Shown here: one piece after another, positions 1 through 64,000 of the stretch
Position numbering within the stretch: position 1 is the first letter of the stretch
Layout: the number at the start of each line of letters is the position of its first letter
Assembly: GCA_050173015.1 (NCBI GenBank)
Contig: JBFXLE010000009.1
Location: 32,001-96,000, forward strand
DNA: 64,000 nt
Direction of reading: 5' to 3'
DNA from: Calditrichaceae bacterium
GTDB taxonomy: Bacteria; Calditrichota; Calditrichia; Calditrichales; JBFXGD01
Position numbers and translations under genes: made by a program
The notes under the pieces: model-generated
The model's input: only the letters and a program-made list of their open reading frames with translations
Database searches by the model: none
Told to the model about the DNA's origin: nothing

Positions 1-3000
1 CGCCGTTACCGTCGCGTCGAAAGCAAGGGTGGAGTGTACCAGTGATCCCCGGCCATCGGTCAGCGGATAGGCTTCAATACACCAGTTTAGATAATTGGTC
101 AAACCACGGTGGGTTATCAATGTGCCCTTGGGTTTGCCTGTTGAACCGGAGGTATAGATCAGATAAGCCAGATGATCTGCATACACATTTACGTCCGGTG
201 CAGAAAGATCCTGAGACGAAATCAGCTCCTTTTCAGAATCAAGGCAAACAACTTTTAATATATGTTTTGATAACCGGGGAAGCAGCGCGCTGTGAGTCAG
301 CAGAATAGGCACACCGGAGTCTTCAATGATAAATGCCAGCCGGTCTTCAGGATAAGACGGATCTATGGGAACATAAGCGCCGCCCGCTTTAAGCACTCCA
401 AGAACAGAAACGATCAGATCTGTCGAACGCTTCATGCACAATCCAACCGGAACATCGGGGCCGACACCGAGGGATATCAGATAATTCGCGAGACGGTTAC
501 TCGCCTCATGAAGCTGCCGGTAAGTAAATGTTTCCAGCTCACCGAGTTCAAGGGCAATTTGATCAGGCGTGTTCATGACCTGACCGGAAAAAATTTGATG
601 AACCGGTAAATCTGTCTTAAGCGGATTCTCCTTACCATTCCATTTGAAGAGCAACTGATCATGTTCGCGCTCCGATATCATGTTGATCCGGCCAACCTGT
701 TCGTCCGGATTGGTTGTCAAACCGTTTAGCAAGTTTTGAAAATGATCCAGCATAACCGAAATCGTCGATTCGTCAAATAAATCGGTGTTATATTCCAGAG
801 CGCCGCTAAAACGATCTTTTTCTTCGGTGATAAACATCGTGATGTCAAACTTTGAAGTACCGCTGTGGGCCTCGATCGGACTGATGATAAGATCAGATGA
901 CTCATTTTCCGATTTCTCGGGCAGGTTAAGAATGACAAACATTACCTGGAAAAGAGGGGAATGACTCGTATTACGCTCCGGCTGCACTGCGTCGACGATC
1001 TTTTCGAACGGTACATCCTGATGGGCATAGGCGCCCAGGGCCGTTTCCCTGACATTTTGAATCAGCTGCCGGTAAGAAATCTCCCCGGAAAGATTCGCGC
1101 GCATCACAAGTGTATTGACAAAAAAGCCGACAATTCCTTCAATTTCAGGACGGTTCCGGTTAGCGATGGGGGTACCGACACAAATATTTTTCTCATTGGT
1201 ATAGCGGTACAGGAGAGTCTGAAAAGCCGCGAGTAATACCATAAATAAAGTGGCGTTCTCATCATGGGAAAGTTTTTTGACACGATCCGCGATATTTTTA
1301 TCAATGCTAAACGGCAGATATGCCCCCTTAAATGTCGGCATTGCGGATCTCGGCCGGTCTGTCGGCAGCTCAAGAACAGGAGGAATGCCGGTAAGCTGCT
1401 TTTCCCAGTATTTCAATTGCTCATCGAGTATATCTCCTTTAAGCCAGCCGCGCTGCCAGTGGGCGAAATCGGCATACTGAAGCTTTACTTCCGCAAGAGG
1501 CGATGGCCTTTTATTTAAAAAGGCATCATATATAATGGATAATTCACGCATCATCACCTGCGATGACCAATTGTCTGATATGATATGATGAATCACCAGG
1601 ATCACGGCGAAATCCTTATTGGCGATCTTTAATAATTCAATATGAAACAGAGGCAGTTTATCAATTGAAATAGGCTCTAGAGATTTTTCCCGAGCGATAC
1701 GTAGTATTTCTGTCTCTTTCCCGGCGGATTTCATATGTTTTAAATCCGTGATTTTCATGGATATCCGGTATTCATCGAAAATTTTTTGCGTCGGCGAGCC
1801 GTTCTCAGTTATAAATACCGTTCTCAGCGATTCATGCCGGCGGATAATTTCATTAAAACTTGCTTCGAAGACTTTGATATTCAGATCGCCTTTTATCCGG
1901 TAGGTTTCCGGTATGTTGTAAAAGGGGCTGTCGGGTTCGAGCTGATCCAGAAACCAAAGACGCTGCTGGGCAAAAGAGAGCGGAAGTTCCCGGTCTCTCG
2001 ACACGGGAAGGATAGGTGGGGCGATGATCTGTTCACCGGCCAACCGCGCCTCATCGACACAAAGGGCAAGACCAGAGACCGCAGGAAATTCAAATACTTT
2101 CCTCAGGGGAAATTCGATGTCGAATGTCTTTTTAATCCTGGAGACGAGCTGTGTCGCCAGTAAGGAATGTCCACCCAGATCAAAGAAATTATGCTGAGAG
2201 CCTACCTCATCAATATTCAGGAGATCTCCGACGATCACGGCAATCTTTTTCTCCGTGTCAGTTTTCGGTTCTACATATTCCGTTGTAAGCTGTTCAAGAA
2301 TCTGATTCTGATCGGGATTTGGCAAGGCGCGCCGATCGATTTTTCCGTTTGGTGTAAGCGGCAGCTTTTCGAGGGAAATATAGGCGGCCGGAATCATATA
2401 ATCGGGAAGCAGGTTGGCGAGATACTCTTTTAACACCGTTGCTGAGACGGTGGCATCAGAGTCGGTCACATAGTAGGCAATCAATCTTTTGTCGCCATTG
2501 GAGTCCTCCCGCAGGCTCACCGCCGCGGTCTTAATCCGGTCATAATCCTGCAAAGCGGTTTCAATTTCGCCTAATTCCACCCGGAATCCGCGAATTTTGA
2601 CCTGATTATCGCTTCGGCCAAGAAATTCTATGTTTCCGTCCGGCAGATAACGTCCTACATCACCGGTGCGATAAAATCGTTCACCCGGCATGCCGTAAGG
2701 ATACGGTATAAAACGATCCGCTGTTAGGTCCGGCCGGTTAAGATAGCCCCTGACAACACCTGCTCCACCCACGAATATTTCACCCCTGACTCCCACCGGA
2801 ACCGGTTCAAAATGGTTGTCAAGAATGTATAGCGTCATATTGGCAAAAGGACGTCCGATGGGCACCAGTCGGTCACCGGGAAGGTCCAGCTCTTTTGTCT
2901 CGAAATATGAACTGTCGATAGTCGCCTCGGTCAGTCCAAAGGAATTTATCAACCGGGTTTCGGTTCCCGCGACGCGATTAAATCTCCTGTATTCTTCCAC

Positions 3001-5277
3001 ATACCAGATATCCGATCCCGCGATCAGATTTCTTAAAAAATTCAGATTTTTATCATTTTCTTCGAGAAAATCAGCCAGATTTCTCAATACGGCCGGGACG
3101 AATTCCGCGGTGTCGATATTTTCTTTTATCATTAAATCATATAGCCGCGTCGCTTCCAGCAATATTTCACGGGGCGCCAGCACCAATTTACCCCCGGAAC
3201 ACAAAGCGCGTGTCCAGTCACCGGCAAACACATCAAATGAAAAACTGGCCATCTGCAGATGATTCCGGGCGCGGCTTTTGAGTTCATACGCGTCTTCCCA
3301 GGCAAGATAGGCGTTGATCAAATTCGCGTGTGAAACCATGACACCTTTTGATTTTCCGGTAGAACCGGAGGTGTAGATAAGATAGACCAAATTTTCCGGT
3401 CCGGCAGTATTCTTCGGATTGCAGGCCGGTTCATCCGCTAAAATATTTTCAGCCGTGTTCAGTTCAAAAATTTCTCCCGGGTAATCATTAATAATATTTT
3501 TAAGATGATCATCACAAATCAGCATGGGTGCATTCGCGTCCTCAAGCATATATCTTAGGCGATCGCCGGGGTAGGACGGGTCAAGAGGCAGATAGGCGGC
3601 TCCGGACTTCAGAACACCGAGCACGGCGATCATCAGTTCACACGACCGTTCCATAAGTATAGCAACCGGCGTGTCGGGGCCAATCCGCTTTTTTTTCAAA
3701 TAATGAGCAAGCCGGTTTGCCTTTTTGTTCAATTCCTCATAGCTGATCGATTTTTCCCGGAATACCACAGCTGTAGATGCCGGGGATTCGTTGACGCGAC
3801 TTTCAAATATTTGGTGAATCCCATTGAATTCTTCGTGTTCCGCTGAAGTCGCGTTCCATTCCCGCAATATTCTGTTTCTTTCTTCACTTTCCAATATGGG
3901 TATATTCGCTATGGATATATCCGGGTTGGCTGAAACAGAAATTAATAAATTCCTGAAATGAGACAGCATGCGCTCAATAGTCGATTTATCAAATATATCG
4001 GTATTAAATTCCGCCGCCACGTTCAGACCGGCTTCACTCTCCGCGATACTGAAAGTCAGATCAAAGGTTGATGTACCCATATCGACGCTGATCATTTCAA
4101 GTGTGAGTTCACCCACGGGCTGCAAAGAAACGGGTGTGTTTTGCAAAATAAACATCACCTGAAAAAGCGGTGATATCCGCATATCTCGTTCCGGTTGAAG
4201 CGCGTCAACAAGGTACTCAAAAGGCAGATCCTGATTTTCATAAGCGTCAAGAGTGCTCGCTTTGGTCCTGCCAACAAATTCCCGGAAAGTCGGCAGGTCG
4301 TCAAAATTTGTTCTTAAAACAAGGGTATTTATGAACAATCCGATCACGCCTTCGACTTCACCGCGCGTACGGTTGGCGATCGGGGTGCCGACACAAATAT
4401 CGGTTTGCCCTGAATATCGGTATAAAAGGGCATTGAATGCGGATAGGAGCGTCATAAACATCGTCACACCTTCCCGCCGGTTAAGACGATGCAACTTTTC
4501 TAAAGTATTACTTGAGATTGAAATTGATGCTGATGATCCCTCATTGGTTATCACAGGAGGTCTCGAACGGTCAGTCGGCAGTTCAAGCACCGGCGGATTG
4601 CTTCCCAGGTGATTTTTCCAGTAATCCAGCTGTTTTTGAAGCAAATCGCCGCGCATGTATTCCTTTTGCCAGCTTGCATAATCAGCGTATTGAATGGGCA
4701 GCTCCGGCAAGGGTGAAGGCCTGTTTTTCGAGAAGGCTTCATACAGGGTGGTGATTTCACTGACCAGAATACCCATTGACCATCCGTCTGAAATTATATG
4801 GTGAAGGGTTAATAGGGCGATGATTTCCAGATCGGATTTTTTTAGCACGGTAATCCTGATAAGCGGTCCCTTTTCCAGATTAAAAGGGCGTCTCGCTTCT
4901 TCGGTGGCGAGTCTTATAATCTGTTCTTCATGCTCACCGGAAACTGTCTTATCCAGAGAAATAACGGGCATGGGAATTTTCATTTGTTTTGTAATCACCT
5001 GCATCGGCTGTCCGTCAACAGCCGTAAAAGTCGTTCGAAGGGATTCGTGACGCAAGACGATCTCATCGATAACTTTTTTAAGGATTTTCAGATCGACGCT
5101 TCCTTTAAGCCGGAAAGCTATCGGTATATTGTAATAAGGACTCCCGGGTTCGAACTGATCCAGAAACCAGAGACGCTGTTGGCCGAAAGAAGCGGGGAAT
5201 ACATAAACTTCATCACCGTTCATGTCCGGCTGACCTGCGTTTAATACCTCAGGTTTTTGTAGTATTGTTTCATCCAT
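1..5277 (-). CDS. NRPS, C-A-T-C-A (3' end beyond the window edge); predicted Orn, then Asn-like
   Basis: Not in the ORF track (no stop inside the window). Hand translation from ATG 5277 gives MDETILQKP...VYVFPASFGQQRLWFLDQ; C motif HHIISDGWS; A motifs SFSFDVFAGD and INSFGLTEATID; T motif FFDLGGHSL; second C motif HHIISDNWS; it ends ...GRGSLVHSTLAFDATVTA at base 1 in the same frame as the start. Confidence 0.93.
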   Translation of the reverse strand, partial: MDETILQKPEVLNAGQPDMNGDEVYVFPASFGQQRLWFLDQFEPGSPYYNIPIAFRLKGSVDLKILKKVIDEIVLRHESLRTTFTAVDGQPMQVITKQMKIPMPVISLDKTVSGEHEEQIIRLATEEARRPFNLEKGPLIRITVLKKSDLEIIALLTLHHIISDGWSMGILVSEITTLYEAFSKNRPSPLPELPIQYADYASWQKEYMRGDLLQKQLDYWKNHLGSNPPVLELPTDRSRPPVITNEGSSASISISSNTLEKLHRLNRREGVTMFMTLLSAFNALLYRYSGQTDICVGTPIANRTRGEVEGVIGLFINTLVLRTNFDDLPTFREFVGRTKASTLDAYENQDLPFEYLVDALQPERDMRISPLFQVMFILQNTPVSLQPVGELTLEMISVDMGTSTFDLTFSIAESEAGLNVAAEFNTDIFDKSTIERMLSHFRNLLISVSANPDISIANIPILESEERNRILREWNATSAEHEEFNGIHQIFESRVNESPASTAVVFREKSISYEELNKKANRLAHYLKKKRIGPDTPVAILMERSCELMIAVLGVLKSGAAYLPLDPSYPGDRLRYMLEDANAPMLICDDHLKNIINDYPGEIFELNTAENILADEPACNPKNTAGPENLVYLIYTSGSTGKSKGVMVSHANLINAYLAWEDAYELKSRARNHLQMASFSFDVFAGDWTRALCSGGKLVLAPREILLEATRLYDLMIKENIDTAEFVPAVLRNLADFLEENDKNLNFLRNLIAGSDIWYVEEYRRFNRVAGTETRLINSFGLTEATIDSSYFETKELDLPGDRLVPIGRPFANMTLYILDNHFEPVPVGVRGEIFVGGAGVVRGYLNRPDLTADRFIPYPYGMPGERFYRTGDVGRYLPDGNIEFLGRSDNQVKIRGFRVELGEIETALQDYDRIKTAAVSLREDSNGDKRLIAYYVTDSDATVSATVLKEYLANLLPDYMIPAAYISLEKLPLTPNGKIDRRALPNPDQNQILEQLTTEYVEPKTDTEKKIAVIVGDLLNIDEVGSQHNFFDLGGHSLLATQLVSRIKKTFDIEFPLRKVFEFPAVSGLALCVDEARLAGEQIIAPPILPVSRDRELPLSFAQQRLWFLDQLEPDSPFYNIPETYRIKGDLNIKVFEASFNEIIRRHESLRTVFITENGSPTQKIFDEYRISMKITDLKHMKSAGKETEILRIAREKSLEPISIDKLPLFHIELLKIANKDFAVILVIHHIISDNWSSQVMMRELSIIYDAFLNKRPSPLAEVKLQYADFAHWQRGWLKGDILDEQLKYWEKQLTGIPPVLELPTDRPRSAMPTFKGAYLPFSIDKNIADRVKKLSHDENATLFMVLLAAFQTLLYRYTNEKNICVGTPIANRNRPEIEGIVGFFVNTLVMRANLSGEISYRQLIQNVRETALGAYAHQDVPFEKIVDAVQPERNTSHSPLFQVMFVILNLPEKSENESSDLIISPIEAHSGTSKFDITMFITEEKDRFSGALEYNTDLFDESTISVMLDHFQNLLNGLTTNPDEQVGRINMISEREHDQLLFKWNGKENPLKTDLPVHQIFSGQVMNTPDQIALELGELETFTYRQLHEASNRLANYLISLGVGPDVPVGLCMKRSTDLIVSVLGVLKAGGAYVPIDPSYPEDRLAFIIEDSGVPILLTHSALLPRLSKHILKVVCLDSEKELISSQDLSAPDVNVYADHLAYLIYTSGSTGKPKGTLITHRGLTNYLNWCIEAYPLTDGRGSLVHSTLAFDATVTA

Positions 5278-5339
5278 ACAGGAAATCCTTTTTTTTATTT
5301 AAAACTCACCATACACGCGAAAAATATCTTACTCGCGCG

Positions 5340-8300
5340 CTAGGCAAGATCCGATTTTTTCATTGTAACCGCTGTCCTTGATACACGTTTAATGACAGGA
5401 GTATCACTTTCCTGTTCACCCTGTGTTTCCAGGGTCTTCATAATGGCTCCCGCGATACCCGCGGAGGTCGGTTGCTCAAACAGTACCCTTAGGGGTAATT
5501 CCACTTTAAAACGCTCTCTCAAACGCGAAAGGAACTGTGTCGCGAGCAGCGAATGACCGCCAAGATCAAAAAAGTTATCATTAATGCCCACTTTTTCTCT
5601 GTTTAAGAGTTGACCGACAATCTCCACTACTTTTAATTCGGTTTCATTACGCGGAGCCACGTATTCGCTTTCGAGATGATCACTAATGCCGGACGGGGCC
5701 GGAAGCGCTTTGCGGTCAATTTTACCGTTTGGCGTAAGCGGCAGCCGGTCCAATTTGAGTATTGAGGGAGGAATCATGTAATCAGGCAGCCGTTCGCGTA
5801 AATAGGTCAAAATTTCCGGTATTTCCAAATTCTTATCTTCTTTGACCACGAAATACGCGGCCAGCGCTTTACTTCCGGGCAGATCATCTCTGGCAATGAC
5901 AACCACATCGCTTATGTCTTTGTGTAGTTTCAGGACAGATTCTATTTCGCCCAATTCAATCCGGAATCCGCGTATTTTGACCTGCTGATCAATCCTTCCC
6001 ATAAACCCGATATTACCGTCCGGGAGATATCGCGCGAGATCACCGCTGCAGTACAACCGGTCACCGGGTTCTTCGGAGAATGGATTTGGAATAAATTTTT
6101 CGGCGGTCTGTCCCGGGCGGTTCAAATAACCCCTGGCAAGGCCGACGCCCGCGATACAAAGCTCACCGGGGACACCCATCGGGACCGGCTGTTTATATTC
6201 ATCCAGAATAAAGATTTTAAAATTGGATATAGGCATACCGATAGGTGGCCCCGAAGGATATTTACCTGAACAAAGATGCATGGAGGCGCACACCGTGGTC
6301 TCAGTCGGTCCGTAAGCGTTAAAAAATTTCCGTCCTTTCCTCCACCGTTCAACCAGCTCACCGGAAACGGCTTCACCGGCTGTGATGATCACACGAAGAT
6401 CGGGCAGTGGAGTTTCAGGCAGCACCGCCAGAACGGACGGTGGCAGTGTTATTGTTGTGATTTGCTCGTCGCGCAGCAGTTTCACTAATGCGTTACCGTC
6501 GACAATCGTCTCACGGGAAGTAAGACAGATGGCGGCGCCGCAGAGTAACGCCATGGTAAATTCCCAAACCGACGCGTCGAAGCTGAGAGATGAAAACTGC
6601 ATGATTTTGCTGTCTTTACCGACATCGAATTCTTTTATCTGAGTACTGGCAAGATTACATAAGCCACGGTGTCTGAGCATGGTGCCCTTCGGTCTCCCCG
6701 TTGATCCCGATGTGTAGATGATATAGGCAAGATTGTCCGGGTCGATGGTGACAGCAGGATTATCATCATTTTCAGTATTTATTTCTGACAATTCCCGGTC
6801 AATAACGATGGATTTGGTTTCAGCGGGAAGCATACCTCGTGTCCTTTCCTGCGCGATAACCACCGGGAGTCCTGAGTCTTCAACCATGTACGCGATTCGA
6901 TCCGCGGGATAGGCCGGATCGATTGGCAGAAACGCGTTGCCTGATTTTAAAACGGCAAGAATGGCTACAATCATATCAATAGACCGGTCCATACAGATTC
7001 CAACCGGTTTTTCCACACCGATGTCAAGGTTTAGAAGATAGCGCGCGAGTCGGTTAGACCTCGAATTTAATTCGGAGTATGTTAATTGTTCTGAACCGGA
7101 GTCGCTGTTAGCCCTGAAGATGACCGCGGGAGCATCCGGTTGCTTTTTGGCATTTAATTCAAACCACTCATGGACGCAAATCTCCGCCGGAAATTCAGAT
7201 TTTGTCTGATTCCATTGGTTAGTGATTTGTTGAGTGTCCTTTGTGGTTAAAAGCTGGAGTGATCCTACCGGATAAGATGGATCCAATGCGACGCTTGTTA
7301 ATAAAGTTTTAAAATGATCCAGCATATTTTTAACGGTTTCCGAATTGAATAAATCGGTATTATACTCCATAATGCCCAGCAGACCGGCCTCTCCTTCAAT
7401 CATGGTCAGGGTCATGTCGTATTTTGATGTAATGGTTTCGGTTTCATAAGGAGTGATAACCAGATCAGATAGCTCAATGGAGGAAACGGGTAAATTTTGC
7501 AGAACAAACGCGACCTGAAACAGGGGAGAATGACTCATATCCCTGGTTGGGTGAAGCTCTTCAACCAGTTTTTCAAAGGGCAGATCCTGATATGAATAGG
7601 CTTTCAGCGCCGTCTCACGAATCTGTTTCATTAATTCGATAAAATCCGGATCATCGTCAAAATCGGCTCTGAAGACAAGCGTGTTGACAAAAAAGCCGAT
7701 TAAACGTTCAATTTCGGGGTGTGTGCGATTAGCGATCGGAGAGCCCACAAGTATGGTTTTCTGGCGGCTGTAACGGTGTAATAGCGTTTGAAACGCGGCC
7801 AGAAGTGTCATAAACAGGGTACAATTTTCTCGCCGGCTAAGCTTGATAAGTTTACCGGTCAAGTCTTCCGATATTTCAATTGTTTCCGTGGCACCGTTAA
7901 ATGTCTGGACAGCGGGTCTTGGTCTGTCCGTTGGCAACTCCAATAATGGGGGGCTTCCGCCTAATTTCTCTTTCCAGTAGGCGATCTGTTGTTCAAGAAC
8001 ATCATCTTTGAGCCAGCCCTGCTGCCATTGGGCAAAGTCGGCATATTGAACCGGTAAATCTGAAAGCAATGGTTCATGGCCTGATGTATAAGCATCATAG
8101 CAGACGGCAATTTCATCAATTAGTAGTTTTACCGACCAGCCATCGGCAATAATGTGATGAAGTGCGAAGACAGACAGATGGCTTTGTTCCGAAAGTTTGA
8201 TTATAAGTACTCTGAATAGCGGTCCGCTTGTTAAATCGAATGATTTTTTAGCCTCCTTTGTGGCAAGATCTTTTGCTTGTTGCGATTTTACGGGTTCATC

Positions 8301-11300
8301 GATTGATGAAAGATCGACCGCTTTCAGTCTGAATTTTGAATCCTGGAGAATAATCTGTTCAGGTTTGCCGTCAATTGTTTTAAAGACGGTCCGTAATGAT
8401 TCATGCCGCGAGATAATGGTCTGAACGCTTTTTTCAAGCGCGTTCAAATCCAGTCTTCCCTTTAGCACAAGCGCTGAAGGAATGTTGTAGAATATATTGC
8501 CGGGTTCGAGCTGGTCTAAAAACCACAAACGTTGTTGCGCGAAAGAAAGGGGAATACCCGCCTTTCGTTCCGTAGGCGCCAGCGGTGGGGCAGCTGAAGA
8601 ACTGTTTTTTACGCTTATCTCTGACAAGGCCTCCGCTAAATCAGAAATGACAGGATGCTCAAACAGGATTCGCAAAGGGATATCTGTCTTGAAGGCGTCC
8701 CGGATGCGCGATACCGCCTGAGTGGCCATTAGAGAATGACCGCCAAGTTCAAAAAAGCTGTTTGTTCTGCCGACTTTTTCAAGTCCAAGAATGTCGGCAA
8801 AGATTCCCGCCAGAATTTCTTCATTTTGATTTGCCGGAGCGACGAATGATCCGGATTCAATAAAGTCGGATTTTTCAGGGGCGGGCAATGCTTTTCTATC
8901 TATTTTTCCGCTGGAATTAAGCGGAAATTTGTCCAGTCGAACAAACACAGACGGAATCATAAACTCAGCCAGCCAGTTTTTTAATTTTTCTCTGATCTCC
9001 GATACTAAAAAGTCAGTCGCTTTCTCAGGTATGATATAGGCGGTAATCCGTTTATCACCTTCCATATCCTCTCTGATGATCACCGTAGCGTCATTAACCG
9101 ATTCTATTCTTTTTAACGCGGATTCAATTTCTTCCAGTTCAACTCTAAATCCGCGCAGCTTAACCTGAAAATCCACCCGCCCCATAAACTCGATATTGCC
9201 GTCGGACAGGAATCTTCCAAGATCTCCGGTTCGGTATAGCCTGCCTCCGTGATTACCATGAAATGGATCGGGCAGAAATTTTTCCGCCGTCAGGTCCGCT
9301 CGATTGTGATATCCCCGGGCGATACCCGGTCCGCCAAGAAAAATTTCACCTGTACAGCCGATCGGGACCGGATTCATATTTTTATCTAGGAGATAGAGAA
9401 GGGTGTTATCCAATGGTTTTCCAATCGGAACGGTTTGGCTGTCCGCATCGAGATCATCCACCTTATAAAGGACGCTTCCGATGGTCACTTCGGTGGGACC
9501 GTATCCATTTATAAATTCATGATCGGTGTGCCATCGTTTTGCGAGATCCCATGAACAACTGTCACCGACTGAAACCAATGTCCGAACCGTCTTCAGCATG
9601 TCAGGCGGTACTGCTGATAATAAAGAAGGGGGCAGTGTCGCGAAAGTGATATTGTGCTTCTCTGCAAATTCATCAAGAGATTCAGGCGATAAAAATACTT
9701 CTTTTCTTGCAAGAAAAAGTGTGGCTCCGGAGAGTAACGCGATAAAAATTTCGGCAACTGACGCGTCAAAGCTCAGCGATGAGAATTGCAGAATATTGGA
9801 ATTATTGTCAATAGATAATTTGTTTGCCATCGCCTGAACGAAATTGCACAATCCCTGATGCTGCAGCAAGACGCCTTTTGGCTGACCTGTAGAACCGGAT
9901 GTATAAATGATGTAGGCCAGATGATGCGGTAATAAAATCGGTTCCGGATTTTCTGCAGGCATATCATCGATTTCCTCATCGATGTCAATGATAGTTAAAC
10001 GATTAATATCCGTTCCGGAAGGGGGAGTTTGATCGGTAATCAAAATCTTCAATCCGGAATCTTTTATCATAAAGTTAATTCGCTCCGCAGGATAATCGGG
10101 ATCGATTGGCACATAGGCCCCGCCTGCTTTAAGTATCCCCAGAATCGCGATGATCATTTGGGTTGATTTATTCATGCAGATTCCGACAAGCTTCTCCGGA
10201 CTAACGCCTTTTTTTATTAAGAAGCGCGCCACTTGATTGGCTTTCCGGTTTAATTCATCATAAGTAAGCGTTTCATTTTCAAAAACGATGGCCTGCTTAT
10301 CCGGTGTGATTTTTACCTGTTCTTCAAACCATTTAGGTATAGTCCGGGTATCCGGGTAGGGTTTTTTGCTCTGATTCCAGGCCTGAAGAAGCAGAGAACG
10401 TTCTTTTTTGGAAAGAATATTCAAATCACCGATCTTTAGTTCTGGATTTTCACAGATGTTTTCAAGTACAAGAACAAGATGTTCAAACATCCTGTCGATG
10501 ATGTTTTCATCAAAGAATTTTTCCTCATAGGCCAGATCGATTCCGATCAGTTTGCCGGGGGAGATGACCAGAGTTATTGGATAATTTGTGCGTTCAAATG
10601 ATTGAACCGATTCAATCCGGATAGAACTTTCCTGATTAATCAGAGAATCGTCTATCGGGTAATTCTCAAATACCATAATAGATTCAAATAATTGAGAGCC
10701 GCGCGGTATTTCGCTGACGGACTGAATTTCCACCAGGGGCGTGAAATCATACTGCAGCAGCTCTGAATGAGTAAATTGCACATTTTCCAGTAGTTTCAGA
10801 ATTTTTTCAGCAGCCTTTAGCTGAATTCGTATGGGAACGGTATTGATAAATAAGCCGACCATTGATTCAACGCCTGTCAGGTCAGCGGGGCGGCCGGACA
10901 CCGTAATGCCGAAAACAACATCATCATTATTGCTGTAACGGCTTAACAAGATAGTCCACGCGCCCTGGAAAAGCGTGTTGAGAGTAAATTTGTTGGCTTT
11001 TGAGAAGGCGGACAATGATTCCGACAATTTTTCGGATAAAGTCAGAGATTTTTTAGCGTATCCGGTCTCAGCCGATTGCTTTCGTTTGCTAATGCCCAAT
11101 AGAGCGGTATTTGTAAATCCGTTGAGCAGTTTCTTCCAGAATTGTTTTGCTTCTTCAATATCACGGGCTTTTAGCCAGGCGATATAATCGCTATATGGAT
11201 AAACCGGTTCAAGAGTTACTTTCCTGTTTTTGCTGAGCGCCTCATACAGAGTGAAAACTTCCTTCAGTATGATTCCCAATCCCCAGCCGTCAAATAAAAG

Positions 11301-11726
11301 GTGGTGATAGTTCCATATAAAACAGGACCTATCTGTTGACAGTCGAATCAGGGTGATGTTCATTAATGGCGCCAGGGACAAATCTATCCTGTTTTTCCGG
11401 TCATCCGCCGTAACATCGCGGATCATTTTGTCAGTATTTTTTGTATCGTGCTCTGTCCAGTCCAAAACACGGAAATTCAATGACACATTTTTATGGACAA
11501 CCTGTAAAGGTTCATCCAGATCTTCCCAGATAAAGGAGCTTCGAAGAATATCCTGTCTTTCAATAACTTTTTCCCATGCCTGCCTGAAAGCTTCAAGAAG
11601 TAATTCTCCGGATATAATGCAGGAGAGTTGTTCGCTGTAAACCTCGGTTTCGGGTGACAGCAATGTATGGAACAACATACCCTGTTGCATGGGGGACAAT
11701 GGATAAATGTTCTGAATATTCTTCAT
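5340..11726 (-). CDS. NRPS, C(DCL-type)-A-T-C-A-T; predicted X, Phe
   Basis: N-terminus IYPLSPMQQGM and motif WNYHHLLFDGWG, typical of a C domain following an E domain; two YIIYTSGSTG and two GGHSL motifs; second A code DAWTIAAVCK (Phe). Start overlaps the upstream stop (ATGA). Confidence 0.97.
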   Translation of the reverse strand: MKNIQNIYPLSPMQQGMLFHTLLSPETEVYSEQLSCIISGELLLEAFRQAWEKVIERQDILRSSFIWEDLDEPLQVVHKNVSLNFRVLDWTEHDTKNTDKMIRDVTADDRKNRIDLSLAPLMNITLIRLSTDRSCFIWNYHHLLFDGWGLGIILKEVFTLYEALSKNRKVTLEPVYPYSDYIAWLKARDIEEAKQFWKKLLNGFTNTALLGISKRKQSAETGYAKKSLTLSEKLSESLSAFSKANKFTLNTLFQGAWTILLSRYSNNDDVVFGITVSGRPADLTGVESMVGLFINTVPIRIQLKAAEKILKLLENVQFTHSELLQYDFTPLVEIQSVSEIPRGSQLFESIMVFENYPIDDSLINQESSIRIESVQSFERTNYPITLVISPGKLIGIDLAYEEKFFDENIIDRMFEHLVLVLENICENPELKIGDLNILSKKERSLLLQAWNQSKKPYPDTRTIPKWFEEQVKITPDKQAIVFENETLTYDELNRKANQVARFLIKKGVSPEKLVGICMNKSTQMIIAILGILKAGGAYVPIDPDYPAERINFMIKDSGLKILITDQTPPSGTDINRLTIIDIDEEIDDMPAENPEPILLPHHLAYIIYTSGSTGQPKGVLLQHQGLCNFVQAMANKLSIDNNSNILQFSSLSFDASVAEIFIALLSGATLFLARKEVFLSPESLDEFAEKHNITFATLPPSLLSAVPPDMLKTVRTLVSVGDSCSWDLAKRWHTDHEFINGYGPTEVTIGSVLYKVDDLDADSQTVPIGKPLDNTLLYLLDKNMNPVPIGCTGEIFLGGPGIARGYHNRADLTAEKFLPDPFHGNHGGRLYRTGDLGRFLSDGNIEFMGRVDFQVKLRGFRVELEEIESALKRIESVNDATVIIREDMEGDKRITAYIIPEKATDFLVSEIREKLKNWLAEFMIPSVFVRLDKFPLNSSGKIDRKALPAPEKSDFIESGSFVAPANQNEEILAGIFADILGLEKVGRTNSFFELGGHSLMATQAVSRIRDAFKTDIPLRILFEHPVISDLAEALSEISVKNSSSAAPPLAPTERKAGIPLSFAQQRLWFLDQLEPGNIFYNIPSALVLKGRLDLNALEKSVQTIISRHESLRTVFKTIDGKPEQIILQDSKFRLKAVDLSSIDEPVKSQQAKDLATKEAKKSFDLTSGPLFRVLIIKLSEQSHLSVFALHHIIADGWSVKLLIDEIAVCYDAYTSGHEPLLSDLPVQYADFAQWQQGWLKDDVLEQQIAYWKEKLGGSPPLLELPTDRPRPAVQTFNGATETIEISEDLTGKLIKLSRRENCTLFMTLLAAFQTLLHRYSRQKTILVGSPIANRTHPEIERLIGFFVNTLVFRADFDDDPDFIELMKQIRETALKAYSYQDLPFEKLVEELHPTRDMSHSPLFQVAFVLQNLPVSSIELSDLVITPYETETITSKYDMTLTMIEGEAGLLGIMEYNTDLFNSETVKNMLDHFKTLLTSVALDPSYPVGSLQLLTTKDTQQITNQWNQTKSEFPAEICVHEWFELNAKKQPDAPAVIFRANSDSGSEQLTYSELNSRSNRLARYLLNLDIGVEKPVGICMDRSIDMIVAILAVLKSGNAFLPIDPAYPADRIAYMVEDSGLPVVIAQERTRGMLPAETKSIVIDRELSEINTENDDNPAVTIDPDNLAYIIYTSGSTGRPKGTMLRHRGLCNLASTQIKEFDVGKDSKIMQFSSLSFDASVWEFTMALLCGAAICLTSRETIVDGNALVKLLRDEQITTITLPPSVLAVLPETPLPDLRVIITAGEAVSGELVERWRKGRKFFNAYGPTETTVCASMHLCSGKYPSGPPIGMPISNFKIFILDEYKQPVPMGVPGELCIAGVGLARGYLNRPGQTAEKFIPNPFSEEPGDRLYCSGDLARYLPDGNIGFMGRIDQQVKIRGFRIELGEIESVLKLHKDISDVVVIARDDLPGSKALAAYFVVKEDKNLEIPEILTYLRERLPDYMIPPSILKLDRLPLTPNGKIDRKALPAPSGISDHLESEYVAPRNETELKVVEIVGQLLNREKVGINDNFFDLGGHSLLATQFLSRLRERFKVELPLRVLFEQPTSAGIAGAIMKTLETQGEQESDTPVIKRVSRTAVTMKKSDLA

Positions 11727-14700
11727 CGGTTTCCTTTTGTATGATTAAGCCTGTCAAGGACTTTGTTTAATTTCTCATCGGATAATCCGGCGAGTTTAAA
11801 ATCCGACGCCGTGTAGTCACCGGCATCGGGTGACTGACAGTGAATGATTAACTTCCTTAATTCATTAATAAAATTGGCGGAAAACTGCCGGATTGTTTCT
11901 TCCCGGTGCAGGTTAATGCTGTAATTAAATAAGAATTTTAGAGTGTTCCCGCTGATAGTCCCGATAATGTCAATCATTGTGGCTCTCGGGTTGTTTGGTC
12001 CGCGCTCGGATCCGCTTTGTTCATCTGCCGGCATAAATGGAGTGTCTTTTGAAAAATTTTGATCGAATTGTCCCAGATAATTGAATGATATCGGGCAATT
12101 TTCGATGGCTTTCAATTGTTGTTTTACAGAATCAGTATCATCTAAATATCGTAATAAACCATAACTCAATCCTGCTCGTGGTATTTTTCTAAGCTGCTCC
12201 TTGACCGATTTGATACAATCCCCGGGTGTGACTGATTTACCAAGTTCAAGATGAACGGGAAAGAGACTCGTAAACCAGCCGAGTGTTCTCGAAATATCAA
12301 TGTCTTCAAACAATGATTCCCGGCCGTGTCCTTCCATGGTGATCCAAACGGATCTTTTACCTGTCCGGGCGGAGTAAGACAAAGCCAGCGCGGTTAAAAG
12401 GATATCGTTGATCTGTGTATTATATACAGCAGGCACAACCTGGAGCAGCGCGCGTGTTTCATCCTGATTCAATGATACCTGAACACCGGAAACGGAACTT
12501 TCGGTATTGGCGCCATCAGGAAAATCAACAGGAATTGTGTTCAACGGTACTTTAGATAAGTTCAACCAGTACTTTAAATCGCTTTCAGATACTTTGTCTG
12601 ATGTGAAGGAGCGCAATCGTTTCGACCATTCCCTGAACGATGTGGTTTTTGCCGGCAGTTGTATTTCCCCGCCGTTGATGATTTGCCCGTAGGCGGTTTG
12701 CAGGTCATCCAGTAATATCCGCCATGAGATACCGTCAATGATAAGATGGTGAACGATCATCAATAGTTTTCCGGCGGTTTCGCCTGTTTCAAACCAACCG
12801 AACCGGAAAACCGGACCGGTTTCGATATTCAGCGATGCTTGTAACAAAGCTGATTTGGATTCAATAAAGTTCTTTTGTTCCTTGACAGACAGATCTGAAA
12901 TTTTGAATAATGAAAATGGTATTTCGGAGCAGGGATCGTCAAATCTCGCTTCATGGCTATCATCGGTTTTATAAAATTTAAGCCTTAGAACATCATGATG
13001 GTTAACGAGCGTGGTTAACGCTTTTTTTAACGACACAATATCAACTTTTTGAGAAGAGCTTAATAATACCGACTGATTCCAGTGATTAAATTCGGGAAAT
13101 TTCTGTTCAAAAAACCACTTTTGCGCGGGAGTCAAAGACAGTGTACCGGTCACCGGGCCTTGTTCCGCCTGCGTAAATGCCGTAGCTGACGCCACATTGG
13201 CCAGTTGAGCTATTGTCTGATACCGGAAAAACTGCACGGGTGTTATATTCAATCCTTTTTGCTTTGCTTTTGCCGCGATTTGGATGATGATTATGGAATC
13301 CCCGCCAAGCTCAAAAAAGTTATCATGTATGCCTATCTTTTTTAATCCAAGTAGTTCCTGCCAGATCTCCGCGAGAATAATCTGATTGTCGTTTTCAGGA
13401 GCCGCGTATTTCTTCCCGGTGTGTAACTGCTGATCATCGGGTTTTGGCAAAGCTTTCCGGTCAACTTTTCCGTTTGCTGTGAGGGGAATACCGTCCACAT
13501 GAATAAAATGGGCCGGAATCATATACTCAGGCAGCATATCTTCAAGAAAACTTCTCAGTTCACTTAATGAAGGAGGCTGTTGCTCACCGCATACCATATA
13601 AGCCGCAAGCTGTTTTTTACCGGGTTTGTCTTCCCGTGAAATGACCACACACTCAACAATCGATGGATGCCGGTTGACACACGCTTCGATCTCGGCCGGC
13701 TCAATCCGATATCCTCTGATCTTTATCTGGTCATCAGTTCGACCCAGAAATTCCATCAATCCGTTTTTTAAATACCTTACCTGGTCGCCCGTTTTATAGA
13801 GACGTTCACCGGATTTCCCTGAGATCGGATCGGGAACAAACCTTTCGGCTGTCAGATCAGGTCGGTTCAGGTAGCCCCTGGCCACACCGGCCCCGCCGAT
13901 GTACAGTTCGCCACGCGCTCCGGTAGGGACGGTGTTGAAGTATCGGTCTAACGCGTACACTCTTGTGTTGAGAATGGCTTGTCCGATAGGCACTGATCCT
14001 GAACCGTTCCACTCACGGGCTTCATAAACCACGCATCCGACCACGGTTTCGGTCGGGCCGTATTCATTAAACAGCAGAGTCTCAGGAGCGTTTTTTTGCC
14101 AGAACGCGATTTGATCCGTTGTGAGATTTTCGCCGCCGATCACAAACGCTTTGGTGATGCCGGCCGCTTCCGCCGGAGCGATTTGATGCTTAAGAAGATC
14201 CAGATGGGCCGGAGTGATTTTAATGACATTAAAATTTTTATACTCTGTCAGCGCTTTGGACAATGATTCCAGGTCTGAATTGTCAGGCAGAAGCGTAACG
14301 GTACTGCCTGTTAAAATAGGTGTGAACACGGCCGTAACCGTCGCGTCAAACGCGATAGTGGAATGTACCAAAGAACCGCGTCCCTTGCTGAGCGGATAGG
14401 CCTCCATGCACCAATTAAGATAATTTGTCAGACCACGATGAGTGATCATTGTTCCTTTAGGATTTCCGGTCGAACCCGAAGTATATATCATGTATGCGAG
14501 ATGATCCGGTTCGACAGAAACGGATGGATTCGAAGTAGGATTCGATTGAATCACGTTTTTATCACTATCGAGAGCAATGATTTTTCCCTGGAAATCGGGA
14601 AGCTCCCGCAAAAATCCGGATTTGGTGAGCAGAACCGGAACATTGGAATCATCCAGGATATAGGCAAGACGCTCTTTTGGATAAGATGGATCTATAGGCA

Positions 14701-17700
14701 CATACGCGCCGCCCGATTTTAATATACCGAGGATGCTGATGATCATTTCCGCGGAGCGTTCCATGCATATTCCCACAAGCCGGTCCGGACCGATTCCAAG
14801 ATCTTTCAGATAAAAAGCAAGTTGATTGGATACTTCATTTAGCTGTTTGTATGATAGACGTATCGCGCCGATTTCCAGTGCGATTTGATCCGGTATCCGT
14901 CGCGCCTGTTCTTCAAAGACGCGGTGAACGGGAAGATCGAGCGTAAGACGCTTGTCAATGCCATTCCAACCGGTAAGCAGATTGTGTTTTTCATTTTCCG
15001 GGATCATGTTGAGCCGGTTGATTTTTTCAGCAGGATTCCGGGCGATACTTTCCAGTAAATTCTGAAAGTGGATCAGGATCAAATCGATGGTCGATTCATC
15101 GAATAAATCGGTATTAAATTCCATCGCTCCGCTTATACGATCATTATCTTCAAGCATAAAAAGCGTCAGATCGAATTTTGCGGTCCCCGAGTGTGAAACG
15201 ATGGGGGTGAGTTCTAAATCAATATCCATCTTCTCCGGTTTCGGAGTATTCTGGAGAGCGAACATCACCTGAAATAGCGGCGTATGATTGGTATTACGCT
15301 CGGGATGCAGAGCATCGACTATCTTTTCAAAGGGTATCTCCTGATGACTAAAGGCATTTAATGCGGTTTCGCGGACCTGTCTGAGCATGTCAGTGAATGC
15401 CGGATTATTTATGAGATTAATTCTCAGAACAATCGTGTTTACAAAGAATCCGATTAAATGCTCCGTCTCTGTTCTGTCTCGGTTCGCGACCGGACTTCCG
15501 ATGGAAATATCTTCCTGACCGGAATAACGGTTTAGAAGCACGGAAAACGCGCTCAACAAGATCATGAACATGGTAGAATTTTCATTCTCTGCGATTTGCT
15601 TTAACTTCCGGGCAATCGATTCCGATAACTCAAATTTTTTGAAGGATCCCTTTCCGCTGGGAACGGCAGGTCTTTGACGGTCCACCGGAAGATCGATAAC
15701 CGGTTCGCTACCAGAAAGGTTTGAAATCCAATAATCAAGCCCTTTCTTAAAATATTCTTCAGTCAACTGATGCTGCTGCCAATGGGCGTAGTCCGCGTAT
15801 TGTATGGGAAGATCAGGTAAATCCGGATTTAAATTTAAAAGCCCGGCCCGATAGATTCTGGTTAATTCAGTGATAAAAATGGACATGGACCATCCATCCG
15901 ATATGATATGATGAAAGGTCAAAATGACGCGGTGAATGTTCTTCTCAAGACGGATCAGCATGGTTCGGAACAGAGGGGCGGTAGCGAGATCAAATGGCGT
16001 GGAAGCCTCATGCAATGTCAGTTGATCAGCCTCCGCGGCCTTTCCGGCTGAATCGGCTGCCATCAAATCGATAAATTGAATATCCGGCTTTGTATTTTCA
16101 TAAATCCGTAAAGATGCTTTCCCATCCAAATTTACTATGCCCGTCCGGAGTGTTTCATGTCTTTGCATGATCTCTTTCAGAGAAGCCTCAAATAAATCTT
16201 TCCGGAATTCCCCCTTAATTTCGTAAACGGATTGAAGATTATATGAAGGATTATCTGGCATTAATTGATCGATAAACCATAATCGCGTTTGGGAAAATGA
16301 GAGCGGCAGGTTTTCGGTCCTGGGAACCCTGTTGATTGAAAGATGATGCCCGGATGATCCATTCATATCAAGTGATTTCGCCAGATTTCGGATGTCCGGG
16401 TTTTCAAAAATAGTCCTGAGCGGTATCTCAACGCCAAATTCATCCCGGATTCGGGAAATAAGTCGCGTGGCAAAAAGTGAATGCCCGCCCAGATCAAAGA
16501 AATCATCATTCGCGCCCGCTTTCTCCACTCCTAAAATTTCTGAGTATATTTCCGCCAGCTTCTGCTCAGATCCGCTTCCCGGAGGAATATATTCAGCTCC
16601 GGAACCTTTAACGGATTCATCCGGTTCGGGCAGCGCGAAGCGGTCAATTTTACCGTTTGGCGTCCTGGGAAACTCATCCAGCCAGACAAAAAGGTTTGGC
16701 AGCATATAATCCGGCAACTTTCGTTTTAGAAAATCTCTAAGATCCGGTACCGTTGGTTTGCTGACATTTTTCGGGATCAGATACGCGGTAATTTGTTTGT
16801 CACCGGTGACACTTTCCCTGACCACAACGACCGCATCCTTCACATCGGTATGGGCAGCGATATTATTTTCAATCTCACCAAGTTCTATCCTGAATCCTCG
16901 TACTTTTACCTGATGATCAATCCTGCCGATAAAATCAATGCTTCCGTCACTTCTGTAACGCGCCAGATCGCCTGTTTTGTACATGCGGGATCCGGGCTCA
17001 ACCGAAAACGGATCCGGCACAAATTTTTCACCGGTTAACGATGGTCTCGCGAGATATCCTCTTGCCAGACCTTCGCCCCCGATATACAATTCTCCGGCGG
17101 CACCGATCGGGACAGGTTGATTGTTAGCGTCAAGTATGTAGAATCTGGCATTCACGATAGGTTTACCGATTGTAGGCTGTGATTTGAATGACCTGACGGG
17201 ACAAATGGTTGAATCGACCGTACATTCCGTCGGGCCATACATATTAAATGTTTCCGTAACCGGTAATTCCGCCAGCATTTTCCATGTCGTCTCATCGATA
17301 GCTTCCCCGCCCGGAAGAAGCGCGGATGGTTTCCATTCCGGATCATTGAGGAGGCCGGCTGAGATTAATAATTTAAGTTGCGATGGAACGCAGTCAAGAA
17401 GGTCAACCCGCTCATTTTTCAGATAAGACACCATTAATCTGCCATCACCGCGTACTTCTTCGGGTATGATGACAAGGCTATGTCCGCTGAACATCATGAC
17501 CAGTTGCTGAACAGAAGCGTCAAAGGAGATTGGCGCGTTTAGGCTTATATTCATCCGGTTTTTGCCAAAAGACTCGTATATTGATTTGTCAAGGTTCTTC
17601 ATTAGATTTATAGCTGAACGGTGCTGAATCATGACGCCTTTTGGTTGTCCCGTTGTTCCTGAGGTATATATGATATAAGCGAGATTCGCCGAATCCATTT

Positions 17701-19588
17701 TGATTACGGGATTTAGGCTCTCCCCGTGCTGATCCTCTTCAGGAATCTCATCGATATTGACAGACAGGATTTTTTCATCCTTAAACTTTTCCGCAAAATG
17801 CTCATTTGTGATTAAAATATTCGCGCCCGAATCTTTGAGCATAAAAGCAATACGTTCATCCGGATAAGAAGGATCGAGTGGTAAATAGGCGCCGCCGGAT
17901 TTAAGGATTCCCAGAATGCTGATGATCATTTCCGGTGAACGCCGCATACTGAAGGCAATAATACTTTCGGGGCCTGCTCCCAGTTTTTGCAGATGACGCG
18001 CCAGCCGGTTAGCCTTCGAGTTTAATTCATCAAATGTCATCTTATCGTTACCGGAAATAACCGCGAATTGATCAGGATTTGCCTCAGCGGATGTCTCAAA
18101 AATCTGGTGCAGACATAGATTTCTCGGAAACTCTACGGTATGACCATTCCAATCATGTGTAAGAGTTTTAATTTCAGATTCTGAAAGAACGGGTAGTTTA
18201 GAAATATTCTGATCCGGATTTTGGAGAAATTCCAGCAGTAATAGCTGATAATGGCTAAGCATTCGTTTGATGGTATCCGGCAGAAAAAGATCCGTATCAA
18301 ATTCGAATGATAGGGAGAGATATCCGTTAGATTCCGCGGCTGTGAACGACAGATCAAACTTGGCGTTGTCACCGTCAATCGTGATGGACTTCATGCTCAA
18401 TCCGGGGAGCTCCATACTGACCGAAATTTCATTCTGGTATGTGAACATCACCTGAAAAAGTGGTGTATGATTCATGCTTCTTTCGGGATGAAGTTCTTCA
18501 ACAAGCATCTCAAAAGGCAGATCCTGATGATTAAAAGCTCCCATGACAGCGCTTTTAACTTTTTGCAACAGATCTCCGCCGGTGTCCGAATTTGACAGGG
18601 ATGCGCGGATGACAAGAGTATTTACAAAAAATCCTATTAAATTTTCTGTTTCAGCCCTGTTGCGATTCGCTATTGGCGTGCCGACTGTTATGTCCGCCTG
18701 ATTTGTGTATCGGTGCATAAGCAAATAAAATACGGTCAGCAGCGATATGTAAGGAGTTATACTGTTTTCTGATGAGAATTTTTTTACCTTGTTTAATATA
18801 TCCCGATTCAGTATGATTTCCTGGCGGGATCCGTTATAACTCTTTACGGCCGGTCGCGCAAAATCTGTTGGAAACTGTAACACGGGGACATGATTTCCCA
18901 GGACGGATTTCCAGTAATGAAGTAGCTCATCCCGATCCTTTCCATCAAGACGATCGCGCTGCCACTTGGCAAAATCAACATATTGAATGTTTAGTTCCGG
19001 AAGGTGGCAGGGACTTTCTTCGACAAAATGTCTGTAATATGCTGAAAACTCTTTTAAAAATAGTCCGATGGACCAGCCGTCAGCTATGATGTGATGCATC
19101 ACGAAAAACAGGGCATAATCCGTATCAGAAAGCCGGAAAAGGGATATTCTCCGGAGAGGTCCTTTGTTTAAATCAAAAGGGATTCTGCTTTCGTTGGTAA
19201 TTTTTTCCATCAGTATGGATTCTTTTTTGTCCTCCGGATATTGGCTAAGATCTACAATTACTAAATTCTTAACCGGGCTGTCTGATACGACCTGCATCGG
19301 AGTGCCGTTAACAGTAGTGAAAGTGGTGCGTAATATTTCGTGTCTGCCAATGATGGAATCGATACTTTTTTCAAGAGCATTGAGATCCGGTTTGCCCTTT
19401 AATCTCAACGCGGCGGGAATATTATAGGCGCTGCTCCCGGGCTCGAACTGATAAAGAAACCAGAGACGTTGCTGTGAGTAGGAGAGGGGAAAAGCATTAG
19501 AAAGGGCGAACTTTTCCTTTAATTTTAGCTCCAGAAGCTTTCGTTTTTCAGGCGAAAGAGATTCAATCAATTTTGAAAGGTCAGCCAT
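11723..19588 (-). CDS. NRPS, C-A-T-C-A-T-E; predicted Gln/Glu, D-Asn
   Basis: C motifs HHIIADGWS and HHIISDGWS; A codes DAQDLGMVDK and DATKVGEVGK; second T is GGDSI (E-associated); E motifs HHLIIDGISWRILL, EGHGRE, RTLGWFTS; C-terminal YTASDF COM-like tail. Confidence 0.97.
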   Translation of the reverse strand: MADLSKLIESLSPEKRKLLELKLKEKFALSNAFPLSYSQQRLWFLYQFEPGSSAYNIPAALRLKGKPDLNALEKSIDSIIGRHEILRTTFTTVNGTPMQVVSDSPVKNLVIVDLSQYPEDKKESILMEKITNESRIPFDLNKGPLRRISLFRLSDTDYALFFVMHHIIADGWSIGLFLKEFSAYYRHFVEESPCHLPELNIQYVDFAKWQRDRLDGKDRDELLHYWKSVLGNHVPVLQFPTDFARPAVKSYNGSRQEIILNRDILNKVKKFSSENSITPYISLLTVFYLLMHRYTNQADITVGTPIANRNRAETENLIGFFVNTLVIRASLSNSDTGGDLLQKVKSAVMGAFNHQDLPFEMLVEELHPERSMNHTPLFQVMFTYQNEISVSMELPGLSMKSITIDGDNAKFDLSFTAAESNGYLSLSFEFDTDLFLPDTIKRMLSHYQLLLLEFLQNPDQNISKLPVLSESEIKTLTHDWNGHTVEFPRNLCLHQIFETSAEANPDQFAVISGNDKMTFDELNSKANRLARHLQKLGAGPESIIAFSMRRSPEMIISILGILKSGGAYLPLDPSYPDERIAFMLKDSGANILITNEHFAEKFKDEKILSVNIDEIPEEDQHGESLNPVIKMDSANLAYIIYTSGTTGQPKGVMIQHRSAINLMKNLDKSIYESFGKNRMNISLNAPISFDASVQQLVMMFSGHSLVIIPEEVRGDGRLMVSYLKNERVDLLDCVPSQLKLLISAGLLNDPEWKPSALLPGGEAIDETTWKMLAELPVTETFNMYGPTECTVDSTICPVRSFKSQPTIGKPIVNARFYILDANNQPVPIGAAGELYIGGEGLARGYLARPSLTGEKFVPDPFSVEPGSRMYKTGDLARYRSDGSIDFIGRIDHQVKVRGFRIELGEIENNIAAHTDVKDAVVVVRESVTGDKQITAYLIPKNVSKPTVPDLRDFLKRKLPDYMLPNLFVWLDEFPRTPNGKIDRFALPEPDESVKGSGAEYIPPGSGSEQKLAEIYSEILGVEKAGANDDFFDLGGHSLFATRLISRIRDEFGVEIPLRTIFENPDIRNLAKSLDMNGSSGHHLSINRVPRTENLPLSFSQTRLWFIDQLMPDNPSYNLQSVYEIKGEFRKDLFEASLKEIMQRHETLRTGIVNLDGKASLRIYENTKPDIQFIDLMAADSAGKAAEADQLTLHEASTPFDLATAPLFRTMLIRLEKNIHRVILTFHHIISDGWSMSIFITELTRIYRAGLLNLNPDLPDLPIQYADYAHWQQHQLTEEYFKKGLDYWISNLSGSEPVIDLPVDRQRPAVPSGKGSFKKFELSESIARKLKQIAENENSTMFMILLSAFSVLLNRYSGQEDISIGSPVANRDRTETEHLIGFFVNTIVLRINLINNPAFTDMLRQVRETALNAFSHQEIPFEKIVDALHPERNTNHTPLFQVMFALQNTPKPEKMDIDLELTPIVSHSGTAKFDLTLFMLEDNDRISGAMEFNTDLFDESTIDLILIHFQNLLESIARNPAEKINRLNMIPENEKHNLLTGWNGIDKRLTLDLPVHRVFEEQARRIPDQIALEIGAIRLSYKQLNEVSNQLAFYLKDLGIGPDRLVGICMERSAEMIISILGILKSGGAYVPIDPSYPKERLAYILDDSNVPVLLTKSGFLRELPDFQGKIIALDSDKNVIQSNPTSNPSVSVEPDHLAYMIYTSGSTGNPKGTMITHRGLTNYLNWCMEAYPLSKGRGSLVHSTIAFDATVTAVFTPILTGSTVTLLPDNSDLESLSKALTEYKNFNVIKITPAHLDLLKHQIAPAEAAGITKAFVIGGENLTTDQIAFWQKNAPETLLFNEYGPTETVVGCVVYEAREWNGSGSVPIGQAILNTRVYALDRYFNTVPTGARGELYIGGAGVARGYLNRPDLTAERFVPDPISGKSGERLYKTGDQVRYLKNGLMEFLGRTDDQIKIRGYRIEPAEIEACVNRHPSIVECVVISREDKPGKKQLAAYMVCGEQQPPSLSELRSFLEDMLPEYMIPAHFIHVDGIPLTANGKVDRKALPKPDDQQLHTGKKYAAPENDNQIILAEIWQELLGLKKIGIHDNFFELGGDSIIIIQIAAKAKQKGLNITPVQFFRYQTIAQLANVASATAFTQAEQGPVTGTLSLTPAQKWFFEQKFPEFNHWNQSVLLSSSQKVDIVSLKKALTTLVNHHDVLRLKFYKTDDSHEARFDDPCSEIPFSLFKISDLSVKEQKNFIESKSALLQASLNIETGPVFRFGWFETGETAGKLLMIVHHLIIDGISWRILLDDLQTAYGQIINGGEIQLPAKTTSFREWSKRLRSFTSDKVSESDLKYWLNLSKVPLNTIPVDFPDGANTESSVSGVQVSLNQDETRALLQVVPAVYNTQINDILLTALALSYSARTGKRSVWITMEGHGRESLFEDIDISRTLGWFTSLFPVHLELGKSVTPGDCIKSVKEQLRKIPRAGLSYGLLRYLDDTDSVKQQLKAIENCPISFNYLGQFDQNFSKDTPFMPADEQSGSERGPNNPRATMIDIIGTISGNTLKFLFNYSINLHREETIRQFSANFINELRKLIIHCQSPDAGDYTASDFKLAGLSDEKLNKVLDRLNHTKGNR

Positions 19589-22500
19589 TATTTGTCATAT
19601 CCCGTTTTTTAGATTTCAACTTTTGATTTAACATTGATTTTGTCTCATCTTCTGACAATTTATCGATGCTTAATAGCAAGGCTTCCAAATCCTCGCCATC
19701 CCGGTCAATCCGTTCTATCTTAGCGGGTTTACCGTTCTCTTCTGATGCGGATATTTTGATGATTTCCCTTGATAGCGCGGCCACGGTAGGTTTCTCGAAT
19801 AACAGACTCAATGGCAGGTCAATCGCAAATTGCTCCCGGATTTGCGACATGAACTGAGTGGCGAGCAGAGAATGACCGCCAAGTTCGAAAAAATTATCGT
19901 GAATGCCGGTTTTGTCTAAATTCAGTAGTTCTGTGACAATTCCAGATAGTTTTTCTTCGGTTTCGTTTGTCGGCGCGGCGTATTCAGAACGAAGGCTCTC
20001 GCGTGAAAATTCCGGTTCGGGCAATGCTTTCCTGTCAATTTTTCCGTTAGGAGTGAGCGGCATCGCGTTGAGCATCACAAAAGAGGACGGAATCATATAG
20101 CCCGGCAAGCGTTCACTCAATTTTGATTTTAATACAGGTAAATCAGGTTCATGGCTGTTCTCAGTCACAATGTATGCCACCAGTCTTTTATCACCGGGTG
20201 AATCTTCCCGTACCATGACAAATGTTTCCTTTACCTCGTCAATTTCATCAATGATCGTTTCAATTTCTCCAGGTTCGACGCGGAATCCCCTTATCTTCAC
20301 CTGCTGATCGATACGGCCGAGAAATTCTATATTTCCGTCCGGTAAATATCTGACAAGATCACCGCTTTTATAAAGTCTGCCTCCCAATGTTTGGCTAAAA
20401 GGATCCGGAATAAATTTTTCAGCGGTTAGTCCGGGCCGGTTGAGATAACCTCTCGCCAGACCGACTCCGCCGATATGCAATTCACCCGCCGCGCCTGTAG
20501 GTAATGGCTGTAATGACTTGTCCAGTATGTAAAGACGGAAGTTGTCTATGGGCTTTCCTATCGGTGGCGCAATGCTTACATCAGGCGTAACCGCGTACAT
20601 TGATGCGCAAACAGTGGTCTCTGTGGGACCGTAGGCGTTAAAAAATGATCTTCCTTCCGACCAGCGTCGCGCCAGATCGATGGTGCATTTTTCTCCGGCG
20701 GTTATAATTGTCTGAAGATCCGGAAGAGGCCCATCCGGCATTACCGCCAATACGGAAGGCGGCAGTGTTACGGTGGTGATTTTTTCGTTTTTGAGAATGT
20801 CATATAGATTTTGACCGGTGAGCAGCTCCTCCTCACCGGCGAGACAGAGTGTGCCCCCGTTCAGCAGCGCCATGACCATCTCCCAGACCGAGGCGTCAAA
20901 GCTGAGTGACGCGAACTGAAGTATTCTGGCGCCCCGGCGGATTCCAAACGCTTTTTTTTGCGCGTTTGCAAGATTTAGTAGTCCCCTGTGATGCAATAAG
21001 GTCCCTTTCGGTCTGCCCGTGGAACCAGATGTGTAAATGACATAGGCGAGATTGTCCGCATTCAGATCACTGTGCTGATTTTCTTTTGAAGCCACCGACA
21101 ATTGTTCATCTTCTTTATCCGGAAGAATCGTATGAATATTTATATCAGGCAGAGTATTCAGGATCGATTCATGGGTTATTAGCGCTGAAATACCCGAATC
21201 TTTAATCATATATTCAATCCGGTCTTTTGGATATATTGGGTCAATTGGAAGAAAGGCGCCACCCGCCTTTAATATTGCCAAAACCGATACAGGGATATTC
21301 ATTGCGCGGGGTAGACAAATTCCGATAATTTTATCCGCGCCAATGCCATGATTTTTGAGCCGGCGCGCCAGTTGATTGGCTTTCTCATTTAATTCTCTAT
21401 AGGTCAGCGATTGTTTTTCCTGAATTACGGCGATTGTATCCGGAAACTCATTTACTTTTTGTTCAAACCATTGCGGGACAGTCGCGGCGTCGGGATAGGC
21501 AGTTTTAGTATCATTCCATTCGGAAAGCATCAATTTAAGTTCATCTTTTCCGGAGATGCTTATTTCAGAAACACGTTTATCGGGATTGTCAATAATTTCA
21601 GTTAAAATATTCTCAAAATGAGTCTGCATTCTCAAAATGGTTGCAGGTTCAAAAAGATCGGTGTTAAATTCAAAATAGCAATCCATCCCCTCCATGGTTT
21701 TGGCAATTGTCAAAGTAAGATCGTATTTTGCCGTCAGGTTTTCCGTCTCGATCGGGATGATATTAAATTCAGGCAGATCCACCATTTCAAACGGGGTGTT
21801 CTGTAAAACAAAAGCAACCTGAAACAGAGGAGAATGACTCATGTCGCGTTCAGGCTGGAGCGCTTCGACCAGATATTCGAATGGTAAATCCTGATGCATA
21901 AACGCGTTTAATGTCGTTTCGCGGACCTGTCTCAAAAGCTGCTTGAAGGTGGGCATATCCCCAAATTCCGCTTTCAGAACCAAGGTATTTACAAAAAAAC
22001 CGATGAGATTTTCCAGTTCGGATCGTGTACGGCCGGCAATGGGAGATCCCACTAAAATTTCTTCCTGTCCTGTGTAGCGGTGCAGAAGTGTCTGAAAAGC
22101 CGCGAGAAGTGTCATGAAAAGTGTGGTTCCTTCTTTTCGGCTGAGCTGTATCAGATTCCCGGCAAGATTGTCCGAAAGATGCAGTTTTATCGTCTGACCG
22201 TTAAAAGACTGTGTCGCGGGACGCGGATGATCGGCAGGAAGCTCGAGAACAGGAGGATTGATCCCGATCGTATTTTTCCAGTATTCAAGCTCTTCCTTAA
22301 GTTTTTCACCCTGCAGCCGTTGTCGCTGCCATATAGAAAAATCTGCATACTGGATCGGTAAGCCGGCAAGCTGTGATGTTTTCCTGGTTGAAAAATCCTG
22401 ATACAGGGTAGCGAACTCATTCAGAAGTACCCCAATTGACCAGCCGTCCGCAATAATATGATGGATGGTTATCAGGAGAATGTGATCGTCGGGTTTTAAT

Positions 22501-25500
22501 ATAATTATTTTTACTCTTAATAACGGCCCCGATTCAAGATTGAATGGTTGACGGGCCTCATCAGCCGTAATTTTTTTAGTTTTCAGAAACATTTCTTCTT
22601 CAGAACTTCCGCTTAGGTCCAAAGACGCAATCTTTATTTTTAGTTCGGGTAAAACAACCTGATGCGGATGCCCTTTTTCGCTTTTAAAAACGGTTCGAAG
22701 AATCTCGTGTCTGATAATAATTTGATTCAGACTGCGTTTAATAACTCCGATATCGACATGTCCATGCAGACGAAGCGCGGATGGGATATTATAATATGCA
22801 TTTCCGGGCGCCAACTGATCCAGAAACCATAATCTTTGTTGTGAAAAAGAAAGCGGTATTTCAGAATTCCTTTTTTTAGGCGCAAGGGTAGGGATATCCT
22901 TATTCATTCGCTCATCGCCGGTTGTCCCGATCAGTTTTGCGAGGGCAGCGATTGTCGGATTTGAGAAAAAATCGGGTAGTGAGATCTCAACCGCGAATAT
23001 ATCTCTGATTCTCGATGCAAGCCTGGTGGCGGTTAATGAATGTCCGCCCAGATCAAAAAAATTATCATGAATACCTATTTTCTCGATACCTAAAATTTTG
23101 CTCCAGATACCGGTTAACAGTTCGTCGATCTGATTTCCGGGCGCGGTAAATTCCTCATCACGACTCAAATCCGCCCCTTCGGGTAAGGGCAGGGATGATC
23201 TGTCAATTTTTCCACTTGAAGAAACCGGAAACTGATCCATGAAAACATAATAGACAGGTATCATATATTCCGGAAGATGTTTCTTGAGAAAGATTTTTAA
23301 TAATTCGGTATCAGGATTTTTATCGGGCTCCGGCATGTAATAGGCGATCAGTACTTTTTCACCGGGAGTCATTTCACGGGCCGTCACAACAACTTTTTTG
23401 AGATCTTTATGGTTTGAAAGTACTGATTCGATCTCCCCCGGTTCGACACGGAATCCGCGGATTTTAACCTGATCGTCAATCCTGCCGACGAATGCCAGAT
23501 TCCCGTCTCCGATGGATCGGGCAATATCACCGCTCCTGTAAAGTCTCGCGCCGGGTTGATCCGAAAACGGATCAGGTATAAATTTTTCAGCGGTTAGTCC
23601 GGGATTATTTAAATACCCCCGGGCAATTCCCGGACTGCTTAAGCATAACTCACCCGGTACTCCCCGCGGCTGAGGGTGAAACTGTTCGTCAAGGACGTAT
23701 GCCCGGACATTATCTATTGGTTTTCCTATGGGAATATTGTCGGTTAACGGTAAATCCTCATGGATGGGATTAACCGTAGCGCAAACCGTCACTTCGGTAG
23801 GTCCGTATCCATTGATAAAATGCCGTCCGATTCTCCAGCGGGACGCAGTATCCCTGGTGCATGGCTCACCGACTGAGCCAACCACCTCGAGATCCGGTAA
23901 ATCATTTTCTGACAAAATCGCGAGTAGGGAAGGCGGTGCAACAAATGTATTTACTTTTTGATCTCTTAATAATCCGGTTAGTTTATCTTCAGAAAGCAAG
24001 GTATCCCGGTCGGATATGATGAGACATCCACCCGATAAAAGGGTGCTGAATATTTCCACTACGGACGCGTCGAACGAAAGTGAAGCGAGCTGAAAGAATC
24101 GTTTGCCGGCTGAAATATGAAAAACCTTCGCGAGAGCCAGGGCGGTATTCACCGCACCGAGATGCTGCAACCATGTTCCTTTCGGACGTCCGGTAGAACC
24201 GGATGTATATATGATATAGGCAAGATGTTCAGAAGACACGACGCCTTCCGGATCTTCACCGGACTCATTGGAAATAAGATCATCAGAATTTTGAATGTTT
24301 ATCACCCGCAAATCGCTGTTTGGCAGATTTTGTATCAGGCTGTTTTCAGAAATAATAAGATTGACACCGGAATCTTTCATGATATATTTCAAACGTTCAT
24401 CCGGAGTGGATGGATCTATGGGCAGGTACGCGCCACCTGCCTTCAAAATTGCCAGAACAGTGATAATCATCTCCGGGGAGCGATTGAGATAGACCGCCAC
24501 GAGAAATTCGGGAACCACACCTTCTCCTTTTAGTATCGCGGCCAGCTGATTTGATCGTTTATTTAAATCCGAGTAGGTTAAGATTGTATCTCCGAACCGT
24601 ACAGCGTGAAAATCAGGATGCTCCTTTGCCTGTTTTTGGAATATCTCATGCAGGCATTTGTTTTTTGGGAATTCAGTTTGTGTTTTATTCCATTCCCTGA
24701 TGATTGAATCAAGTTCAGGGTTTGTCAGCAGCTTTATCTCCGAGACGGTTTTATCCGATCTGATTAGCATTGAAGTCATTATCACTTCAAGATGCCCCAG
24801 CATCCGGCTTATTGTCTCGGCATCGAATCGATCTGTCTGATAGGCGATTTCCAGAACGATATCTTCATGCGCTGATCCCACTATCGTAAGGGGATAGTTG
24901 GTCTGCTCTATGGCGTTGATGTCAAATATGCTGATGCTGTTGTTCAGCTCCTTGACGGAAGAGCTGACCGGATAGTTTTCGAACACCACGATGCTTTCAA
25001 AGAGCGGTACATTACCCCGGATTCCACTCTGTTTTTGAACTTCCGCCAGCGAACTGAACTCAAACTGACGCATTCCGGCAGACTGCTGATGAATCTCTTT
25101 CAAAAATGTCATAATCTTTTGTCCGGGCGATACCCTGATTCTCATGGGAAGCGTATTTATGAACAGGCCGATCATGGATTCGACCCCGTCCAGTTCAGGC
25201 GGGCGCCCCGAGACAGTGACGCCGAAAACAACATCCTTCTCGCTGCTGTATCTGCTCAGAAGGACAGACCAGGCGGCCTGGATCATTGTACTGATCGTAA
25301 GGTGATTGCTCCTCGTAAAGCGGGTGATGTTCTCGGACAACGACGCGGATAATCGTCTCATGGATTTCGCGTAGCCGCCGGATTTCCCGGATCCGCTGAC
25401 AGGAATATCGACCGTTAATGGAGTCGGTGCCGTGACGTCACTTAACTTATCCCGCCAATATTCTTCCGCGGCTTGCGCATCCTGCTGATTGAGCCAGTTA

Positions 25501-26048
25501 ATATAATCCCGGTATGGACGGGTTCTTTCGAGCCGGACAGCCTTGTTTGAGGCGATGGAATCATACAGGGAAAATATTTCTTTAAACAGCAAAGGAAGCG
25601 ACCAGCCGTCGATCAGGCTATGATGATTACTCCACACCATCTGCCAGACTTGCTTCTTAACTCTGATGACCGTCAAACGCAACAAAGGAGCTTTTGACAG
25701 GTTGAATCCTTTCGCCCGGTCATTTTTTAGAAAATCCGTGAATTTTGCGTCAATCTGATTTTCTGAAAATTCTATCCAATCAAGCTCTTCGATCGGAACT
25801 TCAACCGATTTATGTACAACCTGAAGCATTTTTTCAATCTTTTTGAAAACAAAGGATGTTCTCAGAACCGGATTTCTCTTTACTGCTTCTTTAACCGACT
25901 CTTTGAACGCCGCGATATTAAATTCACCGGATATCTTAAATGTTGTTTGTTCAAAATATACACTGCTTTCAGTCGAATATATGCTGTGAAAAATCATTCC
26001 CTGCTGCATGGGGGAAAGTGTGTATACGGACTCTATATTTTTATCCAT
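19581..26048 (-). CDS. NRPS, C(DCL-type)-A-T-C-A-T; predicted X, Phe
   Basis: N-terminus VYTLSPMQQGM, WSNHHSLIDGWS, two A and two GGHSL T domains; second A code DAWTIAAVCK. Confidence 0.97.
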   Translation of the reverse strand: MDKNIESVYTLSPMQQGMIFHSIYSTESSVYFEQTTFKISGEFNIAAFKESVKEAVKRNPVLRTSFVFKKIEKMLQVVHKSVEVPIEELDWIEFSENQIDAKFTDFLKNDRAKGFNLSKAPLLRLTVIRVKKQVWQMVWSNHHSLIDGWSLPLLFKEIFSLYDSIASNKAVRLERTRPYRDYINWLNQQDAQAAEEYWRDKLSDVTAPTPLTVDIPVSGSGKSGGYAKSMRRLSASLSENITRFTRSNHLTISTMIQAAWSVLLSRYSSEKDVVFGVTVSGRPPELDGVESMIGLFINTLPMRIRVSPGQKIMTFLKEIHQQSAGMRQFEFSSLAEVQKQSGIRGNVPLFESIVVFENYPVSSSVKELNNSISIFDINAIEQTNYPLTIVGSAHEDIVLEIAYQTDRFDAETISRMLGHLEVIMTSMLIRSDKTVSEIKLLTNPELDSIIREWNKTQTEFPKNKCLHEIFQKQAKEHPDFHAVRFGDTILTYSDLNKRSNQLAAILKGEGVVPEFLVAVYLNRSPEMIITVLAILKAGGAYLPIDPSTPDERLKYIMKDSGVNLIISENSLIQNLPNSDLRVINIQNSDDLISNESGEDPEGVVSSEHLAYIIYTSGSTGRPKGTWLQHLGAVNTALALAKVFHISAGKRFFQLASLSFDASVVEIFSTLLSGGCLIISDRDTLLSEDKLTGLLRDQKVNTFVAPPSLLAILSENDLPDLEVVGSVGEPCTRDTASRWRIGRHFINGYGPTEVTVCATVNPIHEDLPLTDNIPIGKPIDNVRAYVLDEQFHPQPRGVPGELCLSSPGIARGYLNNPGLTAEKFIPDPFSDQPGARLYRSGDIARSIGDGNLAFVGRIDDQVKIRGFRVEPGEIESVLSNHKDLKKVVVTAREMTPGEKVLIAYYMPEPDKNPDTELLKIFLKKHLPEYMIPVYYVFMDQFPVSSSGKIDRSSLPLPEGADLSRDEEFTAPGNQIDELLTGIWSKILGIEKIGIHDNFFDLGGHSLTATRLASRIRDIFAVEISLPDFFSNPTIAALAKLIGTTGDERMNKDIPTLAPKKRNSEIPLSFSQQRLWFLDQLAPGNAYYNIPSALRLHGHVDIGVIKRSLNQIIIRHEILRTVFKSEKGHPHQVVLPELKIKIASLDLSGSSEEEMFLKTKKITADEARQPFNLESGPLLRVKIIILKPDDHILLITIHHIIADGWSIGVLLNEFATLYQDFSTRKTSQLAGLPIQYADFSIWQRQRLQGEKLKEELEYWKNTIGINPPVLELPADHPRPATQSFNGQTIKLHLSDNLAGNLIQLSRKEGTTLFMTLLAAFQTLLHRYTGQEEILVGSPIAGRTRSELENLIGFFVNTLVLKAEFGDMPTFKQLLRQVRETTLNAFMHQDLPFEYLVEALQPERDMSHSPLFQVAFVLQNTPFEMVDLPEFNIIPIETENLTAKYDLTLTIAKTMEGMDCYFEFNTDLFEPATILRMQTHFENILTEIIDNPDKRVSEISISGKDELKLMLSEWNDTKTAYPDAATVPQWFEQKVNEFPDTIAVIQEKQSLTYRELNEKANQLARRLKNHGIGADKIIGICLPRAMNIPVSVLAILKAGGAFLPIDPIYPKDRIEYMIKDSGISALITHESILNTLPDINIHTILPDKEDEQLSVASKENQHSDLNADNLAYVIYTSGSTGRPKGTLLHHRGLLNLANAQKKAFGIRRGARILQFASLSFDASVWEMVMALLNGGTLCLAGEEELLTGQNLYDILKNEKITTVTLPPSVLAVMPDGPLPDLQTIITAGEKCTIDLARRWSEGRSFFNAYGPTETTVCASMYAVTPDVSIAPPIGKPIDNFRLYILDKSLQPLPTGAAGELHIGGVGLARGYLNRPGLTAEKFIPDPFSQTLGGRLYKSGDLVRYLPDGNIEFLGRIDQQVKIRGFRVEPGEIETIIDEIDEVKETFVMVREDSPGDKRLVAYIVTENSHEPDLPVLKSKLSERLPGYMIPSSFVMLNAMPLTPNGKIDRKALPEPEFSRESLRSEYAAPTNETEEKLSGIVTELLNLDKTGIHDNFFELGGHSLLATQFMSQIREQFAIDLPLSLLFEKPTVAALSREIIKISASEENGKPAKIERIDRDGEDLEALLLSIDKLSEDETKSMLNQKLKSKKRDMTNNG

Positions 26049-29000
26049 TTATTCATCCCGGTTATCATTTAATTCTGACAACATATTATCAAGCTCCTCC
26101 TGATCTAAATTGACGTCAAGAAAGTCGGATGGTGTGTAATCACCGGAAGCGGTTTTCTCACAATGGTCAATTAATTGCTGAAGTTCATCCATGATATTTG
26201 TTAAGAACCGTCTGACCGTCTCTTCTTTGATTAAATTACCGCTGTAATCAATGGAGAGATTAAGACTGTCGTTTACAATCGTACCGCTGATATCCAGCAG
26301 GTGTGTTCTTTTAGCGTTTGGGGCGCGTTCGGCGCCGGTATTGGGATCAATTTCATCGAAAATGTCACCGGAATCCCGCAAACCGAACTGTCCGAGATAA
26401 TTGAATGAAATTTCCGGAACAGGGGCCGCCTTGAACCGCTTTCGGATGATCATGTCATCGCTTAAATAACGGAGCAATCCGAATCCTATGCCGTGATTAG
26501 GAATCATTCTCATCTGCTCTTTTACAGTTTTAAGCGTATCCTGAATTTGAATCGTTCCATTCATGTACAGCGACACCGGATACGCCGCCGTAAACCAACC
26601 AACTGTCCTTGAGAGATCAACATCATCAAAAAGATCTTCCCGGCCGTGACCTTCAAGCTGAATATACATATGATGTTTTCCGGTCCATTTAGCGTGGGAC
26701 CGGATTATGGCCGTGAGCAGATTTTCCTGTATTTGCGTATTGTACAAAGACGGTACGGATTTTAAGAGTTTTTGTGTTTGTCGCGCTTCCAATATGGAAC
26801 TTAATCTCTGTGTGGACGATTCACTGTTCCTGCCGTCCGGAAAATCAACGGGCAACAATTGTTTTTCCACCGGGAATTGATTCTGCCAGAAAGGTACTTC
26901 TTGCGGATTTATTTTATCATTCGCGAATTTCTTTAGTTTTTCTGTCCATGTTTTGAATGAAGTTGTTTTTGGAGGAAGTTCAATTGTTCTCCCTGATTGA
27001 CTCCAATGATACGCGGAAACGAGATCTTCCAGCAGAATTCTCCAGGAAATTCCGTCCATCGCCAGGTGATGAATTGCAATAAATAATCTGTCGGATAGTG
27101 TTGGATCCAACCTGAAATAGGCCGCGTTTATGAGAGTCCCGGAGGAAAGATTAATACCGGCCTGCAGCATATTGCACTCATCTGTTATTCGTTTTGTTTG
27201 ATGCTCAACGGGAATATCTGTTAAATCAATGACTGAAAATGGGATATCCTTCGGATTATCAGAAAATGATTGGAGAATTGTTTTATTCTCTAAGACAATT
27301 TTTAATCTAAGAGCGTCATGATGGCTGATAAGCTCCCGGAATACATTCTCCAGAGATCCGGTATCCATCCTGTTAGTTGTCTTAAGGAGTACAGACTGAT
27401 TCCAATGATGCTTTTCGATAAAATCCTGCTCAAAGAACCACTTCTGAATCGGGGATAATTCCGCCGTACCGGTGACGATTCCCTGATCAGTGATTATTTC
27501 CTTTTTTGTTACCGCTACGGATGCCAGAAATTCAATGGTCGGGTTTTCAAAAAGCTGCCGGGGTGAAAGGATCAGACCGGCATTTTTTGCTCTGGCGATC
27601 GCCTGAATGCTGAGAATTGAATCACCGCCAAGTTCGAAAAAGTTATCTTTTATGCCGATTTTATCAATACCCAATAATTCCCGCCAGATTTTTACAAGGA
27701 TTTCTTCGCGCTCACTACCGGGGGCGATGTAACCTGTTTTTAAATCAGACCGGCTGATTTCAGGTTCAGGCAGGGATTTTCGGTCCACCTTTCCTGTCGC
27801 GGCTACCGGCATCTTATCCAGAAACATAAACATGGCCGGAATCATGTAGTCAGGCAGTGTAGATTTCAGATAGGCTTTTAGTTGTTCGGTGGATACCTTA
27901 TCCCGATCGGCCGGAACGATATAGGCAATCAACTGCCTGTTTCCCGCCACTTCTTTACTCATGACGATGGCTTCTTCAACTTCATCATGAAGCAGCAGGG
28001 AGGACTCTATTTCGCCAAGTTCAATCCTGAACCCGCGGATTTTGACCTGATTGTCGATTCGCCCAAGAAATTCGATGTTTCCATCCGGAAGAAATCTAGT
28101 CAGATCACCGCTTTTATACATGCGGCTTCCTCCATCCGGGTTGAAAGGATCGGGTATGAATTTTCCCGCTGTCAAATCGGGTCTGTTCAAATACCCTCTG
28201 GCCAGCCCTTCGCCTCCTATATGCATTTCTCCGGGTATCCCTTCCGGCACCGGTTGCAGGTCCTTGTCCAGAATATAAATTCTGTAATTCGGGAGGGGGC
28301 GCCCGATGGGAATATTATTTCTTTCCGCGGATAATTTTTCTGTCAGATACCAGGAAGCGGCAACGGTTGTCTCGGTGGGGCCGTAGGCATTGTAAAATTG
28401 GCGTCCGCGTGACCATCGGTCCACAATTTCTCTGGTGCATACATCTCCCCCGGAGGCCAGGGTATCAAGATCGGGGAATTGGTCGCCATCGATCACGGAC
28501 AGGACGGATGGCGGAAGAACAGCATTGGTTATCTGACCCTGTTTCATCAGTTTTACAAATCCTTCTCCCGGCAGCATTGAGTCCTGACTGGTAAGATAAA
28601 GAGTCGCGCCCGATGTTAAAGCCGTAAATATATCGGCGACTGATCCGTCAAAGCTGTAGGAAAAGAACTGTATAACGCGTCGATTCTTATGGATATTAAA
28701 TTTTTTCTGATAAGCCAGAGCCAGATTCAGAACACTGCGGTGCCGAATGGTAACACCTTTTGGACGGCCGGTCGAACCTGAAGTGAATATTACATATGCC
28801 AGATTGAGTTCACAGACATCCGTTTTTGGATTTTTAGCACTTTCGGCAGCAAAATAGTCAGAATCACTGTCAAAACTGATCAATTCTGTATTTGTACCGG
28901 GAAAACCGTCTAAAAAACGATCCTGTGTCAGTATATATTTTATTCCACAGTCCCGAATGGCAAATGCCAGTCTTTCACGTGGATAATATGGATCAAGAGG

Positions 29001-32000
29001 TACATAAGCAGCCCCCGATTTAAGTATTCCCAGGATTCCTGCTATCATTTCAATCGAACGCTCTACCGAAAGACCAATAAATTGTTCGGGGCCCGCGCCT
29101 TTTTTGATCAGATAATTTGCGATCTGATTGGCGCGATTATTCAATTCCCGGTATGTGATGCGTGTGTCTTCAAATACAAGGGCGATTGTATCGGGTGTTT
29201 TTTCTGCCTGCTGCTCAAAATATTGATGAATTGTTACGTCACGCGGATAATCGCCTGAAATGTTGTTCCAGCCATGTATAATTTTATTAAAATCAGTCGT
29301 TGAGAGCAGGGGATAGGTCGAAATCCTGCTTTCAGGCTGATCAATGACAGCGGTCAGTACATTTTCAAAATGAGTATGCATCCTCATGATCGTGGCTTCA
29401 TGAAATAAATCGGCGCAATATTCCCAGCTGCAGTCGTATTGCTCTTTATTGTCCGTTATGTTCAGGGTAAGATCGAATTTTGATGTTCGCGTATTGATTT
29501 CAACCGATTCGATATTCAGGCCCTCCAGATTCAGTGACTGAATTGATTGTTGCTGATAGGCGAACATGACTTGAAAAATCGGTGAGTGACTCAGTCTTCG
29601 CTCGATTTCCAGACCGTCCACAATCTTCTCGAACGGAATATCCTGATGGGCAAGCACATTTAATGTGGTTTGTTTTATCCGGTTCAGGTATTCACCGAAA
29701 GTGGGATTATCATCAAAATCTCCCCGAACAATGAGGGTATTGACAAAGAAACCGATTAAATTTTCGATTTCCCTATGATTCCTGTTAGCGACCGGAGTCC
29801 CTACCAGAACCGTATTTTGGCCCGAATACCGGTGTAATATCACCTGAAAGACCGAGAGAAGAACCATAAATGGTGTGGTTTCCGTTTTCTTGCTGAACAA
29901 TCGGATTTTATCAGTCAGTCCCACGGGTAAGCTGAAATGAATCACATTCCCGTTGAAAGACTGCACAGCTTTCCTCGGCCTGTCCGTTGGCAGTTCCAGA
30001 ATTGTGGAAGCGCCGAGAAGCTGTTTTTTCCAAAAATTGATTTCCCTTTGGATACGATCCTTTGACATCCATTCTTTTTGCCATACCGCGAAATCAGAAT
30101 ATTGAACATCAAGTTCAGGCAGTTCGGGTGTTTCATCCTTAAGATAAGCGTTATATAACACATTTATTTCTTTCATAAGCACCTCCATCGACCATCCGTC
30201 AGAAATGATATGGTGCATATTCCAGAAAAATGTGTGCTGTTCTTCGGTCAGCTTAATAAGTTTTGTTGTAAACAGCGGTACGGCGGACAAATCGAACGAA
30301 TATTGTGCTTCCTTTTCAAGGATATCAAAAAGAATTTTTTCTTTTTCCGGGTTATCGGAGAGATCGATTTCCGGCAGATCGATATTTAGCCGGTCATATA
30401 CCTGGAGACGCGCGATACCGTCGATCGTTTGAAACGCGGATCTGAGAATATTATGCCGGTTCACGGTAAACCGGATGCTCTTTAGTAGTGCCTCTTTATC
30501 TAATTTTCCCGTAAGCCTGATTGCGGCGGCGATGTTATAGTTATGATTACCCGGTTCAAACTGATCAATAAACCAGAGTCTCTCCTGCGCGAAAGAAAGT
30601 ATTGGCGTGACCTTCTCCGGCGCGGGCCGGATGACCGAATATTTTTCTGTTTGTTCCACAGTCCCGCCAGTCTCCGCGTTAATTGTATAGGATGAAATTA
30701 TCTCTTTGCCAAATAATCGTCCGGTAGTTTCTTCAAAATGACGGCTTAAATACGCGGCATATTGACCAATGGTAGGATAGATGAACGCTGTCCGGACCGA
30801 TAAGGACTCATCAAGTTTTTCCTGAATCCTGTTTATTAAAACCGCGGCCTGAAGTGAATTACCGCCGGATTCAAAAAAGTTGTCATGAATACCGCCAGGG
30901 GTTCGTTCCAGTACGTTTTCCCAGACTGAAAAAAGGAATCGTTCAAGGGAATTACGGGGTGGAACGTTTTCTGCTGATTCTGTGGAAGATTGATAGGGAT
31001 CCGGAAGGGAATTCCGGTCAATTTTTCCGTTTGGTGTCAACGGAAATTTTTCCAGCTTCCTCAGAACGGATGGTACCATATATTCGGGAAGACTATGCAA
31101 TAAAAAGTCCCTCAGAGCCTCCGGAGACGGATTCCCCCCTTTTTTGGGGATATAATAACCAATCAGATTGCCTGCGGTTGAACTGACTACTACCGCCTCG
31201 TCAATTTGATGATGAATTCTCAAATTATATTCAATCTCTCCAAGTTCTATCCTGAAGCCCCTCACCTTTACCTGGTGATCCAGTCGTCCAAGAAATTCGA
31301 CCGTTCCTTCGCTCATGAGACGTACACGGTCGCCGGTACGGTACATTCTGGATCCGGCATTGTCGGAAAAAGGATCGGGAATAAATTTTTCAGCCGTGAG
31401 CGCGGCTTTTTTGTAATATCCGCGTCCGACACCTTCACCCCCAATGAATAATTCACCCGGGATACCCGCGGGCAAAGGATTCATCCATGAATCGAGAATA
31501 TAAAATTTCCCGTTGGCTACCGGTCTTCCGATTGTTGGCCTTTCAGATGTAGGGACGACAGGAAACATGGTGGAATCAACAGTGCATTCAGTAGGACCGT
31601 ACATATTATAAAATTGTGTATCACGGAACTGATGAAGTTTTTGCCAGGTGTCTTCATCGATCGCCTCGCCTCCCGGTAGAACCGCGAGCGGTTTCCATCC
31701 CCGGCCATCGAATAGCCCTGAAAGAATAAGCAGTTTTAGCTGTGACGGTACACAATCCAGAACATCCAGTCTGTTTTTTCTTATAAACGAAACCAATCTG
31801 TCGCCATCGGCCCGGATGTCTTGTGGGATAATAATTATGGAATGTCCGAAGATCAGTGTCAGGATTTGTTGAACAGAAGCATCAAAGGCGATCGGGGCGT
31901 TCAAACTTACCCTCAGGCTTTCTCCATCATATCGTGAATAAACGGTTTCATAAAGGTTCGCGGCGAGATTCAGGGCAGAACGGTGCTGTATCATGGCGCC

Positions 32001-33986
32001 TTTTGGCCTGCCGGTGGAACCCGATGTATAGATAAGATAGGCCAGGTTAGATGAATCGATACTTGATACCGGATCGGAATCATTTTCCCCTGTGATGATA
32101 TCCCATTTTTCATCGAGGGATAAAACAGGAAGACTTTCCGGTAAAAGATTTCTGTCAATGGATCCCCGGGTGATCAAAAGTGAAACATTGGCGTCTTTCA
32201 GGATATAAGAGATCCGATCAGCGGGATATGAGGCGTCTAAAGGCAGATAAGCGCCTCCTGCTTTCCAGATGGCAAGGATACTGACAATCATGTCTATAGA
32301 ACGATCCATAAGGATGCCAACGATGGATTCTGCAGCAATTCCGCTGTTTATCAGATAATGGGCCAGTTGATTTGCTTTGCCGTTTAGTTCCTGATAGGTT
32401 AATTTTTCATTTTTAAACCCAATGGCGATGGAACCGGGAGTACGCTGAACCTGTTCTTCAAATTTTTTCGGAATATTGCTTTCTGAAGAAAATTCAAGTG
32501 TTCCACTGTTACACTTCAAATTTATTTCTTGTTCTTCTGTCTTTGGAATCATATTCAGTCTGCTGACCGGCAAATGCGGGGTTTTGACGATATTTTGGAG
32601 CAATTCGATAAAATGGCCGGCCATTCTTTCTATGGTCCCCGTTTTAAAAAGATCGCGGTTAAATTCCAGATTTCCCCGCAGATTATCGTCTTTTTCCTCA
32701 AGCATCATCAATAGATCAAACTTAGCCGCCCCGGTCTCGAAATCAATTCTGCTTAGTTTCAGGTTTCCGATCCGTATTTCGGCGATGGGATCTCCCTCAA
32801 GCTGAAACATCACCTGAAAAAGCGGATTATAGCTGAGATCTCTTTCTGGAAGCATGGTTTCAACCAGTTTCTCAAAGGGTAGATCCTGATTATCGTAGGC
32901 ATCGATCGCCCGGGATTTAACAAGCTTGATTAAATCGCTAAAAGACGGATTATCATTGAAATCAGCGCGTAATACCATGGTGTTCACAAAAAATCCGATT
33001 AGATTTTCCGTTTCTTTGCGGTTTCTGTTGGCGATCGGAATTCCAACGCCAAATTCCCGTTGTCCGGAATAACGATAGAGCAGGGTTTGGAAAGCGGTCA
33101 GCATTGTAATAAAGAGAGTTGTCGATTCCGCGCGGCTTAAAACTTTAAGTTTACTTGTCAGATCACCCGGAATATTGAAATGATAGTGGAGCCCGTTAAA
33201 TGATTGAATCGTTGTCCTTTGATAATCGGCAGGCATTTCAAGAAAATGGGGCATCCCTGCAAGCTGATCTTTCCAGAACTTAAGTTGTCTTTTTATTTTA
33301 TCTGAATTCAGACCGGATTCCTGCCAGGCGGCGTAGTCGGCATAATTGACGGTTAATTCCGGCAGTTTTGCTTCAAGGCCGGAGATTTCAGAATCATAGA
33401 AAGCGGAAATTTCATTCAGAAAGACGCCGAGAGACCACCCATCGGCAATAATATGATGAAGTGTAATCAGCAAAATATGATTTTCCGGGTTGAGCCGTAT
33501 TAATCTGATTCTTAACAGGGGAGGGTCAGAAAGGGAGAAAGCCGTCCGCGCTTCTGATTTCGCGAGCTCAAGGACGGTTTTATCCTGATCCTTCGCGGAC
33601 ATTTTGCTCAGGTCCGTAATGTCCGGTTTAATTGAAATAGATGTTTCAATTTTTTGGACAGGATTGCCGTTTTCAGTGGTATAAAATGACCTGAGTATTT
33701 CATGCCGCTCAATAATCCGGTTAACGGCTGATTCCAGGGCGCTGATATTCAATGGTCCCTCCAGTCGGAGGGCTGCAGGAATATTATAAAACGGATTTAA
33801 AGGAGATAATTGATCCAGAAACCAGAGCCGCTTTTGAGCAAACGAGATCGGATATACGGAACTATTGTTTCTTCTTGGTATGGAATCCTGTTGATGACCT
33901 GGCTTATCTCCGCTCTGAAGCTTTCTCCTGAGTATTTCTAATTTTTCGGGAGAAAGATCCGCGAGACGTTTGGATATATTAGACAC
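26049..33986 (-). CDS. NRPS, C-A-T-C-A-T-E; predicted Gln/Glu, D-X
   Basis: GTG start; C motifs HHIIADGWS and HHIISDGWS; T motifs GGNSL and GGDSI; E motifs HHLAMDGISWRILL, EGHGRE, RTVGWFTA; YTPSDF COM tail. Confidence 0.97.
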   Translation of the reverse strand: MSNISKRLADLSPEKLEILRRKLQSGDKPGHQQDSIPRRNNSSVYPISFAQKRLWFLDQLSPLNPFYNIPAALRLEGPLNISALESAVNRIIERHEILRSFYTTENGNPVQKIETSISIKPDITDLSKMSAKDQDKTVLELAKSEARTAFSLSDPPLLRIRLIRLNPENHILLITLHHIIADGWSLGVFLNEISAFYDSEISGLEAKLPELTVNYADYAAWQESGLNSDKIKRQLKFWKDQLAGMPHFLEMPADYQRTTIQSFNGLHYHFNIPGDLTSKLKVLSRAESTTLFITMLTAFQTLLYRYSGQREFGVGIPIANRNRKETENLIGFFVNTMVLRADFNDNPSFSDLIKLVKSRAIDAYDNQDLPFEKLVETMLPERDLSYNPLFQVMFQLEGDPIAEIRIGNLKLSRIDFETGAAKFDLLMMLEEKDDNLRGNLEFNRDLFKTGTIERMAGHFIELLQNIVKTPHLPVSRLNMIPKTEEQEINLKCNSGTLEFSSESNIPKKFEEQVQRTPGSIAIGFKNEKLTYQELNGKANQLAHYLINSGIAAESIVGILMDRSIDMIVSILAIWKAGGAYLPLDASYPADRISYILKDANVSLLITRGSIDRNLLPESLPVLSLDEKWDIITGENDSDPVSSIDSSNLAYLIYTSGSTGRPKGAMIQHRSALNLAANLYETVYSRYDGESLRVSLNAPIAFDASVQQILTLIFGHSIIIIPQDIRADGDRLVSFIRKNRLDVLDCVPSQLKLLILSGLFDGRGWKPLAVLPGGEAIDEDTWQKLHQFRDTQFYNMYGPTECTVDSTMFPVVPTSERPTIGRPVANGKFYILDSWMNPLPAGIPGELFIGGEGVGRGYYKKAALTAEKFIPDPFSDNAGSRMYRTGDRVRLMSEGTVEFLGRLDHQVKVRGFRIELGEIEYNLRIHHQIDEAVVVSSTAGNLIGYYIPKKGGNPSPEALRDFLLHSLPEYMVPSVLRKLEKFPLTPNGKIDRNSLPDPYQSSTESAENVPPRNSLERFLFSVWENVLERTPGGIHDNFFESGGNSLQAAVLINRIQEKLDESLSVRTAFIYPTIGQYAAYLSRHFEETTGRLFGKEIISSYTINAETGGTVEQTEKYSVIRPAPEKVTPILSFAQERLWFIDQFEPGNHNYNIAAAIRLTGKLDKEALLKSIRFTVNRHNILRSAFQTIDGIARLQVYDRLNIDLPEIDLSDNPEKEKILFDILEKEAQYSFDLSAVPLFTTKLIKLTEEQHTFFWNMHHIISDGWSMEVLMKEINVLYNAYLKDETPELPELDVQYSDFAVWQKEWMSKDRIQREINFWKKQLLGASTILELPTDRPRKAVQSFNGNVIHFSLPVGLTDKIRLFSKKTETTPFMVLLSVFQVILHRYSGQNTVLVGTPVANRNHREIENLIGFFVNTLIVRGDFDDNPTFGEYLNRIKQTTLNVLAHQDIPFEKIVDGLEIERRLSHSPIFQVMFAYQQQSIQSLNLEGLNIESVEINTRTSKFDLTLNITDNKEQYDCSWEYCADLFHEATIMRMHTHFENVLTAVIDQPESRISTYPLLSTTDFNKIIHGWNNISGDYPRDVTIHQYFEQQAEKTPDTIALVFEDTRITYRELNNRANQIANYLIKKGAGPEQFIGLSVERSIEMIAGILGILKSGAAYVPLDPYYPRERLAFAIRDCGIKYILTQDRFLDGFPGTNTELISFDSDSDYFAAESAKNPKTDVCELNLAYVIFTSGSTGRPKGVTIRHRSVLNLALAYQKKFNIHKNRRVIQFFSYSFDGSVADIFTALTSGATLYLTSQDSMLPGEGFVKLMKQGQITNAVLPPSVLSVIDGDQFPDLDTLASGGDVCTREIVDRWSRGRQFYNAYGPTETTVAASWYLTEKLSAERNNIPIGRPLPNYRIYILDKDLQPVPEGIPGEMHIGGEGLARGYLNRPDLTAGKFIPDPFNPDGGSRMYKSGDLTRFLPDGNIEFLGRIDNQVKIRGFRIELGEIESSLLLHDEVEEAIVMSKEVAGNRQLIAYIVPADRDKVSTEQLKAYLKSTLPDYMIPAMFMFLDKMPVAATGKVDRKSLPEPEISRSDLKTGYIAPGSEREEILVKIWRELLGIDKIGIKDNFFELGGDSILSIQAIARAKNAGLILSPRQLFENPTIEFLASVAVTKKEIITDQGIVTGTAELSPIQKWFFEQDFIEKHHWNQSVLLKTTNRMDTGSLENVFRELISHHDALRLKIVLENKTILQSFSDNPKDIPFSVIDLTDIPVEHQTKRITDECNMLQAGINLSSGTLINAAYFRLDPTLSDRLFIAIHHLAMDGISWRILLEDLVSAYHWSQSGRTIELPPKTTSFKTWTEKLKKFANDKINPQEVPFWQNQFPVEKQLLPVDFPDGRNSESSTQRLSSILEARQTQKLLKSVPSLYNTQIQENLLTAIIRSHAKWTGKHHMYIQLEGHGREDLFDDVDLSRTVGWFTAAYPVSLYMNGTIQIQDTLKTVKEQMRMIPNHGIGFGLLRYLSDDMIIRKRFKAAPVPEISFNYLGQFGLRDSGDIFDEIDPNTGAERAPNAKRTHLLDISGTIVNDSLNLSIDYSGNLIKEETVRRFLTNIMDELQQLIDHCEKTASGDYTPSDFLDVNLDQEELDNMLSELNDNRDE

Positions 33987-34018
33987 GATCTATTCCTTCA
34001 GTAAAAAAATCGATTGAT

Positions 34019-37000
34019 TTATTCTCCGGTATTGATAATTTTCTGAACTTCTTCTTCGGACAAACTTTCCAGTTCGGCCAGCATGTTGTCCAGTTCTTTC
34101 TGATCTTCCCCCATCGATTGCGATTCTGTAATAACCCGCATCATGCCATCGACTGTGGGATTTTCAAATACAGACCGTAAAGGGATTTCCACATTAAAAG
34201 ATTCGCGCAAACGCGAAATAAACTGCGTCGCGAGCATGGAATGTCCTCCCAGCTCGAAAAAATTGTCATAAACTCCTATTTTTTCAATTTTTAGCAGTTG
34301 ACCGGCAATTCCCGCTATCTTTTTCTCGGTCGGTGTCCGCGGTGTTACAAACGCGGATTCAAGTTCCGGTCGCAGATTGTCAGGGACGGGCAAAGCGCGG
34401 CGATCAATCTTCCCGGCCGGTGATAATGGAAACTGATCCATCCTTATGAATGCTGACGGGATCATATAATCCGGCAATCGCTTTTGGATGGAGCCGCGAA
34501 GTTCCTTAACCGGCAGATCCTGATTTTTTCCGTTGATATAATAAGCGATCAGCCTTTTGACTCCGGAGGAATCTTCAATCGCTGTTACGATGCTCCGTGA
34601 TATGCCGCCGCATTGATTGAGAGCGGCTTCAATTTCGCCGAGTTCAATACGAAACGCTCTTATTTTGACCTGATTATCCGCGCGGCCTAAAAATTCGATA
34701 TTACCGTCCGGAAGATATCGGGCAAGATCTCCCGTTTTATAGAGCAGAATTCCGCTCTCTTTGCCAAATGGATTATTTATAAATTTTTCAGCCGTCAGTT
34801 CGGGCTGATTTAGATAGCCAATGGCCAGAGCGTTGCCTCCGATATGCAGTTCTCCGGGAATACCAACCGGGAGCGGACGAAGCTGATTGTCAAGGATGTA
34901 AAATTCCCTGTTTGCTCTGGGCCGGCCAATGGGAATATTTGTACCCTTAAAAGTCTGCGGTATATCATAGGCCGACGCGGTGATTGTGGTTTCTGTTGGC
35001 CCGTAGGCATTGAGCAGGCGTACCCCGCTTAACGGCGTTTTTTGCCATAATTCTAAAGTATCACTTGACATGCGGTCACCGCCGATGATCACAAGTCGTA
35101 AGCGGTTTTTGGAAAGCCATTCCGGATGGGAAGCCCAGTCAAGGGCAAGCTGTTGCCAGTACGCGGTCGGCAGATTGATCACACTTAGGTCAAATTGTCT
35201 GATCTTATTATGAAACTCAATAGTCGGCCAGATCTCATCGTCTCTCAGAACAAGTCTCGCTCCGCCGGTTAAAGTGGGCAGAATCTGTTCAACCGACGCG
35301 TCAAAATTAAATGACGCGAATTGAAGTATGTGATCTTCCGGGGTGATTTTATAATAGTCTTTCATATCACAGCAGTGATTCGCTATGGCCTGATGAGATA
35401 TGAGAACGCCTTTTGGAGTTCCGGTTGATCCTGATGTGTATATAATATATGCCGGGAGGTCCTTTGTAAGATTAATTTCAGGATTCCGGCTATTTTCTTT
35501 GCTTATATCGGGCCAGCGGCTATCGAGACAAATCAGTTCACATTGGGAAGTAGGGAATGTTTTAGCGATTCGCTCCTGAGTCAGAACAAATTTCGCGGAT
35601 GAATCTTCAAGCATAAAACGGATTCTCTCTTTTGGATAACCCGGATCGAGAGGAAGGTAAGTACCGCCTGCTTTTAAAATTCCCAATATCCCGATGATCA
35701 GGTCGGGAGTACGGTTGACGGATACGCCTACAAATGTACCAGGCAGCACGCCTTTTCGAATCAGATAACGCGCTAAACAATTGGCCCGCGTGTTTAATTC
35801 TTCATAACTCAGCTGATTTTGATCCGCGATCAGCGCGATGGCCTGAGGGGACTTTTCAGCCTGTGCTTCAAATAATTCATGAACAAATTTTTCGGAGTCA
35901 TACCAGGCTTCCGGCTTGCTGAGAACGGTCGTAAGATATCTGAACTCCTCACCGGTCAGCATGGGTAAATCGGATATTTTTGAAAGGGGATTGATAAGTA
36001 TCCCGTCAATAAGAACCTTAAAATGTTCAATAAACCGTTCCATAGTGTCGCGGTTAAAAATATCGGTATTATATTCCAGCTTTCCCTGCAGAATGTTTTC
36101 TGTTTCAGTCAGATTCATTATGATATCGAATTTGGATGTTCTGCTTTCAATATCAATCAATGAAACTTCAAGACCCGGAAGAGTGACGGCATTCTCAGGA
36201 GTGTTATTATAAACAAACATCACCTGAAATAAGGGTGAATGATTCAGAGCGCGGTTTGGATTGACCGCCTCCACCAGCATTTCAAACGGTAAATCCTGAT
36301 TCGCATAGGCGTTAAGAATGGTATGTTTCATTCTTTCAAGGAATGATGTAAATGCCGGATTTTCGGAAAGATCACCACGCATAACGAGCGTATTGACAAA
36401 AAATCCTATCAATCCGGCAACTTCCGCCCGGTTTCTGTTAGCGATGGGTGAACCCACACAGATATCGCTTTGTCCCGAATATCTGTGAAGCAGTGCCTGA
36501 AACACCGAGATGAGCGTCATGAACATCGTAACATCCTGTTTGAGACAGAAATCTTCCAGTTTTTGTACTTTCTCCATTTCAATATTGAAAATAATATGAT
36601 CACCCCGGTATGTTCGCGAAGCCGGTCTGGGGCGGTCCGTTGGTAGTTCAATTAATGGCGGAACATCTTTTAGCTGATTTTTCCAGTAGGTGATTTGTTG
36701 TTCAAGTACTTTTCCTCTAAACCATTTCCGCTGCCAGACAGCGTAATCGGCATACTGCACGGGCAATTCCGGTAAGGAGACAGGTTTGTTGAGACAATAG
36801 GCGGGGTAAAGTGCTTTGATTTCGCTAATGATCACACCCATGGACCAACCGTCGGAGACGATATGATGTACCGTTAATATCACAATCGTTTCATCTACAC
36901 TTAATTTTAACAGCAACGCGCGTATCAGCGGTCCGGTCTGAAGGTCAAATGGTTTTTCTGTCTCTGATAAAATGACTTCATTTACACGCGAATGAATTTC

Positions 37001-37402
37001 TTTTTTGTCGATCCCTGAGAGATCAATTTCGGGGAGATCAATCTTCAGTTTCCCGGCAATTATCTGAGAGGGGGAACCGTCATTTTGGCTGAAAACCGTT
37101 CTAAGTACCGAATGTCTTTTTATAATTGTGTTTATACTGTTTTTAAAAGCCTCTTTATTAAAATTTCCCCGTATTTTTACCGCCGCGGGAATGCTGTATA
37201 AGGAATTGCCCGGTTCAAGCTGATCCAGAAACCAAAGTCTTTGCTGCGCGAATGAAACGGGTACAGATTTGTCCTTGGACTGCCGTGGCAGAATAACGAT
37301 CTCTGAAAGATCAATTCCTTCATCAATCAGCATCAATTCAAAGAGTTCTCTCTTTTCCGGTGATAATGTGGAAATCTGTTCAAAGAGACTATTCACTCGC
37401 AA
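34019..37402 (-). CDS. NRPS, C-A-T; predicted Arg/basic residue
   Basis: HHIVSDGWS, YIIYTSGSTG, YKTGDL, GGHSM; A code DAENIGAITK. The start may be GTG at 37396 after GGAAGGA. Confidence 0.96.
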   Translation of the reverse strand: MRVNSLFEQISTLSPEKRELFELMLIDEGIDLSEIVILPRQSKDKSVPVSFAQQRLWFLDQLEPGNSLYSIPAAVKIRGNFNKEAFKNSINTIIKRHSVLRTVFSQNDGSPSQIIAGKLKIDLPEIDLSGIDKKEIHSRVNEVILSETEKPFDLQTGPLIRALLLKLSVDETIVILTVHHIVSDGWSMGVIISEIKALYPAYCLNKPVSLPELPVQYADYAVWQRKWFRGKVLEQQITYWKNQLKDVPPLIELPTDRPRPASRTYRGDHIIFNIEMEKVQKLEDFCLKQDVTMFMTLISVFQALLHRYSGQSDICVGSPIANRNRAEVAGLIGFFVNTLVMRGDLSENPAFTSFLERMKHTILNAYANQDLPFEMLVEAVNPNRALNHSPLFQVMFVYNNTPENAVTLPGLEVSLIDIESRTSKFDIIMNLTETENILQGKLEYNTDIFNRDTMERFIEHFKVLIDGILINPLSKISDLPMLTGEEFRYLTTVLSKPEAWYDSEKFVHELFEAQAEKSPQAIALIADQNQLSYEELNTRANCLARYLIRKGVLPGTFVGVSVNRTPDLIIGILGILKAGGTYLPLDPGYPKERIRFMLEDSSAKFVLTQERIAKTFPTSQCELICLDSRWPDISKENSRNPEINLTKDLPAYIIYTSGSTGTPKGVLISHQAIANHCCDMKDYYKITPEDHILQFASFNFDASVEQILPTLTGGARLVLRDDEIWPTIEFHNKIRQFDLSVINLPTAYWQQLALDWASHPEWLSKNRLRLVIIGGDRMSSDTLELWQKTPLSGVRLLNAYGPTETTITASAYDIPQTFKGTNIPIGRPRANREFYILDNQLRPLPVGIPGELHIGGNALAIGYLNQPELTAEKFINNPFGKESGILLYKTGDLARYLPDGNIEFLGRADNQVKIRAFRIELGEIEAALNQCGGISRSIVTAIEDSSGVKRLIAYYINGKNQDLPVKELRGSIQKRLPDYMIPSAFIRMDQFPLSPAGKIDRRALPVPDNLRPELESAFVTPRTPTEKKIAGIAGQLLKIEKIGVYDNFFELGGHSMLATQFISRLRESFNVEIPLRSVFENPTVDGMMRVITESQSMGEDQKELDNMLAELESLSEEEVQKIINTGE

Positions 37403-37429
37403 TTCCTTCCGTTTCCTTTATTAGATAAT

Positions 37430-40400
37430 TTAAAGTGAATCATTTTTTCTTGCTCGCAGCATCTCATTTGCTTGTTGGTCAGAAATTTTTTCAATTCGAG
37501 CGAGCATGCTTGCCACTTTATCAATTTTTTGTGAAGCCTTATTTATTTCGCGATCAATTATTTTTGTTATCCCTGAAATAGTCGGATCGGCGAATAGACT
37601 CTGCAAGGGCAGTTCAATATTGAATTGTTCACGTACTTGCGCGATTAGCTGAGTTCCCAGAAGTGAATTACCGCCCAAATCAAAAAAATCGTCATTTACG
37701 CCAATGGTCTGAATACCCAGCAAATTTTGCCAGGACTCGACAACCTGTTTTTCCAGTTTTGTTTTTGGCGGTATATAATTCGTTGGGAGATCGGGTCTCG
37801 AATATTTAATGTTCCCGGATTTACCTGTTTCAGAAATTTCAGATACTTCGGTTATTTCACTGTCAGGGACTTCTGATGAAACGGTTATCCGGCCGATCCC
37901 ACGGAGCGCCAAAATTCTCAGGATGGCGTTTGCTGATTCCTCGCTGTTGATCCCGGGTTCTGATCTTGTCTCAGTCTTTCGGATAAACCGGTTGTCACGG
38001 TTGACGCTTATCCACTGAGTCTGGCCGGCGCGGTTTTGGAGAGATGAAAAACTGTCGATAAAATGATTTACCGCTGCATATGCCGCCAACCCATATTTGT
38101 CATTAGGATGGGGTTGGGATGAGTGTAAAATACAGAAATCTGATCCGTTTTCTATCGTCAGTTTGGTGAGTTTCTTAAAACCCGCATCCATATTCTTGAT
38201 AGAGTTGGTAATATTTTCATGACTTCCATTCGAGGTGACATTCAAGAGCGCGGGATCTGAATCAATATCCGCGAAGATAAATCCGCGAATCGGTCCCATG
38301 CTTTTAATACCGGCGTCATAATTTTTAAAATTAGACAGGTTTCCCGTAAAAATTTTGACCCTGGCGCCTCTTTTTTCGATTTTTCTGATTTGCCTGATCT
38401 GCCGACTGATTACATTTTTGTCATCATGAGATTCCAGCCATAAATCCCAGTTTTCATTAGCGGGAAAAGAATCCGCTGATAATAAAATTAGCTTTAGTTT
38501 CGCTGATTTGCTGAGGTGTTCGGCGAGTAAAAGCGCCGACTTATCAAAACTCCCCGCGATCAAATAGGTGGAATCATCACGCAATAACAGTTCCTTCTTA
38601 TCCGGAACATCCAGTTGAATGGCTTCATTATGCCTGGTCCAGCGGTGACGGCCCCGGTAAGCGACAATCGGGTCAGAATTCCGCCCGGTGAATTCATGGA
38701 GAATTTGTTCTGAATATCTTCGTGAGAATCCTTCCCCGTGAGCAAACGGATCAAGATCAATCAGATGAAGATGGATGTCAGGATGGCCTTCATGTAAAGC
38801 CACGATTAGTCCAGCGAAAACTGATAGGGAAGTATCAATTTTTTCAGATCCGGTTACGTCAAACATTCCCCGCGTAATGACTCCGAGGCGCGGTGCTTCG
38901 GAATAGTTCAGGGTATTTAACACCTTTGACAGATAAACAAACCCCGGTGTTCGGTCATGCCGATCCAATATGTCCTTGCCTCGATGGTCTGATGCTATCT
39001 CAGGACCATTAGTGTCATAGAGTATGACGCCCGGATTGATTTTTTTTTCAGACAAATAATCAAACAATTGACGGAAGTCATCTTCTGATGACGGATTTAT
39101 GATGATTTTTTCATTTGATACATGAAAATTATTACCATCACAAATATTGATAACGCTTTTGGTGTACTCCCGAAGATGTTCTGTAATTTGCTTTGTTAAA
39201 GGGTCATGATGTCCGAATATCAGGCATACAGTATCTTTGAATGCCGAAATTAGCTTAGTTTTTCTGACCGGGATATCGCTTTGTTTCCAAACCGGGATAT
39301 GGAACCGGCTTGATGTATCGATTGGTTTTTCACCGTTGGAATCAGCAATGGATGATGTTTTATGAATATCGATCCAGTAGCGCTGCCTTTCAAAGGGATA
39401 AGTGGGCAATGATATTTTATTTCTGATTTCATCGCGGTAAAACGCGCTCCAGTTTATTTCTTTTCCGGACAGCCATATTTTTCCAAGAAGACTGTATAGG
39501 CATAGGGTTGCAGATCGATCAATTTCTGAATCTTCCATCATGGACAGTATTCGGTTTTCAGATACGGGAGTCCGGGATCCTGAACGGTCATTACCAAAAC
39601 CGACAATAATTGGCTGTATCGGTAGATCTGAGAGAGCGTTCAGAATATGATCAGATTGTCCGGGTGCTGTAAGTAAGTCGATATAATAGGCTGGATTCGC
39701 GGCTTCTTCAGGCGCAATAAAATCTCCGCTGACAGAAGAAATGTATTTGATCGATGGCTTTTTTAAAGTAATGCTGGAGATATACTCCTTAAAATTACCT
39801 GACAGATCGGAAAGCATCGCGTCGTTTTTGTTTCCGGCAACCGAAAATTCAGCATGTTTTAAGATTAATTTCAGGCTGTCTTCAAGCGTAATAACGCCGG
39901 CCAGATGGGCGCATAAGAATTCTCCCGAATCATATCCGGCCATGATCTCGGGCATAACACCATAGTCGATTAAAATCCGCGCGAAAGCGTATTGTATGAT
40001 GAAGGACGCGAGATGAGAAGCGGCTTCTTTTTCAAGCTTTACTTTAGATTCATTCTGAAAATTAATTTTGCCGGAAATAATGTCCGACATCGGTAAATCT
40101 GATTGATTCTTTGTCAGGGCGCAACAATGATCCACATATTTTTTGAATTCCGGAATTTCTTCATAAAATTTTCCCGACGAGCCGATACCGGAATAATTTC
40201 TACCTTCAAACAAAAAGGCCATTCCCGCCTGAACCGGGATTCTTTTGTGAGAGAGGGTGGGAAATTTATCAGATTTACTATCCTTCAGAGCTTCAATAAG
40301 TTCCTGATAATTCTGATACGTTATTATTTTCCGGTGATTAAAGGGTTTTCTTCCGGTGTTGAGGGTATAATCGAGGTCTGACAAATTTGTATCCGGATAT

Positions 40401-43400
40401 TTCAAAAGGTACGCAACCAAATTCGCTGATATTTTGTCAAGAGCCGACATACTTTTTGCTGAAAGAGTCAGCAAATGATGTTTTTGTTCGGCAGAGCCGG
40501 GTAATGGCTCGGGAGCGTTTTCAAGAATAATATGGGCATTTGTGCCGCCAATTCCGAAGGAACTGACTCCGGCGAGTCTTCTGGTGTTTTTCACTGGCCA
40601 TTCCTGACCGCTGATGGTAAAAGCTATCGGGCTTTCGCCTGATTTGATATGCGGATTTAACCTGCTCAGGTGAAGATGTTTCGGAATATATTTGTTATTC
40701 AAAGCAAGTATCGTTTTAACAAAACCTGATATTCCGGAAGCGGCTTCAAGATGACCGATATTGGTTTTGACTGATCCGATAATCAGCGGGTTTGAAAAAT
40801 CACGTTTAACGGTCAGCACATTTCTGATCGCGTCTATCTCTATCGGATCGCCATACGCGGTACCGGTAGAGTGAGACTCAAGATAATCAATATCATCCGG
40901 TGAAACACCCGCGTCATGGAGAGCGAGCCGCAATACTTCCTGCTGCGCAAGACCTTTTGGAGCGCCAATACCGTTGCTCCGGCCATCCTGGTTTAGGGCA
41001 GATCCCCTGATTACAGCGTGAATCGGATCATGATCGCGGACCGCGTCGGATAACCTTTTTAATAAAACCACCCCGCATCCTTCACCGCGCACATATCCGT
41101 CAGCGTTTTCATCAAATGATCTGCAGCGTCCGGAGGGCGAGAGCATTCTTGCCTGAGATAATGTGACCGATACTTCAGGAGAAAGGATGAGATTAACGCC
41201 TCCCGCGATAAACAAATCCGAATCACCTTGTCTAAGGCTCCGGCAGGCATTATGAATCGCTGTCAGAGAGGACGAACAGGCCGTATCGACAGAGAGACTG
41301 GGGCCTCTGAGATCAAAGGTATAGGAGATACGATTGGCCGCAAGACTTAGAGCGTTCCCGGTGCCTGAATAACTGCTGATGTCATTAAGATTTTTGTTAT
41401 TAAGCCTTGAATAATCATTGGTGCTTATGCCGATATACACACCGGTATTGCTTCCGGCTATTAAGTCGGCATTTATACCCGCTGATTCAAAGGCTTCCCA
41501 CGTAGTTTCAAGTAACAGTCTTTGTTGAGGGTCCATATGAACCGCTTCTTTGGGAGATATACCAAAGAAATGGGCGTCAAATTGATCAACACCGCTGATA
41601 AATCCGCCGTATTTTGTAACCATTTTTCCGGGAGTACCGGGATTCGGATCATAAAAATCCTCTGCCCGCCAGCGATCCGCGGGAACTTCGGTAACGGCGT
41701 CAATCCCGTCTTTCAGAATTTTCCAGAACTCATCAGGATTATTCGCGCCGGGCATTCTCAAACTGTAACCGATCACAGCAATGGATTCATTTTTTATCTC
41801 TGCCGGCTTTGTCTTTTGATGAACGATGATTGGGATTTCGCCTTCACCCGCGAGATGCGCGGCCAGAGATGCAATATCAGGGTAATCCCAAATCAGTGTG
41901 GGGGACAGGGAACGGTTTAACCAGACTTCAAGGTCTCCCACCAATCCGACTGCCTGTGCTGAATCCAGCCCGTAACTTGAGAAAGGTTTTTGCGGGTCAA
42001 TCTCCGGGGCGCTAATTTCCAGTGCTTCCGCAAGACGCGCGGTTATCCATTCTTCTATCCGGAGCGTGTTTTCGTTTTTTTGCAAAGAATCACCGGAAAC
42101 ATGTTCTAGGTCCCGGATGACGTCAATATCTTCGGGTGATTCTGTCTCAACGGATTTTGTGACGAGCTTTAAAATCCCGTTTTCGTATTCATTTTTACAG
42201 GCGTGCCGTTGTATTTTTCCGCTTGAAGTTTTTGGAATAGTTCTCGGTTTGATGAGCGCGATTGAATGTGTCTGGATATCAAAAGTTTCATTGACGATCA
42301 GACGAATGGCATCGGTAATTTGCTTAATGTTTATGTTTTTTGAATGACGAACTTCTGCCACGACGACAAGGCGTTCGGAACCATCTTTTTCAATCGAAAA
42401 AGCGGCGGAACAACCCGGCCGAATCTCGGGATGACAGTTTTCTATAAGATATTCAATATCCTGAGGATAGTAATTTCTCCCCCTGATAATGATCAGATCT
42501 TTCACCCTGCCGGTTACATACAAATTACCGTTCTCAAGGTAGCCAAGATCTCCCGTTCTCAAAAACGGGCCTTCTCCGGAATTCGCGAGATGGGCATGGA
42601 AGGTTTTTTCTGACTCCTCAGAACGATTCCAGTAGCCCTGAGCCACATTGTCGCCTTTTATCCAGATCTCGCCGATCTGCAATTCTTCACAAGCGATCAT
42701 AGAATCCGGATTGACAATCGCGATTTTTTGACCGGATGGAGTTGTGCCGCAACTGACCAGGGGCAACGCATCCGGTGATTCTTTTTCCGTCGGAACTACT
42801 TTGTTTGAAGCCAGAGCATTCTTATCAAGTGTGGTCACAATAGGTTCAACTTTTATTGTGGTTCCTGTTACAAAAAGTGTTGCCTCCGCCAGACCGTAAC
42901 ATGGGATGAAACTGTCTTTTCTGAACCCCGCGACTTTAAATGTTTCCGTAAACCGTTCAATTGTCTGCTGTCTGACGGGCTCTGCGCCGCTAAAGGCTAC
43001 ATCCCAGTGACTCAGATCCAGCCCCATTAATTGTTCGGTAGTGATTTTTTTGACGCATAAATCATACGCGAAATTTGGACCGCCGCTTATGATTGATTTG
43101 TCCTTAATTTTTGAGATCGCCTGCAGCCAGCGGATGGGCTGCTGAAGAAAGTGTATAGGTGACATTAATGTAGCGGGTAGATTGCCAAAAAGCGGCTGAA
43201 GAATGCCTCCTATTAATCCCATGTCATGATAGATGGGCAGCCATATTACTCCGTGCGAATTGTTTGAGTATCCAAAACCCTCATGGATTTGGGCAGAATT
43301 AACGAGAAGATTATTATGCGAGAGCATGACCCCTTTAGGGACCCCTGTGGATCCGGAAGTATACTGCAAAAATGCCAGATTATCCCCGGTAATTCCGGGA

Positions 43401-44005
43401 TCCTTCCAATTCTCCGCCTGACCACCCAAAATATCATCTGTAGAGATCCATTGTAAATTGCCAAGTTCGTTTGCCTCGGCGATTCCGCTGCTCTTTGTTG
43501 AGAAAAAATCCATAGTGGTGCGGAATTTTCTCAGGAAAGGCACTTTATCCAGTGATTCGGTAAATTTGTTCCCGAGTTTTAAAATACGGATCATGTGAAG
43601 AATTGAGTTGTTTGTGAGAGCCAGAGTAGCCTGCGCATCCCTTATAATACCCTGAAGCCGCGGTAGGGTGCGGTTTAGGCGGTTCGGGTCTGGCGGGTAG
43701 GCGGGAACCGCAATGATACCGGCGTAGAGACAGCCGAAGAATCCTATAATGTATTCCAGTCCGGGCGGATAAAGCAATAAAGCGCGCGCGCCGGTCAGGC
43801 CTTTTTTCTGCAGGGTAGCCGCTACCGCGCGGGCAAGTTTGTCCAAATCGCTGTAGGTATAATTAATCTCCTTGGATTCACCATCTTTCAGATAGGTGTA
43901 GGCGATTTTGTCCGGATCAGTGAACGCTCTCCACTGTAAAAGCTCGATAAGTGTTGATGGCTTAAATTTTGGATCCGAATAATCAATTGATTTATATTTT
44001 GACAT
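37430..44005 (-). CDS. Fatty acyl-AMP ligase/type I PKS hybrid: FAAL-ACP-KS-AT(degenerate)-KR(degenerate)-ACP
   Basis: FAAL: AFLQYTSGSTG, WLPIYHDMGLIG, CYGLAEATL, PKTSSGKIQR. ACP: YGLDSAQ. KS: DTACSSS, ESHSTGT, NIGHLEAASG. AT remnant GYDSGE; KR remnant with AAYAAVN; final ACP FFDLGGNSL. Confidence 0.96.
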   Translation of the reverse strand: MSKYKSIDYSDPKFKPSTLIELLQWRAFTDPDKIAYTYLKDGESKEINYTYSDLDKLARAVAATLQKKGLTGARALLLYPPGLEYIIGFFGCLYAGIIAVPAYPPDPNRLNRTLPRLQGIIRDAQATLALTNNSILHMIRILKLGNKFTESLDKVPFLRKFRTTMDFFSTKSSGIAEANELGNLQWISTDDILGGQAENWKDPGITGDNLAFLQYTSGSTGVPKGVMLSHNNLLVNSAQIHEGFGYSNNSHGVIWLPIYHDMGLIGGILQPLFGNLPATLMSPIHFLQQPIRWLQAISKIKDKSIISGGPNFAYDLCVKKITTEQLMGLDLSHWDVAFSGAEPVRQQTIERFTETFKVAGFRKDSFIPCYGLAEATLFVTGTTIKVEPIVTTLDKNALASNKVVPTEKESPDALPLVSCGTTPSGQKIAIVNPDSMIACEELQIGEIWIKGDNVAQGYWNRSEESEKTFHAHLANSGEGPFLRTGDLGYLENGNLYVTGRVKDLIIIRGRNYYPQDIEYLIENCHPEIRPGCSAAFSIEKDGSERLVVVAEVRHSKNINIKQITDAIRLIVNETFDIQTHSIALIKPRTIPKTSSGKIQRHACKNEYENGILKLVTKSVETESPEDIDVIRDLEHVSGDSLQKNENTLRIEEWITARLAEALEISAPEIDPQKPFSSYGLDSAQAVGLVGDLEVWLNRSLSPTLIWDYPDIASLAAHLAGEGEIPIIVHQKTKPAEIKNESIAVIGYSLRMPGANNPDEFWKILKDGIDAVTEVPADRWRAEDFYDPNPGTPGKMVTKYGGFISGVDQFDAHFFGISPKEAVHMDPQQRLLLETTWEAFESAGINADLIAGSNTGVYIGISTNDYSRLNNKNLNDISSYSGTGNALSLAANRISYTFDLRGPSLSVDTACSSSLTAIHNACRSLRQGDSDLFIAGGVNLILSPEVSVTLSQARMLSPSGRCRSFDENADGYVRGEGCGVVLLKRLSDAVRDHDPIHAVIRGSALNQDGRSNGIGAPKGLAQQEVLRLALHDAGVSPDDIDYLESHSTGTAYGDPIEIDAIRNVLTVKRDFSNPLIIGSVKTNIGHLEAASGISGFVKTILALNNKYIPKHLHLSRLNPHIKSGESPIAFTISGQEWPVKNTRRLAGVSSFGIGGTNAHIILENAPEPLPGSAEQKHHLLTLSAKSMSALDKISANLVAYLLKYPDTNLSDLDYTLNTGRKPFNHRKIITYQNYQELIEALKDSKSDKFPTLSHKRIPVQAGMAFLFEGRNYSGIGSSGKFYEEIPEFKKYVDHCCALTKNQSDLPMSDIISGKINFQNESKVKLEKEAASHLASFIIQYAFARILIDYGVMPEIMAGYDSGEFLCAHLAGVITLEDSLKLILKHAEFSVAGNKNDAMLSDLSGNFKEYISSITLKKPSIKYISSVSGDFIAPEEAANPAYYIDLLTAPGQSDHILNALSDLPIQPIIVGFGNDRSGSRTPVSENRILSMMEDSEIDRSATLCLYSLLGKIWLSGKEINWSAFYRDEIRNKISLPTYPFERQRYWIDIHKTSSIADSNGEKPIDTSSRFHIPVWKQSDIPVRKTKLISAFKDTVCLIFGHHDPLTKQITEHLREYTKSVINICDGNNFHVSNEKIIINPSSEDDFRQLFDYLSEKKINPGVILYDTNGPEIASDHRGKDILDRHDRTPGFVYLSKVLNTLNYSEAPRLGVITRGMFDVTGSEKIDTSLSVFAGLIVALHEGHPDIHLHLIDLDPFAHGEGFSRRYSEQILHEFTGRNSDPIVAYRGRHRWTRHNEAIQLDVPDKKELLLRDDSTYLIAGSFDKSALLLAEHLSKSAKLKLILLSADSFPANENWDLWLESHDDKNVISRQIRQIRKIEKRGARVKIFTGNLSNFKNYDAGIKSMGPIRGFIFADIDSDPALLNVTSNGSHENITNSIKNMDAGFKKLTKLTIENGSDFCILHSSQPHPNDKYGLAAYAAVNHFIDSFSSLQNRAGQTQWISVNRDNRFIRKTETRSEPGINSEESANAILRILALRGIGRITVSSEVPDSEITEVSEISETGKSGNIKYSRPDLPTNYIPPKTKLEKQVVESWQNLLGIQTIGVNDDFFDLGGNSLLGTQLIAQVREQFNIELPLQSLFADPTISGITKIIDREINKASQKIDKVASMLARIEKISDQQANEMLRARKNDSL

Positions 44006-44366
44006 AACCTGCCTTTATAAATTTAAAAACCGGCATCGTACCGGTTTTGTAATTCAGATGTTTTGAGACAACGAACAAGCCAGTAAAGAATGAGAAATAT
44101 CGATCATGAATGCCGGGATGAAGATATGCGGAATTCTGAACGATTGTGATAATGAGACATGATAAATTAGAGGGATAGGTTGAGATGAAAAATGCTGAAA
44201 GAAGGGGATAATTCAACAACGCCGTTATTTTAAACAGACTGGAAATAGTAGAGTTGCCGATGCTCTCCGGATTTATAGTACCGGATATTAAAATATAGGT
44301 CGCATCGACTATTCTAACTTTGTCAGCATAGTCCCGGATTTGTTCTGGTAATGATAGACCCAACAA
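43992..44366 (-). CDS. Possible 124-aa leader ORF of unknown function
   Basis: TTG start preceded by GGGGGGAGAG; overlaps the PKS start by 14 nt; no recognisable motif. Confidence 0.2.
   Translation of the reverse strand: MLGLSLPEQIRDYADKVRIVDATYILISGTINPESIGNSTISSLFKITALLNYPLLSAFFISTYPSNLSCLIITIVQNSAYLHPGIHDRYFSFFTGLFVVSKHLNYKTGTMPVFKFIKAGYVKI
44025..44048 (-). terminator. Terminator-like hairpin 20 nt upstream of the PKS start
   Basis: Minus strand reads AAAACCGG-TACGATG-CCGGTTTTT. Confidence 0.4.
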
Positions 44367-44566
44367 ATCTCTCTCCCCCCAAAGACGAGATTCAAGTCAT
44401 CAATATCCATATTAAATTTAATTCCAAATACTCAGTAAGAACCGAAAAAATATAAGATCGCGTGTGTGTGTAACTGCTAATTAAAAATCAGTATTGCGCA
44501 GGTATAACCCCACTAGGTGTAGCCGTTTGAGCATAGAATTATTTACAAAATTATGATATTGTGAAT

Positions 44567-44582
44567 AGTGATATAGGTCACT
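44567..44582. promoter_or_regulatory. CRP/FNR-family-like palindrome in the cluster leader
   Basis: AGTGA-TATAGG-TCACT, compared with CRP consensus TGTGA-N6-TCACA. Confidence 0.35.
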
Positions 44583-44784
44583 CATATCATACCTTAAAAT
44601 GTATTTTATCTAACGCTAAGACTCAGAAAATATTCCAACTTAGTTAGCTTTAATCACTCGATTAGATTTTTAATCGGAGGGAAGATATTTTTCGGGATAT
44701 TTATAATAATTAAACCAATTAAATATTACTAAATTCATCTTATTACCGATATTTAACGGATTCAAAGACTATAAAGATGAATAA

Positions 44785-44958
44785 TCATAAGGGATTATCC
44801 GGCTTTTTTAGGATGCGGTTTGGATCAAATCGCATCTGCATCACCGGACATGACGCGCATTGAGACCCGTCTTCACCGACGGTCATCACTTTTTTGACAT
44901 GTTTGTATATATAAAAAACCGCGCCTGTCAGCACCAAACCGATAATTAATTCTTCCAT
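44785..44958 (-). CDS. FeoB-associated small Cys-rich membrane protein (57 aa)
   Basis: Hand translation MEELIIGLVLTGAVFYIYKHVKKVMTVGEDGSQCASCPVMQMRFDPNRILKKPDNPL*: N-terminal TM helix, basic patch, CxxC; starts 9 nt after the feoB stop. Confidence 0.8.
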   Translation of the reverse strand: MEELIIGLVLTGAVFYIYKHVKKVMTVGEDGSQCASCPVMQMRFDPNRILKKPDNPL

Positions 44959-44967
44959 AATTTCCGC

Positions 44968-47127
44968 CTATCCTAATCCTAAAAATATACCTGCCTGGTA
45001 AACTAAAAGTGATGAGATATATGCCAGGCTTGTCATATAGCCCACCATAATCAGCGGCCATTTCCAGGAGTTGGTTTCTTTTTTAATAATCGCAAACGTT
45101 GCCATGCATTGTGCGGCATAAGCGAAAAAGACCATCAGTGATATCGCCACAAGAGTCGTAAAAACCGGTCTTCCGTCAGGATGTGTATCTCTTTTCATGG
45201 CATCGATCAGACTGGTGCTCTCACCATCCCCGTTTTCAAGGTTGTATAAAGTCGACAGGGTACTGATGATGACTTCTCTGGCAGCAAACGAGGTGACTAA
45301 ACCTACACCGATTTTCCAGTCATATCCGAGCGGCTTGATGACCGGCTCGATGGCATGCCCTAATTTCCCGGCGTAACTTTGCTCAATCCGTTCTTTCGCG
45401 GTAAGGTCATTGTAATTGTCCGCTTTGGGGTATGAGGCGAGAAACCAAAGAACAATGGATATGGCAAGAATAATACTTCCCGCGTTGGCCAGAAACGATT
45501 TACCACGTTCATAGATTTGCCACCAAACAGATCTAAACAATGGCATCCGGTACGGAGGCAGTTCCATGATAAGACCGGATGAAGATTTCCGGCGAAAAAC
45601 TTTTTTAAATATGATCGCTACAAAAATTGCGGTGAACATGCCTAAGAAGTAGATACCCATCAGGGCGATTCCCTGAAGAGATAGGAATCCGAAAATGGTT
45701 TTTTGGGGAATGAATGCCGCGATTAATAACGTGTAAACGGGAAGACGGGCGCTGCAGCTCATTAAGGGAATGATCATAATTGTGACTACGCGATCCCGCC
45801 AGTTGTCGATAGTACGGGCCGCCATTATCGCGGGAATTGCGCATGCAAATCCACTGAGAAGAGGCAGTACTGAACGTCCATGAAGACCAATTTTACCCAT
45901 AAGGCGATCCAGCATAAAAGCCATTCTCGCCATATAGCCGGTATCTTCGAGAAGTGTCAGAAAGAAGACGAGTAGAATAATTTGTGGAAAAAATACGAGA
46001 ATACTGCCCACACCGGCAATAATACCGTCAACCAACAGGCTTTTCAGAACTCCCTCGGGGAGAAGCAAATTCGCCTGGGCAGATATCCATTCCACTCCTC
46101 CGGAAAACACTTCCATCGGATATTGCGCCCAGCTGAATATGGCGTTAAAAATAAAACCAATTACTAATATTAACGCGATCGGTCCGAAAACCTTGTGAGT
46201 CAATATCGAGTCAACCTTCTCGCTGAAACTTTTCAATTCAATTTTATCTTCATTGACCACTTTTGATAAATATACATCAATAAACGCGTATCTTGAAGCA
46301 GGTTCGAGGGCCTGATAGGGAATATCGCGTTTTTTAAATTCACCCCGGACACCTTCCAGCAGGCTCCTTAACTCATCGATTTCTTCCGATGACAGTATCT
46401 TTTCCAGATGAACGATATAATTGACTTCACCAATAAGCCGCAGCGCGTCAATCAGGGGAGAATGGTTGAGTTTGTTTTCCCGCTCAGAAAGAAATGTGAT
46501 CACCGGATTCAGTGGTTCCAGAAACCGGTCAATCTCAAGAAGTCTTGGTCGTGTTGCTTTGGGTTTATATTGATCAGGCGCTTTTAAGATAGCGTCAATG
46601 ATATCAGAAATCCCTTCGCCATATCTCGCGGAAGCCGGAATCACGGCGTATGCTTTTAGCCGGGATTTTAACAGAGGAACGTTTATTTTCAGACCTTTTT
46701 TTCTGGCTTCATCCATCATGTTAAGAACAATAACCGTGGGAATTGACCAATCCAGTATTTGCAAAGCAAGATAAATATTTCTTTGCAGATTTGTGGCATC
46801 AAGAACAACGACAACGGCATTCGGCCTGTTCTCCTTATCCCTCCAGCTTTGAACCATATCCGAGACAATCTTTTCGTCGATGCTCTTGGCGTTTAGGCTG
46901 TAGGTTCCGGGAAAATCTCTAATTTGAACCTTGTGTCCTCTAAGCCATCCGGATTTCTTTTCAACAGTGATCCCGGGATAATTTCCCACCTTGTGATGCA
47001 ATCCCGTCAATCTGTTAAAAAGTGCTGTTTTTCCACAGTTTGGATTTCCCAGAATAGCGATCCAGGGTGTTCTTTTGCTTCGGTCTATAATTTCGGAACT
47101 GATAGGCTGAAATTTAATTCCTTTCAA
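44968..47127 (-). CDS. feoB: Ferrous iron transporter B
   Basis: G1 GNPNCGKT, G2 VGNYPGITVE, G3 DFPGTYS, G4 NMMD; membrane motifs MSCSARLPVY and MELPPYRMP; TTG start overlaps the feoA stop. Confidence 0.97.
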   Translation of the reverse strand: MKGIKFQPISSEIIDRSKRTPWIAILGNPNCGKTALFNRLTGLHHKVGNYPGITVEKKSGWLRGHKVQIRDFPGTYSLNAKSIDEKIVSDMVQSWRDKENRPNAVVVVLDATNLQRNIYLALQILDWSIPTVIVLNMMDEARKKGLKINVPLLKSRLKAYAVIPASARYGEGISDIIDAILKAPDQYKPKATRPRLLEIDRFLEPLNPVITFLSERENKLNHSPLIDALRLIGEVNYIVHLEKILSSEEIDELRSLLEGVRGEFKKRDIPYQALEPASRYAFIDVYLSKVVNEDKIELKSFSEKVDSILTHKVFGPIALILVIGFIFNAIFSWAQYPMEVFSGGVEWISAQANLLLPEGVLKSLLVDGIIAGVGSILVFFPQIILLVFFLTLLEDTGYMARMAFMLDRLMGKIGLHGRSVLPLLSGFACAIPAIMAARTIDNWRDRVVTIMIIPLMSCSARLPVYTLLIAAFIPQKTIFGFLSLQGIALMGIYFLGMFTAIFVAIIFKKVFRRKSSSGLIMELPPYRMPLFRSVWWQIYERGKSFLANAGSIILAISIVLWFLASYPKADNYNDLTAKERIEQSYAGKLGHAIEPVIKPLGYDWKIGVGLVTSFAAREVIISTLSTLYNLENGDGESTSLIDAMKRDTHPDGRPVFTTLVAISLMVFFAYAAQCMATFAIIKKETNSWKWPLIMVGYMTSLAYISSLLVYQAGIFLGLG

Positions 47128-47381
47128 TTCATCTTTCCTTTCCCATTCCTTCTTCGAACGCGAATTTGTTTGGCTACAGAATTCCTGATAGACAAATGAA
47201 AACCGCGAATCTTTATTTCAATTGGATCCCCCAGGGGCGCGTACTTTATTACACGCAGTGGTGTTCCGTCGCTCAATCCCATATCCCTCAAACGCTCCTG
47301 ACTGTTTGTGTCATCATCCACTCCGCTTATAACCGCCTCATCACCGGGCATCAATTCATTGAGGGTCAATATCTTTTTCAT
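47124..47381 (-). CDS. feoA: FeoA family protein
   Basis: RLRDMGL...APLGDPIEIKIRG...SIR; directly upstream of feoB. Confidence 0.95.
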   Translation of the reverse strand: MKKILTLNELMPGDEAVISGVDDDTNSQERLRDMGLSDGTPLRVIKYAPLGDPIEIKIRGFHLSIRNSVAKQIRVRRRNGKGKMN

Positions 47382-47397
47382 TGCACATCCTTAGTGA

Positions 47398-47919
47398 TTA
47401 GTATTTCTCAAAACGGTTGGAGGATGATTTCTCTTTTCTTCCCCTTGATGATGCTGACCGTTTTAGGGTTTGTCGATAATTCTCCAATTGATCCAGAAAA
47501 GCGGACGCGGTTTTTTTCTCGCTGAGAGTAAAATCAATAAAATGCGTCAGTTCTTCATAAGTTTCGTAACTCAAAAGGTGTTCAATTTTACAGGCGTCAA
47601 TCTCGGCTTGTCGCTCAGAAATTCCGAGCACTTCCGTGAAAAATGTAAACGCGGCAATCCTTCTCTGTTTAATCATCTCCACAATTCCGCGTGATTGTTC
47701 AGACAAATTCAAAAATCGGTTTTCATCTTCTCCCACCAGTCCCTTATCCTTAAGGGATTTAATTGTCAGAGACGCGCTGCCCCTGGTGATATTAAGTCTT
47801 TTTGCTACATCGGTCACTCTGGCATAACCATATTCATTTAATAAATCGTAGATTGTCATCAAATGATGGGCGACGCTGTGCGTCGTGGAATTGTGGTCAA
47901 ATTCTTTCCATGTTTCCAA
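47398..47919 (-). CDS. DtxR/MntR-family metal-dependent repressor
   Basis: HTH ARVTDVAKRLNITRGSAS; dimerisation/metal motif FFTEVLG...AEIDACKIEHLLS; heads the feo operon. Confidence 0.9.
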   Translation of the reverse strand: METWKEFDHNSTTHSVAHHLMTIYDLLNEYGYARVTDVAKRLNITRGSASLTIKSLKDKGLVGEDENRFLNLSEQSRGIVEMIKQRRIAAFTFFTEVLGISERQAEIDACKIEHLLSYETYEELTHFIDFTLSEKKTASAFLDQLENYRQTLKRSASSRGRKEKSSSNRFEKY

Positions 47920-47963
47920 TGTTCCGGGCTCCGATTATTAAGCTTATGTTATATTTGTAACTT

Positions 47964-47983
47964 TTGTTTTATATGTAAAACAA
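47964..47983. promoter_or_regulatory. Candidate operator of the DtxR-family repressor
   Basis: Perfect inverted repeat TTGTTTTA-N4-TAAAACAA just downstream of the predicted -10. Confidence 0.65.
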
Positions 47984-47991
47984 TTGGATTG

Positions 47992-48020
47992 AATATAAAA
48001 ATACAAAACATCATAGTCAA
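47992..48020 (-). promoter_or_regulatory. Sigma70-type promoter for the regulator-feoAB operon
   Basis: Minus strand TTGACT-N17-TATATT. Confidence 0.65.
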
Positions 48021-48117
48021 TCAAATTAATAATCTAATCATCAATAAAATTATAACTCAGGATGATGATGCTAATTGTTAAGATTATCTAAATCGTCTTT
48101 ATTTAATACGCATTTAC

Positions 48118-48146
48118 TTGACATAAATGGGGGCTCATCGTATCTT
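48118..48146 (+). promoter_or_regulatory. Sigma70-type promoter for ppdK
   Basis: TTGACA-N17-TATCTT; GGAGG RBS at 48196-48200. Confidence 0.6.
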
Positions 48147-48208
48147 TCAAATTCATTATTTTGATAATATAATCACTAAACATAAAAAGTTCTACGGAGG
48201 TTTTCCCC

Positions 48209-50881
48209 ATGTCAGAAAAATTTGTTTATAAATTCGGGGCAGGAAAAGCAGACGGTAACGCGGGTATGAAGTTATTACTCGGCGGAAAAGGTGCGAATCT
48301 TGCTGAAATGTCTAATCTGGACGTCCCTGTACCACCGGGATTTACCATATCAACGGAAGTTTGTACTACATTTTACGCAAACGACGGAAAATATACCGAT
48401 GATGTTAAGAAACAGGTGATGGAAGGTGTGAAACACATCGAAAAAGAAATGGATTCTGTTTTTGGTGATTCAAAAAATCCTCTTCTGGTGTCTGTTCGGT
48501 CAGGCGCGCCTGCTTCGATGCCGGGTATGATGGATACTGTTCTCAATCTGGGTTTAAACGATGAGACGGTTAAAGGAATTATCGAACAATCCGGTAACGA
48601 GAGATTTGGATGGGATTCATACCGCCGTTTTGTACAGATGTATGGTGATGTGGTGATGGGTATGAAACCGGAATCGAAAGAAGAGGAAGATCCGTTCGAG
48701 GTGATTATCGATGAAGTCAAAGAAAAACGAAATGTGACGAATGATACCGATTTAACGGCGGATGACTTAAAAGAATTGGTTTCACTTTTCAAGGCAGAAA
48801 TCAAAAAAAGAACGGGCTCCGAATTCCCCACCGATCCCTGGGTCCAGTTATGGGGTTCCGTCAGCGCGGTTTTTGGGAGCTGGAATAATAATCGGGCGAT
48901 TACCTACAGAAAACTTAATAACATCCCGGCGGACTGGGGAACAGCAGTCAATGTCCAGGCGATGGTCTTTGGAAATATGGGCGATGATTGCGCCACAGGC
49001 GTTGCTTTCACCCGTGACCCTGCCACCGGAGAAAAAAAATTTTACGGTGAGTATCTGATCAATGCCCAGGGTGAAGATGTTGTGGCCGGAATCAGGACGC
49101 CGCAGCCGGTTAATGAATCGACAAAGAGTGATCCAACCCATAAAACACTTCAGGAAGTAATGCCGACAGCTTACGCTGAACTCGAATCGATTTACAAAAA
49201 TCTTGAAAATCATTACAAGGAAATGCAGGATATCGAGTTTACGATCCAGAGAGGACGTTTATGGATGCTCCAGACACGCACGGGTAAACGTACCGCTGCC
49301 GCCGCTGTGCGTATTGCCGTTGAGATGGTGGATGAAGGCATGATTGACAAGAAAACAGCTTTAAAAAGAATTGAACCAAATCAGCTGAATCAGTTACTCC
49401 ATCCAACATTTGATCCAAAAGCGAGCAAAACTGTCATTGCGAAAGGGTTGCCCGCCTCTCCCGGAGCGGCGACTGGACGTATCGTGTTCCATGCGGATGA
49501 TGCTGAAGAATGGGCAGAACGTGGAGAATCTGTTATTCTCGTAAGAATTGAAACATCGCCGGAAGATATCGGCGGTATGAATGTTGCCAAGGGTATTCTA
49601 ACGGCCCGCGGCGGTATGACCTCACACGCGGCTGTGGTGGCGCGTGGAATGGGTAAGTGCTGCGTCGCCGGTAGCGGTGCATTGAGAATCAACTATAAAG
49701 AACAAACGATGACCGTGGACGGCAACGTTTATAAAAAGGGCGACTGGATTTCGCTCGACGGATCATTAGGTGAAGTAATTGAAGGAAAAGTACCCACTAC
49801 CCAACCGGAACTTTCGGGTAACTTTGGCAAATTAATGTCATGGGCTGATGAGGTAAGAAGATTAAAAATACGCACCAACGCGGATACTCCGCATGATGCC
49901 GGTGTGGCCCGCGATTTTGGCGCTGAAGGTATCGGTTTATGCCGTACCGAACACATGTTCTTTGAAGGTGATCGGATCAAGGCGGTCCGGGAAATGATTT
50001 TGGCGGAAGATGAGGCCGGAAGACGCAAGGCGCTTGATAAATTGCTTCCTTATCAAAGAGATGATTTCTATGGAATTTTTAAGGCAATGCATGGACTGCC
50101 TGTGACCGTAAGAACGCTTGATCCACCCCTGCATGAGTTCCTGCCTCACGATGATGATAATCAAGCGGAGATGGCCAAAGAGATGGGAATCAGCCTGGAA
50201 GAAGTCAAGGCGAAAGTTGATGCTCTTCATGAGTTTAACCCGATGCTTGGTCATCGTGGCTGCCGTCTTGGCATATCCTATCCTGAAATTACTGAAATGC
50301 AGGCCCGCGCTATTCTGGAAGCTGCCTGTCAGCTAACAAAGGAAGGCATTGAAGTTTATCCGGAGATCATGATTCCTCTGATTGGAACGAAGGCTGAACT
50401 GGCAAATCAAAAACAGGTGGTAGTAAGAGTTGCCGAAGAAGTTCAGAAGGAGATGAATGTTAAAGTCGCCTATTTGGTAGGAACGATGATTGAAATCCCG
50501 AGAGCCGCGCTCACGGCGAACGAAGTAGCCGAAGAAGCGGAATTTTTCTCATTTGGTACCAACGATCTTACACAGATGGCTTTCGGATTTAGTCGTGATG
50601 ACGCCGGAAAATTCCTGAAAGAATATGAGGATAAAAAAATCCTGCCGCAGGATCCGTTCCAGACCCTCGATCAGAGTGGTGTCGGACAGCTCGTTGAAAT
50701 GGGCCTGAAAAAAGGACGTCAAACCAAACCGGATCTGAAGGTCGGGATTTGCGGTGAACACGGCGGCGATCCAAAATCCATTGAGTTCTGTCACCGGGTG
50801 GGATTGAACTATGTAAGTTGTTCTCCTTACCGTGTACCAATAGCGCGTCTGGCAGCCGCTCAGGCCGCTCTGGATAAATAG
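48209..50881 (+). CDS. ppdK: Pyruvate, phosphate dikinase
   Basis: [17 protein letters not shown], phospho-His motif [29 protein letters not shown]; 890 aa. Confidence 0.98.
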
Positions 50882-50893
50882 CTGATTCAACAA

Positions 50894-50926
50894 AAAAGCC
50901 ACCGTTTTTGACGGTGGCTTTTATTT
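50894..50926 (+). terminator. Intrinsic terminator after ppdK
   Basis: AAAAGCCACCGT-TTTTG-ACGGTGGCTTTT followed by ATTT. Confidence 0.85.
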
Positions 50927-51064
50927 CGTCGAGGAAACTTCCAGGTTTCAGGAAATTAATCAGTATCCTGCCTGAAAATTTCCTCTTTTTTTTTATTCAT
51001 TATAATTATTATCTTATAATGTAGTTGTGATCACTCGCACGTAAGAGTAGAAAAATTGTAATTT

Positions 51065-52054
51065 ATGAAAAAAATTCTCCTTGTCCACACCGGCGGGACC
51101 TTTGGAATGGTGCCCGCGGAGCCGAAAAGTATCCTGGCGCCCGGAAATTTTCAAAGCCAGATCCTGATAAATGTTCCGGAAATTGTCCGTATCGCGGATA
51201 TAGATGTTGAAATACCATTCAATCTTGACAGTTCCAATATCGGGATCAATGAATGGCAAATTCTCACAGAGTTAATTCACGCGAGAATGGACGAATATGA
51301 TGGGTTTGTTATCATCCATGGCACAGATACAATGGTTTACACGGCGGCAGCCCTTTCATTTACTTTGAGAAATCTCAATAAACCGGTGATCCTTACCGGG
51401 GCGCAGCGTCCATTGTCAAAATTGCGCTCCGATGCCAGGACAAACCTGATCGATGCCGTGGAACTGGCTACTCTGGATATTTTTGAAGTGCTTATCGTTT
51501 TCGGTCAAAAGATTGTTAGGGGCAGCAGGGCAAAAAAAGTGAGTATCAGCAGCTATGACGCGTTTGAATCGCCTAATTTTCCTTTAATAGGGGAAATAGG
51601 TCTCAAGATCAAGTTAAACCAACTGCTTTTGTACAAATCCGTTGAAAAATACAGTTTTCTTCCCGGTTTCAAACAAAAAGCGCTGATTATAAATATCGTG
51701 CCTTCACTGAATCCCAAATATTATTTTCCTTTGTTGGAAAATGACTTGGAGGCATTTATTCTGGCCGGTTTTGGAGCCGGTAATCTCCCAAATACGTCGC
51801 CGGATTGGATACCGTTTATACAAAACGCGACAAAGCTGGGCAAATCAGTTTTTATCTGTAGCAATTCAATGCATGGTTCTGTAGATTTATCATTGTATGA
51901 AAGCGGTCAGAAAGCGCTTGAAGCGGGCGCGGTGGGGCTTGGTGATATGACAATTGAATCAGCCTATGTAAAATTATTGAAAATACTGAATATAACGGAT
52001 ATCCCGGGAGAAATAGTAACTCTCATGAATGAAAACTGGGCGGGTGAAATCTAA
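51065..52054 (+). CDS. ansA: Type I (cytoplasmic) L-asparaginase
   Basis: HTGGTFGM and HGTDTM catalytic Thr motifs, LTGAQRP, GFGAGN; no signal peptide. Confidence 0.92.
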   Translation: MKKILLVHTGGTFGMVPAEPKSILAPGNFQSQILINVPEIVRIADIDVEIPFNLDSSNIGINEWQILTELIHARMDEYDGFVIIHGTDTMVYTAAALSFTLRNLNKPVILTGAQRPLSKLRSDARTNLIDAVELATLDIFEVLIVFGQKIVRGSRAKKVSISSYDAFESPNFPLIGEIGLKIKLNQLLLYKSVEKYSFLPGFKQKALIINIVPSLNPKYYFPLLENDLEAFILAGFGAGNLPNTSPDWIPFIQNATKLGKSVFICSNSMHGSVDLSLYESGQKALEAGAVGLGDMTIESAYVKLLKILNITDIPGEIVTLMNENWAGEI

Positions 52055-52055
52055 C

Positions 52056-52985
52056 ATGTGGCATATTTTCAGGAAAGAATACGCGAAAGTTGTTTTCTCA
52101 TCAGATTACATTTATGGACTTCCCACTTCAGGCGATCATCAAACTTTTGATATCATGAAGTACAAAAAGATAAGAGATAAGTTGGTCGCGAAAAAACTGT
52201 TGAAAAGAAGAAATGTCCTGCGGCCTGATTTGTGTTCATATGAGGATCTTAAACTTGTTCATACGGAAAAATACCTGAAATCTTTGCAGGATCCGCAAAA
52301 TGTCAGTCAAATTCTGAAGCTCGGAATTGTTAATCCCTGGGACAATTTTATATTGGAATATTTCAGGGCTGTGACAGGCGGTACCTTAATGGCGACGGCT
52401 TATGCTCTGAAATGGAACAAGCCGACATTTAATCTGGGCGGTGGATACCATCATGCGCACCCGGACAAGGCGGAGGGATTCTGCCTGATCAACGATGTCG
52501 CGATTGCCATACAGAAATTCCGGCATTTGCACCGCGCCAGGAAATTTATGATTATTGATCTTGATTACCATCAGGGGAACGGCAATTTACTTTATTTTAA
52601 GGACGATCCCGATGTTTTCACATTTTCCATGCACGCGAATACCTGGGTGGAGATCGAAGGAAGGTGGAATCAGGATATTCTGCTTCCCGAAAACTGTGAC
52701 GATGACACATATCTTGAAATTCTCGAGCAGCAATTATCGGAATCATGCATGGCTTTCAAACCGGACGCGGTCTTCTACATTGCCGGGTCCGATCCGTATG
52801 AAAAGGATATGCTCGCGGATATGAAATTAACGCGCGAAGGAATGCTGAAAAGAAACCTGTATGTGTATCGAAAAGTGAGAAAACGGAATATACCTTTGAT
52901 TGTGATAGCCGGAGGAGGCTATGGAGCGGATAGCTGGGAAGTATATTATGATTTTCTTGAATACTGTTTACAAAATAAATATTGA
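52056..52985 (+). CDS. Zn-dependent histone deacetylase-family (AcuC/AphA-like) deacylase
   Basis: GGGYHHA, GFCLINDVAIA, DLDYHQGNG, AGSDP, GGGY. ATG 52056, just after the ansA stop, is preferred over 52029. Confidence 0.92.
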   Translation: MWHIFRKEYAKVVFSSDYIYGLPTSGDHQTFDIMKYKKIRDKLVAKKLLKRRNVLRPDLCSYEDLKLVHTEKYLKSLQDPQNVSQILKLGIVNPWDNFILEYFRAVTGGTLMATAYALKWNKPTFNLGGGYHHAHPDKAEGFCLINDVAIAIQKFRHLHRARKFMIIDLDYHQGNGNLLYFKDDPDVFTFSMHANTWVEIEGRWNQDILLPENCDDDTYLEILEQQLSESCMAFKPDAVFYIAGSDPYEKDMLADMKLTREGMLKRNLYVYRKVRKRNIPLIVIAGGGYGADSWEVYYDFLEYCLQNKY

Positions 52986-52997
52986 AATGAATAAAAA

Positions 52998-53900
52998 ATG
53001 AGTTTTAAAATACAAAAAAAATATTGGCAGGTTGCTAAAAAACTAACAACCGCGCAATTACAGAAGGAAAATTCCGACCAGTCTTTCCTGATGGAAGAAG
53101 ATTTTTTTAACATAGATATTGGGAAGAGAGGGCATAGCTTTTTTCTGGGATATTATTCAAAGGCGGGAATTGAACTCGCATTGGAAAAATATGATGTTAA
53201 GAAAATTCTAAAAGAGAAGGGATTCGAAAAACTTGTCCTTAATTTGGATACAAACGATCCCTACAGACACCGGTTAACGGTCTATGATAAGGTTCAGGAA
53301 CCGGACAAAATGCTGTTTGAGCTGATTCTGAAGAAAGAACGGATCCAGATCGATATGCCGTTCAGGACTGACCTAAACGGCAAAACATTTGAGACAATTG
53401 CGATTGAATGGATGTGTATGCAAAATCCATACAAAGATTTCACACCCGAAAAGCCCATATTGCCGGGTCAGCGATTTCCCGGTTTGGGGATGGCCTCAAA
53501 AGCGGTCGAATTGCTCATAATAATTTCCTGGCGCTTGAAGCTGGCCGGCCTGGTGAATATTCCACAGCATTTTCATAATGCCTGCCTCTATTCGAAGGTG
53601 TTTTATTACATAGATCCCCTGGATCAGGCAAAGCTGCTGGCCATGATAAGAGATACAAAAATCTATCCTCTTGAGAAGGTGGCCTGGGCAATGGAGTATG
53701 GAGCTATTACTGATTTGAATACCGGTCAGCCCGCAGAGTGGTTTGTTTCCAAACAAATTATACCGCTTGATTCCCAACTGAAAAAATTATTTAATTCAAG
53801 AGCATACAGGCAACTGGTGAAAAAGGAAGTTCAAAATTATAAATACAAACTGGACATACAAAAATATCTCGATGATGAAAAAAACAGGAGTACCAGATGA
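52998..53900 (+). CDS. Conserved hypothetical protein with GNAT-like acyl-CoA-binding motifs
   Basis: 300-aa ORF inside the operon; QRFPGLGMA fits GNAT motif A (R/Q-x-x-G-x-G/A); HNACLYSKVF resembles motif B. The fold assignment is inference. Confidence 0.6.
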   Translation: MSFKIQKKYWQVAKKLTTAQLQKENSDQSFLMEEDFFNIDIGKRGHSFFLGYYSKAGIELALEKYDVKKILKEKGFEKLVLNLDTNDPYRHRLTVYDKVQEPDKMLFELILKKERIQIDMPFRTDLNGKTFETIAIEWMCMQNPYKDFTPEKPILPGQRFPGLGMASKAVELLIIISWRLKLAGLVNIPQHFHNACLYSKVFYYIDPLDQAKLLAMIRDTKIYPLEKVAWAMEYGAITDLNTGQPAEWFVSKQIIPLDSQLKKLFNSRAYRQLVKKEVQNYKYKLDIQKYLDDEKNRSTR

Positions 53901-54460
53901 AGTTAAAAGCGACACAATTGCGCAAAGGAATGATCATTATATATAACGATGACCTCTATGTTCTTACCGATGTCATGCATGTTACCCCCGGAAAAGGTCA
54001 GGCCTCCGTTCAGACAAAAATGAAAAACATTAAGTCCGGTACCAACGCGGAAAACCGGTTCCGTTCGGATGAGACCGTTGAAAAGGCAAATTTAGAAAAT
54101 CGTGTCATGGAATATCTGTACGATGACGGACAGCATTATTATTTTATGGACAAGGAAACGTTTGAGCAGATTCCTCTTAGCTCAGAATTGTTGGGTGACG
54201 CGCATCTTTACATGCTTCCGAATATTTCAGTAGATGTGAGTTTTTATAATACTGAAGCCATTGGTGTGGATTTACCGAATACAGTGGATCTGAAAGTTGT
54301 TGAGACCGAGCCGACAATGAAAACGGCGACCATCACATCCTCTTATAAACCCGCGACACTGGAAACAGGTCTCAAAGTGCAGGTGCCGCAGTTTATATCG
54401 GAAGGTGAAGTGATCCGAATAGATACGCGTGACGGGAAATATCTCGAAAGAGCAAAATAA
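53897..54460 (+). CDS. efp: Translation elongation factor P
   Basis: HVTPGKGQA loop (Lys33), YFMDKETFEQ, KPATLETG, VPQFI, IDTRDGKYLER; AGGAG RBS. Confidence 0.98.
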   Translation: MKLKATQLRKGMIIIYNDDLYVLTDVMHVTPGKGQASVQTKMKNIKSGTNAENRFRSDETVEKANLENRVMEYLYDDGQHYYFMDKETFEQIPLSSELLGDAHLYMLPNISVDVSFYNTEAIGVDLPNTVDLKVVETEPTMKTATITSSYKPATLETGLKVQVPQFISEGEVIRIDTRDGKYLERAK

Positions 54461-54468
54461 TATTTCTT

Positions 54469-54500
54469 AATACCGGGTGGTAATGCCCGGTATTTTTTTT
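54469..54500 (+). terminator. Intrinsic terminator after efp
   Basis: AATACCGGG-TGGTAATG-CCCGGTATT followed by a T-run. Confidence 0.85.
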
Positions 54501-54611
54501 CCTGAATTCTCAAGATGTGTTCATTTTCTGTGAACTTCATTTGATATCAGAATAATAATGTTTCCGTATAGAATGTAATTTTATCGAAAATATTGAACGG
54601 AAGGCTCTGTT

Positions 54612-55958
54612 ATGTCCCGCTCAACCAAGTCAACCTTTATTTGCGCCGCCTGTGGATATCAAACCCAGCGCTGGTTGGGAAGATGTCCCGAATGCATGAG
54701 CTGGAGCAGTCTGGAAGAACATATCGAAAAAAGCCCGTCAGGCAATAAGGGTGACCGACCAATCCAAGCGGTTGAGCTCATCCCTTTAACGGAAAAAAGA
54801 AACACGAATGAAATTCGTGTGCGGACGGGTATTTCAGAGCTTGATCGAGTACTCGGGGGTGGAATTGTCCAGGGGGCGCTCATCATGATCGGTGGTGATC
54901 CCGGTATCGGAAAGTCCACGATTATGCTGCAAATGTTAAACAAAATTTCGGTCAGACAAAAAAGTGTCTACATTTCGGGCGAGGAGTCTCTTGAACAGAT
55001 ACAGGACCGGGCGGAACGAATTGGATTTGATAACAAGAATATCTTCTTCCTGAGTGAAACAAATATCGAAAATATGACCGGGTTGCTGGAAAAAGAAAAT
55101 CCCGCTCTGGTCATTATCGATTCCATACAAACGGTCAGCAGTGAAGAAATTGATGGCATTCCGGGAAATAGCAGCCAGCTTCGGTACTGTACGGCGAAAC
55201 TGCAATATTTCGCGAAATACAACAACATTCCGGTGTTTATCGTGGGCCATGTGACAAAAGACGGATCCATTGCGGGGCCAAAAATCATTGAACACATGGT
55301 GGACACGGTTCTCTATTTTGAGGGGGACAATAATCATGATTACAGGATACTGCGATGTATCAAAAACCGATTTGGCGCCGTAAATGAGATCGGAATTTTT
55401 CAAATGCAGAAGACCGGACTTGAACCGGTCTCTAATCCTTCTGAATTGTTCTTGAATAGCGGGGAACATGATCGTCAGGGAACCACCGTCATTGCCGTTA
55501 TGGAGGGAAACAGGCCGTTGCTGGTGGAGGTTCAGGCGCTGGTGACAAAAACACAGTTTGGGATGCCGCAGCGGACCTCGACCGGATTTGATCAGCGAAG
55601 GATTAATCTTTTACTTGCCGTGCTGGAGAAAAAATACGGCAAACCCTTTGGATTTCATGATGTCTTTATCAAAACTGCCGGCGGATTACGCATTGATGAA
55701 CCGGCCGCGGATCTGGGTATTTGCATGGCCTTGTTATCCAGCCTCCAGGAAAAGACGACTGATCACCAGACTGTATTTATCGGCGAGGTTGGATTAAATG
55801 GCGAACTCCGCGGTGTGAGTTCTCTTCAGGAGCGCGTTAGTGAAGCCGAAAAGCTGGGATTTAAAAACATCGTTATCCCGCGAGTAAAGAAATCTCCCGC
55901 AGTAAAAAAATCAAAACTTTATCAAATCTCGAAATTGGATGAAGTTTTCAACCACTAA
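54612..55958 (+). CDS. radA: DNA repair protein RadA/Sms
   Basis: Zn finger CAAC...CPEC, Walker A GDPGIGKST, KNRFG motif, Lon-like C-terminus. Confidence 0.98.
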   Translation: MSRSTKSTFICAACGYQTQRWLGRCPECMSWSSLEEHIEKSPSGNKGDRPIQAVELIPLTEKRNTNEIRVRTGISELDRVLGGGIVQGALIMIGGDPGIGKSTIMLQMLNKISVRQKSVYISGEESLEQIQDRAERIGFDNKNIFFLSETNIENMTGLLEKENPALVIIDSIQTVSSEEIDGIPGNSSQLRYCTAKLQYFAKYNNIPVFIVGHVTKDGSIAGPKIIEHMVDTVLYFEGDNNHDYRILRCIKNRFGAVNEIGIFQMQKTGLEPVSNPSELFLNSGEHDRQGTTVIAVMEGNRPLLVEVQALVTKTQFGMPQRTSTGFDQRRINLLLAVLEKKYGKPFGFHDVFIKTAGGLRIDEPAADLGICMALLSSLQEKTTDHQTVFIGEVGLNGELRGVSSLQERVSEAEKLGFKNIVIPRVKKSPAVKKSKLYQISKLDEVFNH

Positions 55959-56136
55959 AAATTTACATCCGGCCGCCCCCGGCAATATATCCTAATTGTA
56001 TGATGTCATTATGGCGCACTAATAAGACATTTGTTCCGATAAATTGAAATACTGACATGTTTACTGTCTTGACAATTTTTAATGTGAGTATTGTTAAATT
56101 GATTAATAATAGGCATTTATCAATATATTTGCGACT

Positions 56137-56153
56137 TTGGCACGCATATTGTC
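56137..56153 (+). promoter_or_regulatory. Sigma54-like promoter upstream of hsp20
   Basis: TTGGCAC-GCATA-TTGTC versus consensus TGGCAC-N5-TTGC (-12 C replaced by T). Confidence 0.55.
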
Positions 56154-56209
56154 TAATATAATATCAAACTAATGATAATTGATAGATAATATCAGTAAAG
56201 GGAGGCAGT

Positions 56210-56644
56210 ATGAATATGTTAAAATTAAATCCGATCGGAAATTATATTTCACCGTCGCGTCAAAATGAGCACATATTAAATGATTTTTTTGGTACAGAAG
56301 TCGGTGATAGTCGTTTTCAGGATTTCCAGCCACCGGTGAATGTGCTGGAAAACGATGACGCGTTTATTATGACTTTTGAAATTCCGGGTATTGCAAAAAA
56401 GGATGTGAATATTACTTTTAAAGATGATGTGTTATCTGTCAGCGGAGAGAAAAAAATCGACAATAAAGCTGACAAAGCGGTTTTCCATCGCTTTGAAAGA
56501 AAAAATGGCAAATTCCAACGAGCATTTTACATCAATGAAAAAATTGACCCGGAAGGTATCGACGCATCCTTCAGAGACGGAATTCTGACGATAGTATTAC
56601 CCAAAGCGGAAGAAGCGAAACCGAGAGAAATCAAAGTAAATTAA
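56210..56644 (+). CDS. Small heat-shock protein (Hsp20/alpha-crystallin)
   Basis: PPVNVLE, EIPGI, LSVSGEK, FERKNGKFQRAF, ASFRDGILTIVLPK, C-terminal IKV; GGAGG RBS. Confidence 0.96.
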   Translation: MNMLKLNPIGNYISPSRQNEHILNDFFGTEVGDSRFQDFQPPVNVLENDDAFIMTFEIPGIAKKDVNITFKDDVLSVSGEKKIDNKADKAVFHRFERKNGKFQRAFYINEKIDPEGIDASFRDGILTIVLPKAEEAKPREIKVN

Positions 56645-56666
56645 TATCATTTTATTGAATTCAAAG

Positions 56667-56695
56667 AAAAGCAGGTCATTGTACCTGCTTTTTTT
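56667..56695 (+). terminator. Intrinsic terminator after hsp20
   Basis: AAAAGCAGGT-CATTGT-ACCTGCTTTTTTT. Confidence 0.85.
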
Positions 56696-56821
56696 GTTTA
56701 TAAATCGGAAAAGTTGAGTCATGATTAAAATTAGTTGCGGAATATAAACCTATTTATGTAACTTAATAGCAATATAATCATAAACTTTAGATGATGTTCA
56801 ACTAATGGCAAAGGAAATTAT

Positions 56822-56974
56822 ATGAACTTTGGGTTAACCGAATTAATCATCATTTTTGCAATTATTATTCTTTTATTCGGAGCAAAAAGGCTGCCTGATC
56901 TGGCGAAAAGCCTTGGATCCAGTATCAAACAGTTCAAAAAAGGCGCCAGTGAAGACGATGAGGAAGAAAAATAA
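56822..56974 (+). CDS. tatA: Twin-arginine translocase TatA/E subunit (50 aa)
   Basis: Hand translation [52 protein letters not shown] helix, FG hinge, amphipathic helix; AAGGA RBS. Confidence 0.93.
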
Positions 56975-57045
56975 AACGACATCTGTCGTTCTGGCATAAT
57001 TTACTAATCAATCCTTCCTGAAATACATTCCTGTATACTCAACAG

Positions 57046-57058
57046 AATCAATAAGTTA
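57046..57058 (+). promoter_or_regulatory. IHF-like site upstream of the clpB sigma54 promoter
   Basis: AATCAATAAGTTA matches WATCAANNNNTTR exactly. Confidence 0.5.
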
Positions 57059-57072
57059 CGTGTTTAATTCGA

Positions 57073-57089
57073 TTGGCATTGTTATTGCA
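57073..57089 (+). promoter_or_regulatory. Sigma54-type (-24/-12) promoter upstream of clpB
   Basis: TTGGCAT-TGTTA-TTGCA, with GG and GC at canonical spacing. Confidence 0.7.
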
Positions 57090-57121
57090 GCTCCTGAAAA
57101 TAAACTATTATGGAGGTTGGA

Positions 57122-59734
57122 ATGAATTTTGAAAATTATACGATTAAAGCTCAGGAGGCTTTACAAAAGGCGAGTCATATGGCCGTTGAAAATGAGCACC
57201 AGCAAATTGAACCTGAACATTTGTTAAAAGCGCTGATAAGCGATGCGGATGGCGTTGTCAGCGCTACCATAAGAAAATACGGTGTCCCGATTGATTTGAT
57301 AATCAATAAACTTGATGAAACGTTTAAAAATATGCCCAGAGTTTACGGCGGATCGACCGGTAATGCCTATTTTAGTGACCGTTTACAGAGGATTTTTCGT
57401 GAGGCGGGCAATGAAGCTCACGCATTGCATGATGATTTTATAAGTACTGAGCATTTGTTTATTTCGATAAGCGCGGAAAGAAACGGAAGCGCGGCTGAAA
57501 TATTAGGTTCAGTTGGTTTAAACAAAGAGATGATCCTAAAAGCGCTTCGTGAAGTCAGAGGAAATCAGCGTGTAACGGACCAGAATCCAGAAGCAAAATA
57601 TCAGGCCCTGGAAAGATACAGCAAAGACCTGACAAGGTTGGCATACCAGGGAAAACTAGATCCCGTCATTGGTCGTGACGAGGAGATTCGCAGGGTGTTG
57701 CAGGTACTCTCGAGACGCACCAAGAATAATCCGGTTTTGATTGGTGAACCGGGGGTTGGCAAAACCGCGGTTGTTGAAGGCATTGCGCACAGAATTGTCA
57801 ATGGGGATATCCCTGAAAATTTGAAAGATAAAAAAATTGTAGCGCTGGACATGGGAGCTCTCATCGCGGGCGCAAAATTCAGAGGAGAGTTTGAAGAGCG
57901 TCTAAAAGCAGTGTTAAAAGAAGTTGTCGAATCCCAGGGTAAAATCATCCTGTTCATTGATGAACTGCATACACTTGTTGGGGCGGGAGCGGCCGAGGGC
58001 GCGATGGACGCTTCCAATATGCTGAAACCGGTTTTAGCAAGAGGCGAGCTGAGAGCGGTCGGCGCCACTACGATTAATGAATACAGAAAATATATTGAAA
58101 AGGATGCCGCGTTTGAAAGAAGATTTCAGCCGGTTTTAGTGGAAGAGCCGTCAGTCGAAGATACCATATCCATCTTGCGCGGGCTCAAGGAAAAATATGA
58201 GGTTCATCACGGGGTACGGATTCAGGATTCAGCGCTGGTGTCGGCGGCCGTTTTGTCTCACCGCTATATCTCCGACCGCTTTCTTCCTGACAAAGCCATC
58301 GATCTTGTGGACGAAGCCGCGTCTAAATTGAGGATTGAAATTGATTCTATGCCTGAAGAACTGGACGATGTGGAGAGAAGAATTAAACAACTCGAAATTG
58401 AAACGGTTGCTTTAAAGAAGGAAAAAGATAAGGTTTCTGCTGAACGGCTTTTAGTCGTCAAAAATGAGATTCGCAATTTGAGTGAATCCTCGGCGCGGTT
58501 GAAAACCCAGTGGAAGGCGGAAAAAGATATCATTCAATCGATTCGGAGTCTGAAATCAAAAATCGATGAATATAAGAGTGAAATGGAAAAATCCGAGCGT
58601 GACGGAGAATTAAACCGGGTCGCTGAAATTCGCTATGGCCGTATTCCGGAAGCAGAAAAAGAATTGCTTCAGTTGAATGAAAGGCTGTCGGAGTTGCAAA
58701 AAACAAAAAAAATGTTGAAGGAGGAAGTGGGAGACGAAGATATCGCTGAGATAGTATCAAAATGGACGGGAATTCCCGTCAGTAAGATGCTGGAAAGCGA
58801 AAAAGAAAAATTACTGAAAATGGAAGACAGAATGGAAGAACGTGTGATCGGGCAGCATGAAGCGGTCGTATCCGTATCAAACGCCATTCGAAGATCCAGA
58901 TCCGGTCTGAGCGATCAGAACAGACCAATCGGTTCTTTTATCTTTTTGGGTTCGACGGGAGTGGGTAAAACGGAGCTGGCAAGAGCACTGGCGGAATTTT
59001 TATTTGATGACGAAAACGCCATGATTAGGATAGACATGTCCGAATATATGGAGAGTCACAGTGTGTCCCGTCTCATCGGCGCTCCACCCGGATATGTAGG
59101 ATATGATGAAGGGGGCCAGCTCACCGAGGCCGTTCGCCGGAAGCCCTATTCCGTAATTCTGCTCGATGAAATTGAAAAGGCTCATCACGATGTTTTTAAT
59201 ATTCTGTTACAGGTTCTTGATGACGGGCGGTTGACCGATAATAAGGGTAGAACGGTAAATTTTAAGAATAGCATAATCATTATGACCTCCAATCTGGGCG
59301 CTCAGTATATCAGGGAGCGAACCGATGAACTGGCAGGGTCAGATACAGAGATGATTTATGAAGAAATTAAGGTAAAAGTGTTTGATATCCTGAAACAGAG
59401 CCTGAGACCGGAATTTTTAAATCGTGTTGATGATATTATAGTGTTTCATGCTTTAAGCAGGGATAATCTCAGAGAAATTATACGGATACAATTTAGTCTC
59501 ATTCAAAAATTACTGGTGGAAAAAGGACTGAGCGCGGAACTTTCCGACAGGGCGGTAGACTATCTGATTCAAAAAGGGTATGATCCGGCTTTCGGAGCAA
59601 GGCCATTGAAACGCCTGCTGCAGAAGGAAGTCGTGGATCAGCTCGCGAAAGAACTAATCGCCGGTAACATTGTCCAGGGTGATCAATTTAAGATTGATTA
59701 CGATTCTGATAAAATAACTTTTCAAAAAAACTAA
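57122..59734 (+). CDS. clpB: ATP-dependent disaggregase ClpB
   Basis: Two Walker A motifs ([16 protein letters not shown]), long coiled-coil middle domain, [12 protein letters not shown] 57122 follows a GGAGG RBS. Confidence 0.98.
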
Positions 59735-59742
59735 AATCACAG

Positions 59743-59783
59743 GGGACAAGGTTGTATGTCTGTCCTTGTCCCTTTTATTTTTA
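59743..59783 (+). terminator. Intrinsic terminator after clpB
   Basis: GGGACAAGG...CCTTGTCCC followed by TTTTATTTTT. Confidence 0.75.
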
Positions 59784-59982
59784 TAAAAATGGTAAAATCG
59801 TTATTAATTATTGTCATTATTAGCAGAAAATTACCATTTTTTTTTTTATTCCCCTGTTTTTTTATTACATTTAAAAATTATTTTTGAATCATAATTAAAA
59901 CTATCAAATTTCACAATAAACAATCAGCAATTTCGATTTTGATAAGTTCACGGGATCGAAAGAAATAATATATAAAGGATGT

Positions 59983-61023
59983 ATGATGGCAGATAAAACT
60001 AAAGATAAAGGTAACGTATATAATATCACTCTTATCCCCGGTGACGGAATCGGACCGGAAGTTACTTCCGCTGCCCGAAGAGTGATTGCGGCGGCCGGGA
60101 TAGTGGTGGACTGGGAAATTGCGGATGGAGGCTCTGTTGCCCTTGAAAAACATGGCACAACGCTTCCGGATGAAACTCTGGAATCGATTAAGAAAAATAA
60201 AGTTGCTCTAAAAGGACCTATTACCACACCGATCGGGGGAGGTTTTCAATCGGTTAATGTTGGTCTTAGAAAGGCGTTGGATCTTTATTCTAATGTTCGT
60301 CCAGTACGTTCAGCTCTTGGAATTTCTTTACATCATACACCAATTGATCTTGTCATATTCAGAGAAAACACGGAAGATCTGTATAGCGGGATGGAATACG
60401 AAGTCGCGCCCGGTGTCGCGCAAAGTTTAAAAATTATTACCGAAAAAGCATCCACACGCATCGCAAAAGCGGCGTTTAAATGGGCTAGTGAGCGTAAACG
60501 GAAGACCATCCATGCTGTGCATAAAGCCAATATTATGAAGAAGAGTGACGGACTTTTCCTTGATAGTGTCAGAAAAGTCGCCGCCCAATATCCGGAAATT
60601 ACCTATAAGGAAATTATAGTAGATAACTGCGCTATGCAAATGGTGATGCATCCTGAGCAGTTTGACGTGATGGTTTTAGGCAATCTTTATGGTGATATTA
60701 TTTCTGACCTTGCCGCGGGGCTGGTTGGGGGACTCGGAGTCGTTCCGGGCGCCAATCTTGGTGATGATATCGCCGTTTTTGAATCGGTTCACGGGAGCGC
60801 GCCGGACATCGCGGGTAAAGGAGTAGCGAATCCCATGGCCACGATTTTATCCGCAAATATGATGCTGCGCCATATCGGTGAAGAAAAAGCCGCGGACCGC
60901 GTCCAGGCGGCGCTGGTTCTCTTCCTTTCGGAAAAAAAATGTCTGACTCCGGATCTCGGCGGGAATGCCACAACCGATAAAATGGTTGACGGTATTATTG
61001 AAAAGATAAATTTACTGAAATAG
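59983..61023 (+). CDS. icd: Isocitrate/isopropylmalate dehydrogenase family protein, probably NAD-dependent isocitrate dehydrogenase
   Basis: IPGDGIGPEV, SVNVGLRK, RENTEDLY, VHKANIMK, NLYGDIISD, VHGSAPDIAGK. Confidence 0.8.
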   Translation: MMADKTKDKGNVYNITLIPGDGIGPEVTSAARRVIAAAGIVVDWEIADGGSVALEKHGTTLPDETLESIKKNKVALKGPITTPIGGGFQSVNVGLRKALDLYSNVRPVRSALGISLHHTPIDLVIFRENTEDLYSGMEYEVAPGVAQSLKIITEKASTRIAKAAFKWASERKRKTIHAVHKANIMKKSDGLFLDSVRKVAAQYPEITYKEIIVDNCAMQMVMHPEQFDVMVLGNLYGDIISDLAAGLVGGLGVVPGANLGDDIAVFESVHGSAPDIAGKGVANPMATILSANMMLRHIGEEKAADRVQAALVLFLSEKKCLTPDLGGNATTDKMVDGIIEKINLLK

Positions 61024-61076
61024 GTCGAGTGATCGATATCGCCGGAAAGTATAAAAATAAAATAGTTTGGAGGCAT

Positions 61077-61204
61077 AACCTTCTCTATAGACTGAAATTC
61101 TCGCTAAAAACACACATGCATCACAACTTTAGCTGGTGATTTGGTTATTATTTTCATAGCTGTATGATGAGGTGTGTAGAATGAATCTAATCAGATAAAA
61201 GGTT
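61077..61204 (+). ncRNA. Candidate structured RNA (long imperfect hairpin)
   Basis: Nested pairings AACCTT/AAGGTT, TAGA/TCTA, ATTCT/AGAAT, ACACAC/GTGTGT, CATCA/TGATG, TAGCT/AGCTG. Confidence 0.3.
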
Positions 61205-61216
61205 TTGTTTCGGAAT

Positions 61217-62200
61217 ATGAATAGAAAATTTGAAGAATTACATAAACTGATTTTGAAGAATGAGAGATTTGTGTTGACCAGTCATGTTTATACTGACGGG
61301 GATGCTTTGGGTTCTCTCCTGGCGTTAAATCAGTATTTAAAGAGTTTAAATAAAACGGTTGATGTGATTGTACCCGGTGAGATCCCTCCGAAATACGACT
61401 TTCTCAATACGGAGAATATCATTAACCGGCTTGACGATACTCACACAAAAATAGCAATCAAAAACGCGGATGTGATTATCATCCTGGATGTCAGCGCACT
61501 CGACAGGCTGAATCATCTTTACGAACCTGTTCATGCGAGTAAGGCCTATAAGGTTTGTCTTGATCACCATCCGGTTAAACAGGATTGGATAGATTTACTT
61601 TTAGTTGATCTTGAAAAAGTAGCGACCGGCGAAATCATTTATGAATTTTTCAAATTTTGTAATACGGAAATCTCCATGTCCATCGCCGAAGCGTTATATA
61701 CATCGATCTTATCCGATTCAGGCGGTTTTAGATTTCACCGGACGGGTGTATCAACATTCAAAATGGCCGCGGATCTCGTAAGCGCCGGTATCGATCCAAC
61801 TGATATCTATAACCGTGTGTTTGAGAGTGGAAATCTGCGACAGTTAAAGGCCTGGGGACAGTTATTATCCAATATCCGCTCCAATGGCAGAGTCACCTGG
61901 GCGGTTGCCGACAAAAATCTGTTAGGCGTCCATGGAATCACTCTTGAAGAAGTTGACGGTATTATCGATCTTTTACGTAAGAATGATCAGGCGGATGTCG
62001 TTATCGTCTTCATCGAAAAGGAGATCAACGAAATTTTGGTAGGATTACGATCCAAAAATGGAATCAATGTTGCGGAAATTGCCGGAAAATTCGGTGGAGG
62101 CGGTCATTATCACGCCGCCGGCTTTACTTCACGTGAACCGCTATCAGATGTCATTAACCTGACCCTCAAATATATCCCCGGTGTCAATATCGAAAATTAA
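61217..62200 (+). CDS. nrnA: DHH/DHHA1 phosphoesterase (NrnA-like oligoribonuclease/pAp phosphatase)
   Basis: SHVYTDGDALGS, ILDVS, LDHHP, SDSGGF, GGGGHYHAAG; the start may be TTG 61205. Confidence 0.88.
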   Translation: MNRKFEELHKLILKNERFVLTSHVYTDGDALGSLLALNQYLKSLNKTVDVIVPGEIPPKYDFLNTENIINRLDDTHTKIAIKNADVIIILDVSALDRLNHLYEPVHASKAYKVCLDHHPVKQDWIDLLLVDLEKVATGEIIYEFFKFCNTEISMSIAEALYTSILSDSGGFRFHRTGVSTFKMAADLVSAGIDPTDIYNRVFESGNLRQLKAWGQLLSNIRSNGRVTWAVADKNLLGVHGITLEEVDGIIDLLRKNDQADVVIVFIEKEINEILVGLRSKNGINVAEIAGKFGGGGHYHAAGFTSREPLSDVINLTLKYIPGVNIEN

Positions 62201-62209
62201 AGGACCCAA

Positions 62210-63364
62210 ATGATTCGATACTTAACGGCCGGAGAATCCCACGGCCCCGGACTTGTCGGAATCGTTGAAGGGATTCCGGCAAATCTTGAGATAGACATTG
62301 AAAAAGTAAATCACGAATTATATCGCCGCCAGCAAGGCTATGGAAGAGGCGGGCGAATGCGAATCGAAAATGACCGTATCGAAGTTTTGTCGGGTATTCG
62401 TTTCCGCAAAACATTGGGAAGTCCGATCAGTTTTGTGCTTCGAAACCGGGACTGGGAAAATTGGCGTGATGAAATGTCTGTCGGGCAGGGCCGGTCTGCA
62501 AAGCCGATCAGCAAACCGCGTCCCGGTCACGCCGATTTACCGGGCGCTCTAAAGTATGGTTTTGATGATATTCGAAATGTACTTGAGCGGTCCAGCGCGA
62601 GAGAGACGGCAATGCGAGTGGCGGCCGGAGGATTTGTCCGACAGTTTCTCGAATCATTTGATATTCAGATCTATTCTCATGTCATTCAGGTCGGTCCTGT
62701 GCGGGTTGACGCGGAGATTCTCGAAAAAGCCAGGAAGATAAAGGATCTTAAAGAGATAACCGATGCTTCGCCCGTAAGATGCCTGGATAAAAAAACCGAA
62801 GAGAAAATGGTTAACTATATTCATGAGGTGAAAAAGGAAGGCGACACGACCGGAGGAATCATCGAAATAATAATCAGGAATGTTCCACCCGGATTGGGAG
62901 GCTATATTCAATGGGACCGGAAATTAGATTCCTTGCTCGCGTCGGCGCTGATGTCGATTCAGGCGGTAAAAGGGGTGGAGGTTGGAACCGGATTTGAAGG
63001 AGTGGCCCGGAAAGGTTCTGAATTTCATGATGAAATTTTTCATGATGGTAAAAGATATTTGAGAAAAACGAATAATGCCGGAGGTATCGAAGGCGGTATG
63101 TCCAATGGTGAGGATATTATTCTTAGAATTGTCATGAAACCAATTCCCACACTAATGAAACCACTAAGTTCTGTTGATATGAACACAAAGGAGTCTTTTC
63201 AAGCCCATAAGGAACGAAGCGATGTCACGGCTGTACCGGCATGCGCGGTGATCGCGGAAGCGGTTACGGCGCCTGTTATCGCGGGTGTTTTTCTGGATAA
63301 GTTTGGTTCCGATAGCATGGAAGACATAAAATCAGCATATAAATTGTATATGAATAGAATTTAA
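62210..63364 (+). CDS. aroC: Chorismate synthase
   Basis: TAGESHG, RRQQGYGRGGRM, PRPGHAD, LERSSARETA, GGIEGGMSNG, ERSDV. Confidence 0.98.
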   Translation: MIRYLTAGESHGPGLVGIVEGIPANLEIDIEKVNHELYRRQQGYGRGGRMRIENDRIEVLSGIRFRKTLGSPISFVLRNRDWENWRDEMSVGQGRSAKPISKPRPGHADLPGALKYGFDDIRNVLERSSARETAMRVAAGGFVRQFLESFDIQIYSHVIQVGPVRVDAEILEKARKIKDLKEITDASPVRCLDKKTEEKMVNYIHEVKKEGDTTGGIIEIIIRNVPPGLGGYIQWDRKLDSLLASALMSIQAVKGVEVGTGFEGVARKGSEFHDEIFHDGKRYLRKTNNAGGIEGGMSNGEDIILRIVMKPIPTLMKPLSSVDMNTKESFQAHKERSDVTAVPACAVIAEAVTAPVIAGVFLDKFGSDSMEDIKSAYKLYMNRI

Positions 63365-63381
63365 ATATAGGATTAGTTAAA

Positions 63382-63609
63382 ATGAAATTGATAATTGAAT
63401 ATTGTGTTGTTTGAAATTATTACCCCAGAGCCGCCAGTTTGGCGCAGGAATTAGAAAAAAAATTTGATCTGGAAATTGATCTGGTAAAAAGCAGCGGCGG
63501 AAGATTTGAGGTCTTTCTTAATGATGAGCAGATATTTTCCAAATACAATACATATCGTTTTCCGGAAGAAGGCGAGATTGAAAGAATGATCAGTGAAAAG
63601 ATTGCCTGA
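63382..63609 (+). CDS. SelW/SelT/SelH (Rdx-family) selenoprotein, 75 aa; in-frame UGA read as Sec
   Basis: MKLIIEYCVV[TGA]NYYPRAASLAQELEKKFDLEIDLVKSSGGRFEVFLNDEQIFSKYNTYRFPEEGEIERMISEKIA*: CxxU motif, GGxFEV, IFSK and RFP family motifs. Confidence 0.9.
63432..63444 (+). promoter_or_regulatory. Candidate bacterial SECIS apical hairpin
   Basis: CGCCA-GTT-TGGCG, with a G-containing loop about 22 nt after the UGA at 63412-63414. Confidence 0.55.
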
Positions 63610-63620
63610 TGAATGCGGTT

Positions 63621-64000
63621 TTAATTAGTGTATTTTTCTAAATTAGTGAGCAGATTTTTTGCTTCATTATTATTCGGGCTCATGGTCAGTACTTTTCGAA
63701 GCACATTTGCTGCTTTGCCATAATAACCCTGAGCCTGAAAAACTTTTGCCAGAATTAAATTATTGTTCGTATCATTGGGATTGGTCTTAAGCTTCCCGTC
63801 GAGTTCCCTCATAAATTTGTCAAAGACATTAATGTATTGATGTTCCGGTCCGAGTGTCGGCTGGGACACAAAAATCGCCGGCTCTATTTCAAACACTTTT
63901 TTATACTGCTCGATGGCAAGATCAAGCCGTTTTGTTTTTTCATAAACTTCCGCAAGCTTCATGTATGCTCTTATCAGATATGGATTTATCAGAAGGGTAG
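63621..64000 (-). CDS. TPR-repeat protein, C-terminal part (5' end beyond the window)
   Basis: Frame stays open to the window edge (...LLINPYLIRAYMKLAEVY...); TPR-like helices AIEQYKKVFEIEP and AANVLRKVLTMSPNN. Confidence 0.8.
   Translation of the reverse strand, partial: TLLINPYLIRAYMKLAEVYEKTKRLDLAIEQYKKVFEIEPAIFVSQPTLGPEHQYINVFDKFMRELDGKLKTNPNDTNNNLILAKVFQAQGYYGKAANVLRKVLTMSPNNNEAKNLLTNLEKYTN

What the first reader, a model, noticed from the sequence alone, without database searches (positions are those of the whole stretch)
1..44005. Giant lipopeptide PKS/NRPS assembly line (over 44 kb, at least 11 modules) whose product I do not recognise
Seen: seven co-oriented genes with FAAL loading, one PKS module, at least 11 NRPS modules and two E domains. 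Stachelhaus codes read by hand against GrsA PheA: DAENIGAITK, DAQDLGMVDK, DGAVAGAVAK(E), DAVVGVGVCK, DAWTIAAVCK, DAQDLGMVDK, DATKVGEVGK(E), DAATVVGIGK, DAWTIAAVCK, DVGEIGSIDK, DAT.... Known: DAWTIAAVCK is Phe, DVGEIGSIDK is Orn, DxTKVGEVGK is Asn, DAQDLGVVDK is Gln. Inference: acyl-Arg-Gln-D-X-X-Phe-Gln-D-Asn-X-Phe-Orn-Asn..., a cationic/aromatic lipopeptide that matches no compound I recall. The flanks (PPDK, Feo, selenoprotein) suggest an anaerobic or microaerobic host, where such clusters are little studied.
Basis: partly seen in the sequence, partly recalled or inferred. Interest (0 to 1): 0.85.

Follow-up and report, generated by a model that had tools for sequence, protein, structure and literature searches.

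The report
Trimmed Calditrichota lipopeptide assembly line
Seven genes spanning about 50 kb in an uncultured Calditrichota bacterium encode an intact enzyme assembly line for a fatty-acid-capped 12-residue peptide that nobody has isolated; it is a shortened, sulfotransferase-free offshoot of a line shared by most of its relatives.

Summary
Seven co-oriented minus-strand genes form one FAAL-PKS-NRPS line, and all 11 hand-read specificity codes were reproduced. The line runs 6.5 kb past the window's left edge. In full it is 50,533 bp with 12 NRPS modules, epimerases at modules 3, 7 and 11, and a terminal thioesterase, followed by an MFS exporter, a type II thioesterase and a PPTase.

It is not a lone oddity. 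30 of 38 same-order genomes carry a related line at the same locus. Across up to 8 genomes, positions 1, 5 (Phe), 8, 9 (Phe), 10 (Orn) and 11 (Asn) keep the same or near-same code. This scan has already reported that family on other DNA as sulfated 14-16-residue lines.

This genus carries a trimmed form, found in 2 of 86 phylum genomes. KS1 is fused to the second PKS module's tail. The acyltransferase and ketoreductase are dead. The in-line sulfotransferase, one module at the head and one at the tail are missing.

The genes are under purifying selection (dN/dS 0.06-0.13), so the cluster is not decayed. No product is known. It is a new member of a known kind, of moderate interest.

The parts
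37430..44005 (-). g1 (2191 aa): FAAL-ACP1-KS-AT(dead)-KR(dead)-ACP2, the lipid-loading gene
   Evidence: Pfam. Best NCBIfam hits are fatty-acyl-AMP ligase models (458 and 440 bits, below their curated cut-offs) against 311 bits or less for CoA ligases.
42161..44005 (-). FAAL domain (g1 residues 1-615)
   Evidence: dN/dS 0.064 against the same-genus genome G001.
41849..42070 (-). ACP1 (g1 residues 646-719), Ser motif GLDSA
   Evidence: dN/dS 0.068.
40511..41794 (-). KS (g1 residues 738-1165), Cys-His-His intact (DTACSSS, HSTGT, NIGHLE); orthologue of the FAAL-proximal KS1 of relatives
   Evidence: Motifs. 55-70% identity to gene A KS1 against 33-49% to gene C KS2. Nested in the KS1 clade, with the KS1/KS2 split supported 100/100. 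dN/dS 0.072.
39371..40243 (-). Dead acyltransferase remnant (g1 residues 1255-1545)
   Evidence: Alignment with the working AT of G002 and G003 gene C: GQG changed to GRN, GHSIGE changed to GYDSGE (catalytic Ser replaced by Asp), and a deletion of about 76 residues that removes the HAFH region. Pfam 26.8 bits against a 32.7 cut-off, covering only profile positions 15-117. dN/dS 0.20.
37976..39238 (-). Degenerate ketoreductase region (g1 residues 1590-2010)
   Evidence: the glycine-rich NADPH motif (GGSGNLA / GGLGRIG in relatives) reads AGSFDKSA, and IHAAG reads IFADI, while the Tyr of YAAxN is kept. Pfam KR scores 44-46 bits against 91 bits in G002. dN/dS 0.24.
37553..37768 (-). ACP2 (g1 residues 2080-2151), Ser motif GGNSL; orthologue of the ACP of relatives' second PKS module
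   Evidence: 51-52% identity to gene C ACP against 30-31% to gene A.. dN/dS 0.13.
34019..37402 (-). g2 (1127 aa): C-A-T, module 1, code DAENIGAITK (substrate unassigned; invariant in 8 of 8 genomes)
26049..33986 (-). g3 (2645 aa): C-A-T-C-A-T-E, modules 2 (DAQDLGMVDK, Gln/Glu-like) and 3 (DGAVAGAVAK, unassigned, epimerised); E domain at 26061-27476
   Evidence: It lacks the sulfotransferase domain found in this gene in 6 of 6 relatives examined.
19581..26048 (-). g4 (2155 aa): DCL-type C-A-T-C-A-T, modules 4 (DAVVGVGVCK, unassigned) and 5 (DAWTIAAVCK, Phe)
11723..19588 (-). g5 (2621 aa): C-A-T-C-A-T-E, modules 6 (DAQDLGMVDK) and 7 (DATKVGEVGK, Asn, epimerised); E domain at 11738-13153
5340..11726 (-). 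g6 (2128 aa): DCL-type C-A-T-C-A-T, modules 8 (DAATVVGIGK, unassigned, conserved type) and 9 (DAWTIAAVCK, Phe)
1..5277 (-). First 1759 of 3934 residues of g7: module 10 (DVGEIGSIDK, Orn) and the start of module 11 (DATKVGEVGK, Asn). The gene continues 6,527 bases beyond the window edge (G000:C9:25473-37277) with T-E, module 12 (DCL-A-T, DAELVGGIVK) and TE
   Evidence: TE motif GWSFG.

Best explanation
This is an intact, selectively maintained 50.5-kb operon-like set of seven genes (16,801 aa, 14 carrier domains) in a Calditrichaceae-type bacterium. It builds an N-acylated dodecapeptide. The FAAL adenylates a free fatty acid and loads it on ACP1. The chain reaches ACP2 through the KS. The C domain of g2 joins it to residue 1. 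Eleven more C-A-T modules extend it, with epimerisation at residues 3, 7 and 11, each followed by a D-acceptor-type C domain. The terminal TE releases the product, probably as a macrocycle. The predicted product is acyl-X1-Gln/Glu2-D-X3-X4-Phe5-Gln/Glu6-D-Asn7-X8-Phe9-Orn10-D-Asn11-X12. The neighbouring HetI-type PPTase, type II thioesterase and MFS pump prime, proof-read and export. The line is a reduced descendant of an assembly line that most of the order carries at the same chromosomal place. A recombination at the end of the KS fused KS1 to the linker-AT-KR-ACP of the second PKS module. That removed AT-DH-ER-(KR)-ACP, one amino-acid module and KS2. The AT and KR then lost their catalytic motifs. 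The in-line sulfotransferase is absent, and the four-module tail is replaced by three modules with an E domain. The AT and KR are both dead and the genome has no other AT except FabD. I therefore think it most likely (about 45%) that the KS-AT0-KR0-ACP2 unit now only relays the unextended fatty acyl chain to the NRPS. The main alternative (about 35%) is one C2 extension with malonyl loaded in trans. Shown here: the domains, motifs, codes, synteny, chimeric origin and selection. Inferred: the chemistry, the substrates at X positions, cyclisation and biological role. The confidence given is for the overall identity (intact, reduced member of the family-wide lipopeptide line), not for the relay sub-claim.
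For: Architecture and integrity. Pfam and in-house HMMs give 12 C-A-T modules, 3 E domains and a TE. 15 of 15 C/E domains have HHxxxD, 14 of 14 carrier domains have the Ser motif, and the 3 T domains before E carry GGDSI while 9 of 9 others carry GG[HN]S[LM]. The TE has GWSFG.

Selection. Against the same-genus genome G001, dN/dS is FAAL 0.064, ACP1 0.068, KS 0.072, ACP2 0.13 and g2-g4 0.12-0.13, but AT remnant 0.20, KR remnant 0.24 and linker 0.27.

Family. FAAL-ACP-KS at 52-78% identity (66% at most outside the genus) occurs in 30 of 40 relatives searched (30 of 38 in the order). 6 of 6 relatives examined in detail share one canonical gene order. PPDK upstream and MFS-TEII-PPTase-lipoprotein-sigma54 activator downstream are shared by G000, G002 and G003. 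Codes are identical or near-identical at positions 1 (8 of 8), 5 (8 of 8), 8 and 9 (7 of 7), and 10 and 11 (6 of 6), and the A domains at these positions are each other's best matches in most of the genomes compared.

Chimera. In sliding windows, g1 is 55-70% identical to gene A up to about residue 1165, then closer to gene C to the end. The KS tree places G000/G001 inside the KS1 clade, between canonical lineages, on a long stem of 0.43.

Dead domains. One search gives the alignment and the scores. The only AT above cut-off in the genome is FabD on contig C19. The AT0-KR0-ACP form is found in 2 of 86 phylum genomes, one genus. No sulfotransferase lies in or beside the cluster; the three Sulfotransfer_3 matches in the genome (two open frames) lie on contig C1.
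Against: No transcript, protein or metabolite evidence exists. Five of the twelve residues (1, 3, 4, 8, 12) have codes with no precedent in four code-string searches of the library, so the sequence is less than half determined, and Gln versus Glu is open. The KS keeps Cys-His-His under strong constraint. That fits continued decarboxylative condensation better than a pure relay. Only two genomes carry this form, so motif retention is weakly informative either way. dS of 0.7-1.2 is near saturation, which makes the dN/dS values rough. The code positions rest on motif anchors I recalled, not on an alignment to the GrsA structure. MIBiG/antiSMASH could not be run, so a match to a characterised cluster is excluded only indirectly. 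The direction of change (reduction rather than expansion) rests on the dead-domain relics and one KS tree whose relevant node has 87/88 support.
Confidence: 0.78

Rival explanations
1. The PKS module still elongates. The housekeeping malonyl-CoA:ACP transacylase FabD loads ACP2 in trans, as in trans-AT PKSs. The intact KS then condenses, and the peptide carries a 3-oxoacyl cap, or a 3-hydroxyacyl cap if FabG reduces it in trans.
For: KS Cys-His-His is intact in both G000 and G001, with dN/dS 0.072, as low as the FAAL. One bona fide AT (FabD, 133 bits) exists in the genome. The AT remnant is kept in frame with dN/dS 0.20 rather than lost, like the AT-docking remnants of trans-AT PKSs (recalled).
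Against: No dedicated trans-AT gene lies in or beside the cluster. The KR decayed together with the AT. That is what one expects if no beta-keto group is made any more. Only two genomes carry this form, so retention of the His residues is weak evidence.
Confidence: 0.35
2. The line is a crippled remnant. The head deletion and dead AT/KR broke chain initiation, so no lipopeptide (or only a shunt product) is made and the genes are on their way out.
For: The AT and KR are dead and about 10 kb of ancestral functions are missing. No RNA data are at hand.
Against: All seven reading frames are open over 50.5 kb. All catalytic motifs of C, E, T, TE and KS are present. dN/dS is 0.06-0.13 at dS about 0.7-1.0 since the split from G001, which carries the same form. 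The lesions therefore predate that split and the rest has been maintained since. Near-identical DNA occurs in runs of at least four other studies.
Confidence: 0.1
3. The cluster encodes an already characterised compound, or was recently acquired from a producer of one.
For: The amino-acid palette (Phe, Asn, Gln, Orn) and the exact codes are those of tyrocidine-type synthetases (recalled). The best solved relatives are LgrA, TycB/C and McyB.
Against: The flanks are syntenic with relatives across three other families. Outside Calditrichota, the best 120 of 6011 hits to g4 are at most 45% identical. The residue order does not match tyrocidine (recalled). Five literature searches on Calditrichota or Caldithrix (and passages in 35-36) found no description.
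Confidence: 0.03

Closest known systems
The canonical Calditrichales FAAL-PKS-NRPS line
   Same: Same chromosomal locus and accessory genes. Same gene order and E/DCL rhythm for modules 1-11. Same or near-same codes at positions 1, 5, 8, 9, 10 and 11. Orthologous KS1 and ACP2.
   Different: This window lacks AT-DH-ER-(KR)-ACP, the first amino-acid module and KS2. Its remaining AT and KR are dead. It lacks the in-line sulfotransferase. It ends in Asn-E-DCL-A-T-TE instead of Asn-Tyr-X-TE, where X is Tyr-like or DAETTAGVCK-type.
FAAL-initiated hybrid PKS/NRPS lipopeptide synthetases such as puwainaphycin (PMC4219810, abstract seen in the listing) and mycosubtilin/iturin (recalled)
   Same: A FAAL-ACP-KS head feeds an NRPS, and a fatty acyl chain is handed from a PKS carrier to the first C domain.
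   Different: Those lines use a working AT and an aminotransferase to make a beta-amino fatty acid. Here there is no aminotransferase, and the AT and KR are inactive.
Tyrocidine / gramicidin S synthetases of Brevibacillus (TycA-C, GrsA-B)
   Same: Shared specificity codes for Phe, Asn, Gln-type and Orn, and E domains followed by D-acceptor C domains. They are among the best solved relatives.
   Different: They have no lipid head and are decapeptides with a different residue order (recalled). Solved chains are only distantly similar: 979 bits over about 1600 residues for the best, LgrA.
Non-elongating or AT-less PKS modules (KS0 relay modules and AT-docking remnants of trans-AT PKSs; ACP-to-ACP module skipping in engineered DEBS); all recalled
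   Same: A KS-ACP unit that keeps an AT-shaped remnant without catalytic residues and sits between two carriers.
   Different: KS0 domains usually lack the HGTGT histidine; this KS keeps Cys-His-His. The remnant derives from a cis-AT module by recent decay, and no dedicated trans-AT gene is present.

Membership tests
FAAL-primed hybrid PKS/NRPS lipopeptide assembly line | N-terminal fatty acyl-AMP ligase followed by a carrier domain | tested here: met
   Pfam AMP-binding plus a DIP2-like C-terminal domain plus PP-binding. The best NCBIfam models are FAAL types, though below their curated cut-offs. ACP1 Ser motif.
FAAL-primed hybrid PKS/NRPS lipopeptide assembly line | KS with catalytic Cys-His-His | tested here: met
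   DTACSSS, HSTGT and NIGHLE in G000 and G001.
FAAL-primed hybrid PKS/NRPS lipopeptide assembly line | Working acyltransferase (GQG, GHSxG serine, HAFH/YASH region) | tested here: not met
   GRN, GYDSGE and a deletion of about 76 residues. Pfam 26.8 bits against a 32.7 cut-off; 29.5 bits in the genome scan.
FAAL-primed hybrid PKS/NRPS lipopeptide assembly line | Ketoreductase with an NADPH-binding glycine motif | tested here: not met
   AGSFDKSA in place of GGxGxxG and IFADI in place of IHAAG; catalytic Tyr retained.
FAAL-primed hybrid PKS/NRPS lipopeptide assembly line | Collinear C-A-T modules with catalytic motifs, and E domains followed by D-acceptor C domains | tested here: met
   12 modules. 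15 of 15 C/E domains with HHxxxD. 3 of 3 E domains are followed by the divergent C subtype (131-137 bits against 384-454 bits to an LCL seed).
FAAL-primed hybrid PKS/NRPS lipopeptide assembly line | Terminal thioesterase and a cluster-linked PPTase | tested here: met
   Pfam Thioesterase at g7 residues 3680-3921 and ACPS family in the neighbouring gene. GWSFG motif. HetI-type model at 192 bits, below its cut-off.
FAAL-primed hybrid PKS/NRPS lipopeptide assembly line | An isolated lipopeptide product | not testable with these tools
   No metabolite data. No RNA holder listed.
Calditrichales sulfated lipopeptide line (scan-internal family, not in print) | Same locus and accessory genes (PPDK ... 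MFS, TEII, PPTase, lipoprotein, sigma54 activator) | tested here: met
   BLASTP of flank proteins against G002 and G003: PPDK 63-82%, MFS 46-47%, TEII 48%, PPTase 36-44%, lipoprotein 33%, activator 54-59%.
Calditrichales sulfated lipopeptide line (scan-internal family, not in print) | Positional orthology of modules with shared codes | tested here: met
   Positions 1, 5, 8, 9, 10 and 11 are conserved in all genomes where readable, 6 to 8 each. Best A-domain matches are positional for 1 and 10-11 in every genome holding that module, and for 5, 8 and 9 in most.
Calditrichales sulfated lipopeptide line (scan-internal family, not in print) | In-line sulfotransferase domain between module 2 and module 3 | tested here: not met
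   Present in 6 of 6 relatives and absent from G000 g3 and from G001. No ST gene lies near the cluster.
Calditrichales sulfated lipopeptide line (scan-internal family, not in print) | Amino-acid module followed by KS-AT-KR-ACP (statine-type unit) at the head | tested here: not met
   Deleted by the KS1/KS2 fusion.
trans-AT PKS | Free-standing dedicated AT gene in the cluster | tested here: not met
   Only FabD, on another contig next to a match to the g1 KS that I take to be FabF. Cluster flanks hold none.

The most novel reading that the evidence does not exclude
A KS1/KS2 crossover in one Calditrichaceae genus turned a cis-AT elongation module into a natural non-elongating relay (KS-AT0-KR0-ACP). 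Together with loss of the sulfotransferase, this converted an order-wide sulfated statine-type lipopeptide into a shorter non-sulfated one that probably carries a net positive charge. The positions that never change across the order (X1, Phe5, X8-Phe9-Orn10-Asn11) mark the part of the molecule that serves a conserved physiological function of this phylum, not a strain-level antibiotic role.
Probability: 0.3. Interest if true: 0.6.

Novelty: new member of a known kind. Interest (0 to 1): 0.45.

Why it matters
Calditrichota have no characterised natural product as far as my searches reached. An NRPS/PKS line kept at one locus in 30 of 38 genomes of an order is unusual for secondary metabolism. 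It suggests a product with a housekeeping-like role, perhaps at the cell surface, in motility or in signalling. This window adds a natural deletion variant. It shows which parts of the line are dispensable: the statine unit, the sulfate and the Tyr-rich tail. It also shows which parts are not: residue 1 and the Phe/X-Phe-Orn-Asn positions. It offers a compact 50.5-kb target for heterologous expression, plus a natural test case for what a KS does once its AT and KR have died. It remains an orphan cluster built on textbook logic.

Tried and rejected
Code-string searches of the paper library: the full novel codes and their 7-letter cores gave 0 papers. Known codes with at least 2 terms required gave 0. 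With 1 term required, 5 papers came up, of which I read passages in 3. 'IGAITK' gave one irrelevant hit. The supplement of PMC12283262 gave no occurrence of any term, even of common codes, so its table is probably not stored in a searchable form.

Literature on the taxon: searches gave only generic mentions (passages read). One search was badly designed, with min_terms 3 and no taxon required, and is uninformative.

Sigma-54 promoter consensus scan: 23 matches against 22.2 expected, none in the 780-bp AT-rich region upstream of g1. No link to the neighbouring sigma-54 activator was shown.

Crossover inside the AT: this was my first idea. I rejected it for a crossover at the end of the KS after the sliding-window comparison.

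Recent internal duplication as the origin of the E11-DCL12 tail: rejected. E and DCL domains are only 40-50% identical to those of modules 3-4 and 7-8.

The 124-aa ORF overlapping the g1 start (43992-44366) has no counterpart in G002 or G003 and is low-complexity. I treat it as spurious.

RNA evidence: no RNA holder listed.

The conserved 329-aa neighbour has no Pfam or NCBIfam family. The AlphaFold model (pLDDT 76.9, 3-sequence alignment) shows a lipoprotein with three Ig/FN3-like sandwiches. Foldseek returns only generic adhesin and receptor folds with TM at most 0.33, so no function was gained.

I could not view a residue-level alignment of module 1's A domain to ApnA A1 (4d4g, rank 6), because five two-domain LgrA entries fill the five alignment slots.

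Full report
WHAT IS THERE. The window is G000:C9:32001-96000. Seven minus-strand ORFs fill window 1-44005. Their junctions are 4- and 8-nt overlaps, one abutment, and gaps of 27-62 nt, as in an operon. Pfam and domain HMMs built from the window's own domains give these architectures:
- g1: FAAL-ACP-KS-AT(remnant)-KR(weak)-ACP
- g2: C-A-T
- g3: C-A-T-C-A-T-E
- g4: C-A-T-C-A-T
- g5: C-A-T-C-A-T-E
- g6: C-A-T-C-A-T
- g7: runs off the window

On the contig, g7 is 3934 aa (C9:25473-37277) and reads C-A-T-C-A-T-E-C-A-T-TE. The whole line is therefore C9:25473-76005, which is 50,533 bp and 16,801 aa. It has 12 NRPS modules, E domains at modules 3, 7 and 11, and a terminal TE. Each E domain is followed by a C domain of the divergent subtype (131-137 bits against 384-454 bits to an LCL seed), as expected for D-acceptor C domains. 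Downstream lie an MFS transporter, a type II thioesterase, a HetI-like PPTase, a 329-aa lipoprotein, a GAF-sigma54 activator and a Ser/Thr kinase.

I aligned the 12 A domains and read the ten positions from motif anchors whose positions I recalled. The result:
- M1 DAENIGAITK
- M2 DAQDLGMVDK
- M3 DGAVAGAVAK
- M4 DAVVGVGVCK
- M5 DAWTIAAVCK
- M6 DAQDLGMVDK
- M7 DATKVGEVGK
- M8 DAATVVGIGK
- M9 DAWTIAAVCK
- M10 DVGEIGSIDK
- M11 DATKVGEVGK
- M12 DAELVGGIVK

Published passages support DATKVGEVGK = Asn (PMC3547906) and DVGEIGSIDK = Orn (PMC3992020). DAQDLGVVDK serves both Glu and Gln (PMC12283262). Phe for DAWTIAAVCK is recalled. The codes of M1, M3, M4, M8 and M12 were found in no paper. For M1, the closest solved single A domain is ApnA A1 (473 bits).

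IS IT DECAYED? No. 15 of 15 C/E domains carry HHxxxD, and 14 of 14 carrier domains carry the Ser motif. The three T domains before E domains have GGDSI, and the other nine have GG[HN]S[LM]. The TE has GWSFG. Against the same-genus genome G001, which has the same gene order at 78-88% protein identity, dN/dS is 0.06-0.07 for FAAL, ACP1 and KS and 0.12-0.13 for g2-g4. dS is 0.7-1.2, so these ratios are rough. Near-identical DNA is held by runs of at least four further studies.

IT BELONGS TO A LINEAGE-WIDE FAMILY. The nearest named record is a Calditrichaceae MAG (84% for g4). FAAL-ACP-KS at 52-78% identity (66% at most outside the genus) is present in 30 of 40 relatives searched. All 30 are among the 38 of the same order. 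The 10 without it include five genomes of at most 85% completeness and the two from other families of the class.

I fetched the region from six relatives in three other families. All six show one canonical plan:

FAAL-ACP-KS-AT-DH-ER-(KR)-ACP-C-A-T | KS-AT-KR-ACP | C-A-T | C-A-T-ST-C-A-T-E | DCL-A-T-C-A-T | C-A-T-C-A-T-E | DCL-A-T-C-A-T | (C-A-T)x4-TE

G012 has one more PKS module and a second ST-bearing gene. The last gene of G004 lay outside what I fetched. PPDK upstream and MFS, TEII, PPTase, the lipoprotein and the sigma54 activator downstream are shared by G000, G002 and G003, so the locus is inherited, not imported.

Codes by position:
- M1 is identical in 8 of 8 genomes.
- M5 is Phe-type in 8 of 8.
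- M8 is of one type, DA[AGS]T..G.GK, in 7 of 7.
- M9 is Phe-type in 7 of 7.
- M10 is Orn in 6 of 6.
- M11 is Asn in 6 of 6.
- M2, M3, M4, M6, M7 and M12 vary.

A domains at M1, M10 and M11 are each other's best matches in every genome that holds the module, and those at M5, M8 and M9 in most. At variable positions the best match follows the substrate. Earlier notes of this scan describe the same family on other genomes as sulfated 14-16-residue lines ending Orn-Asn-Tyr-Tyr. I derived the plan before reading them, and my results agree.

WHAT IS SPECIAL HERE. In sliding windows, g1 is 55-70% identical to the relatives' first gene up to about residue 1165 (the end of the KS). From the post-KS linker to the end it is closer to their second PKS gene: 42-44% against 31-34% in the linker, and 51-52% against 30-31% in the ACP. 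A KS tree splits KS1 from KS2 with 100/100 support. It places G000/G001 inside the KS1 clade, between canonical lineages (87/88), on a long stem of 0.43. So g1 is a KS1/KS2 fusion that removed AT-DH-ER-(KR)-ACP, one amino-acid module and KS2.

In the retained part the AT is dead. GQG reads GRN, and GHSIGE reads GYDSGE (GTDSGE in G001). About 76 residues including the HAFH region are deleted. Pfam gives 26.8 bits against a cut-off of 32.7. The KR has lost its glycine-rich NADPH motif and the IHAAG motif. Both regions evolve about three times faster (dN/dS 0.20 and 0.24) yet stay in frame. The KS keeps Cys-His-His. The genome has one AT above cut-off, FabD, on another contig.

g3 lacks the ST domain that 6 of 6 relatives have, and no sulfotransferase gene lies near the cluster. 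The tail has Asn-E-DCL-A12-T-TE where relatives have Asn-Tyr-X-TE, with X Tyr-like or DAETTAGVCK-type. Its E and DCL domains are only 40-50% identical to the other copies, so this is not a recent internal duplication. The AT0-KR0-ACP form was found in 2 of 86 genomes of the phylum, both in one genus.

HOW IT MOST LIKELY WORKS. The steps below are inferred from the established logic of these domain families.
1. The FAAL loads a fatty acid on ACP1.
2. The chain passes via the KS to ACP2, which is the carrier that the C domain of g2 has always used in this family.
3. Twelve modules then build acyl-X1-Gln/Glu2-D-X3-X4-Phe5-Gln/Glu6-D-Asn7-X8-Phe9-Orn10-D-Asn11-X12.
4. The TE releases the product, probably by cyclisation.

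Whether a C2 unit is added is open. The joint death of AT and KR and the lack of a dedicated trans-AT favour a plain relay (about 45%). The intact, strongly constrained KS favours FabD-assisted elongation to a 3-oxoacyl cap (about 35%). A crippled head is the remainder. Without the sulfotransferase the product should be less anionic than its relatives'. Whether it is net cationic depends on the unassigned residues and on Gln versus Glu.

COMPARISON AND NOVELTY. In logic it is an ordinary FAAL-primed hybrid lipopeptide line. It fails two membership features of a working PKS module (AT and KR). It also fails two of the scan's sulfated Calditrichales family (the ST domain and the statine unit), while meeting the locus and positional-orthology criteria. 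Outside Calditrichota, the best 120 of 6011 hits to g4 are at most 45% identical. Solved NRPSs are distant. Five literature searches found no description of a Calditrichota or Caldithrix NRPS/PKS product (with passages in 35-36). MIBiG could not be queried. I rate it a new member of a known kind. The interest lies in the order-wide conservation and in the natural module-deletion variant, not in new chemistry logic.

Noticed in passing
window 44785-47919 (- strand): A DtxR-family iron-dependent repressor (47398-47919), an 85-aa ORF that I take to be FeoA but did not scan (47124-47381), FeoB (44968-47127) and a 57-aa Cys-containing ORF sit between PPDK and g1. In G002 and G003, PPDK is separated from the first assembly-line gene only by a 238-245-aa ORF. 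The Feo unit therefore looks like an insertion in this lineage and not part of the cluster.
   Followed up: partly
L019:14403-19094 and L019:5392-14370 (G003); also G002, G004, G009, G010, G012: Sulfotransferase (Sulfotransfer_3) domains are built into NRPS genes between a T domain and the next C domain in 6 of 6 canonical relatives. G003 also has a second one after module 1 and a free-standing one after the last gene. I know of no characterised example. Earlier notes of this scan say the same.
   Followed up: partly
L020:3881-5692 (G003): A 603-aa choline/carnitine O-acyltransferase-family gene lies between the first assembly-line gene and the KS-AT-KR-ACP gene of G003. My ORF lists for G002 and G000 show no gene there.
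   Followed up: no
L018:7740-9686 (G003): A 648-aa cadherin/Big_9-repeat protein with a type IX secretion sorting tail is inserted between two NRPS genes of G003. A different T9SS-tailed protein lies 8 kb downstream of the G000 cluster (L001:14966-17173).
   Followed up: no
G012 (L040-L044) and G010 (L028-L031): G012 carries a third PKS module and two consecutive C-A-T-ST-C-A-T-E genes (16 A domains). One A domain of G010 is split in my HMM annotation (2766-aa gene), which suggests an inserted domain.
   Followed up: no
L002:5212-6201 (G000:C9:21212-22201): A 329-aa lipoprotein (signal peptide and Cys20) is conserved next to the cluster in G000, G002 and G003 at 33% identity, with no Pfam or NCBIfam family. 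It is modelled as three Ig/FN3-like sandwiches. Its function is unknown.
   Followed up: partly
window 40511-41794 (g1 KS): The KS of G000 and G001 reads HSTGT where all six relatives' KS1 and KS2 aligned read HGTGT. The G000/G001 KS also sits on a long branch (0.43) in the KS tree. This may reflect adaptation to a new partner carrier.
   Followed up: partly
Reading TGA as Sec gives no convincing frame, and the only clear gene is a 144-aa ORF that looks like a small heat-shock protein (not scanned) at 56210-56644. Other parts of the flank were not checked for it.
   Followed up: partly
window 34019-44005: Near-identical copies of this stretch (0.34-0.92 of sampled words) are held by runs of at least four studies other than the likely source. 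Their labels include marine and unspecified metagenomes.
   Followed up: no

Follow-up and report, generated by a model that had tools for sequence, protein, structure and literature searches.

A class IV histone deacetylase-like deacylase (HDAC) and a 300-residue protein of an unannotated family (UNK) are the functional core of a four-gene operon, ordered ansA, HDAC, UNK and efp, in a Calditrichota bacterium (51065–54460, + strand, of the window, the 64,000-nucleotide stretch of DNA that was analysed). HDAC and UNK clearly belong together, and we consider it very probable that UNK has a GNAT fold and that the two proteins make up a functional module. Our best reading is that UNK is a GNAT-fold acyltransferase working with an HDAC11-type deacylase. 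That the pair writes and erases acyl marks on protein lysines is a tentative extension of this reading, falling slightly short of probable, and elongation factor P (EF-P), the product of efp, is unlikely to be a dedicated target and is at best one candidate substrate.

The four genes constitute a single transcription unit whose junctions are translationally coupled. ansA (51065–52054, + strand), which is present in one copy in the genome, encodes a type I asparaginase-family protein of 329 residues (Pfam Asparaginase, E = 9.2e-59, and Asparaginase_C, E = 9.9e-19; 244.8 bits against the NCBIfam type I model TIGR00519, just below its cut-off of 260.5). Its stop codon (TAA, 52052–52054) is separated by 1 nt from the ATG at 52056 of the 309-residue HDAC (52056–52985, + strand), the TGA of HDAC (52983–52985) lies 12 nt before the ATG at 52998 of UNK (52998–53900, + strand), and the TGA of UNK (53898–53900) overlaps the ATG of efp (53897–53899) in an ATGA. 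efp itself (53897–54460, + strand; 187 residues) has a Shine-Dalgarno-like AGGAG (53886–53890, + strand) within the 3' end of UNK, with the ATG 6 nt further on. The open reading frames and junction sequences thus agree with the two gaps and the overlap described in a first-pass annotation of this DNA, and the single terminator that it placed at the end of the operon is seen 3' of efp as an 11-bp stem followed by a T-run (54469–54504, + strand; hairpin 54469–54494), both by reading the sequence and in a hairpin scan. The upstream unit is closed by a hairpin (GCCACCG/CGGTGGC) with a T-run 3' of ppdK (50898–50926, + strand), which was read from the sequence and which the scan reports on the minus strand only (50914–50899). 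Because terminators flank them on both sides, the four genes constitute one bounded unit. A second, longer HDAC frame is also open from an ATG at 52029; an ATG equivalent to 52056 is found in nine related loci, and the spacing between ansA and HDAC is 1–5 nt or an overlap in the window and in the related loci with a resolved HDAC start. The order ansA-HDAC-UNK-efp is seen again in related loci, and in 21 of the 22 related loci with both ends the efp start overlaps the UNK stop or directly adjoins it, with the identical 4-nt overlap in 14. Because the order recurs and the overlap is kept, the layout is not due to chance.

HDAC matches the Pfam family Hist_deacetyl (PF00850; E = 2.9e-52, 178.3 bits against a cut-off of 27.9) and contains the motifs GGGYHH (residues 128–133), DLDYHQGNG (168–176), AGSD (243–246) and GGGYG (286–290). 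H132-H133, D170, H172, D246 and Y289 are all present and, by analogy with HDAC8, we take these to be the His pair, the Zn ligands and the catalytic Tyr. Among solved structures, the 9gz5/9rjd sequence comes closest (E = 1.5e-56, 195.3 bits, residues 26–296), and all four motifs lie inside the alignment to 9gz5; 9rje, from clade A, scores 124.8 bits (E = 4.3e-35) and the remaining solved chains, including HDAC6 and HDAC8, score at most 101 bits. By its sequence, HDAC belongs with class IV and not with class I or II, GGG[YF]HH standing where RPP would be, which bears out the intact HDAC11-like catalytic and Zn motifs noted at first; judging by the order of scores against the solved chains only, it is probably clade-B-like. 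9RJD is the clade B HDAC11 of L. interrogans; basal clade-B bacterial enzymes are described as removing acetyl to octanoyl groups from peptide lysines, and clade A class IV HDACs as having no peptide activity, with nonpeptidic targets proposed (PMC13325672). In class IV HDACs, GGG[YF]HH replaces RPP, and GGG[YF]HH together with GGY, shared by clade-B enzymes (9RJD, human HDAC11) and HDAC here, has been linked to an extended foot pocket and to the removal of long-chain acyl groups (PMC11532494). In the passages searched, neither of these two papers speaks of a partner acyltransferase, of fusions or of operon context.

UNK, as yet without a name, founds a divergent family with the GNAT fold that is undetectable as GNAT by sequence. 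It matches no Pfam family at E up to 0.1, no NCBIfam model and, in a profile search of the PDB, no chain at E up to 10; the Pfam GNAT models (Acetyltransf_1, Acetyltransf_7, Acetyltransf_10 and others) match none of 36 family members at E up to 1, and the Atlas lead reaches only 0.79, to an Acetyltransf_1 cluster. A Foldseek search with the AF2 model of UNK (pLDDT 90.9, pTM 0.85) is headed by GNAT chains (7byy, AtaT, KacT, TmcA) with probabilities up to 1.00, the best E-value being 1.8e-3 and no match lying at or below 1e-3. In VIA-align, where a best Z of 7–8 is usual for models without a clear match, the top match is NatD (4ua3_B; Z 8.2, rmsd 4.1, 149 residues aligned), the one chain with Z ≥8, and 41 of the top 50 rows are titled acetyltransferases or tRNA-acetylating toxins. 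These scores are middling, and the case for the GNAT-like core fold predicted for UNK lies in the agreement of the two methods. The fold search on 52998–53900, which the first-pass annotation had proposed, therefore supports the GNAT-like nature claimed there, with modest scores, and the two motifs on which that claim drew, QRFPGLGMA (158–166) and HNACLYSK (193–200), are both found. Across 151 sequences of the wider family, Q158 and G162 are conserved at 100%, W138 and P156 at 99% and H193 at 97%, and N194 and Y198 of HNACLY fall below 85%. The canonical GNAT motif A, or P-loop, Q/R-x-x-G-x-G/A, precedes helix alpha3 and binds the CoA pyrophosphate. In the UNK model, Q158-R-F-P-G162-L-G164 is directly N-terminal to the helix at 166–179, and Q158-x3-G162-x-G164 sits where GNATs have their pyrophosphate-binding loop, but its spacing exceeds the canonical one by a residue. 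This non-canonical P-loop, the silence of the Pfam GNAT models and the lower conservation of N194 and Y198 would fit a non-enzymatic UNK, a GNAT-derived acyl-CoA sensor or substrate recruiter that regulates or targets HDAC, comparable to the inactive acyl-CoA-synthetase-like domains with which Pat enzymes sense acetyl-CoA, and catalytically dead regulatory domains fused to bacterial acetyltransferases do exist (PMC8556138). We consider this very unlikely: the conservation of Q158, G162, H193, W138 and P156 exceeds the needs of a binding module, and many genomes have UNK alone, where a regulator would lack a close HDAC to work on.

Of the 76 Calditrichota genomes with UNK, 68 have HDAC as its immediate upstream neighbour on the same strand. 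For four of the eight exceptions (G005, G033, G046, G083) a matching HDAC is found on another contig, as would be expected if the assembly were broken there; the search of Calditrichota genomes found UNK without a close HDAC in G062, G064 and G068, neither protein in seven genomes, and only an HDAC of 33–34% identity in two further genomes without UNK. In three Marinimicrobia genomes UNK is present and the HDAC matches are weak (E = 1e-11 to 1e-13). The UNK family comprises 1167 cluster representatives from many phyla, and among the 150 best of these there are 30 long proteins, 10 of which are single-chain HDAC-UNK fusions; such fusions also occur at loci L057 and L084, and adjacency at L068. 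The earlier proposal of a deacylase/GNAT-like pair is thus upheld by adjacency in Calditrichota and by fusion in other phyla. HDAC is always the N-terminal and UNK always the C-terminal part of the fusions, and in the AF2 model of one of them (pTM 0.58) the domain packing is not confident. The HDAC-linked UNKs all fall in one 46-row group of the family tree (SH-aLRT 88, not starred), and a single origin of the linkage, instead of several independent ones, may follow from this.

In the mechanism that we propose, UNK would pass an acyl group from acyl-CoA to an amine, most likely a protein lysine, HDAC, as a clade-B-like Zn hydrolase, would remove such groups, and the pair would set the acylation of common substrates by acyl-CoA supply, as in AcuA/AcuC and Pat/CobB. 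The data show the layout of the operon, the predicted fold, the linkage and fusions of HDAC with UNK and where the efp link occurs; from these we infer catalysis by UNK, its acyl donor, that the substrates are proteins and not small molecules, and the opposing logic of the two enzymes. If writer and eraser share a chain, their activities would cancel in a futile cycle in the absence of regulation, which favours explanations in which the two proteins act sequentially or UNK is regulatory. In a sequential arrangement, HDAC would strip an N-acetyl or other acyl group from an amine of a small molecule or lipid and UNK would re-acylate it, with AnsA in the same amide/nitrogen pathway, a logic resembling that of LpxC then LpxD and of MshB then MshD. 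The futile cycle of the fusions, with their fixed domain order, would then disappear, and the FadD11-like ligases fused or adjacent to UNK in some lineages could supply the acyl donor. The amidohydrolase gene ansA is closely coupled to HDAC, but it is missing from the HDAC-UNK loci outside the efp-coupled clade (L033–L037, L057, L068, L084), and the surroundings of UNK in 55 loci show no recurring biosynthetic genes. Nonpeptidic targets have been proposed for clade A enzymes, but HDAC is nearer to clade B (195 versus 125 bits), which acts on acyl-lysine peptides (PMC13325672), and the nearest structural neighbours of UNK, by small margins, are GNATs acting on proteins or tRNA. We regard sequential action as unlikely.

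The writer/eraser reading has a parallel in AcuA/AcuC of Bacillus subtilis, in which a GNAT-type writer and a Zn-dependent HDAC-family eraser are likewise encoded together in one operon (acuABC); AcuC is a classical deacetylase with TufA among its substrates, and the client of the pair is an AMP-forming CoA ligase (PMC8556138), a kind of enzyme to which one UNK branch is also fused or adjacent. As in that system, the writer and eraser genes are inherited together, HDAC preceding UNK in the 68 genomes noted above. AcuC is class I-like whereas HDAC is class IV, none of the Pfam GNAT families is matched by UNK, and the operon here contains ansA and efp and no ligase, an AMP-binding gene not being found within 51065–54460. 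Single-chain HDAC-UNK fusions exist, whereas AcuA and AcuC are not known to be fused.

UNK is fused to a FadD11-like fatty-acid-CoA ligase at L047, L077 and P0225, and two FadD11-like ligase genes come next after UNK at L072 and L074; these ligase-linked UNKs form a separate, HDAC-less branch of the family. Of the 30 long proteins mentioned above, 12 are fusions of UNK to tandem Usp domains, and such fusions are also present at L038 and L046. Classic examples of proteins under GNAT/deacetylase control are the AMP-forming CoA ligases (PMC11619455, PMC4053389, PMC11255334), and USP is a physiological substrate of the mycobacterial MsPat (PMC8556138). We suggest that AMP-forming fatty-acid-CoA ligases and Usp proteins, not EF-P, would be the typical clients or regulators, so that the fallback of the first-pass annotation, another target, fits better than EF-P. 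Pat-type enzymes (SePat/PatZ, MsPat/MtPat) combine a GNAT with a sensing domain and have ligase or USP clients, which parallels the ligases and Usp domains that partner UNK; UNK differs in being undetectable as a GNAT by sequence. Fusions to HDAC, Usp or an AMP-forming ligase are not among the five bacterial GNAT architectures described in the available part of PMC8556138, whose additional domains are NDP-forming synthetase-like or bind cAMP, NADP or amino acids.

efp matches TIGR00038 (247.4 bits, cut-off 185.8) as well as EFP_N, EFP and Elong-fact-P_C, and a single tblastn match indicates one copy in the genome. EF-P has PGKGQ from residue 31, within the loop TPGKGQA, confirming the PGKG loop with Lys33 that had been claimed; this Lys-tip PGKGQA loop is like that of E. 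coli. efp lies ≤30 nt from the UNK match in 45 of the 76 Calditrichota genomes, representing five families (f1–f5), and 31–500 nt away in 10 others. Linkage is found in none of the 16 genomes of family f8, in which efp is on another contig in 15 and, in the remaining genome, G082, which consists of one contig, 378 kb away; of the three genomes of family f6, two have efp on a different contig and one has it 1.5 kb downstream. Outside the Calditrichota clade, the flanks of 51 loci (L036, L038–L087; up to 6 kb, less on some contigs) contain no efp match. The link of efp to UNK is bound to the Calditrichota clade and, because the efp-coupled UNKs form one 24-row clade (support 99), it represents one evolutionary event.

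EF-P modifier genes often flank efp. Known activating systems are beta-lysylation by EpmA/EpmB/EpmC, rhamnosylation by EarP and 5-aminopentanolylation. In the genome, which is 97.5% complete, the best EpmA (TIGR00462) match is a LysRS-sized 501-aa frame with 243.8 bits, below the cut-off of 286.9, and for EpmB (TIGR03821) two KamA-like genes in other clusters score 251.2 and 235.7 bits, below the cut-off of 369.3. EarP (PF10093) had no match in a search that was also silent in all 14 control genomes; EarP acts on Arg-type EF-P, and the EF-P tip here is Lys. The statement that epmA, epmB and earP are missing nearby thus extends genome-wide for EpmA and EpmB, and for earP it is to be read with the silent controls. 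EpmA is above the cut-off in none of 86 Calditrichota genomes, with or without UNK, linked or not; because it is missing from all of them, the anti-correlation between UNK and EpmA that had been put forward as a check is not seen. Literature searches found no GNAT/HDAC pair acting on EF-P. Acylation is a known regulator of the EF-P paralogue EfpL of E. coli, which it turns off, and CobB reverses the acylation; acetylation of EfpL is mainly non-enzymatic, acetyl-phosphate-driven and inhibitory (PMC12856214).

The first-pass annotation had taken EF-P as the target, and in such a dedicated, stoichiometrically co-translated switch or activation UNK would acylate Lys33 or another domain I lysine and HDAC would strip the acyl group. 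Several observations fit: the proximity of efp in f1–f5 and, more loosely, in the 10 other genomes; the single efp of this genome; a phylum without a known EF-P modifier, EpmA being above its cut-off in none of the 86 genomes; precedents in the CobB-reversible acylation of EfpL and in TufA as an AcuC substrate (PMC12856214, PMC8556138); and a PGKGQA loop distinct from the proline-flanked PGKGPA type of EF-P that works unmodified (PMC12856214). The C-terminal tails of UNK vary although the stop/start overlap with efp is kept, and this overlap, in 45 genomes, would be unaccounted for if EF-P were a mere passenger. However, neighbourhood conservation, proposed as a check, extends over f1–f5, the pair being unlinked from efp in f8 and mostly in f6, and no efp lies in the flanks of the 51 outside loci; pairs usually unlinked to efp were what the first-pass annotation had named as refuting its view. 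The coupling that exists counts as one event. The loop evidence also argues against EF-P as the target: efp is found without UNK in six genomes (one of them 100% complete), four of which keep the same TPGKGQA; Lys33 is replaced (PGNWRA) at L019, where the ATGA coupling is still there, and in G084; and the loop is PGKGPA at the efp-coupled loci L018 and L020. We consider a dedicated EF-P switch unlikely for these reasons, and the combined proposal that UNK is the missing protein-lysine writer for HDAC11-type erasers, perhaps for medium- or long-chain acyl groups in view of its ligase partners, with EF-P as a co-translated client in most Calditrichota, quite unlikely; if true, acyl-CoA status would act through reversible EF-P acylation to tune polyproline translation in most of the phylum. 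Under the preferred reading of HDAC and UNK as a module with other typical clients, efp would ride along in the operon in this lineage, and ppdK, upstream of the operon, is conserved in related loci to the same degree as the operon itself, indicating that synteny inertia contributes.

UNK, the gene for a 300-aa protein with no domain match (52998-53900), is the third of four genes on the same strand. It is preceded by ansA (51065-52054), a type I asparaginase-family gene whose score of 244.8 bits is slightly below the 260.5 cut-off, and HDAC (52056-52985), which carries a Hist_deacetyl domain (2.9e-52), and is followed by efp (53897-54460), which encodes a bona fide EF-P (TIGR00038, 247.4 bits). 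The junctions are as described in the first-pass annotation, i.e. 1 nt between ansA and HDAC, 12 nt between HDAC and UNK and an overlap of the UNK stop with the efp start (ATGA), and all the motifs that it cited were found at the positions it gave. efp has its own AGGAG, located inside UNK 6 nt 5' of the efp ATG, and a strong terminator (54469-54494 plus a T-run) lies 3' of efp, while a hairpin with a T-run (50898-50926) 3' of ppdK ends the upstream unit. A promoter scan was uninformative (13 sites; expectation from shuffled sequence, 10.1 ± 3.2). ppdK itself (flank 48209-50881) is kept in related loci with sufficiently long contigs. The downstream flank (54612-59734) holds a radA-like gene, found 3' of efp in the closest relative, L008, only, and two ORFs that we named by eye, one of 144 aa with the size and composition of an Hsp20 and a ClpB-like one of 874 aa. 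The source genome, G000, in which the window is C9:32001-96000, is 97.5% complete.

No sequence relative of UNK was found in Pfam, NCBIfam or the PDB, including in searches with a 36-member profile. Its 111 close relatives are all unnamed or "hypothetical", and those with organism names are from Calditrichota; family member P0020 is the Caldithrix abyssi orthologue. On contigs from one genome per species we counted at least 486 UNK loci, and with clustering at 50% identity the family has 1167 representatives at E ≤1e-3 (633 at E ≤1e-30). By record titles, the matches listed come from Calditrichota, Marinimicrobia/Fidelibacterota, Myxococcota, Bradymonadales, KSB1, Bacteroidota, Acidobacteriota, Krumholzibacteriota, Thermodesulfobacteriota and others. 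A single weak fungal match (P0111, E 5e-7), a 349-aa partial protein source-named Leucosporidium creatinivorum with LPGQxFPGLG and PFHFHNA motifs, suggests that the family may reach eukaryotes. The UNK matches of four genomes (G019, G035, G036 and G064) contain one or two in-frame stops and may be pseudogenes or assembly errors.

An alignment-based AF2 model of UNK was confident (pLDDT 90.9, pTM 0.85). Foldseek, suggested in the first-pass annotation as a check for a GNAT fold, did return GNAT acyltransferases (best E 1.8e-3, probability up to 1.00), among them bacterial GNAT toxins, TmcA and N-terminal acetyltransferases. With VIA-align, NatD was the best match and 41 of 50 rows had acetyltransferase titles; the best Z of 8.2 is to be read with the tool's warning that best values of 7-8 are frequent for models without a clear match, and the fold scores are middling. 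Q158 and G162 do not vary among 151 UNK sequences, in which W138 and P156 are conserved at 99% and H193 at 97%. The Q-x3-G-x-G motif directly precedes helix 166-179, and in GNATs the CoA pyrophosphate is bound at the corresponding pre-helix site. On the agreement of the two fold-search methods and on motif geometry we accept a GNAT fold for UNK and infer that it uses acyl-CoA; that it is catalytic is a prediction. The alternative that UNK is a non-catalytic acyl-CoA sensor we consider very improbable.

UNK is present in 76 of the 86 Calditrichota genomes examined (50/53 of high quality), nearly always as a single copy, and in 68 of these 76 HDAC lies directly 5' of it on the same strand. Among the eight exceptions, four (G005, G033, G046, G083) have a matching HDAC on a different contig, consistent with assembly breaks; in G068 the sole HDAC found is 35% identical and on a different contig; in G062 and G064 an HDAC search at E ≤1e-40 came back empty; and G024 has only a fragment of UNK. 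Neither UNK nor HDAC was found in seven genomes (G028, G039, G053, G054, G060, G063, G069), and two others without UNK (G061, G067) have only an HDAC of 33-34% identity. Because the genomes are related, these counts are not independent. To our knowledge, activities of bacterial class IV (HDAC11-like) deacylases have been measured, and no physiological substrates or partner writers are known for them.

The earlier description of HDAC as intact and HDAC11-like holds because the full set of catalytic and zinc-binding residues is there, the GGGYHH and GGGY motifs are present and the best match among all solved chains is the 9gz5/9rjd sequence (E 1.5e-56, 195 bits), followed by 9rje (125 bits), 9gkv (101 bits) and HDAC6, HDAC8, HDAC1 and HDAC2 (≤97 bits). 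Passages of PMC13325672 describe 9RJD as a clade-B class IV HDAC of Leptospira interrogans and 9RJE as a clade-A enzyme, and report that clade B enzymes deacylate acyl-lysine peptides and that basal bacterial members of that clade prefer acyl groups in the range from acetyl to octanoyl; our assignment of HDAC to clade B follows score order alone. The motif types seen in HDAC are those that part of PMC11532494 ascribes to cluster 5/HDAC11 enzymes with an extended foot pocket.

Outside Calditrichota, the link between HDAC and UNK takes the form of single-chain fusions. Among the best 150 of the 1167 representatives, 30 exceed 480 aa and, split by Pfam, comprise 10 HDAC-UNK fusions, 12 Usp-UNK fusions (one of them reversed, with UNK preceding Usp), one fusion of UNK to an AMP-binding enzyme and seven proteins with no second domain. 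The fetched loci include HDAC-UNK fusions in Myxococcota (L057) and Krumholzibacteriia (L084), an HDAC gene adjoining UNK in Acidobacteriota (L068), UNK-ligase fusions (L047, L077), UNK followed by two ligase genes (L072, L074) and Usp-UNK fusions (L038, L046). For all six UNK-linked ligases the top model was the FadD11 fatty-acid-CoA-ligase, at 405-438 bits and far below its 950 cut-off. An AF2 model of one HDAC-UNK fusion (P0256, with 10 relatives) had a mean pLDDT of 82.8 and a pTM of 0.58; domain packing is therefore not confident and we draw no conclusion from the model.

We also placed 111 UNK domains in a quick IQ-TREE phylogeny with SH-aLRT support only, in which L008-L029 and L031 were labeled by range, including short contigs with a partial operon. 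A single group of 46 rows (support 88) contains every HDAC-linked UNK. The ligase-linked UNKs form a clade of their own (support 100), most Usp fusions are placed elsewhere and the stand-alone UNKs of Marinimicrobia are in another clade. The family is thus divided into branches by partner, and linkage to HDAC may have a single origin. In three Marinimicrobia genomes with stand-alone UNK, matches to the HDAC family are weak (E 1e-11 to 1e-13), and UNK is not dependent on HDAC everywhere. In Marinimicrobia-type loci the genes around a stand-alone UNK are a mixed set with no functional theme, including peptidases, MMPL, a selenophosphate-synthase-like fusion, thiamin pyrophosphokinase and RecJ.

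The readings considered here share the premise of a GNAT-fold UNK acting together with HDAC, which we regard as highly probable. The most economical reading, which we favor with confidence a little short of even, is a two-enzyme acyl-amine module in which UNK, as the writer, would transfer acyl groups from acyl-CoA and the class IV HDAC, as the eraser, would remove them. UNK/HDAC would thus be comparable to the writer/eraser pairs AcuA/AcuC and Pat/CobB, and the other partners of UNK, AMP-forming CoA ligases and Usp, echo known clients of systems like these: the abstracts of PMC11619455, PMC4053389 and PMC11255334 give AMP-forming CoA ligases as clients, and according to part of PMC8556138 the mycobacterial acetyltransferase MsPat has USP as a substrate. 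Alternatively, the two enzymes could act in sequence in a small-molecule pathway, HDAC-type deacetylation being followed by re-acylation. A sequential pathway would account for the fusions of writer and eraser and for the coupling of ansA to the HDAC-UNK pair; we nevertheless judge it rather unlikely.

Reversible acylation is a known kind of system, and the new part of the proposed writer/eraser module is the GNAT-fold family UNK, which has 1167 representatives, is invisible to Pfam and NCBIfam and is genetically tied to HDAC11-type enzymes, fatty-acid-CoA ligases and Usp domains. A literature search, with supplementary gene-context tables outside its scope, found nothing on the UNK family, on an HDAC11-acyltransferase pair or fusion or on enzymatic EF-P acylation, and term look-ups in PMC13325672, PMC11532494 and PMC12931083 gave none of the three either. 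According to the passages found in the 2024 survey of bacterial deacylases (PMC11532494), the bacterial protein acetyltransferases identified to date are all recognizable GNATs. If active, UNK would represent a new writer family and provide a testable partner for the HDAC11 branch.

The tight coupling of UNK and efp is real and conserved. Based on UNK and efp coordinates in the 76 Calditrichota genomes with UNK, efp starts within 30 nt downstream of UNK in 45 (2/2 genomes of family f1, 1/1 of f2, 24/26 of f3, 9/9 of f4 and 9/9 of f5), 31-500 nt downstream in 10 (nine of f7, one of f3) and 0.5-5 kb downstream in two (1.5 kb in f6, 3.2 kb in f7). It is on a different contig in 17 (15 of f8, two of f6), 378 kb away in the one-contig genome G082 (f8), and was not found in G021, where the UNK match reaches the contig end. 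Of 22 related loci with both ends, 14 have a 4-nt overlap of UNK stop and efp start and six an overlap of another length; in one the two abut, and in one they are 20 nt apart. In the tree, the efp-coupled UNKs group together in a single clade of 24 rows (support 99), and the coupling therefore counts as one evolutionary event. No efp match was found in the flanks (≤6 kb, some contigs being shorter) of 51 loci outside the Calditrichota clade (L036, L038-L087). Two loci with non-Calditrichota labels and efp nearby, L034 and L035, lie inside the Calditrichota clade in the tree. L035, titled "Deltaproteobacteria bacterium", shares its gene order with Calditrichaceae locus L037, has an almost identical UNK (end branches 0.025 and 0.062) and is probably mislabeled.

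The first-pass annotation proposed that HDAC and UNK may reversibly acylate EF-P, which has Lys33 in its PGKG loop, or another target. Several checks did not tie EF-P to UNK. EpmA, a known EF-P beta-lysylation enzyme, did not exceed the cut-off in any of the 86 Calditrichota genomes, regardless of UNK presence or linkage. The loop TPGKGQA is present in four of the six genomes that have efp and in which UNK was not found, one of them 100% complete, and in most genomes with UNK unlinked to efp. In L019 (efp at 2439-2999), where the ATGA overlap is kept, and in G084 (efp in L102), PGNWRA replaces Lys33, giving a tip without Lys, and the efp-coupled loci L018 and L020 have a proline-flanked PGKGPA, of a type that part of PMC12856214 reports to be active without modification. 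UNK is therefore unlikely to be an obligatory activating modifier of Lys33. By analogy, regulatory acylation of EF-P is possible: passages of PMC12856214 provide a precedent in EfpL, and the AcuC substrate TufA is a second one (in part of PMC8556138). Overall, we consider an EF-P-dedicated switch quite unlikely, a minority reading that is cheap to test, the efp coupling in 45 species-level genomes offering a test case for enzymatic acylation of an EF-P without a known modifier. Calditrichota EF-P loops vary, with PGKGPA in several genomes (L018, L020, L035, L037) versus the common PGKGQA.

Other candidate EF-P modifiers were considered and rejected. The deoxyhypusine-synthase family is not a phylum-wide modifier: it is found in 38/86 genomes and in none of the nine of genus g7, all of which keep the UNK-efp coupling. 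The member in the source genome (L111 1420-2460, G000:C3:32821-33861, minus strand; PF01916, 326.7 bits) has an epimerase and a transglutaminase-like protein as uninformative neighbors. Two KamA-like genes were rejected as EpmB, the other beta-lysylation enzyme, because of their genomic contexts: one has an SSF transporter and a GNAT beside it, and near the other lie a GNAT, two ATP-grasp genes and a further gene with an HDAC domain. At the first, on the minus strand (L089 2944-6561, G000:C1:193944-197561), the row of genes comprises a 451-aa KamA-like aminomutase, a sodium:solute symporter and a GNAT of 279 aa, a layout that we take to be similar to that of the ablAB genes for N-epsilon-acetyl-beta-lysine and that is not an EpmB context. 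At the second (L088 2367-7991, G000:C3:119366-124990), two D-Ala-D-Ala-ligase-like ATP-grasp genes, a 159-aa Pfam GNAT and a KamA-like radical-SAM aminomutase of 372 aa lie on the same strand together with a gene whose 584-aa product carries an HDAC domain (251.6 bits) at its C-terminus, and a sigma-54 activator is upstream; this cluster resembles a pathway for a beta-amino-acid peptide or an acyl-amine, one that has an HDAC-type enzyme of its own.
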